Source: Nannocystis bainbridge
GTDB taxonomy: Bacteria; Myxococcota_A; Polyangia; Nannocystales; Nannocystaceae
DNA length: 64,000 nucleotides
Reading direction: 5' to 3'
NCBI RefSeq assembly: GCF_028368995.1
Contig: NZ_JAQNDL010000002.1
Coordinates: 896,001-960,000 of the forward strand
Shown here: in pieces, positions 1-64,000 of the stretch
Layout: each line of letters begins with the position of its first letter
How positions within the stretch are numbered: the first letter of the stretch is position 1
The notes under the pieces: generated by a model
Databases searched by the model: none
What the model saw: the letters and a program-made list of their open reading frames with translations, nothing else
What the model was told of the DNA's origin: nothing
Made by a program: the position numbers and the translations under genes

Positions 1-4
1 GACC

Positions 5-1621
5 GTGCCGTCGACCACGCCGGGGATCCTGACCGAGCCCGGGACCTCCTCCGGCAGCACCACGAGCCCGACCACCGGCGACAGCGAGTCAGCGGGATCG
101 ACCACCGAGGACGTGACGCCGACCGGCACCGGCGGGCTCAAGTTCGACCTCGGCGCCGGCGATCTCGGCGAGACCGGCGGCGGCCCGCCGGTGAACGTGT
201 GCAAGGTGCAGGACGACATGGACGCGATCGGCGACTGCGAGATGGAGGCGCCGCCCGACAGCTTCGCGCCGGCGCTGCAGTGGTCGTTCGGCGAGAACCT
301 GCAGTCGATGGTGACGCCGCTGGTCGGCAATTTCACCGACGACAACGCCGACGGCGCGATCGATCTTTGCGACGTCCCGGACGTGTTGCTCGTCGCCGGG
401 CCGACGATCGGCTACGGCCAGATCTGCGAGCTGTTCGTGCTCGACGGCGCGACCGGGGCCCAGCACTTCGCCATCCCGACGAGCGAGAGCCTGTCGTGCT
501 TCGCCACGCCGGCGTTCGCCGACATCGACAACGACGGCCTGCCCGAGATCGTGGCGATCTGGAACAGCGGCGGGGTCTACCGCCTCAAGGCGTTCGAGCA
601 CGACGGCACGCTCAAGTGGGCCAACACGATCGACGGCGGCCAGGCCGAGCAGTTCTACCGCGAGACCGGGGCGGTGGCGATCCACGACCTCGACGCCGAC
701 GGCGACGCCGAGATCATCTTCAACCACGAGGTCTACGACCACAACGGCGTGCTGCTGTGGGCCCAGACCAACCCGCAGCCGGGCGAGCTCGAGGCGAGCG
801 TGGGCGTCGACCTCGACGGCGACGGCAAGATGGAGGTCGTCACCGGCCACGCGGCCTACCGTCACGACGGCACGGTGTACTGGGACAACTACCCGCAGGT
901 GACGGCGCAGTCGATCCCGCAGATCGCCAACCTCGACGACGACCCGTTCCCCGAGGTGTTCATCACCTCGGGCCAGGGGCTGTGGATGCTCGAGCACGAC
1001 GGCACGGTGAAGTGGGGCCCGGCGACGCCGACGGGGGTGCAGCCCTCGGGCTACTTGACGTGGATGCGGCCCGGCACGGTGCACGACTTCGACGGCGACA
1101 GTCTCCCTGAGTACGCGTCGTCGTCGAGCCAATACTACGCGGTCTACGAGGGCAACCCGGCGACGGTGCTGTGGCAGTCGCAGGTGTTCGACAGCTCGGG
1201 CGCCGCCGGCGGCACCGCGTTCGATTTCCTCGGCGACGGCGTGGCCGAGGCGATGTACGCCGACGAGCAGAACTTCCGCATCTACGACGGGGTCACCGGC
1301 GCGGTGGTGCTGACGCAGGCGCGCGTCAGCTACACGCTGAGCGAGTACCCGATCGTGGCCGACGTCGACAACGACGGTTCGGCCGAGATCTTGGTGGTGT
1401 CGCTGTCGGGCCAGCCGGCCCTGCAGGTGCTGCGCGACGCCGAGGACCGGTGGATCCAGGCGCGACGGATCTGGAACCAGCACGCCTACTACGTCACCAA
1501 CGTGCGCGAAGACAGCACCCTGCCGACCACGCCGGTCGACAACTGGAAGCTGTTCAACACCTATCGGACCAACGCCCAGATCGAGGGCGGCGGGCTGTGC
1601 AATCCCAACCCGCCGGGCTGA
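5..1621 (+). CDS. FG-GAP/VCBS-repeat (beta-propeller) surface protein, probably 5'-truncated by the window
   Basis: Thr-rich N-terminal stalk, repeated DxDxDGxxE motifs (DIDNDGLPEI, DLDADGDAEI, DLDGDGKMEV, DFLGDG), and the C-terminal WNQHAYYVTNV motif of myxobacterial FG-GAP lipoproteins. Confidence 0.8.
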   Translation: MPSTTPGILTEPGTSSGSTTSPTTGDSESAGSTTEDVTPTGTGGLKFDLGAGDLGETGGGPPVNVCKVQDDMDAIGDCEMEAPPDSFAPALQWSFGENLQSMVTPLVGNFTDDNADGAIDLCDVPDVLLVAGPTIGYGQICELFVLDGATGAQHFAIPTSESLSCFATPAFADIDNDGLPEIVAIWNSGGVYRLKAFEHDGTLKWANTIDGGQAEQFYRETGAVAIHDLDADGDAEIIFNHEVYDHNGVLLWAQTNPQPGELEASVGVDLDGDGKMEVVTGHAAYRHDGTVYWDNYPQVTAQSIPQIANLDDDPFPEVFITSGQGLWMLEHDGTVKWGPATPTGVQPSGYLTWMRPGTVHDFDGDSLPEYASSSSQYYAVYEGNPATVLWQSQVFDSSGAAGGTAFDFLGDGVAEAMYADEQNFRIYDGVTGAVVLTQARVSYTLSEYPIVADVDNDGSAEILVVSLSGQPALQVLRDAEDRWIQARRIWNQHAYYVTNVREDSTLPTTPVDNWKLFNTYRTNAQIEGGGLCNPNPPG

Positions 1622-1627
1622 TCGGGG

Positions 1628-1669
1628 TGGCCTTCGGGACATGTCTGAAGAGTCATGTCCCGTGGTCCC
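1628..1669. repeat. 14-bp periodic array (TGTCY-N4-RGACA family)
   Basis: CATG at 1640 and 1654; units tggccttcgggaca / tgtctgaagagtca / tgtcccgtggtccc. Confidence 0.75.
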
Positions 1670-1725
1670 GACGGTGCGCGCGGAGGAGACGGAGCGCTTG
1701 CTGGACGCCACGAGGCGTGACAAAA

Positions 1726-2781
1726 ATGGAGCTCTGCGAGCGGGTTTTCGTCCTTATGAAGGACGCCCTCAGGCTCCTCGATATCCATGGTGTCGCCGCT
1801 GTTCTCTTCGTCGCGAACGTGCTCCTCGCGGCGTGCTATCGTCCCTGCGACGAATGGGTCTCAACTCCGCTCGACGGGCGTATCCGCAAAGCGGAAGGTA
1901 TCGTAGCGATTGGTGCCGACGGCAGTGTGTTCGGGAGGCGCCGCGTTCAGGGCTTTCCGCCGACCGAGTTCACTGAGCTCTTGTTCTCAGCTCCTGAGCC
2001 GCTGTTGGCGCTCCACACTCCAGCCTTCGAGGGTTTATACGACCTGGAGGCGAGATATGCGGTCGTCGGAGAGCGCGGAACGATAGCGATTTCCAAAGGG
2101 AATGGCGTGGAGTGGGACCTCGTGCCAGCGCCGACGACCGAGGACCTCTACGGGGTTCGATTTTTTTGCGGACAGCCCGATCGCGGGCTCGTCAGCGGCG
2201 CAGCAGGCGTGATCCTCTCCACGGAGGCGGGCGGGGCGGCATGGGAGCTTCGTCCTTCTGGCACGTCGCAGGCGCTCCGCGCCGTCACGGTGCTTCGAGA
2301 CGGCGTCGCGGTCGCAGTCGGCGACGCCGGCACCATCATCCGCTCCGAAGATTATGGAGCGACCTGGTCGCCAGTCGCTTCCGGCACCGCCAAAGACCTG
2401 GCCTCGGTGGATTTCGGCGACTGCTGGGACCACTCGACTGTCGGGGACGAGCTGGGCATCGCGGTCGGGGCTGACGGGGTCGTTCTGGTGTCCGAGAATC
2501 GGGGAGAGACCTGGAAGCAGGCGTCACTGCCGATCCAGCACGATCTCAGGCAAGCGCAGCTCAACTACCGGTCCCCCAGCGCGCCAGAGCCTTACGCGGC
2601 GCTGGTCGGCGACGACGAGATCGTGTTCTGGGAGTTCGGCACGGATGCGCCGTTCGATCGGCTCACGTTCCCGACCCAAGTTTATGCGCTCGAGGACCGC
2701 GATTCGCCCCAGTATGCTATCGGGGACGCGCAGATATTCTCGCGCAAACGGGACGAGTGGTGTCCGGGCCGGTTCGATTGA
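1726..2781 (+). CDS. YCF48/BNR-like beta-propeller putative lipoprotein
   Basis: Lipobox-like LLAAC; repeats AVGDAGTIIRSEDYGATW, VGADGVVLVSENRGETW, SGAAGVILSTEAGGAAW; codon usage less GC-biased than neighbours; start uncertain. Confidence 0.7.
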   Translation: MELCERVFVLMKDALRLLDIHGVAAVLFVANVLLAACYRPCDEWVSTPLDGRIRKAEGIVAIGADGSVFGRRRVQGFPPTEFTELLFSAPEPLLALHTPAFEGLYDLEARYAVVGERGTIAISKGNGVEWDLVPAPTTEDLYGVRFFCGQPDRGLVSGAAGVILSTEAGGAAWELRPSGTSQALRAVTVLRDGVAVAVGDAGTIIRSEDYGATWSPVASGTAKDLASVDFGDCWDHSTVGDELGIAVGADGVVLVSENRGETWKQASLPIQHDLRQAQLNYRSPSAPEPYAALVGDDEIVFWEFGTDAPFDRLTFPTQVYALEDRDSPQYAIGDAQIFSRKRDEWCPGRFD

Positions 2782-2811
2782 GTTCTCGACTCGACCGCTG
2801 CGCCGATCGTG

Positions 2812-2853
2812 TGGCCTTGGGGACATGTCGAAATGGGCATGTCCCGCGGTCCT
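2812..2853. repeat. 14-bp periodic array
   Basis: CATG at 2824 and 2838; a further single unit tgtccgcgaggaca at 2911-2924. Confidence 0.75.
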
Positions 2854-2938
2854 GATGGTCCGTCGGCGGGCGATCGATCGAGGTGCTGGCGCTCGCGGCC
2901 GACATTGACCTGTCCGCGAGGACAGGCCCGCGCCTGGA

Positions 2939-3889
2939 TCACGGCTTCAGCCGCGGCTGGGTGCGGGTGTGACGGTCGGGGTGCGGGTTGCCGGCCTCGT
3001 CCTGCCACGGGAACACGCGCAGCGACGGATCGCTGTCGGGGTCCCACGCGACCAGGCCGAGGCCCTCGATGTCGCGCGGGACCATGTCCCAGTCGTAGCG
3101 GAACATCGGGTTGTGAGCGTTGCCGAGGCGATCGAAGATGCGCACCTCGAATGACAGGCGGCACCACGTGCGGTACGTGTCGACCTCGGCCGCGGCGCCG
3201 CGGTGCACGGTGTACGCGTCCATCAGCGTCAGCTCCCACGGCGCGGCGTACCAGGCGTGGGCGCTCTGCGTCCGGGCGACCTGGTTGTTCATCTCGAAGA
3301 AGAAGTTATGGCGCGCCTCGTCGAGGCCGGTGAATTCGAACGGCTGGACGTAGTAGGCCGTCGGCAGGCAATCGGTCACGGTGTACGTGTGGTTGATGCG
3401 GACCTTGGGCTGCCAGCGGGCGCCCTGGAAGCCGTCGACGTGGCAGGGCGCCTCGCGCTGCAGCACGCCGCCGCGCACGGGGCCCTGGTCGACGGTGAGG
3501 TAGCAGTAGAACTCGTCGTAGTGGCACGGGTTGACGGCGAGCTCGAGGTCGGCGACGCGCTGGACCAGCCAGCGCAGCTGCGCCAGCTCGGCGGGCAGGC
3601 GGAAGTCCGAGCCGGGGAACTTGATCGGCATGTCGAGGGTGCGCGGCATGCCGGGGCGCACCAGCGCGGCGCGCTCGGCCTCGGGGACCTGGCCGAGCTC
3701 GACGGGGCGGCGCGCGACCTTGAATTGCTCGAGATCCCAGATCGTGCCGATCTGGGCGAGGATCGGCGAGTCGGCCGGGAGCGCGGGCAGGATGGCCTTT
3801 GGGTCAGGTTCGATCCGCACGCCGCTGCTGGCGAGGCCGGGGACCGTGTAGTGCTTGCCGCGGTAGCCGAGCTGGTGGACGTCCGTCAC
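2939..3889 (-). CDS. Hypothetical protein, possible Fe(II)/2-oxoglutarate dioxygenase-like fold
   Basis: GTG at 3889 overlaps the upstream TGA, with a GGAGG RBS; HVDG...HRG...R pattern resembles the HxD...H facial triad. Confidence 0.55.
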   Translation of the reverse strand: MTDVHQLGYRGKHYTVPGLASSGVRIEPDPKAILPALPADSPILAQIGTIWDLEQFKVARRPVELGQVPEAERAALVRPGMPRTLDMPIKFPGSDFRLPAELAQLRWLVQRVADLELAVNPCHYDEFYCYLTVDQGPVRGGVLQREAPCHVDGFQGARWQPKVRINHTYTVTDCLPTAYYVQPFEFTGLDEARHNFFFEMNNQVARTQSAHAWYAAPWELTLMDAYTVHRGAAAEVDTYRTWCRLSFEVRIFDRLGNAHNPMFRYDWDMVPRDIEGLGLVAWDPDSDPSLRVFPWQDEAGNPHPDRHTRTQPRLKP

Positions 3890-4842
3890 GCCTCCGTCAT
3901 CTCGCACAGGCCGCGGACGTTGGCGAGGCCCTCGACGGCGTCGACCTCGGGCGCGCGGCCGTGCGCGACGGCGTCGACGAAGTCCTGGAGCTCGCCGAGG
4001 TAGGGGTCGGCTGGCTCATAGGACAGCTCGCGGTCGCCCACGACGATCCGGCCGCCGCCGTGCGGGCCGAGGACCTCGTCGCCGCGGGCCGAGCCGGCGT
4101 CGCCGAACACCTCGATCGTCCGCGGGGCGCGGAAGACGACCGAGGTGAGGATGTCGGCCGTGGCGCCGCTGGCGAACCGCAGCGCGACCGCGGCGGTCTC
4201 GTCGTGGGGGCTGCGGTGGACCGGGCTGCTGGTGAGCGCGCGGGCGTGCTCGATCTCGCCGCACGCGGGGCGCAGGAACCAGCGCACGAGATCGAGGCAG
4301 TGGGTGCCGACGGCCGCGAGCGACCACCAGCGGCCGACCTCGGGCGAGGCGCGCCAGTTGCCGGCGTCGCGCTCGACGAAGGTCCAGGTCGCGCGCATGT
4401 GCAGCACGCGGCCGAGCTCGCCGGCGAGCACGCGCGCGCGCAGGGCCCGGAGGCCGGGGTGAAACCGCAGGTGATAGCCGACGGCGAGGCGGACCCCGGC
4501 GGCCTCGCACGCGCGCACGACGGCCTCGGCGTCGGCGACGGAGGTGGCCATCGGCTTCTCGACGAACACGTGCTTGCCTGCCGCGGCGGCGGCGATCGCC
4601 TGGGCCGCGTGCAAGCGGTCGGGGGTGGCGATCACGACGGCGTCGAGGCGCGGGTCGGCGAGCATGTCGGCGAGGTCGCCGAAGATCGGACCGCGCGCGC
4701 CGTGGCGGGCGGCGAAGATTCGTGCGCGCTCCGGGTCGCGCGAGCACACGCTCCACAGCGTCGCGCCGCGGAGCTGCTGCAGGGCCGGCGCGAGGCGGCG
4801 ATCGGCGATCGATCCGGGGCCGACGACTCCGATGTGCAGCAC
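3886..4842 (-). CDS. Gfo/Idh/MocA family oxidoreductase
   Basis: IGVVGPGSIA Rossmann motif, DAVVIATPDRLH, GKHVFVEKPMA, GTHCLD; start approximate. Confidence 0.9.
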   Translation of the reverse strand: MLHIGVVGPGSIADRRLAPALQQLRGATLWSVCSRDPERARIFAARHGARGPIFGDLADMLADPRLDAVVIATPDRLHAAQAIAAAAAGKHVFVEKPMATSVADAEAVVRACEAAGVRLAVGYHLRFHPGLRALRARVLAGELGRVLHMRATWTFVERDAGNWRASPEVGRWWSLAAVGTHCLDLVRWFLRPACGEIEHARALTSSPVHRSPHDETAAVALRFASGATADILTSVVFRAPRTIEVFGDAGSARGDEVLGPHGGGRIVVGDRELSYEPADPYLGELQDFVDAVAHGRAPEVDAVEGLANVRGLCEMTEA

Positions 4843-4906
4843 GGCCCACGCTACCACGCGGACCTCGAACGGCCGCGCGGGCCGGACCTGCGAACGCGAG
4901 CGCGCT

Positions 4907-4946
4907 TTTACATGTTCGATAGGACATGTCTGTAGAGACATGACCT
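4907..4946. repeat. 14-bp periodic array
   Basis: CATG at 4911, 4925, 4939 in a divergent intergenic region. Confidence 0.85.
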
Positions 4947-5099
4947 TGAATTGCGGAGACGGGGCCGGGGGGCGGCGCCGCGGCGCTCTGCGGTGATCTC
5001 CGCCGGCCGCGCCGATGCGATCATTCCCACGCGTGGGCGCCAGGAGGCGTTTGCGAGCGGTTCACGGGCCTGGGCGGGGCTCGCGCGACTAGGCACTTC

Positions 5100-6557
5100 G
5101 TGACGCTTCCGTCACGATTCCGCCACCCAACCGTGATGTCGTCGTTCGCCGCCCTCGCGCTCACCTTGCCGCTGATGCAGGCGGCGCCGACGTCCCGGCT
5201 GCTCGTCGACGCGCCCGAGGCCGTGCCGACACCCGAGCGGTCGACGGTCGACGCCGCGCCGGTCGCGGGCGCGCCGGCATCGGTCGCCTCCGAGCCGACG
5301 CACAAGGGGGCCGACGAGGCGGCGCCGGGGCCCGAGGGACCGGCGGCGATCGAGGCCGAGCCGGAGCAGCTCGATCGCAAGGCGACGGCGAAGGTCGAGA
5401 AGTTCAAGTACAAGCCGGGCCGCGGGTTCGAGTTCGCGACGAAGGACGGCAACTACGCGCTGACGATCCGGGCCCGCTTGCAGGTCCGCTACGACCTCGA
5501 GCACCCGAACGTGCCGAACGAGCCGATCGACCACGTGCTGCAGATCCGGCGCGCGCGCGTGGTGTTCTCCGGCAACGTGTTCGGCAAGCACAACCGCTAT
5601 TACATTCAGTTCGGCTTCTCGCCGCGCGACATGCTCGGCGGGCTGCCCGACAACTCGCCGAGCATCCGCTACAACCCGGTCCGCGACGCCCGCATGGAGT
5701 TCACGTACCTGCGCGACGCGACGGTCTGGCTCGGCCAGATGAAGGTCCCGTTCAGCCGCCAGCGCGTGATCTCGTCGGGCAACCAGCAGTTCGTCGATCG
5801 CTCGAGCGTGAACGAGGAGTTCAACCTCGACCGCGACCTCGGCCTGGTGCTGCGCTCGGACGACATCGGCGGGCTCGGCCGCCTCAAGTACGCGCTTGGC
5901 GTGTTCATGGGCGACGGCCGCAACCTCTACGAGCTGACCAACAGCGGCGCGCTGTACGTCGGCCGGCTGACGGTGATGCCGCTCGGCAAGTTCGAGGACG
6001 AGTCGGAGGCCGACCTCGAGCGGCTCAAGAAGCCGGGGCTGTCGCTGGCCGGGGCGTACGCGTACCACGACGACGCGCCCGGCGAGCGCGGGGTCCACGG
6101 GGCCCGGCCCGCCGACGGCGGCACGACCGACATCCACCACGCGACCGCCGACCTGATGTTCAAGTGGCGCGGGCTTTCGATCGAGTCGGCGTTCCACTAC
6201 CGCAAGGCCCGCCGGCGCAACCCCGGCGGCGCGGTCGACGAGATGGGCATGCCGGTGCCGGTGGCGCTGGCGCGCGACGGGATCGGGTGGTTCGGCCAGG
6301 TCGGCTACCTGATCCCGCCGGTCGACGTCGAGTTCGTGACCCGCTACAGCTTCGTCCGCAACATCTTCGGCGACAAGAGCTCGATGATCGACCGCGACGA
6401 GCTCGGCGGCGGCGTCAACTACTACATCGCCGAGCACAACTTCAAGATCGCGTTCGACTACTTCCGCGTGTGGGACGGGCTGCTCGGGCCGACGCCGCGC
6501 GAGGCGCTGGCCCACGGGATCGACCGGTTCCGCGTGCAGATCCAGCTGGCGTTCTGA
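5100..6557 (+). CDS. Outer-membrane porin (OprO/OprP-like)
   Basis: Signal peptide, IRRARVVFSG and GQMKVPFSRQRVISSG motifs, amphipathic beta strands, C-terminal Phe; start may be 5136. Confidence 0.8.
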   Translation: MTLPSRFRHPTVMSSFAALALTLPLMQAAPTSRLLVDAPEAVPTPERSTVDAAPVAGAPASVASEPTHKGADEAAPGPEGPAAIEAEPEQLDRKATAKVEKFKYKPGRGFEFATKDGNYALTIRARLQVRYDLEHPNVPNEPIDHVLQIRRARVVFSGNVFGKHNRYYIQFGFSPRDMLGGLPDNSPSIRYNPVRDARMEFTYLRDATVWLGQMKVPFSRQRVISSGNQQFVDRSSVNEEFNLDRDLGLVLRSDDIGGLGRLKYALGVFMGDGRNLYELTNSGALYVGRLTVMPLGKFEDESEADLERLKKPGLSLAGAYAYHDDAPGERGVHGARPADGGTTDIHHATADLMFKWRGLSIESAFHYRKARRRNPGGAVDEMGMPVPVALARDGIGWFGQVGYLIPPVDVEFVTRYSFVRNIFGDKSSMIDRDELGGGVNYYIAEHNFKIAFDYFRVWDGLLGPTPREALAHGIDRFRVQIQLAF

Positions 6558-6600
6558 GGCGTTCGGGACATGTCGTCGAGGACATGTCCCGAAGGACCTG
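6557..6600. repeat. 14-bp periodic array between convergent genes
   Basis: CATG at 6569 and 6583, CCTG at 6597. Confidence 0.85.
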
Positions 6601-6603
6601 CGA

Positions 6604-7317
6604 TCACTGCTTGCAGTAGTCGTTCTGGTGGACGACGCCGTCGATGACGATCTCGGTGCCGGCGCGGATGACGAACTCGCTGAGGCCGACCTCGGAGTCG
6701 GCGTCGGCGTCCCAGTCGTAGGTGTAGCCGAGCTGCGTCCACGGGTAGCCGGGGTCGTCGCCGTAGGAGGCGGCCCGCAGGTCCTCGATCCAGGTCTTGT
6801 GGGCCGGATCGACGTCGGCGCGGAAGTCGAGCTGGGCGACCGAGTCGTCGATCTCGGGATCGGGGCTGGGCCGGAACATGCCGTCCAGCGGCACCCACAT
6901 GGTCACGAGGCGGTCCTTGCCGTTGTCGGCCGGGAGGCCCATGAGCTGCTCGAGGCGGGCCGAGAGGTCGGCGCCCTGCAGGCCGGTGGCGGTGCAGAAC
7001 TCCTTGAGCGAGGGGATCGGGGTGACCCACACCTCGACGCCGAGCGGCATGCTGGCGCCGTCCATGCCGTCGTAGCCGGACCACGAGGTCCAGGTGACCA
7101 TGAGGACGCGCCCCTGGTCGTCGAACATCAGGTCGGGGTTGTCGGGGGTGATGGCGACGAGGTCGTCGACGATCTCGTCGGCCTCGGGATCCGCGGCGTC
7201 TTCGACGGCGGCCCGATAGAGCTCGGCGGGCGTGGCCTCGGGCCCCGGCTCGGACTCGGTACAGGCGACCAGCGAGAGCGCGAACGTGAACGAAAGGACA
7301 GGGCGTAGCAGCGACAT
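6604..7317 (-). CDS. Hypothetical lipoprotein
   Basis: Lipobox LVAC; conserved-looking RLEQLMGLP, FRPSPDPEI, YPWTQLGYTYDW, GLSEFVI. Confidence 0.75.
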   Translation of the reverse strand: MSLLRPVLSFTFALSLVACTESEPGPEATPAELYRAAVEDAADPEADEIVDDLVAITPDNPDLMFDDQGRVLMVTWTSWSGYDGMDGASMPLGVEVWVTPIPSLKEFCTATGLQGADLSARLEQLMGLPADNGKDRLVTMWVPLDGMFRPSPDPEIDDSVAQLDFRADVDPAHKTWIEDLRAASYGDDPGYPWTQLGYTYDWDADADSEVGLSEFVIRAGTEIVIDGVVHQNDYCKQ

Positions 7318-7522
7318 GCGCGGAGGTTACACGCGCGACCGACGGCGGTTCAATCGCTGGCGCCCGCCGCAAACTCGCACGCGGGCGCCCGGGTGCGCCC
7401 AGTGGGCGCCCAGGAATCCGGGACGCGTCGCGCTGCCGAGCGCGAAGGGCGAACTGCAAGACGCGCGACGCGGCGGATGTCCGATGGGACAGGTCGTGGG
7501 CGACCGCGTCCCGGCGCGCGGA

Positions 7523-7942
7523 TCAGTGCTCGTGGCCGTGATCGTGGTCGTGGTCGTGATCGCAGCGACCTTCGGCGTGGGCCTTCTCGTGCTCTTCGAT
7601 CTGGCGGCGGATGTCGTCCATGTCCAGGCCCTGGATCTCGCCGACGAGCTCGTCGAGGGCCTTGGCGGGCAACATGCCGGCCTGGCGGAACAACAGGATG
7701 CCCTGGCGGAACACCATGACGGTGGGGATCGAGCGGATGTCGAAGGCGGAGGCCAGCTCTTGCTGGGCCTCGGTGTCGAGCTTGCCCCACACGACGCCCT
7801 GGTGGCGCTCGGAGGCGGCCTCGTAGACGGGGGCGAAGGCGCGGCACGGGCCGCACCAGCTGGCCCAGCAGTCGAGCACCACCGTGTCGTTGCCCTCGAC
7901 GGTGGCCTGGAAGTTGTCGCCGGTGATCTCGGTGGTGCTCAT
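7523..7942 (-). CDS. trxA: Thioredoxin with His-rich C-terminal tail
   Basis: WASWCGPC active site, IRSIPT motif, tail CDHDHDHDHGHEH. Confidence 0.9.
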   Translation of the reverse strand: MSTTEITGDNFQATVEGNDTVVLDCWASWCGPCRAFAPVYEAASERHQGVVWGKLDTEAQQELASAFDIRSIPTVMVFRQGILLFRQAGMLPAKALDELVGEIQGLDMDDIRRQIEEHEKAHAEGRCDHDHDHDHGHEH

Positions 7943-8038
7943 GTCATGTGCTCCTGGGCGCTTGCATAGCACCCGTCGTCGAAGGTCTGTCATGGTTCGG
8001 CGTGGCGCGCCGCCCGGGAACTCGCGCGCGCGGCCGCC

Positions 8039-8734
8039 TCAGCGGGAGAATTCGCCGAGGATGTCGGCGATGGGCCGGCCGGCGAAGCGCGCCCGGGCCT
8101 GGTCGCCGGTGGAGAACGAGCGGGAGAGCATGCGGTCGATGTAAAGGGTGCCGTCGAGGTGGTCGACCTCGTGTTGGAGGATCCGGGCGGGCCAGCCGCG
8201 CACCCGCAGGGTCTGCGGGTGACCGTGGCGGTCGAGCCCGGTGACCTCGACCTCGGCGTGGCGCTCGACCAGCGCGGTGTAGCCGTTGACGCTGAGGCAG
8301 CCCTCGAAGAAGGTCCGCGTGTCGGCGCCGATCGGCCGCAGTTCCGGGTTGATGACGACGTGCACCGGCAGCTCGACGCGCTCGCGCTCGCGCAGCTCGG
8401 CCGGCGTGAGGCGAGCCATGAGCTCGGGCCGATCTTCGAGCACGAGGATCCGCAGCGGGACGCCGATCTGCGGGGCGGCCAGGCCGACGCCCGGGGCGGC
8501 GCGCATGGTCTCGATCATGCGTTCGACGAGGTCCTGGATCTCCGGCGTGGCGATCCGCTCGGGCGCGAGCTCGGCCGCGCGGCCGCGCAGCACCGGGTGG
8601 CCGGCCTGGACGATGTCAGGGTGCGGACCGGTGGGCGCGGGCGTGGACGGCGGCATGGGCTTGGCGACGGTGGGGGCGCAGGCGGCGCTGGTGAGGGCGA
8701 GGGCGAGGAGCCGCGCGAGCGGGCGAGAGAGCAT
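8039..8734 (-). CDS. def: Peptide deformylase
   Basis: All three PDF motifs: GVGLAAPQIG, EGCLSV, QHEVDHLDG. Confidence 0.95.
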   Translation of the reverse strand: MLSRPLARLLALALTSAACAPTVAKPMPPSTPAPTGPHPDIVQAGHPVLRGRAAELAPERIATPEIQDLVERMIETMRAAPGVGLAAPQIGVPLRILVLEDRPELMARLTPAELRERERVELPVHVVINPELRPIGADTRTFFEGCLSVNGYTALVERHAEVEVTGLDRHGHPQTLRVRGWPARILQHEVDHLDGTLYIDRMLSRSFSTGDQARARFAGRPIADILGEFSR

Positions 8735-8892
8735 GCGCGCTTCCGGCTAGCACGAATGACGGCGGGCCGGAAGCGACCGAGAGGGCGGTGCAAGGGCGAG
8801 GGGACCCGCCGGGGCGGACGGGAGTCCGGCGGCCGGTCGCTTCGCCGGGGCCGGGCTCGCAGGTGCGGGACGGAGCGCACGCGCCGTTCGAG

Positions 8893-8928
8893 CCTGGTTC
8901 TTCGGGCATGTCTTTCGGGACATGTGAA
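8893..8928. repeat. 14-bp periodic array
   Basis: CCTG 8893, CATG 8907 and 8921. Confidence 0.7.
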
Positions 8929-9052
8929 TGGTGTGTCGCGGCGGCGCGGCCAGGCGACGAACGGGCCGGTCGGCGGACGGCGACCGCCGGGCGCGCCCGC
9001 GGAGGGCACGATCCCGCATGAAGCCGGCGGTGAGATCGGGTAGATCGAGGGC

Positions 9053-9592
9053 ATGTCGAGGGTCTTCACCCGCGAGCGCTGCATCCCGTGGCTGTGCGCC
9101 CGCGTGCCGGTCGACGACGAGCCGCAGGAGGTCGCGCTGTCGGTCGACGAGCTGTGCGCCCGGATCCCGCGCCGGGCGGCCCGGGGCCTGCGATGGTCGG
9201 GGGCGCTCGGGCTGGTGGCCGCGGCGGTGGTGCTGCTGACGGCGGCGCGCCCGGCTCGCGCGGACAGCTCCGGGGCGCGCCCGTCGGCCCGGTCGGTGGC
9301 CGGCTATACGCTCGGGGGCCTCGGCCTCGGCGCGCTGGCAGCGAGCCGTCGCCTCCACCGCAGCTCGCCGGGCCTGGCGGTGCTGTGCGCCGGGCGCGAC
9401 GCCGACCTCGATCCGCGGTCGCTGGCGGCGCTGGTCAAGACGGCGCGGGCCCGCCTGTCCGAAACGGCATGGCCGGAAGGACATGTGTGGTTGATCTCCG
9501 AGCGGCCGCTGGCGGCCGACCGCAGGGCCCACGCGGCCGCGCTCCAGGTCCGCTGCTTCGTGGCGGTGAACGGCCGCATCACCGAAGTGTGA
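9053..9592 (+). CDS. Hypothetical membrane protein
   Basis: GC3-biased ORF with two hydrophobic segments; contains a 14-bp array (junctions 9454, 9468, 9482). Confidence 0.5.
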   Translation: MSRVFTRERCIPWLCARVPVDDEPQEVALSVDELCARIPRRAARGLRWSGALGLVAAAVVLLTAARPARADSSGARPSARSVAGYTLGGLGLGALAASRRLHRSSPGLAVLCAGRDADLDPRSLAALVKTARARLSETAWPEGHVWLISERPLAADRRAHAAALQVRCFVAVNGRITEV

Positions 9593-9705
9593 CGGTGGGC
9601 GCGCGTGCGCGGGACGCCTCGTGCGGCGCGCGCCGCACGTGTCTGCATGGAGAGCGCGCGGGCCCCGATTGGTGGCGCGCAGCCGTCGGCCGATACTCGC
9701 GGCCG

Positions 9706-10218
9706 ATGAGCGTGGCGAAGCCGGAGTACTCGGGAGCAGCCTTGAATTCGTTCGTGCTGGCGTTCGGCGAGACGAACGCGGTGGTGCAGAAGATCCTCGC
9801 CGACGCGGGCGTGACGGCCATCGATCCGCAGGTCTGGTACGACTACGCGTGGGCCAGCGCGATCTACGAGCGGATCGGGGCGATGGTCGGCCGCGCGGCG
9901 GTGGTGAACGTCGGCCGCAAGATGATCGAGGCGGCCGCGTTCCCGCCCGGGATCGACAGCGTGCAGAAGGTGCTGATGAGCCTCGGGGCGGCCTTCAAGA
10001 TGAACACCCGCGGCGGGGACGTGGGCGACATCCTGTGCACGATCGAGGACGACTACAGCGCGACGATCGTCCGCACGCAGCGCGGGCTGTGCCCGTTCAA
10101 CATCGGCATCATCGAGGGCTGCTGCGCCCGCTACGGGGTCCAGCCGCTGATCGAGCACGGGGCCGACGGCTGCCAGGACGAGGGCGCGGCGACCTGCACG
10201 TACCACGTGAGCTGGTGA
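9706..10218 (+). CDS. Hypothetical protein, V4R/H-NOX-like ligand-binding fold
   Basis: Strong GC3 frame; CPFNIGIIEG...EHGADGCQDEGAATCTYHVSW C-terminus resembles V4R-type domains. Confidence 0.6.
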   Translation: MSVAKPEYSGAALNSFVLAFGETNAVVQKILADAGVTAIDPQVWYDYAWASAIYERIGAMVGRAAVVNVGRKMIEAAAFPPGIDSVQKVLMSLGAAFKMNTRGGDVGDILCTIEDDYSATIVRTQRGLCPFNIGIIEGCCARYGVQPLIEHGADGCQDEGAATCTYHVSW

Positions 10219-10223
10219 GGCTG

Positions 10224-10315
10224 TCGGCATGTCTTCATAAACATGTCTGAATGGACATGTTTGATGGGGCATGGCCAAGAGAGCATGGCCGAGAGGGCAT
10301 GTTTTCAAGGTCAGG
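10224..10315. repeat. 14-bp periodic array (7 junctions)
   Basis: CATG at 10228, 10242, 10256, 10270, 10284, 10298 and CAGG at 10312. Confidence 0.9.
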
Positions 10316-10557
10316 CGAGGGGGCAGGCCGGCGGGGCTGCCCGCGAGCGGTGCGGATCCGAGAGGCCAGGGCCCGCGTCGAAGCTTCGGTTGGTTTGCCA
10401 GCGACCCGCGGGTCGGGAGCCTCAAAACCGCCGGGATCGTCACGATGGCGCCTGAGCGCATCCTCGACGCCCGCAACCCGGTGAAGGGCGAGCCGCTGCA
10501 GCCCCGGGCGGCGCCCGTCGCTCCGGCGGCCGCCGGTCTGATAGCATCGCGGCGATG

Positions 10558-12572
10558 GTGCGTCCTGACGACGCGGACGAGCTCGGCCCCGGAGGGGGCG
10601 GCTCGGCCGCGTCATGCTGCACCGTTCCAGCGGGTGAAAGTCCCGCCCGGGTAGGCGCCGGAGCGCCCGGTAGCAGGCCCCAGGCGCGAGGAGAGATTCT
10701 CGCGGCCCGAGCGGGGCGTCAAGAGCCTCTGCGGAGGGAGCAAGAACGCGGGCCGCAACATCAAGTGAAGCCTGCAGCCTCGACAGATGAACAATGGGGG
10801 AGCCGAGCCGCTCATCTCACGGCGAAGGCCACGCCCACCGCGCAGTCATCCGGAGCAGAAAGCGCGATGGGTCCTCCCGGGGTATGGGGCGCAGCACGCG
10901 TTCAAGGAGCGATGCGGAACAGGAGAGGCCCGTCTGCACGGCCCGTGTCGGGGCGATGCGACTCGTATAAGCCGAAGGCGAAGTCGAGCGCTGTGCAGCG
11001 GGAGTCCGAGGGGGTCGTAGTACCGGCGATGGCGGCGCAGAACAACGCAGTCGGAGGGAAGGACCCCTGGGGTGGTCGTGTCGGAGAAGAAGGTAAGCGC
11101 GAGGGCATGGCCTGCAGGACAGGTCCCAACCACCCCACGCGGCGCAGGCCGCGTGACAAAGTGCGAGAACTTCGACGCCGACTGTGGGCCGCAGCCAAGC
11201 GGCAACCGGGTCGACGCTTCCATGCGCTGTACGACCGCATCTTCAGGCGTGACGTCCTGAAGGAAGCATGGAGGCGGGTGAAGAAGAACAGGGGGTCAGC
11301 GGGCGTCGATGCCCAGACGCTGGCCGAGGTGGAAGAGCTCGGCGTCGATCGCTTCCTCGAAGAGATCGCCGACGAACTCAAGGGCGGGACGTACCGACCG
11401 AGCGCGGTCATGCGGCGGTACATCCCGAAGGCGGACGGGAAGAAGCGGCCGCTGGGGATCCCGACAGTCCGGGACCGAGTGGTGCAGATGGCGGCGAAGC
11501 TGGTGCTGGAGCCGATCTTCGAGGCGGATTTCCTTCCGTGCTCGTACGGCTTCCGGCCGAAGCGCAGCGCGACGCAGGCGCTCGAGCGACTGCGCGTGCT
11601 GGGAGCTCGAGGTGGGAACCATGTGCTCGACGCTGACATCCGCGACTACTTCGGCAGCATCGATCACGAGCGACTGATGAAGCTCGTCGAGATGCGGATC
11701 TCGGATCGAAGGGTCCTCAAGCTGGTGCGGCAATGGCTCGAAGCCGGCGTGATGGAAGACGGCCAGGTGACGGCGATGCTCTCGGGGACACCCCAGGGCG
11801 GCGTGATCTCACCGCTGCTGTCGAACATCTACCTCGGTGTCCTCGACAAGCTGTGGCAGCGACGGCACGCCCATCTGGGCGAGCTCGTGCGCTACTGCGA
11901 CGACTTCGTGATCCTGTGCGGGACCAGGAAGGCGTGCGAGGAGGCCGAGGTCAGGGTCCGCGAGATCCTGCGGCGTCTCAAGCTGGAACTGCATCCCGAG
12001 AAGACGAGGCGAGTCGAGCTGAGCTGGGGACGGCAAGGCTTCGACTTCCTCGGCTGCCACCTGCGCAAGCGCATGTCCGGGCCGATCTGGGAGAAGGAAC
12101 ATCGCAGGGTGTACTTCCTCCAGCGCTGGCCCTCGACGCGTAGCATGACGCGGGCACGGCAGCGCGTGAAGGAGCTGACCGGCTCGAACCGCAACGGGGC
12201 CAAAGATGTGCGGGTGATCATCCGTGACATCAACCCGGTGCTGCGTGGCTGGGGTAACTACTTCCGCACCGGGAACGCCGCCGTGAAATTCAACCGGATC
12301 GACACCTACGTGTGGTCTCGCCTTCGTCGCTTCATGATGAGGCGCAAGGGCCGGCACCTCCGCGCAGGTGAGGTCGAGAGCTGGACGCGCGACTTCTTCC
12401 ACAACCACGGTCTCCACCGTCTACGGGGGACCGTGCAGTACCCGGAGGCCGCGTAATGCGGCGGCTCGAGAGACCACCGGTAAGCCGTGTGCGGGAAATC
12501 CGCATGCACGGTTTGAACGGGGGTCCTGCCCTTCCTCCGGCTCAAGCAGAGGAAGGGTAGGATCTACCAATG
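10558..12572 (+). mobile_element. Group II intron (ribozyme plus RT/maturase)
   Basis: 5' GTGCG at 10558; GGGTGAAAGTCCC domain I hairpin near 10632; domain V AAGCCGTGTGCGGGAAATCCGCATGCACGGTTT at 12482-12514; domain VI hairpin about 12520-12568 with bulged A12566; 3' end at 12571 or 12572. Confidence 0.9.
11107..12456 (+). CDS. ltrA: Group II intron reverse transcriptase/maturase (no endonuclease domain)
   Basis: RPLGIPTVRDRVVQ, SYGFRPKRS, DADIRDYF, GTPQGGVISPLLSNIYL, YCDD, FDFLG, domain X RGWGNYF; frame stays open upstream to ATG 10555. Confidence 0.95.
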   Translation: MACRTGPNHPTRRRPRDKVRELRRRLWAAAKRQPGRRFHALYDRIFRRDVLKEAWRRVKKNRGSAGVDAQTLAEVEELGVDRFLEEIADELKGGTYRPSAVMRRYIPKADGKKRPLGIPTVRDRVVQMAAKLVLEPIFEADFLPCSYGFRPKRSATQALERLRVLGARGGNHVLDADIRDYFGSIDHERLMKLVEMRISDRRVLKLVRQWLEAGVMEDGQVTAMLSGTPQGGVISPLLSNIYLGVLDKLWQRRHAHLGELVRYCDDFVILCGTRKACEEAEVRVREILRRLKLELHPEKTRRVELSWGRQGFDFLGCHLRKRMSGPIWEKEHRRVYFLQRWPSTRSMTRARQRVKELTGSNRNGAKDVRVIIRDINPVLRGWGNYFRTGNAAVKFNRIDTYVWSRLRRFMMRRKGRHLRAGEVESWTRDFFHNHGLHRLRGTVQYPEAA

Positions 12573-14390
12573 AGCCTCGCCACCGCCCCGACCCAGCCCG
12601 GCGCTCGCTTCGACGACGCGGAGCTCGCCGAGCTGGCGACGGTCCTCGGACACGAGTACACGATCGAACGCGAGCTCGGCCGCGGCGGCATGGGGGTCGT
12701 GCTGCTGGCGCGCGACCTCCGGCTCGAGCGGCCGGTGGCGATCAAGGTGTTGCCGCGCGAGCGAGCCGGCGACGCCGCGCACCGCCAGCGGTTCCTCCGC
12801 GAGGCGAGGACGGCGGCGAAGCTGTCGCACCCGAACATCGTGCCGACCCTCCACGCCGACGAGGCCGGCGCGTTCGCGTATTTCACGATGCCGTACATCG
12901 ACGGCGAGACGCTGGCCGAACGCGTGCATAATCGCGGCCGGCCGACGGCGCGGGAGGTCGTACAGCTGCTGCGCGAGGCCGCGTGGGCGCTGGCCTACGC
13001 GCACGCGCACGGGGTCGTGCACCGCGACATCAAGCCGGAGAACATCCTCGTCGAGCGCGCGACCGGCCGGGTGCTGGTCACCGACTTCGGGATCGCGTTC
13101 GAGGCGCAGGCGTCGCGGCTGACCGGCGACGACCACATGGTGGGGACCGCGGCGTTCATGAGCCCCGAGCAGATCCTCGGGCGCGAGCTCGACGGCCGCA
13201 GCGACCTGTACTCGCTCGGCGTCGTCGGCTACTGGCTGCTCGCCGGGCAGCACCCGTTCGAGGGCGCGGCGGTGCCGGCGGTGCTCGTCAAGCACGCGAC
13301 CGAGCCGGCGGCGCCGCTGCGCACGCTCGCGCCCGAGGTCCCCGCGGGCCTGGCCGCGGCGATCGATCGCTGCCTGGCGAAGGAGCCCGACGCGCGCTGG
13401 CCCTCCGGCGAGGCGTTCGCGGAGGCGCTCGCTACCGCCGAGGAGGAGCTCGCCGGCGTGCCCGCGCGCACCGGCGGCGACCGCCTGCTGGACGAGCGCG
13501 AGGTCTCGGCGGTGCTGCAGCGCGCGGCCCAGCTGCAGGCCGACGCCGCCCGTCGCGTCGAGGAGCGCTCGCGGACCGGGACCGCCGCGCCGGCGCCGAC
13601 CACCACCAGCGCGCTGCGGGTGTCCGAGGTCCAGGCCGCCGCGGCCGAGGCGGGCATCGCCGCAGAGTTCGTGGCGATGGCGGCGGCGGAGCTGCCCACG
13701 AGCGGCGCGCTCGCGGTGCCGTCGGTCTCGGCCGCGGCGGAGGGCCGCTGGTCGATGCGCCTGTTCGGCAAGGACGTCCGCCAGCTCGTCGCCTCGCGGG
13801 TGATCCGCGCGCCGGCGAAGACCGTGCTCGACGCGCTGGCGCACGTGTGGCAGGCCAGCCCTTACAACCTCCGCTTGCTCGACGCCGTCGGCCCTCACCC
13901 GCTCGACGGCGGGGCGGTGATGTTCCGCGTGCCGAAGTTCACCGCCAGCCCCGACGGCTCGGGCTACGGCGGCTTCAGTTATTACATGTACATCCTGTCG
14001 ATCCGTCAGGTCCGCCTGACGATGCAGCGCCGCGGCCGTGATGCGATCGAGTGCACGGCGACCGTCGAGCTGCACGAGACGATCGCGGTCGGCCGCCGGA
14101 TCTTCTTCCCGTGGATGATCGGCGCGACCTCGGTCGTCGGCGGCGCCGCCGGCATGGCGATGTTCATGACGATGATCCCGGTGCTCGCGGTGTTGACGAC
14201 CCTGATCACCGTCGCCTCGGTCTACGGCGGCCTCCACAAGCTCAACCACGTCTTCTACGCCTACTACATCAAGCAAGCGCAGGAGCAGCTCGAGACGCTG
14301 CTCGCCGACGTCGACGCCAACCTGCGCACGCAGGCGGTGTTCGGCAGTCTGCCCGCGCCGCGGCCGGAGCTCCGGCGCGGCGACGACTGA
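12570..14390 (+). CDS. Ser/Thr protein kinase with C-terminal membrane segments
   Basis: GRGGMG, VAIK, HRDIKPEN, DFG, MSPEQ, DLYSLG; two hydrophobic helices near the C-terminus. Confidence 0.92.
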   Translation: MSLATAPTQPGARFDDAELAELATVLGHEYTIERELGRGGMGVVLLARDLRLERPVAIKVLPRERAGDAAHRQRFLREARTAAKLSHPNIVPTLHADEAGAFAYFTMPYIDGETLAERVHNRGRPTAREVVQLLREAAWALAYAHAHGVVHRDIKPENILVERATGRVLVTDFGIAFEAQASRLTGDDHMVGTAAFMSPEQILGRELDGRSDLYSLGVVGYWLLAGQHPFEGAAVPAVLVKHATEPAAPLRTLAPEVPAGLAAAIDRCLAKEPDARWPSGEAFAEALATAEEELAGVPARTGGDRLLDEREVSAVLQRAAQLQADAARRVEERSRTGTAAPAPTTTSALRVSEVQAAAAEAGIAAEFVAMAAAELPTSGALAVPSVSAAAEGRWSMRLFGKDVRQLVASRVIRAPAKTVLDALAHVWQASPYNLRLLDAVGPHPLDGGAVMFRVPKFTASPDGSGYGGFSYYMYILSIRQVRLTMQRRGRDAIECTATVELHETIAVGRRIFFPWMIGATSVVGGAAGMAMFMTMIPVLAVLTTLITVASVYGGLHKLNHVFYAYYIKQAQEQLETLLADVDANLRTQAVFGSLPAPRPELRRGDD

Positions 14391-14679
14391 GCGGGCGGGG
14401 CGACGGCGGCGAGCTCGGCGCTGGAAATCGGCGCGAGGCTGGAGGTCGCAAAAATGTCCGAAGGGACAGGTCCGCTTCACGTCGTCGTGGCGAGCGGCGA
14501 GGCGCGAGATCGGGAGCTGCGGAGGACGCGTGAGGGCGAAACGGAGGGGCGATGCACGCGAGGCCCGATCTGCGAGCGTGGAAGTCCGTGGTAGGGGCGC
14601 AGGGCAGGTACACTGCCGCGAATGGCGGAGATCATCGTGAGGCGGCAGGTGGCGAAGGGGCGCTCTCGAGCGGGCGCGG

Positions 14680-15650
14680 TGCGAGCGGCGGGGCTGGCGG
14701 TGACGCTGACGGCCTGCGGGCAAGCGCCGGGAGAGGCGACGAGCGAGGACACCGGGACGACGACGACGACGACGACGGCGACCTCGACGCTCGAGCCGAC
14801 GAGCTCGAGCGGCTCGACGACGGCGGAGGTGACGACGGCGGAGGCGACGACGGCGGAGGCGACCACGGTCACGCCGACGACGGCGGAGGTGACGACGACG
14901 TCGACCTCGACGACGACCGACGCGAGCACCACGGAGCCCGCGGCAGGCTGCGCCGATCTGCCGCTGTGCGACGATTTCGAGGCGGAGGCGGTCGGTGGCG
15001 CGCCGGACCCGGCGCGGTGGACGGTGACGTCGCCGAACTGCAGCGGCAGCGGGACGCTGGCGATCGACGGGTCGGTGGCGCACACGGGCGCGCAATCGCT
15101 GCGGATCGACGGCGGGGGCGGCTACTGCGATCACGTGTTCGTGGCCAACACGGAGGCGATCGCGGCGATCGGGCCGCAGGTATACGGGCGGCTGTGGGTC
15201 CGCTTCGAGGCGGCGCTCGGGCAAGGTCACGTGACGTTCATGACGCTGCGCGACAGCGCCGACGCCGGCGGCAAGGACCTGCGGATGGGCGGGCAGTCGA
15301 CGATCCTGATGTGGAACCGCGAGTCGGACGACGCGACGCTGCCGGCGCTGAGCCCGGCGGGGATCGCCCTGAGCACGGCGCCGACGCCGGGGGCGTGGAC
15401 GTGCGTGGAGTTCCTGATCGACGCAGCCGGGCCCGGGCTGACGACGTGGGTCGACGGGGCGGAGGTGCCGGGGCTGGTGATCGACGGCGAGCCGACGCCG
15501 GACGTCGATCAGCAGTGGCTGAACAAGCCCGACTGGCAGCCGGCGCTGGTCGACTTCAAGCTCGGCTGGGAGAGCTACGCCGGGCAGACGATGACGCTGT
15601 ACTTCGACGACGTGGCGCTGGCAGCGACCCGCATCGGCTGCGACGGCTGA
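14680..15650 (+). CDS. Lipoprotein with Thr-rich stalk and Cip1-like carbohydrate-active domain
   Basis: Lipobox LTAC, Thr-rich linker, then CDDFE...PNCSGSGTLAIDGSVAHTGAQSLRIDGGGGYCDH...DLRMGGQS...LGWESY; start uncertain (14622 or 14680). Confidence 0.7.
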
Positions 15651-15681
15651 GCGCGGACGGCGGCGCCGGCGGGTGACCGAT

Positions 15682-15762
15682 CGGGCATGTTCGATAGGAC
15701 ATGCCTAAAAGGCCATGTCTCATGGCGCATGTCCATGAGGACATGGCCTCGGAGACATGGGC
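15682..15762. repeat. 14-bp periodic array (6 junctions) between convergent genes
   Basis: CATG at 15686, 15700, 15714, 15728, 15742, 15756. Confidence 0.9.
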
Positions 15763-16875
15763 TCAAGGCGCGGGGTCGGTCGGGCGGCGGACGTTGTTCG
15801 GGCCGCTGAGGTGGTCGACGCTGACGAGCACGGCCTCGCCGGCCTGCCAGCCGTCGTACTCGGACTTTTCGGCGGTGCGGGTGTAGGACTCGCCCTCGTC
15901 GCCGTAGGCGAACACGACGGTGTAGAGGCCGTCCTGGACGGTGCGCTCGCGGTCGCCGCTGGTGGCGATCTCGGCGAAGCGCAGGCCGTCGTGCCCGTCG
16001 CCGCGCACGACCTCGCTGCGCGCCGGGAGCCAGGCCTGGGTGACGTAGTCGCACCAGGTGGCGTAGATCGGGCGTGAGCAGTGCTTGGTGCGCGTGCGCG
16101 TGACGGAGCGGGTGCAGGTCTTGGGGACGCTGGTGCAGCTGCGGGTGAACGAGCCGTTGCCGTTGCTCTGGGTGCTGCACGACTCGGTCGAGCCGCAGGT
16201 GTAGGACTCGCTGTCCTGGTAGTCCTCGGTGCCGCAGGCGTACGACTCGTCGTGGTGGTGCTTCTCGCGGCAGCCGGTGATCGCCACGCCGGCGACCTCG
16301 CCGTGACCGGCCCGCGGCGGGACCTCGGCGCGCTCGTGGACGGCGGTCTGCCAGTCGCCGCGGTCGACGTTCTGCCACCGCTCGAGGGTGGTGGTGTGCT
16401 GCCAGTGCAGGCCGGTGACGGTGCCCGGGTACTCGCGGTCGATGGTGCACCAGGCGACGAGGCCGGCGAAGGCGAGCAGCACGAGGCCGGCGATCCAGCG
16501 GCGCCGATGCGTGGACCACGAGGCGAGCAGGCGGTCGGGGAGGCCCGAGGGCGGCGGGGTCGGGTCGGGCTTGGGCGGCGGCGGCCTCCCGTCGCGCCCG
16601 CCGCCGCAGCTGTCGCAGGTGGCCGAGGAGGCGCGGTTGTTGCTGCCGCAGTAATGGCACGACCAGTCGGGGCCGTCGTGGGCGACGGCGAGCTCATCGC
16701 GGTCGGAGATGGCGGCGCTGGTGAAGGCGGCGTCGTCAGGCGGCCGCATGGCGTCGAGCTCGTGCTGCTCGCGCGGGTCGCCGCACGAGGGGCAGCGCTT
16801 GTCCCGGCCGCTGATGTCCTTCTGGCCGCAGCGCGTGCAGTCCCACAGGCCCCAGGCAGTGACGGTGGTGTCCAC
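15763..16875 (-). CDS. Zinc-ribbon (RanBP2-like) membrane protein with Cys-rich external domain
   Basis: WDCTRC...CPSCG and WSCHYCGSNN...CDSCG zinc fingers, one TM helix, Cys-rich C-terminal region; GTG start at 16875 inferred. Confidence 0.75.
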   Translation of the reverse strand: MDTTVTAWGLWDCTRCGQKDISGRDKRCPSCGDPREQHELDAMRPPDDAAFTSAAISDRDELAVAHDGPDWSCHYCGSNNRASSATCDSCGGGRDGRPPPPKPDPTPPPSGLPDRLLASWSTHRRRWIAGLVLLAFAGLVAWCTIDREYPGTVTGLHWQHTTTLERWQNVDRGDWQTAVHERAEVPPRAGHGEVAGVAITGCREKHHHDESYACGTEDYQDSESYTCGSTESCSTQSNGNGSFTRSCTSVPKTCTRSVTRTRTKHCSRPIYATWCDYVTQAWLPARSEVVRGDGHDGLRFAEIATSGDRERTVQDGLYTVVFAYGDEGESYTRTAEKSEYDGWQAGEAVLVSVDHLSGPNNVRRPTDPAP

Positions 16876-17032
16876 CGCGGCGAACGATAGCGCGTGCCGG
16901 GCGGCCAGGGCAGGGCGAATCGAGGCGCAGGTCCGCGCGAGCCGTGCGCGAGCGCGGGGGCATGCGCGGCGGGCCGGGTCCGCTCGCGGGGCCGCGAGTC
17001 CAGAGGCCGGGGTCGAGGTAGAGCTGGCGAAA

Positions 17033-17068
17033 AGGACATGTCGCATGGAGCATGTCCGAAGAGTCATC
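17033..17068. repeat. 14-bp periodic array
   Basis: CATG at 17037 and 17051, CATC at 17065. Confidence 0.7.
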
Positions 17069-17462
17069 TAGAGCCGGCGCGACGGTGGCCACCGTGATGG
17101 GCAGGGAGTTCGGAGCGTGGAGCGCGCGGGCCGATCGCGAGGCGGCGCCGGACGGGCGGGTGAAGCAGATCGAGTCGCCCGAGGTGGACGCGTACGAGCA
17201 AGGCAAGCGCGACGCGCTCGCGGCGATCGCCAGGGACTCGCTGGGGCTGGAGACGTACGGCTACCCCGCGCCGTGCCGCTACAAATATGCCCAGATCCTG
17301 CGCCAGGACTACAAGGTGTGGCTTCACGAGGTGGCGGGCTGCGTGATCGACGAGACGATCGCCGGGCACGCGCGCGGCTACAACGAGGTGATGCACGCGG
17401 AGATCGAGCGCCGTCACGGCCCGAAAGTGTTTGAAAAGGCGAGCCGCAAGGCCGGCTGTTGA
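17052..17462 (+). CDS. Hypothetical protein
   Basis: GC3-biased 3' part (YEQGKRDA...GCVID...GYNEVM); true start probably downstream of 17052. Confidence 0.55.
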   Translation: MSEESSRAGATVATVMGREFGAWSARADREAAPDGRVKQIESPEVDAYEQGKRDALAAIARDSLGLETYGYPAPCRYKYAQILRQDYKVWLHEVAGCVIDETIAGHARGYNEVMHAEIERRHGPKVFEKASRKAGC

Positions 17463-17610
17463 AAGGGCGGGGTCGGACGCCGGCTGCGCGGGCGATGAGC
17501 GAGCGCGCGGAGACGAGGAAGGCGCGATCGTGCGAGGTGGCCGTCGCGCAGAGGCGAGGACACCACGGGGTGAGAACGGTCGAGCGCGCGGAGGCGAGGG
17601 CTGAGCGACT

Positions 17611-17702
17611 CAGGGTCGTTCGGACATGGTCGAACGACCATGTCGTGACGGACATGCTCGTGGGGACATGGGCATGAGGACATGCGCTTTTGCGCATGTC
17701 CT
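17611..17702. repeat. 14-bp periodic array (7 junctions) between convergent genes
   Basis: CAGG 17611; CATG at 17625, 17639, 17653, 17667, 17681, 17695. Confidence 0.9.
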
Positions 17703-17707
17703 CCGGG

Positions 17708-20700
17708 TCAGACCGGCGCGAGCATCAGCAGGAGGTCGCCGGCGTCGAGGTTGTCGCCGACGGCGACGGCGAAGCGGCGCACGGTGCCGGGGTGCGGGGC
17801 GGCGACGACGGTCTCCATCTTCATGGCGGAGAGCACGACCAGCGGGGCGCCGGCGGCCACCTTGTCGCCGACGGCGACGCGCAGCTCGGTGACGGCGCCG
17901 GGCATCGGGGCGGCGACGGCGGCGGGGTCGTCGGGGGTGGCGCGCTCGCGCTGCTTGACGGTCTGGACCGCCGACTTGTCGGCGATCCGCAGCGAGCGCG
18001 GCTGGCCGTTGAGCTCGAAGAAGACGTCGCGCTGGCCGTCGGGGCCGAGCTCGCCGACCGCCTTCATGCGCACGATCAGCGTCTTGCCTTGCTCGATCTC
18101 CACGCTGAGCTCCTCGCCGACCGGCAGCCCGGCGAAGAAGGCCCGCGTCGGCAGCCGCGAGACGTCGGCGAACTGGGCGCGGAACGCCAGGTACTCGCGG
18201 AACACGGTCGGGTAGAGCGCGCCCGAGACGATGTCGACGTCGCGCAGCGGCATGCTGGCGAGCTGCTGCAGCTCGGCGGCGAGGGTCTCGAAGTCGAGGT
18301 CGGGTAGCGAGGCGCCGGGGCGGCCCTCGAAGGTCGGGCGGCCGCGCAGGACCTTGGTGCGCAGCGGCTCGGGGAAGCCGCCGTGGGGCTGGCCGAGGTG
18401 GCCCTGGAAGAACTCGACGACGGAGCTGGGGAACGAGAGGGTCTCGGCCTGCGCGAGCACGGCGGCCTCGTCGAGGTCGTTCTGGACCATGAACTGGGCC
18501 AGGTCGCCGACGACCTTGGAGGACGGGGTGACCTTGATGATGTCGCCGAGCAGGCGGTTGGCGGCCGCGTAGGCGCGCTTGATCGCCGGCCAGCGGGAGG
18601 CGAGGCCGAGGGCGTTGGCCTGGAACTGCAGGTTGGTGAGCTGACCGCCGGGCATCTCGTGCAGGTACACGTCGGCGCTGCCGCTGAGGTTGCCGGCCTC
18701 GAAGGGGGCGTAGAGCGAGCGCGCCTGCTCCCAGTAGGTGCCGATCGGCGAGAGGTCGGCGATGTCGAGGCCGGTGTCGCGGTCGCTGCCGTGGAGCGCG
18801 GCGACGAGGGCCCCGAGGGCCGGCTGCGAGGTGACGCCGGCCATGGTGGTGATCGCGGCGTCGACGATGTCGGCGCCGGCCATGGCGGCGGCGAGCATGG
18901 AGGCGACGCCGGTGCCGGCGGTGTCGTGGGTGTGGACGTGGATCGGGACGGCGGGGTGGGCGGCGCGCAGGGCCTCGACGAGGATCATGGCGGCGCGCGG
19001 GCGCAGCAGGCCCGCCATGTCCTTGATGGCGAGCACGTGGGTGCCCATCTCGACCAGCTTGCCGGCGAGGTCGACGTAGTACTGCAGGGAGTACTTGGTG
19101 CGCCCGGGGTCGGCGACGTCGCCGCTGTAGCAGAGCGCGGCCTCGATCACGCCGCCGGCCTCGCCGACGGCGTCGACGCCGAGCTTGAGGTTCTCGGTGT
19201 AGTTGAGGCAGTCGAAGATCCGAAACACGTCGACGCCGCGCTCGGCCGAGTGGCGGACGAACCGGCGCACGACGTTGTCGGGGTAGTTGGTGTAGCCGAC
19301 GGCGTTGGCGCCGCGCAGCAGCATCTGGAACGGGATGTTGGGGACGAGCTCGCGCAGGCGCTCGAGGCGATCCCACGGGTCCTCGCGGAGGAAGCGGAGG
19401 GCGACGTCGAAGGTGGCGCCGCCCCACATCTCGAGGCTGAAGGCCGGGGCCAGCACGCGGGCGGTGGCCGGGGCGATGGCGAGGAGGTCGATGGTGCGGA
19501 CGCGGGTGGCGAGCAGCGATTGATGGGCGTCGCGCCAGGTGGTGTCGGTGAGGAGCAGGCCAGGGTGAGCGCGCACGGCGGCGGCGAACGCCGCGGGGCC
19601 CTTGGCGCGCAGGAGGTCGCGCCAGCCGGCCAGCGGGGCGCCTTCGCGGGCCTCGGGGACCTCGGGGTCGATGCGCGCGGGCGGGGTCTGGGTGGCCCAC
19701 GGGGTAGTGGGGCCGTTGACGGCGACCTCGGCGAGGAAGCGCAGCAGTCGCTGGGCGCGGTTGCGTCGCGCGGGCAGATCGAAGAGCTCGGGGGTGCCGT
19801 CGACGAAGCCGGTGGTGATGTCGCCGGCGACGAACTTGGGGTGGCCGAGGACGTTTTGAAGGAAGGGGATGTTGGTCTTGACGCCGCGGATCCGGAACTC
19901 GGCCAGCGCGCGCAGGAGCTTGTGCCGCGCGACCTCGAAGGTGTTGCCGCGCGCGGTGACTTTGACGAGCAGCGAGTCGTAGTGCGGCGTGATGACGGCG
20001 CCGCTGTAGCCCGAGCCGCCGTCGAGGCGGATGCCCATGCCGCTGGCCGAGCGGTAGGCCTCGATGCGGCCGGTGTCGGGGCGGAACTGGGCGCGGGGAT
20101 CTTCGGTGGTGATCCGGCACTGGATGGCGTGGCCGCGCGCCACGATCGCGCCCTGGTGGAGGCCGAGATCGGCCAGGGTGGCGCCGCCGGCGATCCGGAT
20201 CTGGGCCTGGACGAGATCGACGCCGGTGATCTCCTCGGTGACGGTGTGCTCGACCTGGATCCTCGGGTTGACCTCGATGAAGTAGTGGCGGCCGTCGCCA
20301 TCGACCAGGAACTCGACGGTGCCGGCGTTCTCGTAGCCGACGGCGCGGGCGAGCCTGAGGGCGTCGCCGTGCAGGCCGTCACGTGTCTCTCGGGACAGGC
20401 CGAGCGCGGGCGCCATCTCGACGACCTTCTGGTGGCGGCGCTGGACCGAGCAGTCGCGCTCGAACAGGTGCACGACCTCGCCGGTGCGATCGCCGAGGAT
20501 CTGCACCTCGACGTGGCGGGCGGCGCCGACGAACCGCTCGAGGAAGACGGTGCCGTCGCCGAAGGCGGCCTTGGCCTCGCTGGCGGCGCGCGTGAAGGCC
20601 TCGTCGAGCTCGTCGGCGCTGCGGACGACCCGCATGCCGCGGCCGCCCCCGCCCATGGCGGCCTTGACGATGATCGGGAAGCCGTGGGCGGCCGCGAACG

Positions 20701-21157
20701 CGCGGGCGGCCGGGAGGTCGGGGACAGGGCCGTCGCTGCCGGGGACGACGGGCACGCCGCTGGCGATGGCGAGCGCGCGGGCGGCGGTCTTGTCGCCGAA
20801 CGTGTCGAGGGCGGCGGCGGAGGGGCCGACGAAGGCGATGCCGGCGGCCTCGCAGGCGCGCGCGAGGGCGCTCTTCTCCGACAAAAACCCATAGCCGGGG
20901 TGGATGGCGTCGACGCCGTGGGCGGCGGCGAGGTCGACGATCGCCTCGATGTCGAGGTAGGCGCCCACCGGAGTCTTGCCCTTGCCGACCAGGTAGGCCT
21001 CGTCGGCCTTGTAGCGGTGGAGGTGGACGCGATCTTCGTGGCTGAAGATCGCCACGGTGCGGATCCCCAGCTCGGTGGCGGCGCGGAACACCCGAATCGC
21101 GATCTCGCCGCGGTTGGCACACAGGAGCTTGCGGATCGGTCGCTTCGTCAGGGCCAT
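17708..21157 (-). CDS. pyc: Pyruvate carboxylase
   Basis: Biotin carboxylase (ANRGEIAIR, HPGYGFLSE, RDCSVQRRHQK), carboxyltransferase (RDAHQSL, WGGATFD, HTHDT), biotin attachment AMKM. Confidence 0.97.
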   Translation of the reverse strand: MALTKRPIRKLLCANRGEIAIRVFRAATELGIRTVAIFSHEDRVHLHRYKADEAYLVGKGKTPVGAYLDIEAIVDLAAAHGVDAIHPGYGFLSEKSALARACEAAGIAFVGPSAAALDTFGDKTAARALAIASGVPVVPGSDGPVPDLPAARAFAAAHGFPIIVKAAMGGGGRGMRVVRSADELDEAFTRAASEAKAAFGDGTVFLERFVGAARHVEVQILGDRTGEVVHLFERDCSVQRRHQKVVEMAPALGLSRETRDGLHGDALRLARAVGYENAGTVEFLVDGDGRHYFIEVNPRIQVEHTVTEEITGVDLVQAQIRIAGGATLADLGLHQGAIVARGHAIQCRITTEDPRAQFRPDTGRIEAYRSASGMGIRLDGGSGYSGAVITPHYDSLLVKVTARGNTFEVARHKLLRALAEFRIRGVKTNIPFLQNVLGHPKFVAGDITTGFVDGTPELFDLPARRNRAQRLLRFLAEVAVNGPTTPWATQTPPARIDPEVPEAREGAPLAGWRDLLRAKGPAAFAAAVRAHPGLLLTDTTWRDAHQSLLATRVRTIDLLAIAPATARVLAPAFSLEMWGGATFDVALRFLREDPWDRLERLRELVPNIPFQMLLRGANAVGYTNYPDNVVRRFVRHSAERGVDVFRIFDCLNYTENLKLGVDAVGEAGGVIEAALCYSGDVADPGRTKYSLQYYVDLAGKLVEMGTHVLAIKDMAGLLRPRAAMILVEALRAAHPAVPIHVHTHDTAGTGVASMLAAAMAGADIVDAAITTMAGVTSQPALGALVAALHGSDRDTGLDIADLSPIGTYWEQARSLYAPFEAGNLSGSADVYLHEMPGGQLTNLQFQANALGLASRWPAIKRAYAAANRLLGDIIKVTPSSKVVGDLAQFMVQNDLDEAAVLAQAETLSFPSSVVEFFQGHLGQPHGGFPEPLRTKVLRGRPTFEGRPGASLPDLDFETLAAELQQLASMPLRDVDIVSGALYPTVFREYLAFRAQFADVSRLPTRAFFAGLPVGEELSVEIEQGKTLIVRMKAVGELGPDGQRDVFFELNGQPRSLRIADKSAVQTVKQRERATPDDPAAVAAPMPGAVTELRVAVGDKVAAGAPLVVLSAMKMETVVAAPHPGTVRRFAVAVGDNLDAGDLLLMLAPV

Positions 21158-21314
21158 GGCCCGTCCGGCATAGCAGAGCTCGCGCACGCGCGTGGGACAG
21201 GGTGCGATGACACGGGCCGGGGGCGGGAGAACTCGGTCTGCGCGCGTTCTGGCGCCGGACCTACGCGAGCCGCGCAGGTGGGGCGGCAGGCCCTCCGTGC
21301 GGTATGGTGCAGGT

Positions 21315-22241
21315 GTGACCGAGGAGCCGCTGCCGCGCCTCTACGGCGACTTCGAGCTCGCGCGCCTGATCTGCGCCAACGAGACCGGCCGGATCTATCG
21401 CGGCTTCTTCCGGGGCTTCCGCGCGTCGAACGTGCGCGTGTTCAGCCGCCAGTACACGTGCGACGAGGCGGCGGTGCAGACGTTGCGCGCCGACCTCCAG
21501 GCCGACCGTGTGATGCACAAGTTCGTGACCGGCGGCTCGTGCTACCTGCCGTTCCGCGTCGAGCAGACGGTGCTGCAGGCGATGAGCCCGCGCGAGGGCG
21601 TCGACCTGGGGACGAGGATCGGCGCCTCGGGGCCGATGCCGTGGCCGGAGGCCCGCTCGGTGCTGCTCGACGTGTGCCGCGGGCTGGCCTACGCCCACGC
21701 GCAGCTGATCGTGCACGGCGACCTGAAGCCGGAGAACTGCTTCTGCGAGGAGCCGATGGAGGCCGAGCTGATGGAGGCCGAGCCGGCGGACACTCGCCCG
21801 CGGGTGCTGGTGATGGGCTTCGGGTTGGCCCGCGCGTACCGGCGCGCGTTCCCGGAGTGGCGGGCCGAGCTGGCCGAGGTGTTCGAGCCGTCGACGGTGT
21901 TCCCGGCGTACATGTCGCCGGAGCAAGTGGCCGGCGAACAGCCGACGGTGCGCTCGGACATCTATGCGCTGGGGGTGCTGATGATCCACCTGCTGACGGG
22001 CCAGCGGCCGCGCGCCACCGGGGCGCCGCCGGCGGTCGAGCGGGCCGGCACGCCGGGACCGTACCGCGCGGACGAGGGCAAGCTGTCGCGCGCGCAGGCG
22101 GAGGTGGCGCTCAAGGCGGTGGCCCGCGAGGCGAGCCGCCGCCACCCGAGCGTGTACGACTTCGCGGCGGCGCTGGTCGGGATCGACGGCGGCGACCCGG
22201 CGACCGAGCTGCCCGACTTCCGCCCGCCGGTCGGCCGCTGA
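21315..22241 (+). CDS. Degenerate Ser/Thr kinase-like protein (possible pseudokinase)
   Basis: HGDLKPEN, YMSPEQ and DIYALG present; no Gly-rich loop, no VAxK, DFG replaced by GFG. Confidence 0.7.
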   Translation: MTEEPLPRLYGDFELARLICANETGRIYRGFFRGFRASNVRVFSRQYTCDEAAVQTLRADLQADRVMHKFVTGGSCYLPFRVEQTVLQAMSPREGVDLGTRIGASGPMPWPEARSVLLDVCRGLAYAHAQLIVHGDLKPENCFCEEPMEAELMEAEPADTRPRVLVMGFGLARAYRRAFPEWRAELAEVFEPSTVFPAYMSPEQVAGEQPTVRSDIYALGVLMIHLLTGQRPRATGAPPAVERAGTPGPYRADEGKLSRAQAEVALKAVAREASRRHPSVYDFAAALVGIDGGDPATELPDFRPPVGR

Positions 22242-22250
22242 GCCGCGGCG

Positions 22251-22343
22251 AGGGCATGGCCGATCGGGCATGTTCCCGAGGACATGTGCATCGGGGCATG
22301 TGTTCACGAGCATGTCCCGAAGGGCATGTCTCGAGAGACATGG
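22251..22343. repeat. 14-bp periodic array (7 junctions) between convergent genes
   Basis: CATG at 22255, 22269, 22283, 22297, 22311, 22325, 22339. Confidence 0.92.
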
Positions 22344-22374
22344 TGCTGGCGGGCGCCGCCGCCGAGGCCGACCG

Positions 22375-23973
<1,599 letters not shown>

Positions 23974-24169
23974 CGGCGGCGGACTATATCACCGGCGCCG
24001 TTGCGGCCAAGTCGTGCGTGCCGCGCGAGCCCGGGTGCGTCCCGGGTTGCGCGGCGGCTGTGTCGGTGACGGCCGGCCGATGTGGGCGGCGAGTCCGGCC
24101 CGGGCGTGGTGAGGGAATGGGGGCGAGGCGTGGCGACACGCGGGCCCAATCACCGCCCGCGTGCGCGGC

Positions 24170-26089
24170 TTATGGCGCGACTTCGTAGCGCTGCTGGCGT
24201 TGGCGGAACGCCTCGCGGCCGCCCTCCATCAGGCGCAGGATGTGCTGCTTGACGGTCTCGACGCTGCCCTGCGCGACCTGCCGGGCGTTGCGGCCGTCAG
24301 CCTCGAGCACGATGACCTGCGGGGCCTCGCCGAGGACCGGGAGGTTGGGGTTGTGGGTGATGAAGACGAGCTGCCGCTGGCCGCGGATGGCCGCCAGCTG
24401 CGGGACGATGGCGTCGGTGATGAAGCTGTTGTCGAGGTTGTCCTCGGGTTGGTCGACCAGCAGCGGGGCCTCGCTGTCCATCAGCAGGATCGGCAAGATG
24501 GCGGCGCTCTTCTGCCCGGTCGACAGCTTGTCGCTGCTGCGCCAATCGCCCTGGACCTGCAGCTCGATGCGCGGGATGTCCTCGAGCTCGAGCACGTCGA
24601 GCTCGAACCGCTTGTCGGGGGCCTCGCGCAGGGCCCGGAGCAGCGATTCGGCGAACTCAGGGTTGATCTCGGCGGTCGCGGCGAGCGCGGCGTGGTCGTC
24701 GCGGTCGACGAACTGGCCCAGCTGGACCGGGGTGACCTGGGCGACGAGGCGCTCGATCGGGGCGTTGTACTGCTTGCCCGAGCGGCGCATCACCGCGACC
24801 AAAAACTCGCGGTAGGCGGCGAGGTCGCCGGCGGCGGCGAGGATGATGCGGACCTTGCCGCCGAGGTGGGCGCTGACGTTGCCGGCGGCGGCGCTGCGGC
24901 GGGCGTGACGATCGCCGCGCAGCCGCTGCAGCTCGTCGCGCAGCTCGCCGCGGGTCCGCAAGGTCTGGTCGAGCGTGGCCTGCAGCTCGCCGAGCTCGGC
25001 CTTGCTGGCCGACAGGCGCATGACCTCGCGCGCGGCCTCGTCGCGGGCGGCCAGGCGCGCGCCGCTCTTGGCGGCCACGGTCGCCAGCTCGGCGTAGCGG
25101 GCCTCCTGCGGGGCGTGGGCGGCCGCGAGGGCGGCGGTGGCGTCGTCGACCGAGCGGTCGAGCAGGGCCAGCTTGTCGAGCGGCGACGAGACGTAGAGGT
25201 CGATCTCGACGATCTTGCGCTGGATCTCTCGGGACAGGTCCGCGAGGACATGTCCGTTGGGACCTCTGAGCAGGCCGTCGGGCAGGGCGGTCGACAGCGC
25301 CTTGACCTGCGGCAGGACGGTGTCGCCGATGAGGCCGCGCAGCTTGCCGACGGCGGCGCGGACGCGGTCTAGGGCGGCCTTCTCTTGCTCGCGCAGGGCC
25401 TTGTGCTCGGCGGCGGCCTGCAGCCCGTCGGCCAGGCCGCCCTCGCCGAGCGCCGCGTTGGCGGCGGCGAGCTTGCTCTCCCAGCTCGAGAGGTCGATGA
25501 GGTCGCGCTGGGCGGCGTGCAGGCGGGTGTGGAGGGCGATGATCCGCTGCGCGTTCTCGCGCAAGTGCGAGATGGTCTGGGTCAGCTGGGTCTCGATGGC
25601 GTGGCTCTGCTGGCCGCACAGGCGGTCGATGAGCTCGCGCTGGGCGACCGGGCTCTGGGCGATGTCCTCGATCTGGTTGTGCGAGAAGATGGCGGCGTCG
25701 ACGAGCACGGCGGAGCCGAGCACTTCGGGCCGGACGGGCTTGCCGGCGGCGTCGGTGACCTGCGGGGCGTCGTGGGCCCCGCGGCGGATCTGGTAGACGA
25801 GGCCCTCCTGGCTCTCGAACTCGAGCTCGACGTAGCCGCTGGTCCCGAGGTTGGCGGCGAGCAGGTTCTTGAGCCGGTCGTCGGCCGCCTTGGCGGCGGC
25901 GGTGCCCGATCGCGGGGCGCGGTCGAGGGCGTGGCGGATGAACTCGAGGACGGTGGTCTTGCCGCTGCCGCGACCGCCGATGATGCAGTTCAGGCCGTCG
26001 GCGAAGCGGATGTCGAGCTTGTCGAGGAAGCCGCCGTAGACGCGGAGACGACGCAATTTGTGGTGAACCACGCGGGACCCTCCGCGCAC
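24170..26089 (-). CDS. SMC/ABC-type coiled-coil ATPase (TrlF-like)
   Basis: Walker A GGRGSGKT, long coiled coil, signature LSTGQ, Walker B/D-loop LLVDQPEDNLDN, H-loop ITHNPN. Confidence 0.85.
   Translation of the reverse strand: MRGGSRVVHHKLRRLRVYGGFLDKLDIRFADGLNCIIGGRGSGKTTVLEFIRHALDRAPRSGTAAAKAADDRLKNLLAANLGTSGYVELEFESQEGLVYQIRRGAHDAPQVTDAAGKPVRPEVLGSAVLVDAAIFSHNQIEDIAQSPVAQRELIDRLCGQQSHAIETQLTQTISHLRENAQRIIALHTRLHAAQRDLIDLSSWESKLAAANAALGEGGLADGLQAAAEHKALREQEKAALDRVRAAVGKLRGLIGDTVLPQVKALSTALPDGLLRGPNGHVLADLSREIQRKIVEIDLYVSSPLDKLALLDRSVDDATAALAAAHAPQEARYAELATVAAKSGARLAARDEAAREVMRLSASKAELGELQATLDQTLRTRGELRDELQRLRGDRHARRSAAAGNVSAHLGGKVRIILAAAGDLAAYREFLVAVMRRSGKQYNAPIERLVAQVTPVQLGQFVDRDDHAALAATAEINPEFAESLLRALREAPDKRFELDVLELEDIPRIELQVQGDWRSSDKLSTGQKSAAILPILLMDSEAPLLVDQPEDNLDNSFITDAIVPQLAAIRGQRQLVFITHNPNLPVLGEAPQVIVLEADGRNARQVAQGSVETVKQHILRLMEGGREAFRQRQQRYEVAP
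25226..25264. repeat. 14-bp periodic array inside the ATPase CDS
   Basis: CAGG 25235, CATG 25249, GACC ending near 25264. Confidence 0.7.
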
Positions 26090-26301
26090 AGGTTAGGACC
26101 CATGCGCGATCTCGTCCAGAGCGTCGAAGACGCATTCTCTGGGCCAGATAAAGCCGATCGAGCGCGCGCGGGGATGGCGCGACGGGGGCGAGGGCGGAAA
26201 TCGTCGCTGCGAGATTCGTGGATCCGGGCGCGAGCGCGAGGGCCTGCGGCGGCGCGCGTCGCGGGCGTGGTGCGAGGCGGGCGGGGAAGGTAGCGTCGGG
26301 C

Positions 26302-27417
26302 ATGCTCCGTGTCGCGCCGTGGCTCGCGCTGTTGCTGACGGGATGCGAGGCGATGTCGGGCCGCGAGGCCGGGCCCGAGGTCGCGCCGGTGACCGGGGCG
26401 ACGCTGGCGGAGACCGGGCCGCTGCGGGCCGCGATCGCGGCGGGGGTCCGGCGGCGCAGCGAGAACGAGGCGAGCTACGAGGTCGACGCGTTCGTGGCCG
26501 CGCTGGCGGTCGAGGAGCTGGCGAGCGGGACGGGCGGGGTGCGGGTCGAGCCGGCGGTGGAGCGCGGGGCGCAGGTCGGCTATCGGCTGACCGAGGTGGT
26601 GCCTGGCTCGGTGTACGAGCGGATCGGGCTGCGGACGGGCGACGTGGTCGAGGCGCTCGGCGAGGTCCGACTCGACAGCCCGGGCCGCGCGGCCGGGGCG
26701 CTGGCCCGGCTGGAGCGCGGCGGGCAGGTGACGGTGAGCCGCGACGGGGTCGGGTTCTCGCTCGAGCTGCGGGTCGCAGGCGGGCTGGCGTGGGCGGAGC
26801 TGCTGCGCTCCAGGACAGGTTCGCCAGGACAGGTCGCCGGGGACATGCCCTCGCGGACAGGCCCGTTGGGGCAGGTCCCGGAGGACAGGTGGGTGGCGGA
26901 CGGGGAGCCGCCGGCGGGGCCGCGCGACGGCGAAGCCGGAGGAACGCCGGTGGTGTCGCCGGGCGGCGGGGCGCTGCCGGGGACGCCGACGGGGTCGCGG
27001 CCGACGGGCGCGGGGAAGCCGAGCCGCGGCAGTACGGGCAGCGGGGTGGCGAGTCCTGCCGGTTCGACGGGCACGAGCCCGGCGGGGAAGACGGGGGTGC
27101 AGTGCGCGTCGGCGACGAGCTGCACGCTCGAGAAGCAGCAGTTCGACGCGGCGCTCGCCGACCCGAGCAAGCTCGAGCGCCAGGCGTCGATCTCACCGGC
27201 GCGCGGGGGCTACAAGCTGACCCGCGTGACGCCGGGCAGCACGGTGGCGGCGCTGGGGTTCCGCGCGGGCGACGTGATCGTGTCGGTCAACGGGGCCCGC
27301 CTCGACGACGACATGGCGGCGCTGGGGCTCTACATGGGGCTCGAGGGCACGCGCAAGTTCAACGTGACGTACGAGCGCAACGGGGCGCGCGCGAGCAAGG
27401 CGATCGCGCTGCGGTGA
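26302..27417 (+). CDS. PDZ-containing lipoprotein, GspC-like PDZ domains
   Basis: Lipobox LTGC; two PDZ-like repeats GYRLTEVVPGSVYERIGLRTGDVV and GYKLTRVTPGSTVAALGFRAGDVIVSVNG. Confidence 0.75.
   Translation: MLRVAPWLALLLTGCEAMSGREAGPEVAPVTGATLAETGPLRAAIAAGVRRRSENEASYEVDAFVAALAVEELASGTGGVRVEPAVERGAQVGYRLTEVVPGSVYERIGLRTGDVVEALGEVRLDSPGRAAGALARLERGGQVTVSRDGVGFSLELRVAGGLAWAELLRSRTGSPGQVAGDMPSRTGPLGQVPEDRWVADGEPPAGPRDGEAGGTPVVSPGGGALPGTPTGSRPTGAGKPSRGSTGSGVASPAGSTGTSPAGKTGVQCASATSCTLEKQQFDAALADPSKLERQASISPARGGYKLTRVTPGSTVAALGFRAGDVIVSVNGARLDDDMAALGLYMGLEGTRKFNVTYERNGARASKAIALR
26812..26890. repeat. 14-bp periodic array inside a CDS (6 junctions)
   Basis: CAGG/CATG at 26816, 26830, 26844, 26858, 26872, 26886 in the inter-PDZ linker. 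Confidence 0.88.
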
Positions 27418-27435
27418 GCGGCGAGCGCTTCGGTG

Positions 27436-27481
27436 GATGGCGCATGGGACATGTCCAGAGGGGCATGTCCGAAGTGACAGC
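27436..27481. repeat. 14-bp periodic array between convergent genes
   Basis: GATG 27436, CATG 27450 and 27464, CAGC 27478. Confidence 0.8.
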
Positions 27482-27490
27482 CTCGCGCGC

Positions 27491-27880
27491 TCAGCCGGCG
27501 TCGCCCGCCGCGCTGGCGAGGACGACGGTGTAGCCGTCGCGGTCGCGCAGCCAGATCTCGCGGTGACCGGCGCTCGGGTTGAAGTGGGGCGCGAGCACGA
27601 CCTCGGCGCCGAGGTCGGCGGCGCGGGCGACGGCGGCGTCGAACTGGTCGGTCTCGAACCACAACAGGACGCCGTTGCCGTAGGGGCGCGCGGTCGGGTC
27701 GCCGATCGGGCCGTGGTCGTGCTCGACCTCCCAGCGGTGGAGCTGCAAGATCAGCGCGCCGCGGTGCACCAGCCGCTCGTATTCGCGGCCGCCGTGGTCG
27801 CTCTCGCAGGCGAGGAGGCGCTGGTACCAGCGGCTGCTGGCCTCGACGTCGGCGACGGCGATGAGTGGTTGGGGACGCAT
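27491..27880 (-). CDS. VOC/glyoxalase family protein
   Basis: IAVADVEASSRWYQRLL...LWFETDQFDAAVARA...REIWLRDRDGYTVVL. Confidence 0.85.
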   Translation of the reverse strand: MRPQPLIAVADVEASSRWYQRLLACESDHGGREYERLVHRGALILQLHRWEVEHDHGPIGDPTARPYGNGVLLWFETDQFDAAVARAADLGAEVVLAPHFNPSAGHREIWLRDRDGYTVVLASAAGDAG

Positions 27881-28080
27881 GGGGAGAGGATCGCGGGGCG
27901 TGGTTCGTGGCGTCAAGCGTGGGGGCTCGTCGCTACAGGGCTCGGTTCGCGCGGCGTGGCGGCGGCGACGGATCACGACCGGACAATGAGGCGTGACGGG
28001 GATCACGGGCGCGTGAGGTGCAGGAATCGTCGGCTTCCGCGAGCGTCGCTAAGCACGCGGGCTCGTCCCGCCCTCACGCC

Positions 28081-28791
28081 ATGCCTTCATCGTCGCTCCC
28101 ATCCGTCGCGTTGCTGTTCGCCCTCTCGTCGCTGTCCGCCTGCTCCGCGGCGCGCATGCAGCTCGATCCGGCGTTGACCGCCAGGGCGCCGGAGCAGGCG
28201 GTCAGCGGCTCGGCGTGGGCCCAGTTCCGCAAGCCGGTGACGTACGCCGGCTACACGGCGACGCTGACGAAGGGCGGCTGGAAGACCGAGAAGAGCGCGT
28301 CGGTCGGGCCGTACAAGCGCAAGGAGTCGGAGCAGAACTTCGAGTTCTCGCTGGTCGGCGGGACGCCGGCGAGCTGGGCCGGGTCCTGCTCGTACGGGAC
28401 GAGCAAGCAGGGCGTGCTGTTCCCGATCAGCAACGACGCGGGGCTCGTGTGCACGATGATGCCGCAGGGCGCCGGCGGCTGGCAGCTCGAGCTCCGCAGC
28501 GGGGGCAAGCTGCACGGGCCGAACACGCTGTCGGGGTCGATGACCGACGGGGCGACGACGATGTCGATCGCTATGGTGCACAAGCTGGCCAACGCGGCGT
28601 TCTCGAGCGCGCAGCCGGTCGGCTACGAGATCCGCGACGCGGGCGGTGTGGCGGTCGCGGCGGTGCAGATCTTCAACCCGCAGTTCGTGTGGATCGACCC
28701 GGGGTTGCCGGTGGAGACGCAGACGGCGATCGCGGCGGCCGCGGCGGGGCTGCTGCTGTCGAGCAACGCGGCGTCGGACATCAACGACTAG
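28081..28791 (+). CDS. Hypothetical lipoprotein
   Basis: Lipobox LSAC, GC3-biased frame. Confidence 0.7.
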   Translation: MPSSSLPSVALLFALSSLSACSAARMQLDPALTARAPEQAVSGSAWAQFRKPVTYAGYTATLTKGGWKTEKSASVGPYKRKESEQNFEFSLVGGTPASWAGSCSYGTSKQGVLFPISNDAGLVCTMMPQGAGGWQLELRSGGKLHGPNTLSGSMTDGATTMSIAMVHKLANAAFSSAQPVGYEIRDAGGVAVAAVQIFNPQFVWIDPGLPVETQTAIAAAAAGLLLSSNAASDIND

Positions 28792-28960
28792 GGTCGCGGG
28801 CGCCGGCGCGGGGGCATGGATCGACATGTCCCCGAGGACAGCTCGAGCGCGCGAGGAGCCGCCCGCCGCGACCTGACGCGGGCGCAAGGTCGGGGCGCGC
28901 TCGCCTGGCGCAGACACCGGACGTCGATGTCGTTGTGAACGAGGTTCGCCCTCCCGTACG

Positions 28961-30247
28961 GTGCCGAGCGTGCGAGACGGCGAGGACGGCGGCGAGGGCC
29001 AGACGCTCGAGGTCGTGGGCCACGTGACCGACGAGTCGTGGCTCGGCATCCCGGCGCTGCACGCCGGCGGCGGGCTGATGGTGGTGCTGGCGGTGGCGCT
29101 GGTGGTCCACGCGCTGGCGCTGCGGCTCGCCCTGCCGCTGGCGCACGGGATGGCGCAGCGCAGCCGGACGACCTGGGACGACGTGCTGGTCAAGCACAAG
29201 GTGCTGGCGCGGCTGGTGCCGATCGCGGCGCTGGTGGTGATCGGCCGCGGCGTCGGGCTGGTGGTCGGGCTCGACGACTCGCTGGCGCGCTTCGTCGAGC
29301 GCATGGCGCTGGCGGCGATCCTGGTGGTGGCGGTGCGCGCGTTCGGGGCGCTGCTGACGGCCACCAACGAGCTGTACACGCGCAACCCGCAGGCGCTCGG
29401 GCGGCCGATCAAGGGCTACCTGCAGGGGCTGAAGGTGCTGGCGTACATCGGCGCGGCGATCGTGGTGATCGCGACGCTGCTCGACCAGTCGCCGTGGCTG
29501 CTGCTCAGCGGCCTGGGGGCGATGACGGCGGTGCTGCTGCTGATCTTCCGCGACACGCTGCTGTCGTTCGTGGCCGGGATCCAGCTGACGACGAACGACC
29601 TGATCCGGGTCGGCGACTGGCTCGAGATGCCGCAGTTCGACGCCGACGGCGGGGTGGTCGACATCTCGCTGAACGTGGTGAAGGTGCAGAACTGGGACGC
29701 GACGATCACGGTGATCCCGACCCACAAGTTCCTCGAGCACTCGTTCAAGAACTGGCGGGCGATGTTCGAGTCGGGCGGGCGCCGGATCAAGCGCGCGGTC
29801 CACATCGACATGGCGACGGTCCGGTTCCTCGACGCGGCGGAGATCGAGCGGCTGTCGCAGATCGTGATCCTGCGCGAGTACCTGGCGAGCAAGGTCCGCG
29901 AGGTGGCGGAGTACAACGAGGCGACGGTGCCGGACGACGCCGCCGCGGTGCCGGCCAACGGGCGCCACCTGACCAACCTCGGCACGTTCCGCGCGTATGT
30001 GGAGGCGTACCTGCGCGCGCACCCGAAGATCCACCCGGGGATGATGCGGATCGTCCGTCAGCTGCACCCGACGCCGCAGGGGCTGCCGCTCGAGATCTAC
30101 GTGTTCTCGAAGGAGACGGCGTGGGTGGTCTACGAGGGCATCCAGGCCGACATCTTCGACCACGTGCTGGCGATCGCGCCGGAGTTCGGCCTGCGCGTGT
30201 TCCAGGCCCCGTCCGGCAACGACCTGGCCCGGCTGGGCGGGCGCTGA
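28961..30247 (+). CDS. Mechanosensitive channel, MscS family (YbdG-like)
   Basis: Multiple TM helices, AGIQL...IRVGDWLEMP, VKVQNWD, NWRAMFESGGRRIKR, LTNLGTFRAY; start uncertain. Confidence 0.9.
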   Translation: MPSVRDGEDGGEGQTLEVVGHVTDESWLGIPALHAGGGLMVVLAVALVVHALALRLALPLAHGMAQRSRTTWDDVLVKHKVLARLVPIAALVVIGRGVGLVVGLDDSLARFVERMALAAILVVAVRAFGALLTATNELYTRNPQALGRPIKGYLQGLKVLAYIGAAIVVIATLLDQSPWLLLSGLGAMTAVLLLIFRDTLLSFVAGIQLTTNDLIRVGDWLEMPQFDADGGVVDISLNVVKVQNWDATITVIPTHKFLEHSFKNWRAMFESGGRRIKRAVHIDMATVRFLDAAEIERLSQIVILREYLASKVREVAEYNEATVPDDAAAVPANGRHLTNLGTFRAYVEAYLRAHPKIHPGMMRIVRQLHPTPQGLPLEIYVFSKETAWVVYEGIQADIFDHVLAIAPEFGLRVFQAPSGNDLARLGGR

Positions 30248-30250
30248 CGA

Positions 30251-30324
30251 GGTGTCCATGAGGACATGCCGCATGGGACATGTCCCATGCGGCATGGCGA
30301 AGCGGGCATGTCCCGGGGGACAGG
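30251..30324. repeat. 14-bp periodic array between convergent genes
   Basis: CATG at 30265, 30279, 30293, 30307; CAGG 30321. Confidence 0.9.
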
Positions 30325-33246
30325 CTAGCCGAGTGTGCCGGCCAGCTCGTGCGCCTCGTCGGGCTCGCGCTCGGTCCGCGGCTTCTTGGGCGCGAAGGTC
30401 GGGCCGAGGGCGCGCAGGCTGACGAGGTCGTCGCCGGAGCGGGCGAGCAGGCGCTCGCGGACCAGCTTGTGGTCCGAGATCACGGCGCCGACGAGGGCCT
30501 GGACGACCTCGCGCGGGCGGGCGCCAGGGCCTTCGGAGCTGAGGCGGACGCGGAAGCGCAGCAGGCCGGCGTCGACTTCGACCTCGGCGTGCAGCAGAGC
30601 AGCGCTGATGTCGACCGCGGTCGGCTCGCCGACGGCGCGTCGCAGGCCGCGGCCGGCCTTGGCCTTGCCGGCGCGCTCGACCTGGAGCGGACCGCCGAGG
30701 CGGGCGGGCAGCTCGGCGGCGACCTCGGCGGCCAGCTCGGGGCCGAGGTCGACGGCGTAGTCGGCGGCGACGACGAGCTCGCCGAGGCGGCGCTCGCCCT
30801 GGAGGAGGACGCGGACGTCGAGGATGTCGATGCCGGGCGGGGCGGCGGCGACGAACCGCTCGCGCAGCTGCAGGGCTTCGCGCAGGCGGTCGTCGTCGCT
30901 CCACAGGCCGGCCATGTCGGCGTCGCTGCGCGGCAGCAGGACGTCGAGGTCGACGACCTCCTCGCGGGCGCCGACGCCGAGCGCCAGAGCTGGCCCGAAG
31001 GACATGCGCGGCACCGGGTTGAAGCCGCGCGAGAAGGCGGTCTCGACCCCGGCGCGCCGCAGCATGCGCGGCAGGACGCGGGTGAGGTCGAGGTGGCCCA
31101 TGAACCGCATCGGCCCCGTCTTGGCGAAGAACACCCGCACGCGGGTGAACGGGGCCTCGGCGGCGGCCTTGAAGGCGCTGTCGGCGGCCAGCTTGCTCGG
31201 GTTGAGGCGGCCGCGCAGGCGCTCGATCGGGACCAGGTCGGCGGCGATCGCCCGCTCGTGCTCGCGCTCGACCTCGTCGTCGCGCTCGCGGTCGTGGCGC
31301 TCGACCTTCATGCCGGCGAGACGATCGAGGGCGACCATCCGCTCGCCGCGCATCTCGGACATGTCGCAGGCGATGCCGCAGTCGTAGCAGACGAGTCGGC
31401 GCGCGTCGGCCTCGGCGGCCTCGCGGCTGGTCGGGTGGACCTTGGCGCCGAACGGCTTGCCGCACGGCGGGGAGGCGCGCCCGCGCAGGGCCTTGCGGTA
31501 CTCCTCGGCGAGGAAGCCGGGCTCGAGGCCGATGTCGATGTGGTCCCACGGCAGGCGGGCGTCGACGGCGATGGTGCGGGTGTAACGCTCGGGCTCAACG
31601 CCGACGGCCGCGATCGCGGCGGTCCAGCGGGCCATCGAGAAGCGCTCGCGCCAGCCGTCGAAGCGGGCGCCGGCGGCGTAGGCGTGGCCGAGGACCTCGC
31701 CCATGTCACGGTCGCCGCGGGCGAACAGGCACTCGAGCCAGCTCTCGGTCTGCGAGTGGGTCTTGAGCTCGAGGCGGTAACGCCGGGCCAGGTCGCGCAG
31801 CAGGTTGACCTTTTGGGACAGGTCCGAAAGGCCATCCATGGCCGCCCACTGGAACGGGGTGTGCGGCTTGGGCACGTGCTGCGAGACGCTGACGGTGACG
31901 GTGGGCATGCGCTGCAGCTTGAGCTCGCGCGCGACCTCGCGGACCTTGCGGCCGGTCTCGGCGATGCCGACCACGTCCTCCTCGGTCTCGGTCGGCAGGC
32001 CCATGATGAAGTACATCTTGATGCGGTCGTAGCCGCGCTCGAAGATCCGCCGCGCCGAGGTCAGGATGTCGTCGTCGCTGACGTTCTTGTTGATGACGTC
32101 GCGCATCCGCTGGGTCCCGGCCTCGGGCGCGAAGGTGAGGCCGCTGATGCCGACGCTCTTGATCTCGTCGAGCAGGCCCTCGTTGAGGCCGTAAGCGCGC
32201 AAGCTGGCGATGCCGAGCTTGATCTTGCGGCGCTTGAGCTCGGGCACGAGCTCCTTGATCAGCGGATCGATGCACGAGACGTCGGCGGTGCTCAGCGCGG
32301 TGAGGCTGGTCTCGGAGAAGCCGGCCGCCTCGACGCCGTCGAGCACGGCCTTGACGATCTGCTTGGGGTCGCGCTCGCGGACCGGGCGGTAGATGATGCC
32401 GGCCTGGCAGAACCGGCAGCCCTCGGTGCAGCCGCGGGTGATCTCGACGGAGGCGCGATCGAAGATGGCCTCGGCGTAGGGGATCGGGAACCGCGTGGGG
32501 AAGGGGAAGCGATCGAGATCGCGCACGTAGACGCGACCGACCCGCGCGGGCACGCCGAGCGCTCGACCCTCCTCGGTCGGGCCGGTGACGACGAGCAGCT
32601 CGCTCCGCTCGTCGCGCTCGACGGCGTAGAAGGTGGGCGCGTAGATGCCGGGCGTGCGGGCGGCGGCGGCCAGGATCTCGCGCCGCGACCGACCTTCGCT
32701 ACGCATGCGGCCGATCGTGCGCAGGAGGTCGGGCAGGACCTCCTCGGCCTCGCCGACGAGGAAGAGATCGACGAAGGCGGCCAGCGGCTCGGGGTGCGTG
32801 GCCGTGGGCCCGCCCGCGAGCACGATCGGGTCGGCGTCGCCTCGCGCGTCGCTGCGCAGCGGGATCCCGCCGAGTTCGAGGTTGAGGAGGACGTTGGTGT
32901 AGCTGAGCTCGTACTGCAGGCTGAAGCCGACGACGTCGAACTCACGCAGCGGGGTGGCGGTCTCGAGGCTGACGAGCGGGAGACCCCGCGCACGCAGCTC
33001 GGCCTCCATGTCGGTCCACGGGCTGAACGCGCGCTCGCACACGAGGTCGTCGTGCTTGTTGACGAGGTCGTAGAGGATGCGCGTGCCGAGGTGGCTCATG
33101 CCGATCTCGTAGAGATCGGGGAAGGCGAGGACGAAGCGACACGCGAGCCCGGCGCCCGACTTGCGGATCTGCTGCTCTTCGCCGCCGAGGTAGCGCCCGG
33201 GCTTTTCCACGCGCCCGAGGAATTCGGCATAAGGATGTTCTGCCAT
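30325..33246 (-). CDS. Radical SAM protein (TIGR03960-like) fused to TIGR03936/DUF2344-like domain
   Basis: VEKPGRYLGGE, FPDLYEIGMSHLG, CxxxCxxC (GCTEGCRFC), KPHTPFQW; C-terminal MRFMGHLD...SRGFNPVPRMSFGPAL. Confidence 0.9.
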   Translation of the reverse strand: MAEHPYAEFLGRVEKPGRYLGGEEQQIRKSGAGLACRFVLAFPDLYEIGMSHLGTRILYDLVNKHDDLVCERAFSPWTDMEAELRARGLPLVSLETATPLREFDVVGFSLQYELSYTNVLLNLELGGIPLRSDARGDADPIVLAGGPTATHPEPLAAFVDLFLVGEAEEVLPDLLRTIGRMRSEGRSRREILAAAARTPGIYAPTFYAVERDERSELLVVTGPTEEGRALGVPARVGRVYVRDLDRFPFPTRFPIPYAEAIFDRASVEITRGCTEGCRFCQAGIIYRPVRERDPKQIVKAVLDGVEAAGFSETSLTALSTADVSCIDPLIKELVPELKRRKIKLGIASLRAYGLNEGLLDEIKSVGISGLTFAPEAGTQRMRDVINKNVSDDDILTSARRIFERGYDRIKMYFIMGLPTETEEDVVGIAETGRKVREVARELKLQRMPTVTVSVSQHVPKPHTPFQWAAMDGLSDLSQKVNLLRDLARRYRLELKTHSQTESWLECLFARGDRDMGEVLGHAYAAGARFDGWRERFSMARWTAAIAAVGVEPERYTRTIAVDARLPWDHIDIGLEPGFLAEEYRKALRGRASPPCGKPFGAKVHPTSREAAEADARRLVCYDCGIACDMSEMRGERMVALDRLAGMKVERHDRERDDEVEREHERAIAADLVPIERLRGRLNPSKLAADSAFKAAAEAPFTRVRVFFAKTGPMRFMGHLDLTRVLPRMLRRAGVETAFSRGFNPVPRMSFGPALALGVGAREEVVDLDVLLPRSDADMAGLWSDDDRLREALQLRERFVAAAPPGIDILDVRVLLQGERRLGELVVAADYAVDLGPELAAEVAAELPARLGGPLQVERAGKAKAGRGLRRAVGEPTAVDISAALLHAEVEVDAGLLRFRVRLSSEGPGARPREVVQALVGAVISDHKLVRERLLARSGDDLVSLRALGPTFAPKKPRTEREPDEAHELAGTLG

Positions 33247-33342
33247 GACGAGCCGCTCTTTTAGCCGAAATGGCGCGTCCGCACCACCGCGTCCGCGCCG
33301 GGCGCACCGCCCCCCTTGCCGCGGGCCGCGTGTGACCCAAGA

Positions 33343-34350
33343 ATGCCTGCCGTGAAGGACCTGTACTCAGTCCTGGGCGTGCCGCGCACCGCCGACGAGA
33401 AAGAGATCAAGCGGGCGTTCCGCAAGCTGACTCAGCAGCATCACCCGGACAAGAACCCGGGCGACAAGCAGGCAGAGGAGAAATTCAAGGAGATGTCCGG
33501 CGCCTACGAGGTGCTGGGCGACGCTCAGCGGCGCAAGAACTACGACGAGTTCGGCGACATGAGCCTGACGCAGGGCTTCGATCCGGAGCGCGCGCGCGCC
33601 TATCAGCAGGCGACCCGCGGCGGCGGTGGCGGTCGCCGGCGCGCCGGGCCGGCCGGGTTCGGCGGCGGCGGCGGGTTTGACGCCGACGGCCAGTTCAATT
33701 TCCAGAACTTCGGCGACGCGCGCGGGGTGTCGTTCGACGACCTGCTGTCGCAGCTGTTCGGCGGCGGGCGCGTGGTCGACCCTGCTGCCCGCGGCGGTCG
33801 CGGGCGACCGGTCAGCACCCGCGGGAACGACATCGAGGGCGAGATCACGATCGATTTCCCGCAGCTGCTGCGCGGGGCCGTGATCCCGCTGCGCATCGAG
33901 TCGCAGACAGGGGGCTCGCGCACGCTCGACGTCAAGGTGCCGGTCGGGATCGCCGACGGCGGCAAGCTGCGTCTTCGCGGTCAGGGCGGCCCGGGCGACC
34001 CGCCGGGCGACATTCTATTGACGGTGAAGGTCGCGCCGCATCCGCGCCTCAAGCGCGATGGCAACAACCTGCAGATGAGTCTGCCCGTGACCGCGCTCGA
34101 GGCGGTGCGCGGCGGCCCGGTCGACATCCCGACGCCGGCCGGGGCGGTGACGTTGAAGCTCAAGCCCGGCAGTCAGAACGGGCAGACGCTGCGGCTCAAG
34201 GGCAAGGGCATCGCGCCGGCGAACGGCGAGGCGGGCGACCTGCTGGTGACGCTCGACGTGCGCCTCCCCACCGCGGCCGACCCTGAGCTGACAGCCGCGC
34301 TCGAGCGCCTGCAGGGGCACGAGAACGTGCGCGCCGACCTCGAGCTGTAG
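33343..34350 (+). CDS. DnaJ-class chaperone (CbpA-like, no zinc finger)
   Basis: J domain with HPD, G/F-rich region, C-terminal DnaJ domains. Confidence 0.92.
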   Translation: MPAVKDLYSVLGVPRTADEKEIKRAFRKLTQQHHPDKNPGDKQAEEKFKEMSGAYEVLGDAQRRKNYDEFGDMSLTQGFDPERARAYQQATRGGGGGRRRAGPAGFGGGGGFDADGQFNFQNFGDARGVSFDDLLSQLFGGGRVVDPAARGGRGRPVSTRGNDIEGEITIDFPQLLRGAVIPLRIESQTGGSRTLDVKVPVGIADGGKLRLRGQGGPGDPPGDILLTVKVAPHPRLKRDGNNLQMSLPVTALEAVRGGPVDIPTPAGAVTLKLKPGSQNGQTLRLKGKGIAPANGEAGDLLVTLDVRLPTAADPELTAALERLQGHENVRADLEL

Positions 34351-34370
34351 AGGTCGCCGCGTGCTATGCC

Positions 34371-35342
<972 letters not shown>

Positions 35343-35352
35343 TGTGGTTTTT

Positions 35353-35402
35353 GGGACATGCCCCGAAGGGCATGTCCGTCGAGACATGTCCGTGAAGACC
35401 TG
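35353..35402. repeat. 14-bp periodic array
   Basis: CATG at 35357, 35371, 35385; CCTG 35399. Confidence 0.85.
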
Positions 35403-35412
35403 GAGGACCCCG

Positions 35413-36072
35413 ATGCAGCTCGAGCTGATCAGCCACGCCCTGTGCCCGTTCGTCCACCGCGCCTGCATCATGCTGCGCGAGAAGGGGGTCGAGTACAGCC
35501 GCCGCGACATCGACCTCGACAACAAGCCGGAGTGGTTCTTGGCCCTGTCGCCGCGCGGCAAGGTGCCGGTGCTGGTGGCCGACGGGACGCCGCTGTTCGA
35601 GTCGGCGGCGATCGTCGAGTTCCTCGACGAGACCCACCCGCCGCCGGTGATCCCGACCGAGCCGTTCGCGCGGGCGCGCGGGCGGGCGTGGGTCGAGGTC
35701 GCCAGCGATCTGCTGATGGCGCAGTACCGGGTCTACATGGCGGCGACGCAGGCGGACTTCGAGGCGGCGGCCAAGACGGCGACGGCGGCGCTGGGCCGCT
35801 ACGACGATGCGCTGCGCAAGGGCGACCTGGCGGCGGACGAGTTCAAGCTGGTCGAGGTGGCGGCGGCGCCGGCGATGTTCCGCTTCGCGCTGCTGGCCGA
35901 CCACGCCGGCTGGGCGTTCTGGCCGGCGGGCTCGCAGGTCGAGGCGTGGGCGCGACGCCTGGCGAGCCGGCCGTCGGTGACTTCGTCGGTGGCCGAGGAC
36001 TTCGCCGAGAAGTTCCTGAAGCTGCTGGCCGACAAGAACAGCTACATGCTGAAGACCCGCCCGACGGCCTGA
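35413..36072 (+). CDS. Glutathione S-transferase family protein
   Basis: CPFVHR, KPEWFLALSPRGKVPVL, FESAAIVEFLDE; GGAGG RBS. Confidence 0.92.
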   Translation: MQLELISHALCPFVHRACIMLREKGVEYSRRDIDLDNKPEWFLALSPRGKVPVLVADGTPLFESAAIVEFLDETHPPPVIPTEPFARARGRAWVEVASDLLMAQYRVYMAATQADFEAAAKTATAALGRYDDALRKGDLAADEFKLVEVAAAPAMFRFALLADHAGWAFWPAGSQVEAWARRLASRPSVTSSVAEDFAEKFLKLLADKNSYMLKTRPTA

Positions 36073-36085
36073 GAGGAGCGTCCCC

Positions 36086-36700
36086 ATGCACATCGACATC
36101 GTGTCCGACATCGCCTGCCCGTGGTGCTTCATCGGCATCGAGCGGCTCGAGCGCGCGCTGGCCGAGACGGGGGCCGAGGCGACGGTGACGCTGCACCCGT
36201 TCCTGCTCGACCCCGACGGGCCCGACAGCGGGACCGACCTGCGCGAGCGCCTGCGCCAGAAGTTCGGCGGCGACCCGACGCCGGCGTTCGCCAACGTCGA
36301 GCGCGCGGCCCGAGAGTCGGGCATCGCGCTCGACTTCGCGAAGGTGCACATGGGCTACCCGACGCTGCGGGCGCACACGCTGCTGCGCCACTCGGTTGCC
36401 AAGGGGAGCCAGCGGGCGCTGTCGCGGGCGCTGTTCGCGGCCTACTTCCTCGAGGGCAAGAACATCGCCGACCCGGCGGTGCTGGCCGAACTGGCGGCGC
36501 CGCACGGGTTCGCCGCGGAGGAGGTTGCGGCGCTGGTCGGCGATGCGCGCGAGCTGGCCGAGACGCGCCAGGAGGCCGAACACGCGGCCCGCAACGGGGT
36601 CCGCGGGGTGCCGCTGTTCATCTTCGACGGTCGCACGGCGCTGTCGGGGGCGCAGCCGGAGGCGGTGTTCCGCGAGACGATCCGCAAGGCCGCGGGCTGA
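36086..36700 (+). CDS. DsbA family oxidoreductase (FrnE-like)
   Basis: SDIACPWCFIG, GVRGVPLF, SGAQP. Confidence 0.92.
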   Translation: MHIDIVSDIACPWCFIGIERLERALAETGAEATVTLHPFLLDPDGPDSGTDLRERLRQKFGGDPTPAFANVERAARESGIALDFAKVHMGYPTLRAHTLLRHSVAKGSQRALSRALFAAYFLEGKNIADPAVLAELAAPHGFAAEEVAALVGDARELAETRQEAEHAARNGVRGVPLFIFDGRTALSGAQPEAVFRETIRKAAG

Positions 36701-36792
36701 GCGGGCGCGTCAGGCGAGGGCGCCGAGGGCGAGCGACGTGCGCGCCGGCGACGGCGAGCTGCGTGCGCGCCGGTCATGGTCGGAGCGCGTGA

Positions 36793-36880
36793 GATGGCTT
36801 TTCGAGCATGTCCTGATGGGCATGCTCGAGGCGACATGTCGATCGGGGCATGCTCCCGAAATCATGTCCCGAGAGACAGC
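36793..36880. repeat. 14-bp periodic array (7 junctions) between convergent genes
   Basis: GATG 36793; CATG 36807, 36821, 36835, 36849, 36863; CAGC 36877. Confidence 0.9.
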
Positions 36881-37398
36881 TGCCGCACCAAGTCCGGATC
36901 GAGCGGCTCGCTGACGTCGGGGCGGTGGAAATCGGGGCGCAGGCCGCCGGCGGGCAGGGCGGAGAGGTAGCGGCGCGCGTCGCCCTGGCCGTGGATCGCG
37001 TGGGCGTTGCAGCGGGCCAGGCCGGGCGGGAGCAGGTCGGCAGGGACGGTCGCGCGACCGCGCCAGCGGCCGCCGGCAAGCGCGTCGGCGACGAACTCGA
37101 CAGCGACGGTGGCGACGAGGTTGCGGACGCCGTGCAGCTGGAGCGCGAGCGAGTGGCCGTGCGGGCCGAACTCGAGCTCGAGGTAGCGATCGCCGGGGGC
37201 GTGGAGGAACAGCTCGACGACCTCGAAATTCCACAGGCCCGGGGTCGAGCCGGGCGGCGAGGGCGGCGGCGGATCGCGGTGAAACGGGGCGTCGATCGTC
37301 AGCTCGAGCGCGCCGGGGCGAGCGCGGAGCTCGAGGGTGGTTCGTTCGACAGGCGCCGCCGGGCGGCCGTCCCACGTGCGGTCGATGACGAGGTGCAC
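36862..37398 (-). CDS. UPF0462/C4orf33-like protein
   Basis: TWDG...DAPFHRDP...LWNFEVVELF...YLELEFGPHGH...NAHAIHG...PDFHR, recalled as UPF0462 family motifs. Confidence 0.65.
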   Translation of the reverse strand: MHLVIDRTWDGRPAAPVERTTLELRARPGALELTIDAPFHRDPPPPSPPGSTPGLWNFEVVELFLHAPGDRYLELEFGPHGHSLALQLHGVRNLVATVAVEFVADALAGGRWRGRATVPADLLPPGLARCNAHAIHGQGDARRYLSALPAGGLRPDFHRPDVSEPLDPDLVRQLSLGT

Positions 37399-37413
37399 GC
37401 GGCCAGGGTAGCG

Positions 37414-39546
37414 TCAGTCGGCGCGCACGGCGTCGCCGAGGATCGCCGAGTACAGCGCGGCGGCCGGATCGAGCGCGGCGGCGGGGGCGGCCAGCAGGAG
37501 CACGGCGTGGTCGCCGAGGCGGCGCTCGACGAGGCGGGCGATGGTCTCGCCGTTGCGCTGCAGCGTGTAGTTGGTGAAGCCGGCGAAGGCGGCCTCGGGA
37601 TCGGCCTCGGGGCGCAGGACGAGCTCGTGCGCGAGGGCCGGGGCGAGGACGAACAGAGCGCTGCCCTCGGCGGGGGCGTCGGGCACGACCACGAACTCGA
37701 CGAGGTGGCCGCCGCGCAGCGCCTGGGTGTCGAGCCAGCCAGGGAACACCTGCAGCAGCGGGTGGCGGCGCTCGCCAGCTTCGACGCGCTCGAAGCTGGT
37801 CGGCAGCGCGAGCGCGACGCCGTTCTCGACGACGCGGAGCTCGCGGTGGGCAGCGGCGAAGGCGATCGGATCTTCGCGCGAGACCTGGACGGCGCCGAGG
37901 CCGACGACGGCGATCGCGGCCAGGCACAGGCCGGCCAGCGGCTTGCGGGTCCAGCCGGGGAGGGTCGGTGGCAGCAGCAGGGTCAGCGCGGAGGCGACGA
38001 AGGCAGCTGTCCCGAGAGACAGGGGCGTCGAGCGCAGGCCGTAGACCCCGGGGATGCAGGCGAACACGTGCGCGCCGAGCAGGAAGAGCAGGGTGAGGAC
38101 GACGCTGCGGCGCACCGTCGAGAGCAGGCCCGGGGTGCGCGCGGGCAGCAGCGTCCACAAGGTGGCGACCAGCACGGCGACCGCGAGGGCGTTGCCGCCG
38201 CCGATGACCTGGGCCGGATCGGGGTCGGCGACCGCGGCGGCCCACATGCCGGCGGCGCTGCCGAGGATGGCGATCAGGCCGGTGCGGGCCCAGCCGTGGA
38301 TGCGCTCGAGCACATGTCCTGCGAGCCAGATCGAGTAGCAGTCGAGCAGCAGGCCGACGAGGTCGGCGTGCACGAACGGGGCGGTGAAGAGGCGGCCCCA
38401 GCTGCCGGCGCGCCACAGCTCGCCGGTCAGGGCGCCGGCGCGGAGCAGGCCGACGCCGGCCCAGCCGGCCGCGAGCGTGACCACGTACCAACCGGCCGAG
38501 ACGGCGATCAGGGCGGTGGTCATGATCAGCGGCTGCAGCCGGCGGGCCCCGCCGCGCTCGCGCAGGGCGGCGCGGAAGCGTTCGCCGACGGCCTGGACGA
38601 ACTCCTGCAGATCGTCGTCGAACGCCGGCGCGGGCTCGTCGACGTGGGCGCGCACGGTGCGAGCGGCGGCGGCGAGGCGGGTCTCGCTGCGGCGCGCGAG
38701 CCCGGGGACCTGCTGCAGCAACGCGTCGGCGCGCTGCGGATCGCCGGCGCGGGCGGCGGCGATCCCGAGGAACAGCGTGGCTGTCCCCGGGGACAGGCCG
38801 AGCCGGCGCCCGCGGTCGCGCACCAACGCGTCCTCGACGACGCCGAGCGCCCCGGAGTGGGCGAGGAAGGTGAGGCGCGCCTGGGCCAGCAGCTCGGCGG
38901 CGCCGGCCTCGCTGCCGAGCGGGCCGTCCTCGATCGAGCGCAGCAGCGCGGCCGCGGCGTCGTGACGCCCGAGCTCGCCGAAGGCGCGCAAGATCCCGAG
39001 CGCCAGCGTCGGCCGGACCGCGGCGTAGCTCGGGTGGAAGTGACTCTCGTAGTGCGTCACCGCCTCGCTCCAGCGGTGGTCGAACAGCAGCATCGCCACG
39101 ATCTGCTCGTGGATCACCGCCAGCTCGGCCGGCTCCTCGGCGGCGGCGACGAGGCCGCGGAAGTGGGCCAGCGCCGCGTCGACGCCGTCGCGGTCGAGCA
39201 GGGCGAAGCCGCGGAGGATCTGCTGCTGACGCCCGAGGCCGGCGCCGGGCATCAACATGGCTCGAAGACCAGACAGGCGCACGGCCAGGCGCGGGCGGCC
39301 GAGCGCGAACATCTGCCGGGCCCCGCGCTCGAGCAGCGCCGGGGCGACCACCGTCAGGCCGCACAGACAGATGACGACGGTCCCGAGGTAGCGGTCCTCG
39401 TAGACGATCGCGGTGAAGGCCAGCACGAGCTGCAGCCCCAGCACCGCCGCGTAGCCCCGCGGGCCGCCCGGTCGGCGGATCGTGCGGAGCAGGACCATGG
39501 CGAGGACCAGCCCCGCGAGGACCAGGAGGTTGTGATAGAGCGCCAA
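37414..39546 (-). CDS. Rhomboid-like membrane protein with TPR-like region, catalytic residues apparently lost
   Basis: WGRLFTAPFVH followed by TM helices; GxSG motif appears as IGGGNA. Confidence 0.65.
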   Translation of the reverse strand: MALYHNLLVLAGLVLAMVLLRTIRRPGGPRGYAAVLGLQLVLAFTAIVYEDRYLGTVVICLCGLTVVAPALLERGARQMFALGRPRLAVRLSGLRAMLMPGAGLGRQQQILRGFALLDRDGVDAALAHFRGLVAAAEEPAELAVIHEQIVAMLLFDHRWSEAVTHYESHFHPSYAAVRPTLALGILRAFGELGRHDAAAALLRSIEDGPLGSEAGAAELLAQARLTFLAHSGALGVVEDALVRDRGRRLGLSPGTATLFLGIAAARAGDPQRADALLQQVPGLARRSETRLAAAARTVRAHVDEPAPAFDDDLQEFVQAVGERFRAALRERGGARRLQPLIMTTALIAVSAGWYVVTLAAGWAGVGLLRAGALTGELWRAGSWGRLFTAPFVHADLVGLLLDCYSIWLAGHVLERIHGWARTGLIAILGSAAGMWAAAVADPDPAQVIGGGNALAVAVLVATLWTLLPARTPGLLSTVRRSVVLTLLFLLGAHVFACIPGVYGLRSTPLSLGTAAFVASALTLLLPPTLPGWTRKPLAGLCLAAIAVVGLGAVQVSREDPIAFAAAHRELRVVENGVALALPTSFERVEAGERRHPLLQVFPGWLDTQALRGGHLVEFVVVPDAPAEGSALFVLAPALAHELVLRPEADPEAAFAGFTNYTLQRNGETIARLVERRLGDHAVLLLAAPAAALDPAAALYSAILGDAVRAD

Positions 39547-39553
39547 GCCGACC

Positions 39554-40513
39554 TTAACTCTGCAGCTCCACGTGACCCATGCGCCGGAACTTGGCGTAGC
39601 GCCGCTCGAGGCGGTCCTCGACCGAGAGCGCGGCGAGCTCGCCGAAGTGGCGGCGCAGGGTGTCGTGGAGCGCCGCGGCGGTGCCCGGGAGGCCGCGGTG
39701 GGCGCCGCCCAGGGTCTCGGGCACGATCTCGTCGCAGATGCCGAGGCCGACCAGGTCCTGCGCGGTCATCTTGAGCTGCTCGGCGGCGATGCGCTCGGCC
39801 TCGGCGTCCTTCCACAGGATCGAGGCGCAGCCGCGCGGCGAGATGACCGAGTAGACCGCGTGCTCGAGCATGAGGATCCGGTCGGTGACGCCGATGGCCA
39901 GCGCGCCGCCGGAGCCGCCCTCGCCGATGACGACCGAGATCGAGGGCACGCGCAGGCCGGCCATCAGCTCGAGGCAGGTGGCGATGGCCTCGGCCTGGCC
40001 GCGCTCCTCGGCGCCGATGCCCGGGTAGGCGCCGGCGGTGTCGATGAGGCAGAGCAGCGGCAGGCGGAACTGGTCGGCCATCTTCATCAGCCGCTGGGCC
40101 TTGCGGTAGCCCTCGGGGCGCGCCATCCCGAAGTTGCGGTGGAGGTTCTCCTTGGTGTTGCGGCCCTTCTGCTGGCCGAGCACCACCACGGAGCGGCCGT
40201 CGAGGCGGGCGATGCCGCCGACGATCGCGGGGTCGTCACCAAAGGCGCGGTCGCCCTTGAGCTCGACGAAGTCGGTGAGCATCTCGCCGATGTAGTCGAG
40301 CGTGTAGGGGCGGTCGGGGTGCTTGGCCAGCTGCAGCTGCTCCCACGGCGTGAGCGTGGCGAACCGCTCGCGCTGCAGCTCGGCGGCCTTCTGCTCGAGC
40401 CTGGCGATCTCGTCGGCCATCTCGCCGCTGGCGCCGCTCAGATCCTTGAGCTCGCGGATCTTCGTCTCGAGCTCGACGATCGGGCGCTCGAACTCCAATA
40501 CTTTGCCGCTCAT
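39554..40513 (-). CDS. accA: Acetyl-CoA carboxylase carboxyltransferase alpha subunit
   Basis: LEFERPI, HPDRPYTLDY, PEGYRKA, GAEERGQAEAIA, GEGGSGGAL. Confidence 0.97.
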   Translation of the reverse strand: MSGKVLEFERPIVELETKIRELKDLSGASGEMADEIARLEQKAAELQRERFATLTPWEQLQLAKHPDRPYTLDYIGEMLTDFVELKGDRAFGDDPAIVGGIARLDGRSVVVLGQQKGRNTKENLHRNFGMARPEGYRKAQRLMKMADQFRLPLLCLIDTAGAYPGIGAEERGQAEAIATCLELMAGLRVPSISVVIGEGGSGGALAIGVTDRILMLEHAVYSVISPRGCASILWKDAEAERIAAEQLKMTAQDLVGLGICDEIVPETLGGAHRGLPGTAAALHDTLRRHFGELAALSVEDRLERRYAKFRRMGHVELQS

Positions 40514-41514
40514 GTCAGGTCCCCCGCGAGGAAGGCCGCGGCCTCGGCGGCGATGACGTCGGCCTCGCGCTCCAGCTCGACCTGGCCCATGAGCCAGATC
40601 GGCCGCGTGACCGCGATCCGGCGATCGACGGCCAGCTGGTGGCGGAAGTAGGTGCGCTGGCGCCGGGCGTAGCGCCGCGTCTGCTGCTTGATGGCAGCGA
40701 CGGCGTCGCCGAGGCTGAGGCCGGCGAGGTGATCGAGGATCTGGCGATAGCCGAGGCTTCCCATGGATCGATGGCGCGAATCATACCCAGCAGCGACGAG
40801 GTTGGACACCTCGGCGACGAGGCCCGCGCGGATCATCGCGTCGCAGCGGTCATCGATCGCGCGGTCGAGCGCGGTGTACTCGGGCTCGAGCACGACGGTG
40901 GCGAGGCGAGCTCGCGCACGCGGCGGGTCTTCGGCGCGGACGAGGCTCACGGGTCGATCATGCGCTTCGCACAGCCACAGGGCTCGCAGGGCGCGCACGA
41001 CGTTGCGCGGGTGGATCGCGGCGGCGGCTTCGGGATCACGGCGCTGCAGCTCCGCGTGCACGGCGCCCGCTCCCTCGCGCTCGCGTGCTTCCCACTGCGC
41101 GGTGAAGGCGGCGCGCCGCGGATCGCTCGCAGGGGCGTCGGCGACCGGATCGGCGCCGCTGTGCGTGTGCGTGACGGCGCGGAGGTAGAACCCGGTGCCG
41201 CCGGTGAACAGCCCTGGGCCGCGCGCGAGCAACTGCCAGGCGGACGACTGGTAATCTCCGGCGCTGAAGTCGGCGTCGGGATCGACGAGGTCGAGCAAGA
41301 AGTGCGGCACGCGCTCGCGCGTGGCCGCGTCGACCTTGGCGGAGCCGATGTCGAGGCCGCGATAGACCTGCACCGAGTCGCAGCAGAAGATCGGCAAGCG
41401 CAGGCGTTCGGCCAGCGCGACCGCGAGGCGTGATTTTCCAGACGCGGTCGGCCCGACGACGGCGAGCAGGCGCGGCAGATCGTGCGCGCGATCCATCGCG
41501 TCGTCGGCGGTCAT
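40510..41514 (-). CDS. miaA: tRNA dimethylallyltransferase
   Basis: GPTASGKS, DSVQVYRGLDIGSAK, GGTGFY, TRRYARRQRTYF; lies downstream of mutL. Confidence 0.95.
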   Translation of the reverse strand: MTADDAMDRAHDLPRLLAVVGPTASGKSRLAVALAERLRLPIFCCDSVQVYRGLDIGSAKVDAATRERVPHFLLDLVDPDADFSAGDYQSSAWQLLARGPGLFTGGTGFYLRAVTHTHSGADPVADAPASDPRRAAFTAQWEAREREGAGAVHAELQRRDPEAAAAIHPRNVVRALRALWLCEAHDRPVSLVRAEDPPRARARLATVVLEPEYTALDRAIDDRCDAMIRAGLVAEVSNLVAAGYDSRHRSMGSLGYRQILDHLAGLSLGDAVAAIKQQTRRYARRQRTYFRHQLAVDRRIAVTRPIWLMGQVELEREADVIAAEAAAFLAGDLT

Positions 41515-44500
41515 CCGCCTCCGAGCAGGGCGGAGCCGGTCCAGCGGCGGATCCCCGGCACCGACTCGAGCGCCGCGCCGGCGTCGACGAGCTCGGCGAG
41601 CCAGCGACGCGCGAGCCGGGGCGCCGGGTCGCCGCCGTGCGTGGTAGCGATCGCGTCGAGCAGCCCGCGTTCACGCGCCGCCCGGTCGCCGTCGGCGTCG
41701 CGGATCCGCAGCCACGGCACGATCCGGGCCACGAGGTCGGCGGCGTCGGCATCGTCGACGCAGTGGCGCAGGTGGGCCGGCACGCCGCGCACCACCACCG
41801 CGTCGTCGCCGAACACGTCGAGGTCGACGCCGAGGCCGAGCAGCTCGGCGCGCGCGGCCTGGATCAGCGCGACGTCGGCGGTCGGGCGCTGGACCACCGC
41901 CGGCGACAGCAGGCCCTGCACGGCGACGGCGCGGCGGCCGACCAGGTCGCGCTGCAGGCGGAGATAGACCAGGTGCGAGCGGACCCGCCGGAGGTCGACG
42001 GCCAGCAGCGCGTCGCGGTCGGCGAACACGGCCACCGGGCCCGGGAGGCAGGCGAGCAGGGCAGGGATGTCGGGCCGCGCGGTGGCGGCGCTGGCCTGTC
42101 CTCCGGGACCGGACTGTTCGCGCATGTCTCGCGGGACAGGTGCGTCGCCGGGCAGCAGCGCCAGCGAGGCCTCGCGCTCGGGCTCGGCCGGGCGCGGGGC
42201 GGCGCCATCGGGCCGCAGCGCGGCGGCGGCCTCCATCATCGAGCGCTTGTGGCGGTCGTAGCCGTGGTCGAGCGCGCGCGTGCTCAGGCGGTAGGCGCCG
42301 GGGCGCCGCTCGTCGGCCGCGGGCGCGGGCGCCGGCGCCGGGTCGGGCTGACGCTCGGACCAGCGCAGCAGCGGATCGGCGCTGGCGCGCAAGTCGGGTG
42401 GGAACTCGCCGTCGGCCCGCTCGATCCACGCGGCGGCGCGGTCGCGGGCCGGGTCGAGCTCGCCGACGGCGCCGGCGCGCGCCAGCCAGGCGAGGTCGTC
42501 GGGGGACATGTCCCCGGGGACAGGCACCTCGGGCCGCTCGCGGGCGGGACCGGTGCCCGAGGACATGTCCTGCGGGACAGGCGAGCGGAGCAGGGTGGGG
42601 CCGGCCGCGGGCGACATGTCCTCGGGGACAGGACGTGGGCTGGCCGAGGGCGCGGGGCTCGCGGATGGGTCCTCGGCGGGTCGAGCGGCTTGGCTACCCG
42701 AGGTTCGGGCAGCGACCGGATCGGCATCACCGGGGGTCGCTTGCTCGCGGTCCTGATCGGACCCGAATGGCATGTCCTGAGAGACATGTCCGAACGATCC
42801 GGGCCGAAGGGACATGTCCTCGGTGCCAGGTCGACCCGGGCCTGGCGCGGGCTCGCGGGACGAGTGCCGGGCGGCATCCGGATCGGCCAGGTCGAGGTCC
42901 CAGCCGGCGTCGCCCGTCGGCGCCGCCACGGTCGGCCCGGCGCCGGTCCGTCGCGCCGGCTCGGGGGCGGACGTGGCGAGCGCGGTCTCGACGAGCGGGC
43001 GGCGGGTGGCGTCGACCGAGGCCTCGGCGCGGCTCAGCCAGGCCTCGGCCTCGGCGCGGCGCCCGGCCGCCGCGGCTGCCGCTGCCTGCTGGGCGCGGCG
43101 GACGGCGGGGCCGGGCGCGTCGGACTCGAGGTCGTCGGCGCGACGCGGCGAGCTCGAAGACGTCTCGTCGCCAGCAGGAGCGCCGTCGTGGGCGTGCGTG
43201 GCCCTCGGAGCACCCGCGGAGACGTCGCGGCTCGCGTCGTCCCGCTGCGAGCGCGGGGGATCGCCCTCGTCGTCCGGGTCGTCGTCCTGCTCCTCCGGCG
43301 TCTCGCCGGCGTGCGGGCGCGCGGGGCGACGGCGCGGGTGTCCAGCGCCTTGTGCCTCGTCCTCGCGCGGGTCGCCGACGCGGACCGGCGCGAAGCCGAT
43401 CGGGATCGCGCCGCCGCGGCCGGGGGGCACGCCGGTCGCGCGCGGGGTCTCGCTCGCGGCTGGCGCATCGGACATGTTCGTAGCGACCTGTCCCGAAAGA
43501 CCGGCGAGTTCGCCGGCCCACGGCGCGGCGGCCACGGCGGCGGCGAGGATCCGGCGCACGGCCGCGTAGACCTGCTGCGGCTCGCTGAAGCGGACCTCGG
43601 CCTTTTGCGGGTGGACGTTGACGTCGACGGCGCCGCTGGGCGGCTCGACGAACAGGCAGGCCGAGGGGGCCTCTCCACCGAGGCCGTAGGCCTGGGTGAG
43701 GATCTGCGCCAGGCTGCGCTCCCGCACCACGCGCTGGCGGGTGATGAGGTAGGGGCTGCCGCGACCGCGGGCGGCGGCGGTCGGGTGGGGCAGGAAGGCT
43801 TCGACGCGGATGCCGTCGTCCTCGCCGCGGAAGGCGAAGAACGGGCCGCCGACGCGGCGCTCGAGCACCTGGGCGACGCGGCCCTCGCGGGTGGTCCGCG
43901 GCAAGTTGAGCAGCTCGCGCTTGCCGTGGCGCAGGGTGAAGTGGACGCCCGGGTGGACGATGGCGAGGCGCAGCAGGGTGTCGCTGCAGTGGCCGACCTC
44001 GGTCGCCTCGGCGCGCATGAACTTGCGCCGGGCGGGCAGGTTGGCGAACAGCGCGTGCACGTCGATCTGGGTCCCGACCGGCATGCCGGCCGGGGTGAGG
44101 ACGGGGGCCTCGCCAGGGATCCCGTGCAGGTGCACGCCGACGGCCGCGCCGGGCTGGCGGCTGCGCAGGTCGACGCGCGCGACCGCGGCGACGCTGGCGA
44201 GCGCCTCGCCGCGGAAGCCGAGAGTGACGATGTCGGCGATGTCGGCCGCGTGCCGCAGCTTGCTGGTGGCGTGGCGGGTGACGGCGAGCAGGAGGTCGTC
44301 AGGGTGGATCCCGCGGCCGTTGTCGCGGACGGAGATCCGGGCCATGCCGCCGTCCTCGAGCTCGACGTCGACGCGGGTCGCGCCGGCGTCGAGGCTGTTG
44401 TCGACCAGCTCCTTGATGACCGAGGCGGGCCGCTCGACGACCTCGCCGGCGGCGATCTGGTCGATCACCAGGGCGCCGAGCACGGCGATCCGTCCGGAGG

Positions 44501-44516
44501 GCGCGGGCGAATTCAC
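41511..44516 (-). CDS. mutL: DNA mismatch repair protein MutL with greatly expanded linker
   Basis: QIAAGEVVERPASVIKELVDNSLDAGA, HATSK, GFRGEAL, DVNVHPQKAEV; about 1001 aa; mutL-miaA synteny. Confidence 0.92.
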   Translation of the reverse strand: MNSPAPSGRIAVLGALVIDQIAAGEVVERPASVIKELVDNSLDAGATRVDVELEDGGMARISVRDNGRGIHPDDLLLAVTRHATSKLRHAADIADIVTLGFRGEALASVAAVARVDLRSRQPGAAVGVHLHGIPGEAPVLTPAGMPVGTQIDVHALFANLPARRKFMRAEATEVGHCSDTLLRLAIVHPGVHFTLRHGKRELLNLPRTTREGRVAQVLERRVGGPFFAFRGEDDGIRVEAFLPHPTAAARGRGSPYLITRQRVVRERSLAQILTQAYGLGGEAPSACLFVEPPSGAVDVNVHPQKAEVRFSEPQQVYAAVRRILAAAVAAAPWAGELAGLSGQVATNMSDAPAASETPRATGVPPGRGGAIPIGFAPVRVGDPREDEAQGAGHPRRRPARPHAGETPEEQDDDPDDEGDPPRSQRDDASRDVSAGAPRATHAHDGAPAGDETSSSSPRRADDLESDAPGPAVRRAQQAAAAAAAGRRAEAEAWLSRAEASVDATRRPLVETALATSAPEPARRTGAGPTVAAPTGDAGWDLDLADPDAARHSSREPAPGPGRPGTEDMSLRPGSFGHVSQDMPFGSDQDREQATPGDADPVAARTSGSQAARPAEDPSASPAPSASPRPVPEDMSPAAGPTLLRSPVPQDMSSGTGPARERPEVPVPGDMSPDDLAWLARAGAVGELDPARDRAAAWIERADGEFPPDLRASADPLLRWSERQPDPAPAPAPAADERRPGAYRLSTRALDHGYDRHKRSMMEAAAALRPDGAAPRPAEPEREASLALLPGDAPVPRDMREQSGPGGQASAATARPDIPALLACLPGPVAVFADRDALLAVDLRRVRSHLVYLRLQRDLVGRRAVAVQGLLSPAVVQRPTADVALIQAARAELLGLGVDLDVFGDDAVVVRGVPAHLRHCVDDADAADLVARIVPWLRIRDADGDRAARERGLLDAIATTHGGDPAPRLARRWLAELVDAGAALESVPGIRRWTGSALLGGG
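42503..42830. repeat. Cluster of 14-bp units within the mutL linker
   Basis: Junction pairs 42507/42521, 42564/42578, 42615/42629; run 42771, 42785, (42799), 42813, 42827; more near 42123 and 43473. Confidence 0.85.
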
Positions 44517-44624
44517 GCGGGTTAGTTAGGCCGACCGGAGGCCGCCGCGCAAGGCCCCCGCGCGGGCGCGCCCACCGCGGGGCCGGCAGCGATAGGGTCG
44601 GGGACCACCCCCGAGGCATCTGCG

Positions 44625-44909
44625 ATGGATCTCCGCGCGTTCTTTACGACCTTCGGTCTCGTGTTCCTCGCCGAGCTGGGCGACAAGACCCAGCTCACCA
44701 CCATGAGCATGGCGGCGTCGAGCGGCCGCCGCTGGCTGGTGTTCGCCGCGTCGGCGCTGGCGCTGGTGCTGTCGAGCCTCGTCGCGGTGCTGGCCGGCGA
44801 GTGGCTGCGCACCCGCGTCGAGCCGGTGATGATCGAGCGCGTCGCCGGGGCGCTGTTCGTGATCCTCGGCGGCTGGATGCTGGCGGCCACGTTCGTGGCC
44901 AAGACCTGA
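44625..44909 (+). CDS. TMEM165/GDT1 (UPF0016) family protein
   Basis: FLAELGDKTQL signature, three TM helices. Confidence 0.92.
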   Translation: MDLRAFFTTFGLVFLAELGDKTQLTTMSMAASSGRRWLVFAASALALVLSSLVAVLAGEWLRTRVEPVMIERVAGALFVILGGWMLAATFVAKT

Positions 44910-44913
44910 GGCG

Positions 44914-44936
44914 CGGGCGACCGCGAGTCGCCCGCC
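44914..44936. terminator. GC-rich hairpin between convergent genes
   Basis: gcgggcgac-cgcga-gtcgcccgc inverted repeat; no U tract. Confidence 0.4.
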
Positions 44937-44953
44937 TCGAACCGCGGCGCGGA

Positions 44954-45838
<885 letters not shown>

Positions 45839-46123
45839 AAGCCCGCGGCAGTCCTCGAGGGGGCCCCCCTCTGCGGCGGTCAAATTACCAGAGCCGGGCA
45901 ACGACGCGGAGCGCGAGGGGTGATTCTGGTGCGACGCAGTCTGGAGATGTAGGCTCGTTATGGCGCCCTCGGGCCTGCACCCCCCGTCTCAGGTCACGTC
46001 GTGTAAGTGACCGAAATGAAAGGGTTATTGAGCCGATGTGGCGGCCGGCGCGCGGGCTCCGTAGCCGTCGTGATCCGGCGAAATTTTGCCGAGCCCGCAG
46101 GGGCGCTGCTATGACCAGCCGAC

Positions 46124-47686
46124 ATGTCGGCCCCCAACACCCGACTCAGCGGTCTCGGCGCGCTCTTCTTCGTCGGCACTCTCGGCGCCATCGCATTCTA
46201 CGTGCAGCGCCAGGAGGTCCCGGAGACGCACGACGTGGTGCGGACCGCGGCGACGGGGACGCAGGCGGCGCCAGAGGAGGCGCCGGTGGCCGCGTTGCCG
46301 TGGCAGGACCGGCTCGACCTCACGGCCGTGACGCCCGCCCCGCTCGGGGCCGACGCGCCGGCGCCGACCCGGGCGGCGAAGACCGCGGATCCGGATTTCC
46401 CGACGCTGGCCACCGATTTGGCGCGCACGCGCCTGGTCCAGGAGCTGAGCGACGGCCACCGGATCCTCTACACGCTCGATCCGGTGCTTCAGGACGCGGC
46501 GCTGCAGATCTTCCGCAACCGCGAGGTGCCATACGCGGCCGCGGTGGTGCTCGACGTGCGCGACAACGCGGTGCTCGCGCTGGCCGGCCACTCGAGCATG
46601 GACCCCGAGGTCGACCCGCTCGAGATCGTGACCACGGCCTGGGCGCCGGCGGCGTCGACGTTCAAGCTGGTGACCGCGGCGTCGCTGCTGGCCAACAAGC
46701 ACGTCAACAACAAGACGCGGGTGTGCTTCAGCGGCGGCCTCCACGGCATCACCGACGACCTGCTGCTCGACGACCCGCGCCGCGACGAGCGCTGCGACGA
46801 CCTCGGCGGGGCCGTCGCGCACAGCCACAACGTCGTGATCGCCAAGCTCGCGCTCAAGCACCTCAGCGCCGACGCGCTGCAGGCGACGGTGCGCTCGTTC
46901 AAGTTCGACAGCGACATCCCGTTCGAATTCCCGGTCGAGCGCTCGCCGGCGCTGATCCCGGCCGACGCCAAGGAGCGGGCCAAGGTCGCGGCCGGGTTCT
47001 GGCACGTCGACATGAGCCCGCTGCACGGGGCGCTGCTCGCCAGCGTGTTCGCGCGCGACGGCGTGTACCAGGCGCCGCACGTCATCTCGCAGGTGCTCGG
47101 GCCCGACGGCACCGACCGCACGCCGTCGCTGCCGAAGACCGAGCGCGTGCTGACGAAGGACGTCGCCGAGGCGGTCGGCGCGATGATGGTGCGCACCACC
47201 ACCGAGGGCACCGCGCGCGCGAGCTTCGTCGACCGTCAGGGCACCTCGTACATCGCCGACGTGCAGGTCGCCGGCAAGACCGGCAGCCTCACCGGCAAGC
47301 GCGCCCCGGGCCTCAACTACAACTGGTTCGTCGGCTACGCGCCGGCCGACCGCCCGGAGATCGCGTTCGCGGTGCTCCTCGCCAACGAGCCGAAGTGGCA
47401 GATCAAGGCCCACTACGCGGCGCGTCGGCTGGTCCAGATCTACGCCCAGCGGCGCGACGCGATCGCCGAGCACCGCGTCGCCAAGCTGACGAAGAAGGGC
47501 GTCGAGCTGCCGGTCGAGGGCAAGAAGCCGGCGCCCGCGACGAGCCCGAGCAAGCCCGCGCCGGCCGACGCCGTGGCCGCGCGCAAGCCCCCGGCCACTC
47601 GTCAGGACCCTGACGCGCTGCCGCCGGTGCCCGGTCCTGTCGCAAGGCCGCAGGCCGCGAGCGGCAAGGCGCCGAGCGGCGTCTGA
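46124..47686 (+). CDS. Penicillin-binding protein, transpeptidase domain
   Basis: N-terminal TM, SxxK (STFK), SxN (SHN), KTG. Confidence 0.88.
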   Translation: MSAPNTRLSGLGALFFVGTLGAIAFYVQRQEVPETHDVVRTAATGTQAAPEEAPVAALPWQDRLDLTAVTPAPLGADAPAPTRAAKTADPDFPTLATDLARTRLVQELSDGHRILYTLDPVLQDAALQIFRNREVPYAAAVVLDVRDNAVLALAGHSSMDPEVDPLEIVTTAWAPAASTFKLVTAASLLANKHVNNKTRVCFSGGLHGITDDLLLDDPRRDERCDDLGGAVAHSHNVVIAKLALKHLSADALQATVRSFKFDSDIPFEFPVERSPALIPADAKERAKVAAGFWHVDMSPLHGALLASVFARDGVYQAPHVISQVLGPDGTDRTPSLPKTERVLTKDVAEAVGAMMVRTTTEGTARASFVDRQGTSYIADVQVAGKTGSLTGKRAPGLNYNWFVGYAPADRPEIAFAVLLANEPKWQIKAHYAARRLVQIYAQRRDAIAEHRVAKLTKKGVELPVEGKKPAPATSPSKPAPADAVAARKPPATRQDPDALPPVPGPVARPQAASGKAPSGV

Positions 47687-47741
47687 GGGCGCGGCCGCGT
47701 GCACCCTTGCGCGCCCGCCCGCCGCGCCGGAAGATGAGCGC

Positions 47742-48959
47742 GTGCGAGTCAGCGCCGTCGCCGTCCCCCGCGCGTCTCGCAAGTGTCGCTCAGGACATGT
47801 CCGATGGGCCATGTCCCTCGGGCTAGGTCTCTCGATCTGGCTCTCGGGACAGCCGGCGATCGCGGCCCCGGCGGCGCCGGCGACCGCGGCGCGGGCGGCG
47901 TTCGAGGCCGGCGCCAAGGCGTTCGCCGCCGGCGACTACGAGCGCGCGCTGGCGGAGTTCGAGCGGGCGATGGCGCTGCGGCCGTCGCCGAAGATCCACT
48001 ACAACATCGGCGTGTGTCGCCAGCAGTTGATGCTCGCGGCCCAGGAGCGGGGCGATGTCGCGGCCGAGTCGCTGCACGCGGCCGCGGCGGTCGAGGCGTA
48101 CAAGGCGTACCTGCGCGAGGTGCCGGACGCGGACGATCGCGGCGAGGTCGAGGCGACGATCCGCGATCTCGGCGGGACGCCGCAATTTCAGCTCAAACCC
48201 CTCCCATCGCCGCGCGGCGAGGGGACACCTGTCGGACGCGAGGACGCGGCGACGTCACCCGCACCTGTCCCCGAGTCGCCGCCGGTGCCTGTCCCCGATC
48301 CGTCGCCCGTGGCTCCACTGCCGTCCGGGGCGGACGCGCGCGAGTCGACGCCGCCGCCGGCCGCAGTAACACCGTTGTTCCGCGGTCGCGTCGGCGCGAC
48401 CTTCGGACTTAACGGTCAACCGCAAGTCGGCACGTCGCGGCTCGACGGCGCGGTGCAGGGCTTCGCGATGGCGCGGCTCGGCGGCTTCCTCGGCGCGCGA
48501 CGTCGGGTCTACATCGGCGGCGCCGGCTTGCTCGCGGGGGCCGCCGTGACGGCGAACGACAAGCTCGCCCTGCACATGCAAGCGGTGCTGCTCGACCTCG
48601 AGTACGCGCATCCGGTCGGTCGTGCGCGGCGCTTCGAGATCGTTGGCGGCGGGTTCCTCGTCCTCGCGCGCGAGGCTCTGCGGATCCGCGCGGAGGGGCA
48701 ACGTCCGGTGTGTGCGGCGCATTCCAGCGGAGGCCTCGTCAGCCAGCGGGGCGGGGCGGGCGCGGGTGGACGGGTCGGTTTCCACGTGCTACTTGGAGCG
48801 CGCAAAAACCACGAGCTCGGCGTGCGACTCTCCTCCGCAATTCTCGGCTTTGGACAGGGCACGGCGGCCGCCGGCTGCGAGCCGTCGTTCTCCCAGCTCG
48901 ATGTCCCGAGAGCCAGGTGGCTCGTCCTCGTCGACTCGGGTTACTCGTTCCGATTCTAG
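47742..48959 (+). CDS. Secreted TPR protein with C-terminal beta-rich (outer-membrane-like) domain
   Basis: Signal-like segment, TPR (GDYERALAEFERAMALRP...YNIGVC), Pro-rich linker, C-terminal YSFRF; 14-bp units at 47784-47824 overlap the 5' end; start uncertain. Confidence 0.7.
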   Translation: MRVSAVAVPRASRKCRSGHVRWAMSLGLGLSIWLSGQPAIAAPAAPATAARAAFEAGAKAFAAGDYERALAEFERAMALRPSPKIHYNIGVCRQQLMLAAQERGDVAAESLHAAAAVEAYKAYLREVPDADDRGEVEATIRDLGGTPQFQLKPLPSPRGEGTPVGREDAATSPAPVPESPPVPVPDPSPVAPLPSGADARESTPPPAAVTPLFRGRVGATFGLNGQPQVGTSRLDGAVQGFAMARLGGFLGARRRVYIGGAGLLAGAAVTANDKLALHMQAVLLDLEYAHPVGRARRFEIVGGGFLVLAREALRIRAEGQRPVCAAHSSGGLVSQRGGAGAGGRVGFHVLLGARKNHELGVRLSSAILGFGQGTAAAGCEPSFSQLDVPRARWLVLVDSGYSFRF

Positions 48960-48971
48960 GTCGAACATGGT

Positions 48972-50447
48972 GTGTACCCCGCGACAGCGTGGCGCCCGGA
49001 GGCGGCACGCATGACTGCCTCCGGCGCTGGACAGTTCTACAGCTGGCTCGAAGAGGCCGTGCCGCGCGCGGGCAGTCAGCGCTCGCTCGACAGTCAGGAC
49101 ACGACGCTCAGCCGCCGCGGGCTCATCATCCGCGCCGACAAGCGGGCGCGCGAGCTGGTCGGCCTCAAGATCGGGGCCGGCGACGTGGTCGCCCTCAGCA
49201 TGGGCAACGTGGCCGAGTTCGTGATCCTGCTGCTCGCGGTCAGCAAGCTCGGCGCGATCGCTATGCCCATCGATCCGGCCAACGGCGATCGCAGCCTGCT
49301 CGCGGCGGCGCGACGGATCCCGATCCGCGCCGTGCTCCGGCGCCCGCGCGGGCTCGAGAACTCGCCGCTCGAGTACCCCGAGGGCTACGTGCTGCACTCG
49401 CGGCGCAAGCTCAGCGGGTCGCTGCTCGAGGTCGACGTGCTCGAGCCGCCGTCCGACCTGCGCTCGGCTGTCCCCGGGGACACGGAGTTCGTGCTCGAGG
49501 CCGTGAGCCCCAACGGGGCCGTGCACGACATCTTCCGCAGCGGCGCGCACCTGAAGTGGATCGGCGAGACGGCAGCGGCGCGGCTCGAGCTCGGCGCCGG
49601 GACCCACCTCGCCTGCTCGCAGGCGTTCACCAGCCCGCGCTTCTTCGACGCGGTGGTGCTCGGCTGGCTGGCCTCCGAGGCGCGCCTGGCCATGGCCGAC
49701 AACCCGACGCTCGAGTCGGTGCTGCCGCCGCCCGGCACCTACGAGCGGCTGGTGGTCGTCGACCTCCTCTATTCGCTGCAACGCACCGCGCGCGCGATCA
49801 AGGCCGCGGGGGCCGAGCGCGAGCTGCTGGCCGTGATTCCCCAGGCCACGATCGCGACCTCGCACGGCAAGCTGCTCAAGCAAGTGTTCGGCGCGCCGCC
49901 GGTGCAGCTGCTGTGCCTCGAGGAGATCGGGATCCTCGGCACCCGCGTGATGGCCCGCGGCGAGCGCTTCGAGCCGTCGCCCGGCGTCGAGCTGCGCCCC
50001 GGCAAGGCCGGCGACGGCGGCCACGAGGTGCTCGCGCGCTCGCCTCACCCGGTGCGCACGCGCCCGCTGCTGGCCGCAGGTGAGCCCGGCGGTCCGGTCG
50101 CCGGCGAGACCGCGTGGATCCACACCGGCTACGCCGGCCACTTCGGCGCCGCCGGCTCGCTCGGCGAGGTACCTGGCCGCACGGACAGCCTCGTCAACCT
50201 CGAGGGCCGGCGCGCCAGCCTGCGCAGCATCGAGGCCGCGATGCGCAAGCACCGGCGGATCACCGAGGCCGAGGCCGAGGTCGACTACGACGTCGACGGC
50301 AACCCGTTCGTCCACCTGCGCTACCGCGCCACCGGCTCGACCGGCCTCGACGACCTCGAGGAGTTCATGGTCGCCGAGCTGCCGCCGTACCTGGTCCCGC
50401 GCGAGCACACGCGCATCGACCCGCCGCCTCCGGAAGACGAGAACTGA
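48972..50447 (+). CDS. Divergent AMP-binding (ANL superfamily)-like protein
   Basis: GDVVAL...LGAIAMPID, WIHTGYAG, GRTDSLVNLEGRR, LPPYLVPR; the canonical SGTTGxPK loop is not recognisable. Confidence 0.7.
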   Translation: MYPATAWRPEAARMTASGAGQFYSWLEEAVPRAGSQRSLDSQDTTLSRRGLIIRADKRARELVGLKIGAGDVVALSMGNVAEFVILLLAVSKLGAIAMPIDPANGDRSLLAAARRIPIRAVLRRPRGLENSPLEYPEGYVLHSRRKLSGSLLEVDVLEPPSDLRSAVPGDTEFVLEAVSPNGAVHDIFRSGAHLKWIGETAAARLELGAGTHLACSQAFTSPRFFDAVVLGWLASEARLAMADNPTLESVLPPPGTYERLVVVDLLYSLQRTARAIKAAGAERELLAVIPQATIATSHGKLLKQVFGAPPVQLLCLEEIGILGTRVMARGERFEPSPGVELRPGKAGDGGHEVLARSPHPVRTRPLLAAGEPGGPVAGETAWIHTGYAGHFGAAGSLGEVPGRTDSLVNLEGRRASLRSIEAAMRKHRRITEAEAEVDYDVDGNPFVHLRYRATGSTGLDDLEEFMVAELPPYLVPREHTRIDPPPPEDEN

Positions 50448-50471
50448 GCGGCCCGCGAGGGCGGTGCCCTG

Positions 50472-50510
50472 AATGGCTTCGAGGACATGTCCTGCAGGAC
50501 ATGTCCTCGA
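50472..50510. repeat. 14-bp array forming a perfect 32-bp palindrome
   Basis: tcgaggacatgtcctgcaggacatgtcctcga at 50479-50510; CATG at 50486 and 50500. Confidence 0.9.
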
Positions 50511-50574
50511 GTGCTTCGTGTCGACGGCTCGACCTGGCGCGCGCGTGTCGGCGCTCGCTCCGAGGCCTGCAGGA

Positions 50575-51207
50575 TCAGCCGGCGACCGGCAGGACCTTCT
50601 CGATCGCCGTCGTCACCTCGGGCGCCAGCGGATCGATCGGCGACTCGAAGCGGGCGACCACGCGGCCCGTCGGGTCGATCAGGAACTTGGTGAAGTTCCA
50701 CTTCACTTCGCCGCGGATCCCCTCGGGCGTCTCTTCGGTCAGTGTCTTGTAGATCGGCGCGATCTCGGGCCCCTTCGCGTGGACCTTGTTCATCATCGGG
50801 AAATCGATCGCGTACTTGCTGGCGACGAAGTCCTTGATCTGCGTGGCGTCGCCCGGCTCCTGGCCGCCGAAGTCGTTGGACGGGAAGCCGAGGACCACCA
50901 GGCCGCGATCCTTGTAGCGGCCGTACAGCTCCTGCAGCTTGGCGTACTGCGGCGTGAAGCCGCACTCCGAGGCGGTGTTGACGACCAGGATCGCCTTGCC
51001 GCGGAGCTCCGAGAATTTTTGCTGGCTGCCGTCGAGCGCCTCGACCGTATGGTCGATGACCGGGCTCTCGGCGGCCGGGCTCGGCTTGGCCTCGGCGGGG
51101 GCGGCGGGCGCGGCCTTGGCGACCTCGGCCTGGGCCGGCTTCGCGGGGGTGGAGGACGAGTCGCAGGCGGCGGCGACCAGGGCGAGGAGCGCGAGCGAGC
51201 GGAGCAT
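50575..51207 (-). CDS. gpx: Glutathione peroxidase family lipoprotein
   Basis: VNTASECGFTPQY, LGFPSNDFGGQEPG, WNFTKFLI; lipobox AAAC. Confidence 0.93.
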   Translation of the reverse strand: MLRSLALLALVAAACDSSSTPAKPAQAEVAKAAPAAPAEAKPSPAAESPVIDHTVEALDGSQQKFSELRGKAILVVNTASECGFTPQYAKLQELYGRYKDRGLVVLGFPSNDFGGQEPGDATQIKDFVASKYAIDFPMMNKVHAKGPEIAPIYKTLTEETPEGIRGEVKWNFTKFLIDPTGRVVARFESPIDPLAPEVTTAIEKVLPVAG

Positions 51208-51247
51208 GGGCGGCAGCATAGCGGAGGCGTGCGCTAAAGTGAGGGCC

Positions 51248-51850
51248 ATGGCAGCCGATCGTCACACGCTGGCGCGCGCGCTCGAGTTCGCTGCGGTCGC
51301 CCACGGCGAGCAGACGCGCAAGGGCACCACGATCCCGTACGTCAGCCACCTGTTGCAGGTCAGCGGGCTCGTCCTTGAGTGGGACGGCGATCTCGAGCAG
51401 GCGACCGCCGCGCTGCTGCACGACGTCGTCGAAGACACGCCGGTGAGCCTGCGCGAGGTCGTCGAAGCGTTCGGTCCGGGGGTCGGCGAGATCGTCGGCG
51501 ACTGCACCGACACCGGCGCCGACGAGACCCCGGGCAGCAAGCGGCCGTGGCTGCTGCGCAAGCGCGGCTACCTCGACAAGCTGCGCAGCGTCGGAGCGCG
51601 CAGCGCCCTCGTGATCGCCTGCGACAAGCTGCACAACACCTCGACGCTGCTCGTCGATCTCGAGCTCCACGGGCTGGAGACGCTGGGCCGCTTCAACGCG
51701 CCGGCGCCGAAGCAGCTGTGGTACTTCCGCTCGGTCGCCGCGGCCCTGCGCGGGCGCGTGCCCGACGGGCTGCAGGCGCTGCTGGCCGAGCACGCCGAGC
51801 GGTTCGCGGCGCTGACCGGCGCGGTCGAGTGGCGCGAGGACGCGGGCTAG
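51248..51850 (+). CDS. HD-domain hydrolase (Mesh1/SpoT-hydrolase-like)
   Basis: AHGEQTRKGTTIPYVSH, ALLHDVVEDT, CDKLHN. Confidence 0.88.
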   Translation: MAADRHTLARALEFAAVAHGEQTRKGTTIPYVSHLLQVSGLVLEWDGDLEQATAALLHDVVEDTPVSLREVVEAFGPGVGEIVGDCTDTGADETPGSKRPWLLRKRGYLDKLRSVGARSALVIACDKLHNTSTLLVDLELHGLETLGRFNAPAPKQLWYFRSVAAALRGRVPDGLQALLAEHAERFAALTGAVEWREDAG

Positions 51851-51852
51851 CG

Positions 51853-51940
51853 CCTGTCGCAGAGGACATGCTCGGACGAGCATGTCGCCGGGGGCATGTC
51901 GCTTCGGGCATGTCGTTTCGGGCATGTCTCGAGAGACATA
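51853..51940. repeat. 14-bp periodic array (7 junctions) between convergent genes
   Basis: CCTG 51853; CATG 51867, 51881, 51895, 51909, 51923; CATA 51937. Confidence 0.92.
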
Positions 51941-51984
51941 CAAGGCCGGCCGTTCAGGCGGGCCCCCGAAGCCCGCGAGGCGGG

Positions 51985-52809
51985 TCAGCGCTGGAACGCC
52001 AGCGCCGGCGCGCCGCCGAGCTCGAGCTGCAGGTGCCCGAGCAGGCGCAAGGTGAACAGCAGGGCCAGCAGCTCGTGCTCGTCGACCTCGAAGTCGTCGA
52101 GCAGCTCGGCGAGGGTGCGCGAGCCGTCGAGGCGCGCCAGCCAGGCCGACTCGCTCGGCTCGAGCATGAGGGTCGCGGTCAGCTCGGCGCGGCCGTCGTC
52201 GGTGCGGTGCTCGTAGGCGAGGCGCGGCAGCTGGTGGTGGTCGCCGATGGCGTCCCACAGGCGGCGCAGGGGGATCCGGTGGCGGGCCGCGCTCATGAGG
52301 ATGGCGGCGAGCGAGCGGTCCAGGACGACGCGGTCGGTGCACGGCCCGGGCTCGAACTGCCAGCTGCCCTCGTTCCACGAGAACATCGATTCGACCATGC
52401 GCAGGATCTGCTCGCCGAGCGCCTCGTTGAGCTCGCGCTCGCGGATGAGGCCGTTCTCGAGCAGGACCTCGCCGATCCGCTTGCCGCTGGTGCGCGCGAG
52501 CAGGTCCTGGGCCTGATCGAACTGCGCCCGCGTCAGCAGTCCGCGGACCAGCAGGCGATCGGTGAGGCGATCGCCGGCCTCGTTGCTGCGGGCGAACACC
52601 GGCGCGCCGGCGGCCAGCCACAGCGTCTTCTCGAGCGCGCCCTTGCGCAGGCGCAGGCACCCGCTGCGACCCTCGCTGTGGAACTGCCACAGCAGCTCGG
52701 GCAGAGGGAAGTCGCGCAGGCGGCCACCCTCGGGCCGGGCCTCGCCGCCCGGAGCGGACGCTCCTGCAGGGGAAGCAGACTCTGCGCGGCTCGGATCTTG
52801 GGTATCCAT
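51985..52809 (-). CDS. DUF4388 (PatA_N-like) domain protein
   Basis: GRLRDFPLPELL...SGCLRL, RIGEVLLENG, FSWNEGSWQF. Confidence 0.8.
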   Translation of the reverse strand: MDTQDPSRAESASPAGASAPGGEARPEGGRLRDFPLPELLWQFHSEGRSGCLRLRKGALEKTLWLAAGAPVFARSNEAGDRLTDRLLVRGLLTRAQFDQAQDLLARTSGKRIGEVLLENGLIRERELNEALGEQILRMVESMFSWNEGSWQFEPGPCTDRVVLDRSLAAILMSAARHRIPLRRLWDAIGDHHQLPRLAYEHRTDDGRAELTATLMLEPSESAWLARLDGSRTLAELLDDFEVDEHELLALLFTLRLLGHLQLELGGAPALAFQR

Positions 52810-52993
52810 GGGGCGGCTTCGTCCGTCTGCGCCGGCGGCGCGTACTCGACAAGATAGACCACAGCCGGCCGACCAGGGCGGCGGGGTCGCCGAGCTTCAC
52901 GGGGCAGGCGCGTGGATTGCCGCGTGTGGGCCCGCACGTGAGGCAGTGCGGGGTCCGCGAAGTCCGAGCCGGGGGCGGCGGGATAGAAGCGAG

Positions 52994-53039
52994 CCTGTCT
53001 GAAAGAACAGGTCTCATGCGCTATGTCCGAAGAGACACC
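52994..53039. repeat. 14-bp periodic array in a divergent intergenic region
   Basis: CCTG 52994, CAGG 53008, TATG 53022, CACC 53036. Confidence 0.7.
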
Positions 53040-53129
53040 TGGTTCGTCGGCGCGCGCGGCGGCGGCCCGGCCCGGGCGCCGGACGGGCGCCCTTGCTGGG
53101 CCGCGCGTGGCCGCGATAAAACGCCGGCC

Positions 53130-54869
53130 ATGAGGCTCGCCCCGCTCGCCGCGCTCGCGCTGTCCGTCACCGCTTGCCCGAAACCGGGGGCCGAGCCCGC
53201 CAGCGAGGCGAAGCCAGGACCCGCGCCGGTGGCGGTCCAGACGCCGCAGAGCGCGGCCGGGAGCATCACGCCCGGGGCGACGCGCGTGACGGAGTGCCCG
53301 CGCTCGCTCGGGGGCGCCGAGGCGCAGATCGATCGGGTGATCTCGAAGGACTGCGGGCCGGTCACGGTGGTCGAGGATTACCGCGTCGACAACGGCTCGC
53401 TCACGCTCGAGGCCGGGGCGACGCTGCAGTTCAAGGACGGCGCGGCGCTGATCGTCGGCGCGTCGGAGCCGGCGAAGCTGCTGGTCGCGGGCACGCCGAC
53501 GGAGCCGGTCACGCTGACTTCGGCCAGCGACAAGGCGGCGGGCGCGTGGCGAGGCGTGGAGCTCGGCGACAAGGCGGCGCGCTCGCAGATCCAGGGCGCG
53601 GTGATCGAGTTCGCCGGCACGGAGGAGCGGGCGCTGTGGATCGCGGCCGCCGAGGTGACGCTCGAGGGCACGACGATCCGCGAGGCCCGCGGTCCGGCGA
53701 TCCGGCTCGAGGGCGCGGGCAGCCTGGCGTCGTTCACCGGCAACACGCTGCGCAAGCTCGGCTCGAAGGCGGCGATCGTGGCCCCGGCGACGGCGGTGAT
53801 CGGGATCGCCGGCGGCAACCGCTTCGACGGCGAGGCGGTGGTGCAGGTGCTGGGCGGTGACATCGGCGCGCCGACCACGTGGCCCAACCCGGGCGTGCCG
53901 CTGCGGCTCAACGAGGAGGTGCGGGTGGGTGGCGCCGGGCCCGAGCGCGCGGTGCTCAACCTGTCCCCGGGGACAGAGCTGCGGTTCGGGCCGGAGGGTC
54001 GGCTGTCGATCGGCAGCAGCGCCGACGGCGGCCTGGTGGCCCGCGGCACCAGCGAGGCGCCGATCACGTTCACGGCCGGCGATCGGCGTCAGGCCGGTGG
54101 GTGGGGCGGGCTGCAGATCTGGGCCCGCGGCGAGGCGGACCTCGAGCACGCGGCCTTCGAATTCGGCGGCGGCGGCGACGAGGGCACCGCCGCGCTGATG
54201 GTCGAGGACGGGGCGCTGTCGCTGCGCGAGACGACGTTTCGCAGCAACCGCGCGGGCGTGGCGATCCGCGGCAAGGCGACGCTGCGCGCGCTGGCCGACA
54301 ACCGCTTCGCGGCCACCAAGCGGGCGCTCGAGCTGCCGGCCGACCTGGTCGGGGCGCTCGGCGAGGGCAACGCGTTCGACAGCGACGGGCGCATCGTGGT
54401 GGTCCCGGGCGCGGTCACCAGCAAGGCGACGTGGGCGGCTCACGGCGCGCCGCTCGAGCTGAGCGGCGAGGTGCTGGTCGGCGCCGAGCTGACCCTCGAG
54501 GCAGGTCTGCGCGTGCTCGCCGGACCCGAGGCCGCGCTGATCGTCGGCAGCGACGCGCCGGCGGCCCTGCTGGCCCACGGGACCGCGGAGGCGCCGATCC
54601 AGCTGGCGGCGAGCGCCGGGGTGTGGCGCGGCATCAAGCTGCACGGCAAGACGCTGGCGAGCACGCTGCAGCACGTCGAGCTGTCGCAGACGGGGGCAGA
54701 GCCGGCGGTGTGGGTCGAGGCGCCGACCGAGGTGCGCCTCGACAACGTCACCTGCGCGAAGTGCAAGGCGGCGGTGGTCGGCTGGCAGTGCGGCGCCTCG
54801 GTGTCGCAGTCGGCGGTGCTGGCGACCGACGGCACGCCGGCGATCGACGCGCCGCCGCAGGGCTGCTGA
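53130..54869 (+). CDS. Lipoprotein with three internal beta-helix-like repeats
   Basis: Lipobox VTAC; repeated LTLEAG...F...L.VG...L.A.GT.EAPI.FT...W.G. Confidence 0.78.
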   Translation: MRLAPLAALALSVTACPKPGAEPASEAKPGPAPVAVQTPQSAAGSITPGATRVTECPRSLGGAEAQIDRVISKDCGPVTVVEDYRVDNGSLTLEAGATLQFKDGAALIVGASEPAKLLVAGTPTEPVTLTSASDKAAGAWRGVELGDKAARSQIQGAVIEFAGTEERALWIAAAEVTLEGTTIREARGPAIRLEGAGSLASFTGNTLRKLGSKAAIVAPATAVIGIAGGNRFDGEAVVQVLGGDIGAPTTWPNPGVPLRLNEEVRVGGAGPERAVLNLSPGTELRFGPEGRLSIGSSADGGLVARGTSEAPITFTAGDRRQAGGWGGLQIWARGEADLEHAAFEFGGGGDEGTAALMVEDGALSLRETTFRSNRAGVAIRGKATLRALADNRFAATKRALELPADLVGALGEGNAFDSDGRIVVVPGAVTSKATWAAHGAPLELSGEVLVGAELTLEAGLRVLAGPEAALIVGSDAPAALLAHGTAEAPIQLAASAGVWRGIKLHGKTLASTLQHVELSQTGAEPAVWVEAPTEVRLDNVTCAKCKAAVVGWQCGASVSQSAVLATDGTPAIDAPPQGC

Positions 54870-54976
54870 CGGGGCAGGGGAGGCGCGTCGGCCCTGAGGT
54901 CGCGTCGGGCGGTATCACCGGTCACGGGCAGCGACGGCGACGACGCGCCTGCGGTCCCGTGTGGTCGCGCGAGTGA

Positions 54977-55026
54977 GATGGCCGAAGCGACATGTCTTCA
55001 TGCACATGTCCGACCAGTCATGTTCT
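54977..55026. repeat. 14-bp periodic array between convergent genes
   Basis: GATG 54977; CATG 54991, 55005, 55019. Confidence 0.85.
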
Positions 55027-55073
55027 AGCGGCGCTGGATCGCGGGCGGACCGGGCGGGCCCGGCCGGCGCGGA

Positions 55074-55496
55074 TCACAGCAGGCCGAACTTCTCGGGCTG
55101 GACTTCGCGCAGCACGTCGCGGATGCGCGACTGCAGCAGGTCGTCCTCGTACGGCTTCATCACGTAGCCGTGGGCGCCGTTGCGCAGGCCCCAGTAGCGG
55201 TCGCTCTCGCGGGCCATCGTCGTGACGAACACGAACGGCGGCACCTGGCCCGCAGGCAAGGTCGCGCGCAGGCGGCGGAGGATCGACAGGCCGCTCAGGC
55301 CCTCGAGCAGCACCTCGCTCAGCACCAGATGGGGCTTGCGCTGCTCGATGAGCGCCAGCGCGACCTGGCCGTCGCTGGCGGCGTGGACCTCGAGCGACAG
55401 CCCCAGCTCCTCCGCGGGCACGCGCAGCAGCTCCTGCACGCGGGCCCGCTCGCGCGGGTCGGGGTCGGCGACGACGACGTGGCGCGGCTCGCTCAT
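55074..55496 (-). CDS. Single-domain response regulator (PilH-like, atypical)
   Basis: Receiver fold; DRYWGLRNGAHGYVMKP; the phosphoacceptor position reads E (VLSEVLL). Confidence 0.82.
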   Translation of the reverse strand: MSEPRHVVVADPDPRERARVQELLRVPAEELGLSLEVHAASDGQVALALIEQRKPHLVLSEVLLEGLSGLSILRRLRATLPAGQVPPFVFVTTMARESDRYWGLRNGAHGYVMKPYEDDLLQSRIRDVLREVQPEKFGLL

Positions 55497-55503
55497 GTTC
55501 GCC

Positions 55504-56820
55504 TCAGACCGGCACGGGCATCACCCGCTTGCGCACCAGGTTGGCCTTGGCATGGCGGTAAAGCACGCGGGCGACCGCGTAGGTGCCCGTACGGGTCTTG
55601 CGCGCGATCTCCTTGACGCTGTTGCGGCCGTTGACCAGCTCGAGCACCGCCAGCTCGTCGCGCGGCAGCGCCTCGCGGCTCAGCTTGGCCACCTGCTCGT
55701 CGATGCGGAGGTACACGTCGTCGACGTCGGGGATGTGCGGGCCCATGAGCGCCTGCTCGTCGATCAAGCGCAGGCCGTCGAGCAGCGCGTCGGCGATGGT
55801 CAGCTCGGCCCGGCCCTGGGCGGCGGCGGCGGTGGCCATCGGGTCGAGCTCGACCGTCGGGGTGAACGTGAAAGTGCCCTGCTTCCACGCCAGCAGGTGG
55901 GAGATCAGCGCGCGGGCCTGGTCGACCAGGATCTGCGCCAGCTCGGCGGGGCTGAGGAACCCGCCCTCGACCAGGCGCGAGCCGAGCGGCCGCTGCTCCG
56001 GGTCCTTGCCGACGATGAACGCCTCGAGCTGCTCGTCGCGCATGAATCCGCCCTCGACGACGAAGCGGCCGAGCTTGAGGTCTTCCTCGGTGCCCTTGAC
56101 CTCGGCCAGGCGGATCCGGCCGGCGTCGAGGTGCAGCTTGCCCCACGACGAGCCTTGCTCGACCTTCAGCACCCCGCGCACGCCGGAGTTGCCGAGCATC
56201 TCGAGCACGGCCTCGAGGCGGACCCCGCCGAGCGAGCCGCGGATCGCCGGCTTGTCGGCCTGGACCGCGAACTCTTCGTCGGAGCGCAGCGCCTTGACGA
56301 AGTGGTCGACGTCGGCGTCACTGAACTCCTGGCCAGGAAAGTGGTCGCCCAGCAGGTGCTTGAGCCGGGTCACGGCCGGGTCCTGCGGGGTCACGGCCGG
56401 CGCCTTGGACGCCGCGGGGACGTGGCCTTCGAGCGCCTCCTCGACGATCTTGATCAGCGCCGGGGTGCTGAACGGCCGCCGGAGGGCGGGCAGGTCCTCG
56501 GCGCCCGGGATCGGGTTGGGGTTCGAGCGGCTGACGAGCAGGATCCCCGGGAGCTGCGCACCGCCGGGGATCTGGACCAGCGCCCGGAGCACGCCGCCCG
56601 AGGCGGCGGGGTCGGCGGCGGCGTCGAGCAGGAGGGCCATGATCGCCCGATCCCCGGCCGGACCGTGCCGCTTGCACAGTTCGACCGCGTCCTGCTGCGT
56701 GTGCGCGTTGAACACCTGGTAGCCGGCCAGCCGCAGGCCCGCCGTCGCCAGCTTGGCCGTGGTCGTATTCGGGTCGTAGTACAGAATCCCGGGCTGGGAC
56801 GGGCCGGACGGGGCTGGCAT
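55504..56820 (-). CDS. Receiver-like plus DUF4388 domain protein
   Basis: N-terminal degenerate receiver, IRGSLGGVRLEAVLEML...GVLKV, LAWKQGTFTF, C-terminal wHTH-like segment. Confidence 0.78.
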   Translation of the reverse strand: MPAPSGPSQPGILYYDPNTTTAKLATAGLRLAGYQVFNAHTQQDAVELCKRHGPAGDRAIMALLLDAAADPAASGGVLRALVQIPGGAQLPGILLVSRSNPNPIPGAEDLPALRRPFSTPALIKIVEEALEGHVPAASKAPAVTPQDPAVTRLKHLLGDHFPGQEFSDADVDHFVKALRSDEEFAVQADKPAIRGSLGGVRLEAVLEMLGNSGVRGVLKVEQGSSWGKLHLDAGRIRLAEVKGTEEDLKLGRFVVEGGFMRDEQLEAFIVGKDPEQRPLGSRLVEGGFLSPAELAQILVDQARALISHLLAWKQGTFTFTPTVELDPMATAAAAQGRAELTIADALLDGLRLIDEQALMGPHIPDVDDVYLRIDEQVAKLSREALPRDELAVLELVNGRNSVKEIARKTRTGTYAVARVLYRHAKANLVRKRVMPVPV

Positions 56821-56876
56821 GGATGCGGCAAAGGATACTCGGAAACCGCCGAGTCGTGGTAGCGTTTGGCACACAC

Positions 56877-59723
<2,847 letters not shown>

Positions 59724-59904
59724 CGCGCAAGTTCGGGCCTGCGTGATCGCGCCGGGATCAAGGCGCGAACGCGCGCTGGCCGGAGCCTCTCAGAAGTGGA
59801 CGCGCGGGGAGATGTGGGGCCATAATTGGCGTGCCCTTGTCAGGCCGGGCCAGGTGATGTCACCTTAGCCCGCCGCTCCGGCCCCTTTGGGTCCCCCCGC
59901 GCTC

Positions 59905-60822
59905 ATGTACGCCTCGATCCTGGTCGCCTTCTCGCTCGTCCTCTCGCCTGCGCCTGGGGTCTGCCGTAGCGCGCCGCCGCAGCCGGCACAAGCCGAACGC
60001 GTGTTGCTGCCGCCGGCCTCGCGCGGCGTGCCCACGCCGCCCGCAGCCAAGCGCGAGCGCCTGGCCGCGTCGGCCTCGGTCGCCATCGACACCGCAGCCG
60101 CCGGCGAAGAGGGTCAGCTGATGAACCCGCGGATCCAGGCCCGGGTGGTCGACGCCATGCGGGCGTTCAACATCACCGAGGGCAAGGACGCCGGCCTGCC
60201 GAAGGTCGCGATCAAGGTCAGCGAGCTCGGAGGCGACGCGATCGGGTGGAGCTACACCATCGACGTCCGCCACGGCAGCGACCAGGCCATCTCGGGCGGC
60301 AGCCTGCGCGGCGAGTGTGTCGACTGCATCGAGAAGGAGCTGGTCGAGAAGGTCGGCACCGACGCTCGCCTCGCGCTGCAGCAGCTCCGCGTCTACATCG
60401 ACGAGTACAACGCCAAGGTCGACGCCGACAACAAGCAGGCCGAGTCCTCCGCGACGACGACCACCGGCGACGCCGCGGCGACGCCGGGCGGGCCCACGGT
60501 CGACGCCGGTCCGGGCGGCGAAGCGGCGATGCATCCGCTGTGCAAGGCCGGCATCGGCCTCATGGCCGCTGGCGTGGTCGGCATCGGTGTCGGCATCGGC
60601 CTCGCGCTGGTGCCCGATCGACAGATCGATCCGAACATCGGCTACGAGCTTCGCAGCACCACGCTTCCTGGGTACGTGACGCTCGGAATCGGCGGCGCGG
60701 CGGCGCTCGCCGGCGTGGCTCTGTTCGTCGTCGGTCACCGCAAGGCCCGCGCGTCGCAGACCGCGCTCGTACCCAGCTTCGGCGCGGGCATGGTCGGGCT
60801 GCAGTGGTCCGGCCGCTTCTGA
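59905..60822 (+). CDS. Hypothetical exported protein with C-terminal Gly-rich hydrophobic hairpin
   Basis: Signal peptide; GIGLMAAGVVGIGVGIGL...GIGGAAALAGVALF; ends WSGRF. Confidence 0.7.
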   Translation: MYASILVAFSLVLSPAPGVCRSAPPQPAQAERVLLPPASRGVPTPPAAKRERLAASASVAIDTAAAGEEGQLMNPRIQARVVDAMRAFNITEGKDAGLPKVAIKVSELGGDAIGWSYTIDVRHGSDQAISGGSLRGECVDCIEKELVEKVGTDARLALQQLRVYIDEYNAKVDADNKQAESSATTTTGDAAATPGGPTVDAGPGGEAAMHPLCKAGIGLMAAGVVGIGVGIGLALVPDRQIDPNIGYELRSTTLPGYVTLGIGGAAALAGVALFVVGHRKARASQTALVPSFGAGMVGLQWSGRF

Positions 60823-60852
60823 TATCTTGTGGGGTCGAGGTTCGAGGTACTT

Positions 60853-62547
60853 ATGTCGGAGCTTGGTTTGCGTGGTCTCGGGGTGCGAACGCTGTCCATG
60901 ATGCTCGGCGCGGGCGCGCTGATCGGATTCGCGGGCGGCTGCTTCATCACCAACACCGCCCACTGCGGCTACCACGAGAACGGGGCCGAAAACCCGTGTC
61001 CCGTGGGCTTCGTGTGCAGCGCGTGCGCGTCGGCCAACAACGGCTGCGTGCCCGTGAGCGAGGCCGACGCGATCGAGCCGAGCTGTCGTGAAGGCGGCGG
61101 CACCACGGGGCCGACCACCGAGTCCAGCACGGCCGACCCGACGGTGGGTCCGACCTCGATGCCGACGACCACGGAGACCTCGACGACCGACGATACGACG
61201 ATCGGCGTGACGACGATGGGCCCGACGTCGACCACCGACTCGACGACCACGCAGACGACCGAGACCAGCACCACCGAGGCGCCGTCGACCACGATCGAGA
61301 CGATGTGCGACCCGGGCAACCTCAACGACCCGAACTGCGGCGAGCAGTACTGCGTGGCCCAGAATCAGTGCGGCTGGTGCACGTCGCTGCCGGAGGACAA
61401 GACCTGCAACGACGTGAACACCGCCACGCCGGCGTGCGACGAGGCCTCGGGCCTGTGCGTCGAGTGCACGGAGCAGGAGGCGCAGCTGTGCACCGGCGCC
61501 ACGCCGACCTGCGATCCGGAGACGCATGAGTGCGTCCCGTGCACCGAGCACTCGCAGTGCGGCAGCACGGCCTGCGACATCTTCGAGGGCAGCTGCTTCC
61601 CCGAGCAGTCGGTGTTCTTCGTCAAGGGCGGCAAGGTCGACTGTCAGGCCAAGACCGGCCTGACGGCGGACAGCCCGTTCTGCAAGTTGACCGATGTCCC
61701 GCTCGACGCGGCCAAGACGACGGTCCGGCTGCTCGCCAGCAACGACGCTCCCGGCGGGCTGTCCGTCCCCGCCGGCAAGGTCGTGGCCATCGTCAAGCAC
61801 AACGCGGGCATCCCCGAGATCAACGGCGCCAACATCCTGGGCCCGTCTCTGCAGGTCAGCGGCGCCGGGGCGCGGCTCTACATCTCGGGCGTCAAGCTCC
61901 GCTTCGCCCAGGGCGCGCTCGTCAAGTGCACCGGCGCCCGGCTCTACGCCCACGACTCGTGGTGGGACGGCAACAACCTCAACGCCGCGCGCGGCATCGA
62001 GGGTTCGAGCTGCGACGTGTCGATCCACCGCTCGCGGATCGTGCGCTGCGGCGCGGCGATGCAGCTCACCGCCGGTTCGCTGTGGATGGAGAACAGCTTC
62101 GTCATGGAGAACGGCGCCAACACTGCGGCGCACACCGCGTTCAACTTCGTCAACGCGGTGCAGGGCACGATCACGTACTCGACCATCGCCCGCAACCGGG
62201 TGATCGGCGGGCTGTCGGCCTTCAAGTGCGGCGGCAACCCGTCGACGATCACCGTGCGCAACTCGGCGGTCATCGGCGTCAATCCGATCACCGACTGCGG
62301 CGCCGCCCTGTCGTTCGTGAACGGTCGCGTCGAGGAGACCGCGGACGAGACCGCGGCCAACATCGTCATGAACCAGTGGTTCAACCCTGGCCTCGAGGAC
62401 GTGTACACGCCGCGCAAGAGCGACAACATGGACCCGCTCGAGGACATGGCGGTCTGGCAGGAAGGCGATCCGCGGCGGGACTTCAGCAACGAGGCGGTGA
62501 TCCCCACGGAGGATCCCAGCTTTGCCGGAGCCAGGCAGCCGCTCTGA
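60853..62547 (+). CDS. Cys-rich lipoprotein with Thr-rich stalk and beta-helix-like C-terminal domain
   Basis: Lipobox AGGC; Thr-rich linker; CxxC repeats (TPACDEASGLCVEC, CTEHSQC). Confidence 0.8.
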   Translation: MSELGLRGLGVRTLSMMLGAGALIGFAGGCFITNTAHCGYHENGAENPCPVGFVCSACASANNGCVPVSEADAIEPSCREGGGTTGPTTESSTADPTVGPTSMPTTTETSTTDDTTIGVTTMGPTSTTDSTTTQTTETSTTEAPSTTIETMCDPGNLNDPNCGEQYCVAQNQCGWCTSLPEDKTCNDVNTATPACDEASGLCVECTEQEAQLCTGATPTCDPETHECVPCTEHSQCGSTACDIFEGSCFPEQSVFFVKGGKVDCQAKTGLTADSPFCKLTDVPLDAAKTTVRLLASNDAPGGLSVPAGKVVAIVKHNAGIPEINGANILGPSLQVSGAGARLYISGVKLRFAQGALVKCTGARLYAHDSWWDGNNLNAARGIEGSSCDVSIHRSRIVRCGAAMQLTAGSLWMENSFVMENGANTAAHTAFNFVNAVQGTITYSTIARNRVIGGLSAFKCGGNPSTITVRNSAVIGVNPITDCGAALSFVNGRVEETADETAANIVMNQWFNPGLEDVYTPRKSDNMDPLEDMAVWQEGDPRRDFSNEAVIPTEDPSFAGARQPL

Positions 62548-62713
62548 AGGTAGGCGCAGGGGCGCACAGGGTTTTGCGCCCGGCGCTGCGCCCGGGGCCC
62601 TCGTAGGGCCCTGATTGTTCGTTCAGCGGTGTGCTGTGGAGACGTGGTTCCGGCGGCTCGCCTGGCGGGGGCGGTTGTCCGGCGCGGGAGGGTGAGCGAT
62701 AATCGAACTTGCC

Positions 62714-64000
62714 ATGCGTTCACCCCGTGCCTGGTCTTATGTGACGTACCTCGCCTCTCTCTTCGCGCTCGGTGCGTGCCCGGTCTCGCCGGCAGCGACG
62801 GAGACCGACAGCGACTCGACGACGGCGGGCTCACAGGCTCAAACCACAGGCACCACGGAGAATTGCCCGGTCGGCGACCTCGGCTGTCCGTGCACGCAGG
62901 GGGGCGCCTGCAACGACGGTCTCGAGTGCTCGCCGAGCCAGACGTGCGTGACCCGCGGGGACGACACGACCACCGAGAACGGCCCTGACGGCACGAGCAC
63001 CACCACGGTCGAGCCCGCTACCACGACGAGCGAGACCAGCTCCACCACCGGTCCGGCGACGCCCTGCGACCCGGGCGGCGAGCAGCCCAGCGACGACTGC
63101 AAGGGCATCAGCGCCGACAAGCCCTACTGCTCCGAAGGGGGCGTGTGCGGCGACTGCTCGGTGCTGCCCGCCGACGGCTGCGCGGCCATCGATCCGAGCA
63201 AGCCGCTCTGCAACGCCGACGACGGCCAGTGCGTCGCCTGCACGATCGACGATCAGTCGCTCTGCTCGGGCGCCACGCCGGCGTGCAACCCGGCCACCAA
63301 CGCCTGCGAGGGCTGCTTCGAGCACAGCCACTGCCCCGACACCGCGTGCGACGTGCTCAAGCGCGAGTGCTTCCCGATCGACAAGGTGCTCTACATCCGC
63401 CACGGCATCGAGGCCAAGGGGGACTGCACCAACAACATGAAGCAGGGCGGCTACGAGCAGGCCCCGTTCTGCAACGCCAACGTGGCGCTGGAGCGCGCGC
63501 AGTCCGAGGGGGCGACCAGCGGCTGGACCTTCAAGTTCCTCGAGAGCGAAGAGTTCAGCTCCTACCACGGCGACATCACGATCCCCTCGGTCGACGTGAA
63601 CGAGCCGGTCAGCTACGCGTTCGTGCACGTCGGCGAGTTCGCCCAGGAGGACCTGAGCGCGCAGCGCCACACGCGGTGGCAGTCGAACGGCGCCGTGATG
63701 ACCGTCGGCGCCAACGTGGTCGCCTACGTCAACAACTTCGCCATCTACAGCGTCAGCAACCAGGACGACAACGCCGTCGGCATCGGCTGCCTGCAGAACT
63801 CGAGCGTCTTCATCGACGACAGCTACATCCGCGACACCCGCGGCTCCGGCATCCGCTCGTTCGGCTGCGACGTGTACATGCGCCGCTCGAGCATCTTCAA
63901 GAGCCGCACCGAGGGCATCGAGCTCAACTGCGCCGATCAGGCGTGCGAGCTGCACATGAGCAACAGCTACATCACCGAGAGCCAGCACGTCCAGGGCGAC
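62714..64000 (+). CDS. Cys-rich lipoprotein, paralogue of 60853-62547, runs off the window end
   Basis: Translated by hand (absent from the ORF track because there is no stop): MRSPRAWSYVTYLASLFALGACPV..., lipobox LGAC, CSGATPACNPATNACEGCFEHSHCPDTACD. Confidence 0.8.
   Translation, partial: MRSPRAWSYVTYLASLFALGACPVSPAATETDSDSTTAGSQAQTTGTTENCPVGDLGCPCTQGGACNDGLECSPSQTCVTRGDDTTTENGPDGTSTTTVEPATTTSETSSTTGPATPCDPGGEQPSDDCKGISADKPYCSEGGVCGDCSVLPADGCAAIDPSKPLCNADDGQCVACTIDDQSLCSGATPACNPATNACEGCFEHSHCPDTACDVLKRECFPIDKVLYIRHGIEAKGDCTNNMKQGGYEQAPFCNANVALERAQSEGATSGWTFKFLESEEFSSYHGDITIPSVDVNEPVSYAFVHVGEFAQEDLSAQRHTRWQSNGAVMTVGANVVAYVNNFAIYSVSNQDDNAVGIGCLQNSSVFIDDSYIRDTRGSGIRSFGCDVYMRRSSIFKSRTEGIELNCADQACELHMSNSYITESQHVQGD

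What the first reader, a model, noticed from the sequence alone, without database searches (positions are those of the whole stretch)
1628..55026. Dispersed 14-bp palindromic unit (TGTCY-N4-RGACA) in strictly phased arrays: candidate undescribed DNA-site system
Seen: about 35 loci counted by eye. Single units such as tgtccccggggaca lie at 38782, 49469 and 53962, with variants at 2911, 7478, 14455, 20384, 28827 and 38008. Head-to-tail arrays put a CATG/CAGG junction exactly every 14 bp, e.g. 22255-22339 (7), 10228-10312 (7), 17611-17695 (7), 36793-36877 (7), 51853-51937 (7) and 15686-15756 (6). The central bases vary freely while the arms and phase are kept, so these are not recent slippage tandem repeats. 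Inference: this is the pattern expected for cooperative binding sites of a dimeric DNA-binding protein. Three units make 42 bp, about 4 helical turns, so successive dimers would rotate about 120 degrees around the DNA. Possible roles are nucleoid organisation, a transcription roadblock, a recombination hotspot or a methylation-marked CATG. I do not recognise it as a described REP/BIME/CRISPR/parS family, and no cognate protein is evident in the window.
Basis: partly seen in the sequence, partly recalled or inferred. Interest (0 to 1): 0.92.

Follow-up and report, generated by a model that had tools for sequence, protein, structure and literature searches.

The report
Phased palindromic hairpin arrays after genes
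A soil bacterium and its close relatives carry thousands of short, strictly 14-base-spaced palindromic repeats just after the ends of genes; they most likely fold into hairpins that mark or protect transcript ends, and they form a repeat family that does not seem to have been described.

Summary
CATG-CATG spacing in the window peaks at 14/28/42/56 bp (49/29/22/11 pairs, against 1 and 3 at 13 and 15 bp). Genome-wide there are 3,736 pairs at 14 bp.

The unit is a 10-bp palindrome, GGRCATGYCC, plus a variable 4-nt spacer. I count 2,835 arrays of 2-12 units, about 1.1% of the 11-Mb genome.

The arrays do not sit at promoters. They lie just after stop codons and occupy 691 of 1,511 convergent gaps, against 123 of 1,509 divergent gaps. 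Neighbouring units fold into stem-tetraloop hairpins. Hairpin-partner bases covary (odds ratios 4.6 and 6.6) while control pairs do not.

The family is essentially confined to one Polyangia genus. Array positions are conserved across five species while unit number and spacers change. No RAYT gene, U-tract or Rfam match was found.

Best reading: REP/BIME-like 3'-end hairpin arrays acting as terminators or mRNA stabilisers. Near-invariant CATG and 99% exact spacing imply an unidentified sequence-specific reader or a molecular drive. Cooperative binding to double-stranded DNA is a weaker rival.

The parts
1637..1660 (.). 2-unit element just after the stop of the gene ending at 1621
   Evidence: CATG chain 1640/1654 at 14 bp; sequence
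2821..2844 (.). 2-unit element in convergent gap 2782-2938. A further single unit lies at 2911-2924.
4908..4945 (.). 3-unit array in a divergent gap (a 5' region), kept in all four relatives
6562..6597 (.). 2-unit hairpin that nearly fills the 46-bp convergent gap. A compensatory G-C to A-T change is seen in relative G010.
   Evidence: orthologues; MFE -29.3 kcal/mol, z -6.2
8904..8927 (.). 2-unit element in divergent gap 8735-9052
10225..10318 (.). 6 CATG units plus a CAGG-type unit, starting 7 nt after the stop at 10218
   Evidence: fold z -5.8
15683..15762 (.). 6-unit array in convergent gap 15651-15762. Relatives have 6, 4, 4 and 2 units.
17034..17057 (.). 2-unit element in gap 16876-17084
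17608..17701. 6 CATG units plus a CAGG junction, directly after the pyruvate carboxylase stop codon (gene 17708-21187, minus strand). An array is present at this site in all five relatives aligned; the count for four of them gives 6, 3, 6 and 4 units.
   Evidence: first hairpin has a 12-bp stem with an AAAA loop; whole region z -6.0
22252..22345 (.). 7-unit array that fills the convergent gap between two Ser/Thr kinase genes (22242-22374)
   Evidence: fold z -3.7 on the plus strand and -2.0 on the minus strand
26813..26890 (.). CAGG-type array (GGACAGGTC units, period 14) inside the coding region of a PDZ-domain protein (26302-27417, plus strand), upstream of the PDZ domain
   Evidence: TRF period 14, 5.6 copies
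27447..27470 (.). 2-unit element in convergent gap 27418-27490
30250..30322 (.). Array that fills convergent gap 30248-30324. Several spacers are themselves CATG, giving interleaved chains.
35354..35391 (.). 3-unit element in the 43-bp tandem gap. The stem differs by compensatory changes: GGACATGCCC/GGGCATGTCC here, GGACATGCGC/GCGCATGTCC in G005 and G001 (G010 and G007 carry near-variants).
36790..36878 (.). 5 CATG units plus terminal half-units in convergent gap 36701-36861
   Evidence: fold z -5.2
42125..42816 (.). Several single and paired units in frame (mostly read as D-M-S) within the disordered linker of MutL (41511-44483, minus strand). They include 42125, 42509, 42566, 42617 and the chain 42771-42816.
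   Evidence: Pfam domains at residues 17-316 and 818-921; linker units in all five species
47793..47816 (.). 2-unit element in or near tandem gap 47687-47810
50483..50506 (.). 2-unit perfect hairpin (13-bp stem, UGCA loop) in convergent gap 50448-50574
   Evidence: z -4.3
51864..51938 (.). 5 CATG units plus a decayed unit, after the stop of a conserved plus-strand ORF that my gene caller missed
   Evidence: TRF 3.5 copies at 88%
54988..55025 (.). 3-unit array in convergent gap 54870-55073. Relatives carry expanded, rearranged versions.
38782..38795 (.). Isolated TGTCCCCGGGGACA unit inside a rhomboid-family gene (37414-39546, minus strand), outside the Pfam domain. The identical 14-mer also lies at 42509, 49469 and 53962.

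Best explanation
This is a genus-specific family of extragenic palindromic arrays.

Structure. The 14-bp unit TGTCY-N4-RGACA is joined head to tail, so each CA/TG junction makes a 10-bp palindrome, GGRCATGYCC, every 14 bp. When the DNA is transcribed, or is otherwise single-stranded, each core pairs with its neighbour across the 4-nt spacer. This gives 8-15-bp stems with 4-nt loops.

Proposed function. Because the arrays sit directly after stop codons, I propose that these hairpins act at mRNA 3' ends. They would stop or pause RNA polymerase without a U-tract (factor- or Rho-assisted), or block 3' exonucleases, or both. One hairpin module would serve each incoming transcript, which would explain why arrays between convergent genes are about twice as long.

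What is shown and what is inferred. Shown here: placement, foldability, pair-specific covariation, conservation of position across species, and restriction to one genus. Inferred: the termination/stabilisation function and the RNA (rather than DNA) level of action.

A second layer is needed. Hairpin selection alone cannot explain the near-invariant CATG or the 99% exact 14-bp spacing. An unidentified sequence-specific reader (protein or enzyme), or a molecular drive, must maintain the core sequence. Units also occur inside protein linkers, which suggests the family spreads or regenerates wherever DNA tolerates it.
For: Placement, from my own codon-usage gene caller (8,206 genes):
- 691 of 1,511 convergent gaps hold an array, against 394 of 2,647 and 313 of 2,534 tandem gaps and 123 of 1,509 divergent gaps.
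- In the window: 10 of 11 convergent, 7 of 18 tandem and 3 of 11 divergent gaps.
- In 921 tandem-gap arrays the median distance is 42 nt from the upstream stop and 176 nt to the next start; 668 are closer to the stop and 251 closer to the start.
- Convergent arrays peak at 5-6 units, tandem arrays at 2.

Folding: 8 array regions were folded. z-scores range from -2.0 to -6.2, and the structures are adjacent-unit stems with tetraloops.

Covariation:
- In 853 two-unit intergenic elements, hairpin-partner positions covary: U1[8]-U2[3] odds ratio 4.6 (p 6e-10) and U1[9]-U2[2] odds ratio 6.6 (p 4e-11).
- Within-unit and same-position controls have odds ratios at or below 1.
- The result replicates in the stop-proximal pair of tandem arrays (p 3.5e-7) and in the terminal pairs of long convergent arrays (p 0.002 to 2e-5), but much less in internal pairs (p 0.36, 0.006 and 0.94).
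- Compensatory changes between orthologues are seen at 6558-6603, 35343-35385 and downstream of pyc.
- Spacers i and i+2 are more complementary than expected, by +0.02 to +0.10. No consistent long-range nesting signal appears.

RNA level: on the sense strand of tandem-gap arrays, G.U-type mismatches outnumber A.C-type, 2,595 to 2,149 (p 1e-10).

Maintenance: gaps with an array in the window have one in 46 of 57 orthologous gaps of four relatives. Gaps without one have an array in 1 of 73. Array-bearing gaps vary widely in length and sequence.

No competing terminators: hairpin-plus-T-run sites in 4001-24000 number 6, against 3.8 +/- 2.4 in shuffles.

Precedent:
- E. coli REPs act as partly Rho-dependent terminators and mRNA stabilisers (abstract of bioRxiv 10.64898/2026.03.23.713779).
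- Paired uptake sequences form terminator hairpins in Neisseria and Pasteurellaceae (passages of PMC1852404).
Against: - There are no transcript data. No true RNA run holds this DNA, so termination or stabilisation is untested.
- No T-tract follows the arrays, so they are not canonical intrinsic terminators.
- Loop sequences show no sense-strand preference: TTCG 37 against CGAA 38, GNRA 60 against its complement 47. RNA-level selection for stable tetraloops would predict a bias.
- The G.U over A.C excess could also come from a transcription-linked mutation bias, because the marginal base frequencies are themselves skewed.
- Covariation pooled over all adjacent pairs is weak (mutual information 0.001-0.009 bits). 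It is largely absent for internal pairs of long arrays.
- CAGG/CCTG variant units are not preferentially arranged in complementary order: 16 complementary against 35 same-sense neighbours.
- Hairpin function does not explain the invariant CATG, the exact 4-nt linkers between hairpins, the roughly 900 loosely defined arrays and 495 exact cores inside genes, or the arrays in 123 divergent gaps.
- Gene contexts depend on a home-made gene caller.
Confidence: 0.5

Rival explanations
1. Molecular-drive or selfish repeat. GGRCATGYCC would be over-represented because a genus-specific process favours it: biased DNA uptake as with DUS/USS, biased repair as proposed for cyanobacterial HIP1, or an unknown copy mechanism. 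Units then accumulate wherever DNA is tolerant, such as 3' gaps and disordered protein linkers. Arrays grow by 14-bp slippage, and any hairpin or terminator effect is a by-product or a later co-option.
For: - The exact 10-mer GGACATGTCC occurs 956 times, against 0-26 for eight control palindromes I chose.
- It is genus-specific: present in 9 of 10 other genomes of the genus, plus 1-3 copies in 2 of 4 genomes of one sister genus, and in no genome of the other 134 genera sampled in the class.
- 495 of 1,771 exact cores lie in called genes, with a frame bias that fits codon usage (D-M-S 331, G-H-V 136, T-C-P 28). Their flanks are mildly P/A/G-rich.
- The MutL linker carries several units in all five species, at different positions.
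- Array-free gaps have near-constant length across species, which suggests constraint. Array-bearing gaps are hypervariable, which suggests tolerance.
- Near-identical neighbouring units are 8 times more frequent than in random pairs, so slippage does occur.
- ComEC, DprA and ComEA-type genes are present.
- Paired uptake sequences acting as terminators are a known precedent.
Against: - As I recall them, known uptake sequences and HIP1 occur as singles or inverted pairs, not as phased arrays of up to 12 units.
- Competence genes occur in 10-11 of the 14 control genomes, so their presence is not diagnostic.
- Hairpin-specific covariation and placement next to stop codons indicate selection on structure, not only tolerance.
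- Presence and absence are stable across species (46 of 57 against 1 of 73), with almost no new sites, so ongoing spread is slow at best.
- No Y1 transposase was found in 11 genomes of the genus.
- Only 1 viral contig in the IMG/VR collection carries the double core.
Confidence: 0.22
2. One reading: arrays are tandem operators for a dimeric protein that binds double-stranded DNA, one dimer per 14 bp, cooperatively. The complex would act as a roadblock, a topological barrier (for example a gyrase- or condensin-related site between convergent genes) or a nucleoid organiser.
For: - The core sequence is conserved far beyond what pairing needs: CATG 92-94% against a flat spacer.
- Spacing is exact in 1,619 of the 1,636 consecutive strong cores that lie 13-15 bp apart, even for the linkers between hairpins, as if measured by a ruler.
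- Arrays persist in otherwise unalignable gaps.
- Enrichment between convergent genes, where positive supercoils accumulate (established knowledge), fits a topology-related site.
- Loop sequences are strand-symmetric.
Against: - Watson-Crick covariation between half-sites across the spacer, with no positive association for the symmetric within-core pair, is not expected for independently read half-sites.
- Arrays are rare at promoters (8% of divergent gaps).
- Units occur inside coding sequence.
- A 14-bp step turns successive dimers by about 120 degrees, which does not favour side-by-side cooperativity (inference).
- No candidate protein was found or tested.
Confidence: 0.18
3. Classical REP/BIME elements mobilised by a REP-associated tyrosine transposase (RAYT).
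For: The elements are extragenic palindromes clustered at gene 3' ends, with thousands of copies restricted to one lineage.
Against: - Pfam Y1_Tnp (PF01797) has no match in the window's genome or in any of the 11 genomes of the genus. The same search hits 6 of 14 control genomes.
- There is no GTAG-type 5' tetranucleotide (a feature I recall, not one I retrieved). The conserved tetranucleotide is CATG, in the middle of the stem.
- The unit is self-palindromic, so the alternating orientation of BIMEs has no counterpart.
Confidence: 0.04

Closest known systems
REP/BIME elements of Escherichia coli and other proteobacteria
   Same: Both are short imperfect palindromes in hundreds to thousands of copies. 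Both lie outside genes, mostly at 3' ends and between convergent genes, and are often clustered. Both fold into stem-loops in the transcript. REPs are reported to act as partly Rho-dependent terminators and mRNA stabilisers (abstract of bioRxiv 10.64898/2026.03.23.713779).
   Different: - No RAYT/Y1 transposase in 11 genomes of the genus.
- The unit is only 14 bp and self-palindromic.
- Units are concatenated with 99% exact 14-bp phasing and unconstrained 4-nt spacers.
- The conserved tetranucleotide is CATG inside the stem.
- Units also occur in frame within genes.
Paired DNA uptake sequences (DUS/USS) that form terminators in Neisseria and Pasteurellaceae
   Same: Both involve a genus- or family-specific motif of 9-11 nt with about 1,000 or more copies. 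Closely spaced complementary copies form the stems of hairpins after genes, and copies also occur in coding sequence (passages of PMC1852404). Here the motif is a 10-nt core with 956 exact copies and 1,771 degenerate copies.
   Different: - The core here is itself a palindrome.
- It forms phased tandem arrays of up to 12 units.
- There is no U-tract.
- No evidence of biased uptake or of natural competence exists for this organism.
   Same: A palindromic repeat family found both between genes and inserted in frame inside protein-coding genes at tolerant positions.
   Different: As I recall, RPEs are 100-150 bp and not tandemly phased. Here the units are 14 bp and the genic copies sit mainly in low-complexity linkers.
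Tandem met-box operators of MetJ and heptad arrays of omega repressor; recalled
   Same: Short, partly palindromic units repeated head to tail in strict phase.
   Different: Those arrays lie at promoters, are few per genome and have a known repressor. The arrays here lie at 3' ends, number thousands, and show Watson-Crick covariation.
HIP1 highly iterated palindrome of cyanobacteria; recalled
   Same: A lineage-specific, hyper-abundant short palindrome found in both coding and non-coding DNA, of unknown function, possibly maintained by a drive.
   Different: As I recall, HIP1 is dispersed. It is neither phased in arrays nor concentrated after stop codons.

Membership tests
REP/BIME (RAYT-associated extragenic palindromes) | Extragenic imperfect palindromes that can form stem-loops | tested here: met
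   Folds with z from -2.0 to -6.2. Pair-specific covariation.
REP/BIME (RAYT-associated extragenic palindromes) | Located mainly at gene 3' ends or between convergent genes, and often clustered | tested here: met
   691 of 1,511 convergent gaps against 123 of 1,509 divergent gaps. Median 42 nt after the stop codon.
REP/BIME (RAYT-associated extragenic palindromes) | A cognate RAYT (Y1/HUH transposase, Pfam PF01797) in the genome | tested here: not met
   0 matches in the window's genome and 0 of 11 genomes of the genus. The control search hits 6 of 14 reference genomes. Genome completeness is 64-91%.
REP/BIME (RAYT-associated extragenic palindromes) | Conserved GTAG-type tetranucleotide at the 5' foot of the hairpin (feature recalled from memory) | tested here: not met
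   The flank logo shows only a half-unit, TGnCC. The conserved tetranucleotide is CATG, inside the stem.
DNA uptake sequences (DUS/USS) | Lineage-specific 9-12-nt motif in about 1,000 or more copies, in both coding and non-coding DNA | tested here: met
   956 exact and 1,771 degenerate cores, of which 495 lie in genes. Restriction to the genus.
DNA uptake sequences (DUS/USS) | The motif confers preferential DNA uptake in a naturally competent host | not testable with these tools
   ComEC, DprA and ComEA-type genes are present, but they also occur in 10-11 of the 14 control genomes, so they are not diagnostic.
DNA uptake sequences (DUS/USS) | Occurs as dispersed singles or inverted pairs (feature recalled, and from passages) | tested here: not met
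   1,369 arrays have 3 or more units, up to 12, in strict 14-bp phase.
Intrinsic (Rho-independent) terminators | G+C-rich hairpin directly after a gene | tested here: met
Intrinsic (Rho-independent) terminators | A U/T-tract immediately 3' of the stem | tested here: not met
   T frequency is 0.08-0.30 in the 20 nt after arrays, with no tract. The terminator scan finds 6 sites against 3.8 +/- 2.4 in shuffles, none of them an array hairpin with its own T-run.
Tandem operator arrays of a cooperative dimeric DNA-binding protein | Palindromic units in fixed phase | tested here: met
   1,619 of the 1,636 neighbouring strong cores that lie 13-15 bp apart are exactly 14 bp apart.
Tandem operator arrays of a cooperative dimeric DNA-binding protein | Half-sites conserved independently, with no base-pair covariation | tested here: not met
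   Hairpin partners have odds ratios of 4.6 and 6.6. Within-core symmetric pairs have odds ratios at or below 1.
Tandem operator arrays of a cooperative dimeric DNA-binding protein | An identified cognate binding protein | not tested
Rfam RNA families | Match at the gathering score | tested here: not met
   The only hit in the window is a group II intron. The only sub-threshold hit on an array is rsmX at 22 bits against a gathering score of 56, E 0.62.

The most novel reading that the evidence does not exclude
The arrays are the cis element of a dedicated, genus-specific system. A sequence-specific factor would read GGRCATGYCC hairpins or duplexes with a 14-nt ruler at gene ends. It could be a new kind of factor-dependent, bidirectional terminator or 3'-end processing signal that replaces U-tract terminators in a 72% G+C genome. 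Alternatively it could be the first phased, palindromic DNA-uptake or self-recognition signal. The same factor, or a linked drive, would seed units into protein linkers.
Probability: 0.25. Interest if true: 0.85.

Novelty: new variant of a known kind. Interest (0 to 1): 0.62.

Why it matters
About one gene in four in this 11-Mb genome is followed by one of these arrays. That figure is derived from 691 convergent and 707 tandem gaps with arrays, against 8,206 called genes.

If the arrays are the terminators or 3'-end stabilisers, they would explain how a very G+C-rich myxobacterial lineage with few canonical terminators ends its transcripts. They would also give an easy operon-boundary marker for annotation, and compact bidirectional terminator parts for engineering these natural-product producers.

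The family is also a clean natural case for an open question about REP-like repeats: what keeps a core sequence and an exact spacing constant over thousands of copies while the rest randomises, in the absence of a RAYT?

The in-frame copies in MutL and other proteins show that a nucleic-acid-level repeat can shape protein linkers.

Tried and rejected
1. Expression data. The look-up of sequencing runs listed no holder on record as RNA. It listed only small-share (0.08-0.12) environmental runs kept as contigs.

I laid four of them. Pieces of relatives' contigs align to the genes. Several stop at gene ends next to arrays; for example three records begin at 17706, the pyc stop. This can be explained by divergence of the gaps or by assembly breaks, and the runs are probably DNA. 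I draw nothing from it.

2. Long-range nesting (one long hairpin per array). Spacer complementarity is seen only between spacers i and i+2, so this is rejected.

3. CAGG/CCTG variants as compensatory pairs. They are not enriched in complementary order (16 complementary against 35 same-sense).

4. Even-number preference of units. None is seen in the length distributions.

5. Sense-strand tetraloop preference. None.

6. Link between the group II intron at 10558 onward and the arrays. The three identical intron copies share a different target motif, so there is no link.

7. CRISPR, parS, tRNA-like or other known RNA families. A 4-nt spacer rules out CRISPR, and Rfam finds nothing.

8. The search for related loci with pyruvate carboxylase. 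That the genus is Sorangium-like is my inference from genome size, G+C content and class. It is not shown.

9. Literature. Seven full-text searches found no description of this repeat. These covered the core 10-mer, and Sorangium or Polyangiaceae combined with palindromic, REP, terminator, stem-loop or HIP terms.

The 10-mer appears only in p53 papers; it equals a consensus p53 half-site, which is a coincidence. In the two Sorangium-related papers I read only passages around the search terms.

Full report

- The cited arrays read as described. In the window, 266 CATG sites give 49 pairs at 14 bp, 29 at 28, 22 at 42, 11 at 56 and 5 at 70. There is 1 pair at 13 bp and 3 at 15 bp.
- The window is C3:896001-960000 of an 11.05-Mb genome in 5 contigs, 71-72% G+C. 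Genome-wide, 39,940 CATG sites give 3,736 pairs at 14 bp (72 at 13, 262 at 15), then 2,073 / 1,586 / 751 / 383 at 28 / 42 / 56 / 70.

**2. Anatomy.**

- The logo of the 3,736 pairs is a 10-bp palindrome, GG(A/G)CATG(T/C)CC, followed by four nearly free, somewhat A+T-richer bases.
- In an unbiased sample (the middle unit between two CATGs 28 bp apart, n = 2,073), the middle tetranucleotide is CATG in 1,670 cases. Each CATG position is 92-94% conserved, GG/CC about 70%, R/Y 50-56%, and the spacer is flat.
- The commonest variants are CCTG (70), CAGG (62), CATT (58) and AATG (41). The transition variants CGTG and CACG are rare (4 and 7).
- Seeding on cores with at least 9 of 10 matches, and extending in 14-bp steps through cores with at least 7 of 10, gives 2,835 arrays of 2 or more units. 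The distribution is 2: 1,466; 3: 556; 4: 269; 5: 259; 6: 188; 7: 73; 8: 16; 9: 5; 11: 1; 12: 2.
- The same procedure at steps of 11, 12, 13, 15, 16 or 17 bp gives 49-179 two-unit chains and almost nothing longer.
- By my arithmetic this is about 8,800 units, or 1.1% of the genome.
- Between consecutive strong cores the distance is 14 bp 1,619 times, 13 bp 15 times and 15 bp twice.
- Adjacent units are near-identical in only 2.6% of cases, against 0.3% for random pairs. Slippage therefore happens, but the arrays are not recent slippage products.
- Array ends often carry a half-unit (TGnCC ... GGnCA).

**3. Where the arrays sit.** No gene caller is installed, so I wrote a codon-usage log-likelihood caller. 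It,206 genes covering 84% of the genome. All context figures depend on it.

| Gap type | Gaps with an array of 2+ units |
|---|---|
| Convergent | 691 of 1,511 |
| Tandem (plus-plus) | 394 of 2,647 |
| Tandem (minus-minus) | 313 of 2,534 |
| Divergent | 123 of 1,509 |

Divergent gaps are the longest of the three, yet hold the fewest arrays.

- Arrays of 4 or more units number 438 in convergent gaps, 251 in tandem gaps and 17 in divergent gaps.
- In the window, 10 of 11 convergent, 7 of 18 tandem and 3 of 11 divergent gaps hold an array.
- In 921 tandem-gap arrays the median distance from the upstream stop is 42 nt, and to the next start 176 nt. 668 arrays are nearer the stop and 251 nearer the start.
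- No T-tract follows the arrays.
- Canonical hairpin-plus-T-run sites are not enriched in 4001-24000: 6 against 3.8 +/- 2.4 in shuffles.

**4. Do they fold, and is folding selected?**

- Eight array regions were folded as RNA. They give adjacent-unit stems of 10-15 bp with 4-nt loops, with z-scores from -2.0 to -6.2. Examples: 6558-6603 at -29.3 kcal/mol, and the first hairpin after pyc with a 12-bp stem.
- Pooled over all adjacent pairs, covariation is weak, at 0.001-0.009 bits. It becomes clear where the pairing partner is unambiguous.
- In 853 two-unit intergenic elements:
  - pairs next to the loop covary (U1[8]-U2[3] odds ratio 4.6, p 6e-10; U1[9]-U2[2] odds ratio 6.6, p 4e-11);
  - one outer pair covaries weakly (odds ratio 1.7, p 0.008);
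  - all within-unit symmetric and same-position controls have odds ratios at or below 1.
- The result repeats in the stop-proximal pair of tandem-gap arrays (p 3.5e-7).
- It repeats in the terminal pairs of convergent arrays of 4 or more units (p 0.002, 2e-5, 2.5e-5). Internal pairs show much less (p 0.36, 0.006, 0.94).
- Spacers i and i+2, which flank a potential hairpin, are more complementary than expected (+0.02 to +0.10). No consistent long-range nesting signal is seen.
- On the sense strand of tandem-gap arrays, G.U-type mismatches outnumber A.C-type, 2,595 to 2,149 (p 1e-10).
- Against an RNA-only reading:
  - the marginal base frequencies are themselves skewed, so a mutation bias could contribute;
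  - loops show no sense-strand preference;
  - CAGG and CCTG units are not arranged in complementary order.

**5. Comparison with relatives.**

- The strict double core occurs 184 times in this genome and 67-127 times in the five large (12-13 Mb) genomes of the same genus. It is found in 9 of 10 genus members in all.
- In a sample of 301 genomes of the class, it occurs only in this genus (5 of 5) and in 2 of 4 genomes of one sister genus, at 1 and 3 copies. It occurs in none of the other 134 genera. The reversed-pattern control finds 0 everywhere.
- The sister-genus copies are near-perfect two-unit hairpins; three of the four lie within about 70 nt after an apparent stop codon. This may be the ancestral form.
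- I fetched the syntenic region of four relatives (85-94% nucleotide identity in genes).
- Gaps with an array in the window have one in 46 of 57 orthologous gaps. Gaps without one have an array in 1 of 73.
- Unit number differs between species (for example 6/6/4/4/2 and 6/0/4/5/6), spacers differ, and array-bearing gaps vary several-fold in length. Array-free gaps keep nearly the same length in four of the five species or in all five (for example 127/127/127/126/127).
- Downstream of pyruvate carboxylase, all six species compared carry an array that starts at the same distance from the stop. The first, second and fourth CATG columns are conserved in all six; the third differs in one species. 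The first stem differs by compensatory changes: CGC/GCG against CCC/GGG.
- Further compensatory changes are seen at 6558-6603 (G-C to A-T in G010) and 35343-35385.

**6. Units inside genes.**

- About 900 loosely defined arrays, and 495 of 1,771 exact cores, fall inside called genes. These are not gene-calling artefacts. Flanking third-position G+C content is the same as in ordinary coding sequence: 0.93-0.95 against 0.947.
- The clearest example is MutL (41511-44483, minus strand). It has Pfam domains at residues 17-316 and 818-921. Its long linker carries several units in all five species, at different positions, mostly read as D-M-S.
- A CAGG-type array lies upstream of the PDZ domain of the protein at 26302-27417. 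Isolated units lie outside the rhomboid domain of the protein at 37414-39546.
- Frame use is biased (D-M-S 331, G-H-V 136, T-C-P 28). This bias fits the G+C-rich third codon positions.
- Flanks are mildly enriched in P, A and G and depleted in I, F, Y, N and K.

**7. What it is not.**

- No Rfam family matches.
- No Y1/RAYT transposase is found in this genome or in any of the 11 genomes of the genus, while the control search hits 6 of 14 reference genomes.
- It is not CRISPR, because the spacers are only 4 nt.
- It is not phage-borne: 1 contig in IMG/VR carries the double core.
- The group II intron beside the array at 10228 is unrelated to the arrays.

**8. Interpretation.**

- Placement, foldability, pair-specific covariation and positional conservation make 3'-end hairpins the best-supported function. 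They would act as terminators, as exonuclease barriers, or both, working from both directions in convergent gaps. This resembles E. coli REPs and paired uptake sequences. I put this at about 0.5.
- It is incomplete. Hairpins do not need an invariant CATG, nor exact 4-nt linkers between hairpins. Function at 3' ends also does not explain the copies in protein linkers. These features call for a sequence- and spacing-specific reader, or for a drive.
- The rivals are:
  - a drive-based, selfish origin with co-opted function (0.22);
  - classical RAYT-REPs (0.04).
- The first two rivals are not mutually exclusive with a hairpin function.

**9. Novelty and score.**

- Seven literature searches found no description. 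The 2007 genome paper and all supplementary files could not be read.
- I class this as a new variant of a known kind (REP-like extragenic palindromes). It is unusual for its strict 14-bp phasing, the lack of a RAYT, its scale (about one gene in four) and its in-frame copies.
- Interest 0.62. It is real, large and testable. Its most likely role is a familiar one, and no expression or binding data could be obtained.

Noticed in passing
window 10558-12456: A group II intron. Its GTGCG start is at 10558, an Rfam D1-D4 match lies at 10628-10763, and a reverse transcriptase/maturase ORF lies at 11278-12456. It is absent from the four relatives at this site. The first 300 nt of the intron occur in three identical copies in the genome, all preceded by a similar motif of about 18 nt ending in CGATG.
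   Followed up: partly
window 41511-44483 (minus strand): MutL has an unusually long (about 500-residue), hypervariable linker between its N- and C-terminal domains. In the stretch compared across the five species, its length ranges from 521 to 887 nt, and it is studded with the repeat unit.
   Followed up: partly
window 1622-2938 and about 10219-14621: These stretches have no counterpart at the syntenic position in the four relatives (the BLAST blocks skip them). They look like insertions specific to this genome, yet they already carry 2-unit elements.
   Followed up: no
relative G010, gap orthologous to window 54870-55073 (within L086-L089): This gap has expanded to 615 bp. It contains a higher-order tandem repeat of roughly 85-90 bp, and each copy holds a pair of units. 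Arrays can therefore be amplified as parts of larger repeats.
   Followed up: no
window 22524-22818: 33- and 66-bp tandem repeats (up to 4.4 copies at 85-93% match) lie inside the Ser/Thr kinase gene 22375-23973. They are unrelated to the 14-bp family.
   Followed up: no
window 51220-51984: A conserved plus-strand ORF, alignable in all four relatives, was missed by my gene caller. The gap called 'tandem' there is really convergent, and the array follows this ORF's stop codon.
   Followed up: partly
whole genome, contig C1 bins at about 0.5, 1.1-1.3 and 1.8 Mb; contig C5 at about 0.4 Mb: Some 100-kb bins hold only 1-5 arrays, against a mean of 20-33. These may be giant biosynthetic gene clusters or foreign islands.
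   Followed up: no
core motif: GGACATGTCC is identical to a consensus p53 half-site. All of the top-listed literature hits for the 10-mer that show a clear context are p53 papers. I treat this as coincidence.
   Followed up: no
whole genome, step-13 control: One chain of 13 units at a 13-bp step turned up in the control scan. It is a different tandem repeat somewhere in the genome, and I did not look at it.
   Followed up: no

Follow-up and report, generated by a model that had tools for sequence, protein, structure and literature searches.

The window analyzed here was a 64,000-nt stretch of Nannocystis bainbridge DNA (assembly GCF_028368995.1, contig NZ_JAQNDL010000002.1, positions 896,001 to 960,000, forward strand), and it carried a group II intron inserted directly behind the start codon of a Ser/Thr protein kinase gene. 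The features at this locus, numbered from the first base of the window, were as follows:

10539..10547, + strand: -10-like promoter element TGA-TAGCAT (TANNNT hexamer 10542-10547, with TG before it), 7 nt upstream of the start codon
10554..10557, + strand: IBS1 (GATG), the kinase start codon plus one upstream base at the 5' exon end, pairing with EBS1
10555..12456, + strand: 633-codon open frame (from the ORF list), running from the host start codon through domains I-III to the stop codon of the reverse transcriptase (RT)
10558..12572, + strand: group II intron, 2015 nt, GUGCG...CUACCAAUG (Rfam, near-identical copies, empty alleles, and EBS3-IBS3 covariation)
10813..10816, + strand: EBS1 (CAUC) in hairpin loop UCAUCUCA, covarying, in different subfamilies and phyla, with target bases -4 and -3
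10885, + strand: EBS3 (U in GGGGUA[U]GGGG), pairing with A12573 (covariation, blind scan)
11107..12456, + strand: core of the intron-encoded protein (RT plus maturase X; Pfam RVT_1 and GIIM), beginning at an internal ATG that is conserved and lies in domain IVa
12481..12515, + strand: domain V (Rfam Intron_gpII alignment, fold)
12519..12568, + strand: domain VI with the bulged branch-point candidate A12566 (fold, z -6.0)
12570..12572, + strand: intron-borne terminal AUG in the kinase frame, potential start codon of unspliced RNA
12573..14390, + strand: 3' exon, body of the Ser/Thr protein kinase (Pkinase E 9.4e-46), with A12573 as IBS3

The insert displayed the group II hallmarks 5' GUGCG (10558), domain V, domain VI with a bulged A, and an RT/maturase ORF. 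It matched Rfam group-II-D1D4-4 at 80.6 bits (gathering 49), while the matches to D1D4-6 (47.6 bits, gathering 49) and to Intron_gpII domains V-VI (39.7 bits, gathering 40) fell slightly under threshold. Folds of domain V/VI as good as that found (z -6.0) were obtained in 0/200 shuffles. Domain VI had a single bulged A (12566), and folding placed it seventh from the end of an intron closing at 12572, as the sequence-only reading had proposed; the AGGA that the same reading had pointed to (12559-12562) lay in the helix of domain VI, 7 nt ahead of the terminal ATG, on the 3' strand and paired in the fold. The intron-encoded protein contained RVT_1 (E 4.5e-34) and GIIM (E 8.3e-17), and the Pfam search gave no endonuclease domain. 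Comparison of the RT with solved RTs of several classes returned near-equal scores (187, 185, 174, and 160 bits) that did not discriminate between classes. The genome carried three copies of the intron with 99-100% identity.

Open frame from the host start codon into the RT

The sequence comparison was applied to related copies, and the host start codon was in frame with the RT through the whole 5' ribozyme in 43 of 65 of them, while the other two frames through the ribozyme closed within 3-76 codons. The distances from start codon to RT motif took 14 different lengths, every one a multiple of 3. Stop triplets numbered 65, 283, and 330 in the three frames, with all 65 residing in frame-broken copies; open copies had zero stops in frame 0 versus 3-12 in each other frame. 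On a midpoint-rooted clade tree from a quick search, all site-positive copies fell within one 73-row group, and the fused frame was found in 24/27 assessable copies of the window's clade versus 0/10 of an actinobacterial-type clade; the trait clustered on this tree to a degree that 0/500 shuffles reached.

An internal ATG (in domain IVa) and a preceding ..GGTAAGCGCGAGGGC motif were conserved family-wide, and the RT therefore need not start from the host codon. It is accordingly a serious contender, if short of even odds, that the domain I-III frame is not translated into a functional fusion and that the RT always starts from ATG 11107, the frame staying open for some other reason, for instance so that ribosomes from the host codon run on and do not halt within the ribozyme, or by chance in GC-rich DNA. 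The conserved internal start, the out-of-frame actinobacterial-type clade, and our estimate that one 183-codon stretch at about 69% GC is stop free by chance in a few percent of cases are all in keeping with this; the 14 lengths without exception divisible by 3, the confinement of stops to the other frames in open copies, and the clustering on the tree speak against it.

Base pairing and the target site

Mapping of EBS/IBS pairing agreed with insertion at a start codon: a 4-nt EBS1 paired with the start codon plus one base, and EBS3 paired with the base after the terminal G. EBS1 pairing at target positions -1, -2, -3, and -4 was seen at 63, 63, 63, and 59 of 63 sites, respectively, and the counts at -3 and -4 were reached in 0/5000 permutations, while pairing of EBS1 position 5 was at chance level. 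In 48 of 59 copies, the base immediately following the terminal G was a Watson-Crick partner of EBS3, and three more copies had a G-U pair, a count reached in 0/2000 permutations; as the copies are related, both permutation counts overstate independence. By EBS3-IBS3 combination, the pairs were A-T 4/4, C-G 10/13, G-C 20/23, and U-A 14/19, and a blind scan across all domain I columns independently picked out the same EBS3. The scan of domain I columns revealed no EBS2 and no pairing with -5 to -20, +2, or +3 above the null. At the DNA level, this covariation shows a base-paired target that spans just 5 nt: N-R-T-G read by EBS1 and the next base read by EBS3.

The expectation that other copies would also lie behind start codons was confirmed: all 22 copies in four congeners followed ATG/GTG and ended in CC(A/C)(A/G)TG, and in relatives belonging to other phyla, RTG stood before 44 of the 45 intron 5' ends that could be placed. 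TANNNT was present at -15/-16, i.e., 6-7 nt upstream of the start codon, in 21/22 copies of the four congeners and in 40/45 placeable relatives from many phyla. The -10-like element at the kinase site was kept in five intron-less alleles, and sequence further upstream was not conserved; target positions -9 to -5 and +2 onward carried little or no information. In the available text of two studies (Zheng 2011, PMC3160421; Cortes 2013, PMC3898074), a TANNNT-type signal is a mark of leaderless genes. Such leaderless-type architecture (TANNNT-N6/7-RTG-long ORF) was common in the window's genome: genome-wide, TANNNT-spacer-RTG-ORF arrangements numbered 587 with spacer 6 and 535 with spacer 7 versus approximately 70-160 with spacers 0-5 and 11-20. 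Generic sites of this type had two bases in common with those of the intron, G at -17 (64%) and C at -4 (60%); the spacing at intron sites was mostly 6 and sometimes 7, while generic starts also used 8-10. The intron host sites thus show the architecture of leaderless genes, with transcription starts predicted from sequence. The target as defined at the DNA level reads TANNNT, 6-7 nt, then N-R-T-G / N, and its TANNNT part is probably read by means other than base pairing.

A different account, in which the intron reads NRTG/N only, lands anywhere, and survives only at leaderless starts because it is transcribed and harmless there, seems unlikely. It would fit the 5-nt span of the base pairing and the occupancy in genome G000, where 3 of the 223 leaderless-type sites that fit EBS1 were occupied. 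It sits poorly with the pooled flanked copies (22 + 45 = 67), of which 66 had RTG in front and 61 had TANNNT at the fixed 6-7 nt, and with a spacing tighter than that at generic starts; moreover, other group II introns are tolerated in sense orientation within genes or between them, and the same should hold here, but the sole copy of the 67 away from a start codon was an outgroup row.

All 22 copies were co-oriented with replication, versus a background of 47% (528/1115), and in all copies the sense strand was the lagging-strand template. With the dnaA position as reference, 7/7, 7/7, and 5/5 copies were co-oriented, and with GC skew 3/3; for G001, G007, and G010, replichores were drawn from the dnaA position with the terminus assumed opposite, and two copies lay within about 0.6 Mb of this assumed terminus.

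Intron ends and the terminal AUG

Re-reading of the window bore out every sequence statement made earlier: the left junction was ggcgATG/GTGCG (ATG at 10555-10557, GTGCG at 10558-10562), the right junction was TAGGATCTACCAATG/AGCCTC (ATG at 12570-12572), deletion of 10558-12572 gave ATG AGC CTC GCC, and deletion of 10558-12571 gave ATG GAG CC. The intron thus delimited extends one base beyond the canonical GUGYG...AY form, with its end reading ...AAUG in place of ...AY. That the intron closes in this non-canonical AUG, as the sequence-only reading had suggested, was upheld by empty alleles and by EBS3. All five congeners searched for an intron-less allele read ...GGGCGATG/AGCCTCGCC, equal to the window minus 10558-12572, so that the empty kinase site was ...GCGATG/AGCCTC, and the kinase orthologues in these five matched from base 12573 onward. 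Exact empty alleles, with no extra G, were also present in G000 for 8 of 19 foreign insertion sites. The pairing partner of EBS3 is the base that follows the terminal G, which places the intron end at AUG; an RUG 3' end (RTG in the DNA) closed 62 of 63 placeable relatives from other phyla. The inserted unit shown at the DNA level is therefore 10558-12572, GUGCG...AAUG, as read from sequence comparison.

The three-nucleotide repeat RTG...RTG makes the DNA ambiguous as to register, and the 2015-nt insert could have both ends one base further to the left (AU/G-GUGCG...CCAAU/G), which would imply a canonical AU end, insertion inside the start codon, much as groEL introns lie within a stop codon, and pairing of the 5' C of the EBS1 loop with an exon G. 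We regard this register as improbable, even though it would give an AY 3' end in most copies and has parallels in the available text of two papers: splice sites upstream of GUGYG (Zimmerly & Semper 2015, PMC4424553) and a groEL intron between codon positions 2 and 3 (Gomes 2025, PMC12584367). It would turn the base that covaries with EBS3 into exon position +2, leave the branch A sixth rather than seventh from the end, and make every member begin with GGUGCG. Fully canonical boundaries (intron 10558-12571, GUGCG...AU, with ligated junction ATGGAGCC, a coincidental terminal ATG, and a kinase start at the upstream ATG 10446 [MAPERILD...] that splicing fuses as ...ASRR/W-SLATAP) can be set aside as exceedingly improbable: the Rfam domain V-VI match ends at 12571, and such splicing would keep the frame of an upstream ORF (10271..10654), a point that the sequence-only reading had not noted, but (i) the five intron-less alleles read CGATG/AGC and not CGATGGAGC, which contradicts a fusion with the upstream ORF at the DNA level, (ii) the one-base-longer insert recurs at eight other sites, (iii) EBS3 pairs with the base following G, (iv) sequence beyond about -25 is not conserved among congeners, and (v) the upstream ORF has no Pfam match.

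Across 83 copies, the terminal triplet was ATG in 73 and GTG in 10. It was constant within subfamilies, differed from the host codon in 10 of 64 copies, and was followed by an ORF of at least 100 codons, or one open to the locus end, in 73 of 83. Of the earlier proposal that the intron re-supplies both a ribosome-binding site (RBS) and an AUG to the kinase gene, the AUG part proved general as a terminal RTG, but the RBS part was limited to a sublineage, with an SD-like motif ahead of the terminal RTG in 41 of 83 copies. Folding of domain VI might gate kinase translation. Public RNA runs gave contigs over the intron body only, none crossing either junction or skipping the intron; these were 88-99% alike, hence from relatives, and they are uninformative on splicing.

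A proposed homing mode at leaderless starts and its relation to known systems

The reading that best accounts for these data, to which we assign a probability of about 0.8, is that the window intron belongs to a widely spread clade homing to the first codon boundary of leaderless-type genes. The RNP would reverse-splice into single-stranded DNA at replication forks, as known endonuclease (En)-less introns do, with the intron protein or a tertiary RNA contact reading the -10-like element. Transcription from the host promoter would begin on the start codon or beside it, leaving the precursor with a 5' exon that is little more than this codon, itself IBS1. Ribosomes initiating on the host codon could, in the window's clade, traverse the ribozyme into the RT, a conserved internal start being present as well. 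Splicing would restore ATG/AGC exactly, and unspliced RNA could still express the kinase from the intron's terminal AUG, aided in a sublineage by the SD-like AGGA; insertion would thus cost the host little. Otherwise, group II introns are known to avoid harm by taking cover in mobile elements or downstream of terminators.

A bolder version is offered tentatively, as something we would sooner doubt than accept whole: a pan-bacterial clade uses the leaderless start as homing site and expression cassette in one, with (i) sigma factor-like recognition, free of base pairing, of the -10 element at forks where the sense strand is single stranded, (ii) transcription from that promoter with a 3-nt 5' exon, (iii) an RT translated in one subclade from the host codon through the ribozyme, and (iv) a replacement AUG at the non-canonical 3' end. 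If so, as the start codon is also IBS1, folding for splicing and translation would be mutually exclusive.

Targeting of leaderless gene starts by group II introns seems to be previously undescribed. A literature search, with Michel et al. 2007 and supplements outside its reach, returned no paper that connects group II introns with leaderless genes, with promoters, or with a terminal AUG; 'start codon' and 'initiation codon' were absent from the available text of Zimmerly & Semper 2015 (PMC4424553), start codon, ATG, and insertion site from Toro & Martinez-Abarca 2013, and start codon and leaderless from the available text of Waldern 2020 (PMC7306698). A compact, widespread clade that targets a generic gene-start signal (-10 box plus start codon) with five base-paired nucleotides would give a concrete, testable answer to how introns find start codons, and its 3' end would be a natural splice site breaking the AY rule clade-wide. 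Intron copies could serve as independent markers of leaderless starts in genomes that lack transcription start maps, and work on retargetable introns may profit from the minimal target rule. In annotation, gene callers will assign wrong starts to these host genes or report RT fusions of 630 codons.

The IIB1 start/stop-codon lineage (Avi.groEL, EcKTE56.groEL; Michel et al. 2007) is described in the available text of Gomes et al. 2025 (PMC12584367), where the mechanism of codon targeting is stated to be unknown. Like it, the window clade is tied to initiation codons (directly after RTG in the 22/22 and 44/45 copies above; IIB1 also to termination codons), and both keep a working codon: the groEL stop changes from UAA to UAG, and the window intron re-supplies AUG. 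IIB1 introns, in the same text, are proteobacterial, lie in housekeeping genes, and are large (3228 nt), with a subdomain Ia of 300-700 nt and CL1-lineage RTs, whereas the window intron has 2015 nt and an En-less RT, and its clade occupies many unrelated genes and phyla that share the promoter and start codon but no particular host gene. Only 70 nt (10558-10627) precede its first Rfam domain I block, and 549 nt in all separate its 5' end from the RT start. The Azotobacter groEL intron, cited earlier as a precedent, stands as a parallel codon-targeting lineage, but the window intron is probably not a member of it.

Class C (IIC) introns share a short EBS1, the lack of EBS2, and an En-less protein with the window intron (available text of Gomes 2025; Waldern 2020, PMC7306698), and they also use a generic gene-boundary signal at a fixed upstream distance, which makes many unrelated sites usable. 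The signal for IIC introns is a terminator or attC hairpin, and they lie behind genes, whereas the window clade reads TANNNT and sits after the start codon, its flanks being TANNNT plus start codon at the first codon boundary of an ORF; the Rfam D1-D4 matches of the window intron were to models other than those of IIC.

RmInt1-type introns resemble the window clade in having no endonuclease domain and a link to the replication fork, seen here as an En-less protein plus strand bias. RmInt1 has a single homing target, a long specific sequence within an insertion element that it recognizes through EBS1, EBS2, and EBS3, while the window clade base-pairs only 5 nt and its sites are gene starts. For RmInt1, direction to forks goes through the beta clamp (available text of Gomes 2025, PMC12584367), and bacterial RT ORFs have been described as lying within domain IV (available text of Zimmerly & Semper 2015, PMC4424553).

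The fused frame, to our knowledge, possibly makes the window intron the first bacterial candidate for an RT frame joined to the upstream exon. In yeast mitochondrial aI1/aI2, an intron ORF continuous with the upstream exon likewise crosses domains I-III in frame to reach the RT; these introns are organellar, lie inside cox1, and have a long coding upstream exon, whereas the upstream exon of the window intron would give the start codon only.

Composition and 3' end of the intron

The group II intron lay at 10558-12572 of the window, directly after a kinase start codon, in a GC-rich source genome of 11 Mb (G000). Its parts and the interrupted gene, all on the forward strand, were as follows:

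10555-12456: open frame of 633 codons, from the kinase ATG through domains I-III into the RT (intron-encoded reverse transcriptase/maturase)
10628-10763: Rfam match to group-II-D1D4-4 (80.6 bits, gathering score 49)
10776-10883: Rfam match to D1D4-6 (47.6 bits, gathering score 49)
12480-12571: Rfam match to a domain V-VI model (39.7 bits, gathering score 40)
12481-12515: domain V, from folding
12519-12568: domain VI, from folding (z-score -6.0), long, with one bulged A at 12566, then unpaired AAUG
Downstream of the intron: Ser/Thr kinase gene of 606 codons (Pkinase, E 9.4e-46)

The intron-encoded protein contained RVT_1 and GIIM domains and ended about 30 residues past the maturase domain, and thus it had no endonuclease domain. 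G000 harbored three copies (99-100% identical), and 19 further copies at about 93% or 70% identity were found in congeners. One of the latter, L049 (G010:C1:7331433-7332328), measured 897 nt after an internal deletion that removed most of the RT; it still occupied a TAAACT-N6-ATG start and kept its terminal ATG (CCCATG). Many contigs from root, wetland, and other metatranscriptome runs matched only the body of the intron (window 10561-12561; 88-99% alike), and therefore relatives of this intron were present in environmental RNA libraries (DNA carry-over possible).

The junctions described by the sequence-only reading were all correct on re-reading of the window. For the 3' boundary, the base directly following the terminal G was compared blind with each alignment column across intron nt 1-430, and a single column stood out: window 10885 (intron nt 328), where GGGGUA[N]GGGG has its variable base. 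The two bases were Watson-Crick partners in 48/59 copies (plus 3 G-U) with all four bases in use (A-T 4/4, C-G 10/13, G-C 20/23, and U-A 14/19), a count reached in 0/2000 permutations. Near-identical introns within a genome matched their differing sites at nt 328 in G000 (3/3), G007 (5/5), and G001 (4/7), as did introns of the ~70% family (4/4). This column was an EBS3-IBS3 pair (EBS, intron exon-binding site; IBS, its exon partner), which places the start of the 3' exon at 12573.

The 3-nt repeat RTG...RTG (R being A or G) formally allows a register in which each cut is shifted leftward by one base, but such a shift is improbable given the EBS3 pairing, the invariance of GUGCG, and the distance from the branch point. 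The terminal RTG was constant within subfamilies (GTG throughout G001 and ATG elsewhere) and differed from the host start codon in 10/64 copies; it was therefore the intron's own and no target duplication.

A canonical GUGCG...AU intron (10558-12571), whose removal would join an upstream frame to that of the kinase (MAPERILD...ASRR|W-SLATAP; a fusion that the sequence-only reading had missed), was rejected, and the end at 12572 claimed by the sequence-only reading was fixed, by three independent lines: (i) the EBS3 pairing with the base after the terminal G; (ii) the intron-less alleles of all five congeners searched (G001, G003, G005, G007, and G010), each equal to the window minus 10558-12572, with orthologues 90-93% identical, matching from 12573 on and directly preceded by ...TGATAGCATCC-GGGCGATG; and (iii) other empty sites, obtained by comparing the 19 further copies (from G001, G007, and G010) with G000, where intron-less counterparts existed for 8/19 and their flanks abutted exactly as ...RTG|NNN without an extra G (e.g., GCCGGTG|CCGAAG). 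As for the remaining 11 sites, L053 was occupied in G000, L035 and L036 had diverged at the junction, and eight were without one or both flanks. Farther upstream of the kinase site the congeners ceased to resemble each other, and thus the MAPERILD... frame was non-coding.

L003 (G000:C2:1697144-1699157) and L053 (G010:C1:6404814-6406801) represented one orthologous gene start occupied in two species; the introns were only about 69% identical and the flanks about 80%, which suggests repeated invasion or replacement.

Target site and its recognition

All 22 copies in G000, G001, G007, and G010 directly followed ATG (12) or GTG (10). In 21/22 copies, TANNNT began at -15 or -16 relative to the junction, 6 or 7 nt upstream of the start codon (TCACCT in the sole exception); with only 14,068 TANNNT on both strands of G000, this was not chance. 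Almost no information was present at -8 to -5 or anywhere 3' of the junction. The downstream ORFs started at the junction, and several read directly as signal peptides or lipoprotein signals.

Scanning of species-representative genomes with the RT gave 80 loci (48-78% identity) in Myxococcota, Planctomycetota, Acidobacteriota, Spirochaetota, Pseudomonadota, Actinomycetota, Chloroflexota, and other phyla; named records included Nannocystis, Sorangium, and other myxobacteria, and actinomycetotal hosts included Embleya, Pseudonocardia, and Mycobacterium simiae. Their ends were placed by profiles from confirmed copies plus a rule blind to the flank. A 5' end was placed, with over 20 nt of flank available, at 45 loci; of these, 44 lay directly after RTG, and TANNNT was found at -15/-16 in 40 and within -14 to -17 in 43; 62/63 placed 3' ends finished in RTG, mostly CUACCAAUG. 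The exceptions to the RTG rule were outgroup rows, and the proposal that other copies also follow a start codon and end in one was borne out. On a quick RT tree, site-positive copies all fell in one 73-row group (support 89), outside which were Bacillota introns and three long-branch rows; host phyla were intermixed, which points to horizontal spread. The intron was a member of a large, apparently undescribed clade with a new target rule. In L062 (about 3880-3950), from a Polyangiaceae relative, a ~35-nt insertion appeared to part the domain V strands at the apical-loop position, and in the Acidimicrobiales copy L092 (1115-3903) the placed ends were 2789 nt apart, about 800 nt above its relatives, reflecting either inserted sequence or a misplaced 5' end.

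EBS1 (10813-10816), in the hairpin loop UCAUCUCA, covaried with the target: CAUC with GAUG, CACU with GGUG or AGUG, CAUG with CAUG or CGUG, CACG with CGUG, and CAUA with UAUG. Its positions 1-4 paired with -1 to -4 at 63, 63, 63, and 59 of 63 sites (observed pairing at positions 3 and 4 reached in 0/5000 permutations), and position 5 was at chance (32/63). When every domain I column was scanned blind against flank positions -20 to +3, only -4, -3, and +1 rose above the null; therefore, five nt were base-paired and there was no EBS2. The hexamer middle varied freely among sites of near-identical introns (TATGCT, TACTCT, TACACT, TATACT, and TAGCCT in G001), so T, A, and T of TANNNT would have to be read without base pairing, perhaps by protein, an RNA tertiary contact, or a host factor. 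The R of the terminal RUG was complementary to EBS1 position 3 (window 12570-12572 against 10813-10815) in 55/59 copies (CAU with AUG and CAC with GUG), and thus the intron's own 3' end mimicked IBS1.

TANNNT whose first T lies about 12 bp before the translation start is described as a leaderless-gene signature of high-GC bacteria in Zheng 2011 (PMC3160421), and TANNNT without a -35 motif as the -10 motif of M. tuberculosis in Cortes 2013 (PMC3898074); at the intron sites, the first T preceded the start codon by 12-13 nt. In G000, the succession of TANNNT, RTG, and an open frame of 150 codons or more was counted 587 and 535 times at spacers 6 and 7, respectively; counts formed a shoulder at spacers 8-10 and were about 70-160 at 0-5 and 11-20. 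This architecture was therefore common genome-wide, independent of introns. Such generic sites favored -17G (64%) and -4C (60%), like the intron sites, and the commonest clade EBS1, CAUG, fitted the commonest context, C-RTG. Sequence and literature together suggest that the intron targets are leaderless gene starts. EBS1 fitted 223 leaderless-type sites in G000, only 3 of which were occupied.

The spacer from TAGCAT to ATG (window 10548-10554) was 7 nt in the occupied allele and 8 nt in 5/5 intron-less alleles (L134-L138), a one-base difference in the discriminator. GACATGT, mostly as the palindrome GACATGTC, occurred 56 times in the window versus 3.3 expected (reached in 0/100 shuffles), e.g., at 6567-6588, 10241-10260, 42505-42818, 50484-50505, and 54989-55010; copies were often paired about 14 nt apart, with one pair just upstream of the kinase promoter; the element resembles an operator or repeat dispersed through G000.

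Host start codon, kinase expression, and replication

The frame from the host codon was open to the RT stop in 43/65 copies with both ends placed (617-894 codons), and the other two frames were shut after 3-76 codons in each of the 65. In open copies, the RT motif lay 843-936 nt from intron nt 1, at 14 different distances that were each divisible by 3. Over the first 540 nt, the three frames had 65, 283, and 330 stop triplets, all 65 being in frame-broken copies. The fused frame, reminiscent of yeast mitochondrial aI1/aI2, was found in 24/27 assessable copies of the window's clade and 0/10 of the actinobacterial-type clade, and 0/500 shuffles clustered as well on the quick RT tree. Ribosomes starting at the host codon may thereby make a long RT form through domains I-III. 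An internal ATG (11107) with the conserved domain IVa motif was family-wide, and conventional synthesis of the RT is therefore also possible. With the start codon serving as IBS1, a given RNA molecule should support EBS1 pairing or translation initiation but not both.

If the intron is spliced at the mapped sites, the product would read ATG|AGC, as in the congeners' allele. On unspliced RNA, the terminal AUG was in frame with the kinase, which could be translated from it; in 73/83 copies, the terminal RTG was followed by an ORF that had 100 codons or more or remained open up to the end of the locus. The sequence-only reading had the intron re-supply both RBS and AUG. The RBS stood for this copy (AGGA, paired inside domain VI, 7 nt upstream) but not clade-wide, an SD-like motif being found in only 41/83 copies and actinobacterial-type ones having CCCCUGACUACCAAUG; the clade-wide feature is the AUG, not the RBS. 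Transcription start, splicing, both translation routes, and the reading of TANNNT are functional steps that we infer.

With the terminus taken as opposite dnaA (12.49 Mb in G001, whose single contig spans 13.23 Mb; 8.50 Mb in G007; 5.04 Mb in G010), copies were transcribed along fork movement in G001 (7/7), G007 (7/7), and G010 (5/5). GC skew was strong in G000, with the cumulative minimum (4.42 Mb on C1) beside dnaA (4.35 Mb), and by this measure its copies were also co-oriented (3/3). Generic leaderless-type starts had no orientation bias (528/1115 = 47%), and 22/22 has a probability of about 6e-8 by our own arithmetic if copies are independent. The intron-receiving sense strand was therefore the lagging-strand template.

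Comparison with known systems

Overall, the original observation was confirmed, with its start-codon reading and boundary supported at the DNA level by empty alleles, EBS3, and RTG counts. In the literature searched, no description of leaderless-start targeting by group II introns was found in the portions covered. The co-orientation fits the fork-dependent mobility of En-less introns, as presented in Gomes 2025 (on RmInt1; PMC12584367) and Waldern 2020 (PMC7306698), and the non-AY 3' end joins the altered splice sites covered in Zimmerly & Semper 2015 (PMC4424553). The IIB1 start/stop-codon lineage, whose targeting mechanism is stated as unknown in Gomes 2025 (PMC12584367), is defined there by subdomain Ia (300-700 nt); the window intron, in contrast, had no subdomain Ia, its RT had no endonuclease domain, and its clade occupied diverse hosts and genes, the common target being a promoter-plus-start-codon signal rather than a gene. 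In logic, the clade resembled class C introns (short EBS1, no EBS2, and a generic signal at a fixed upstream distance), but it sat at the other end of the gene.
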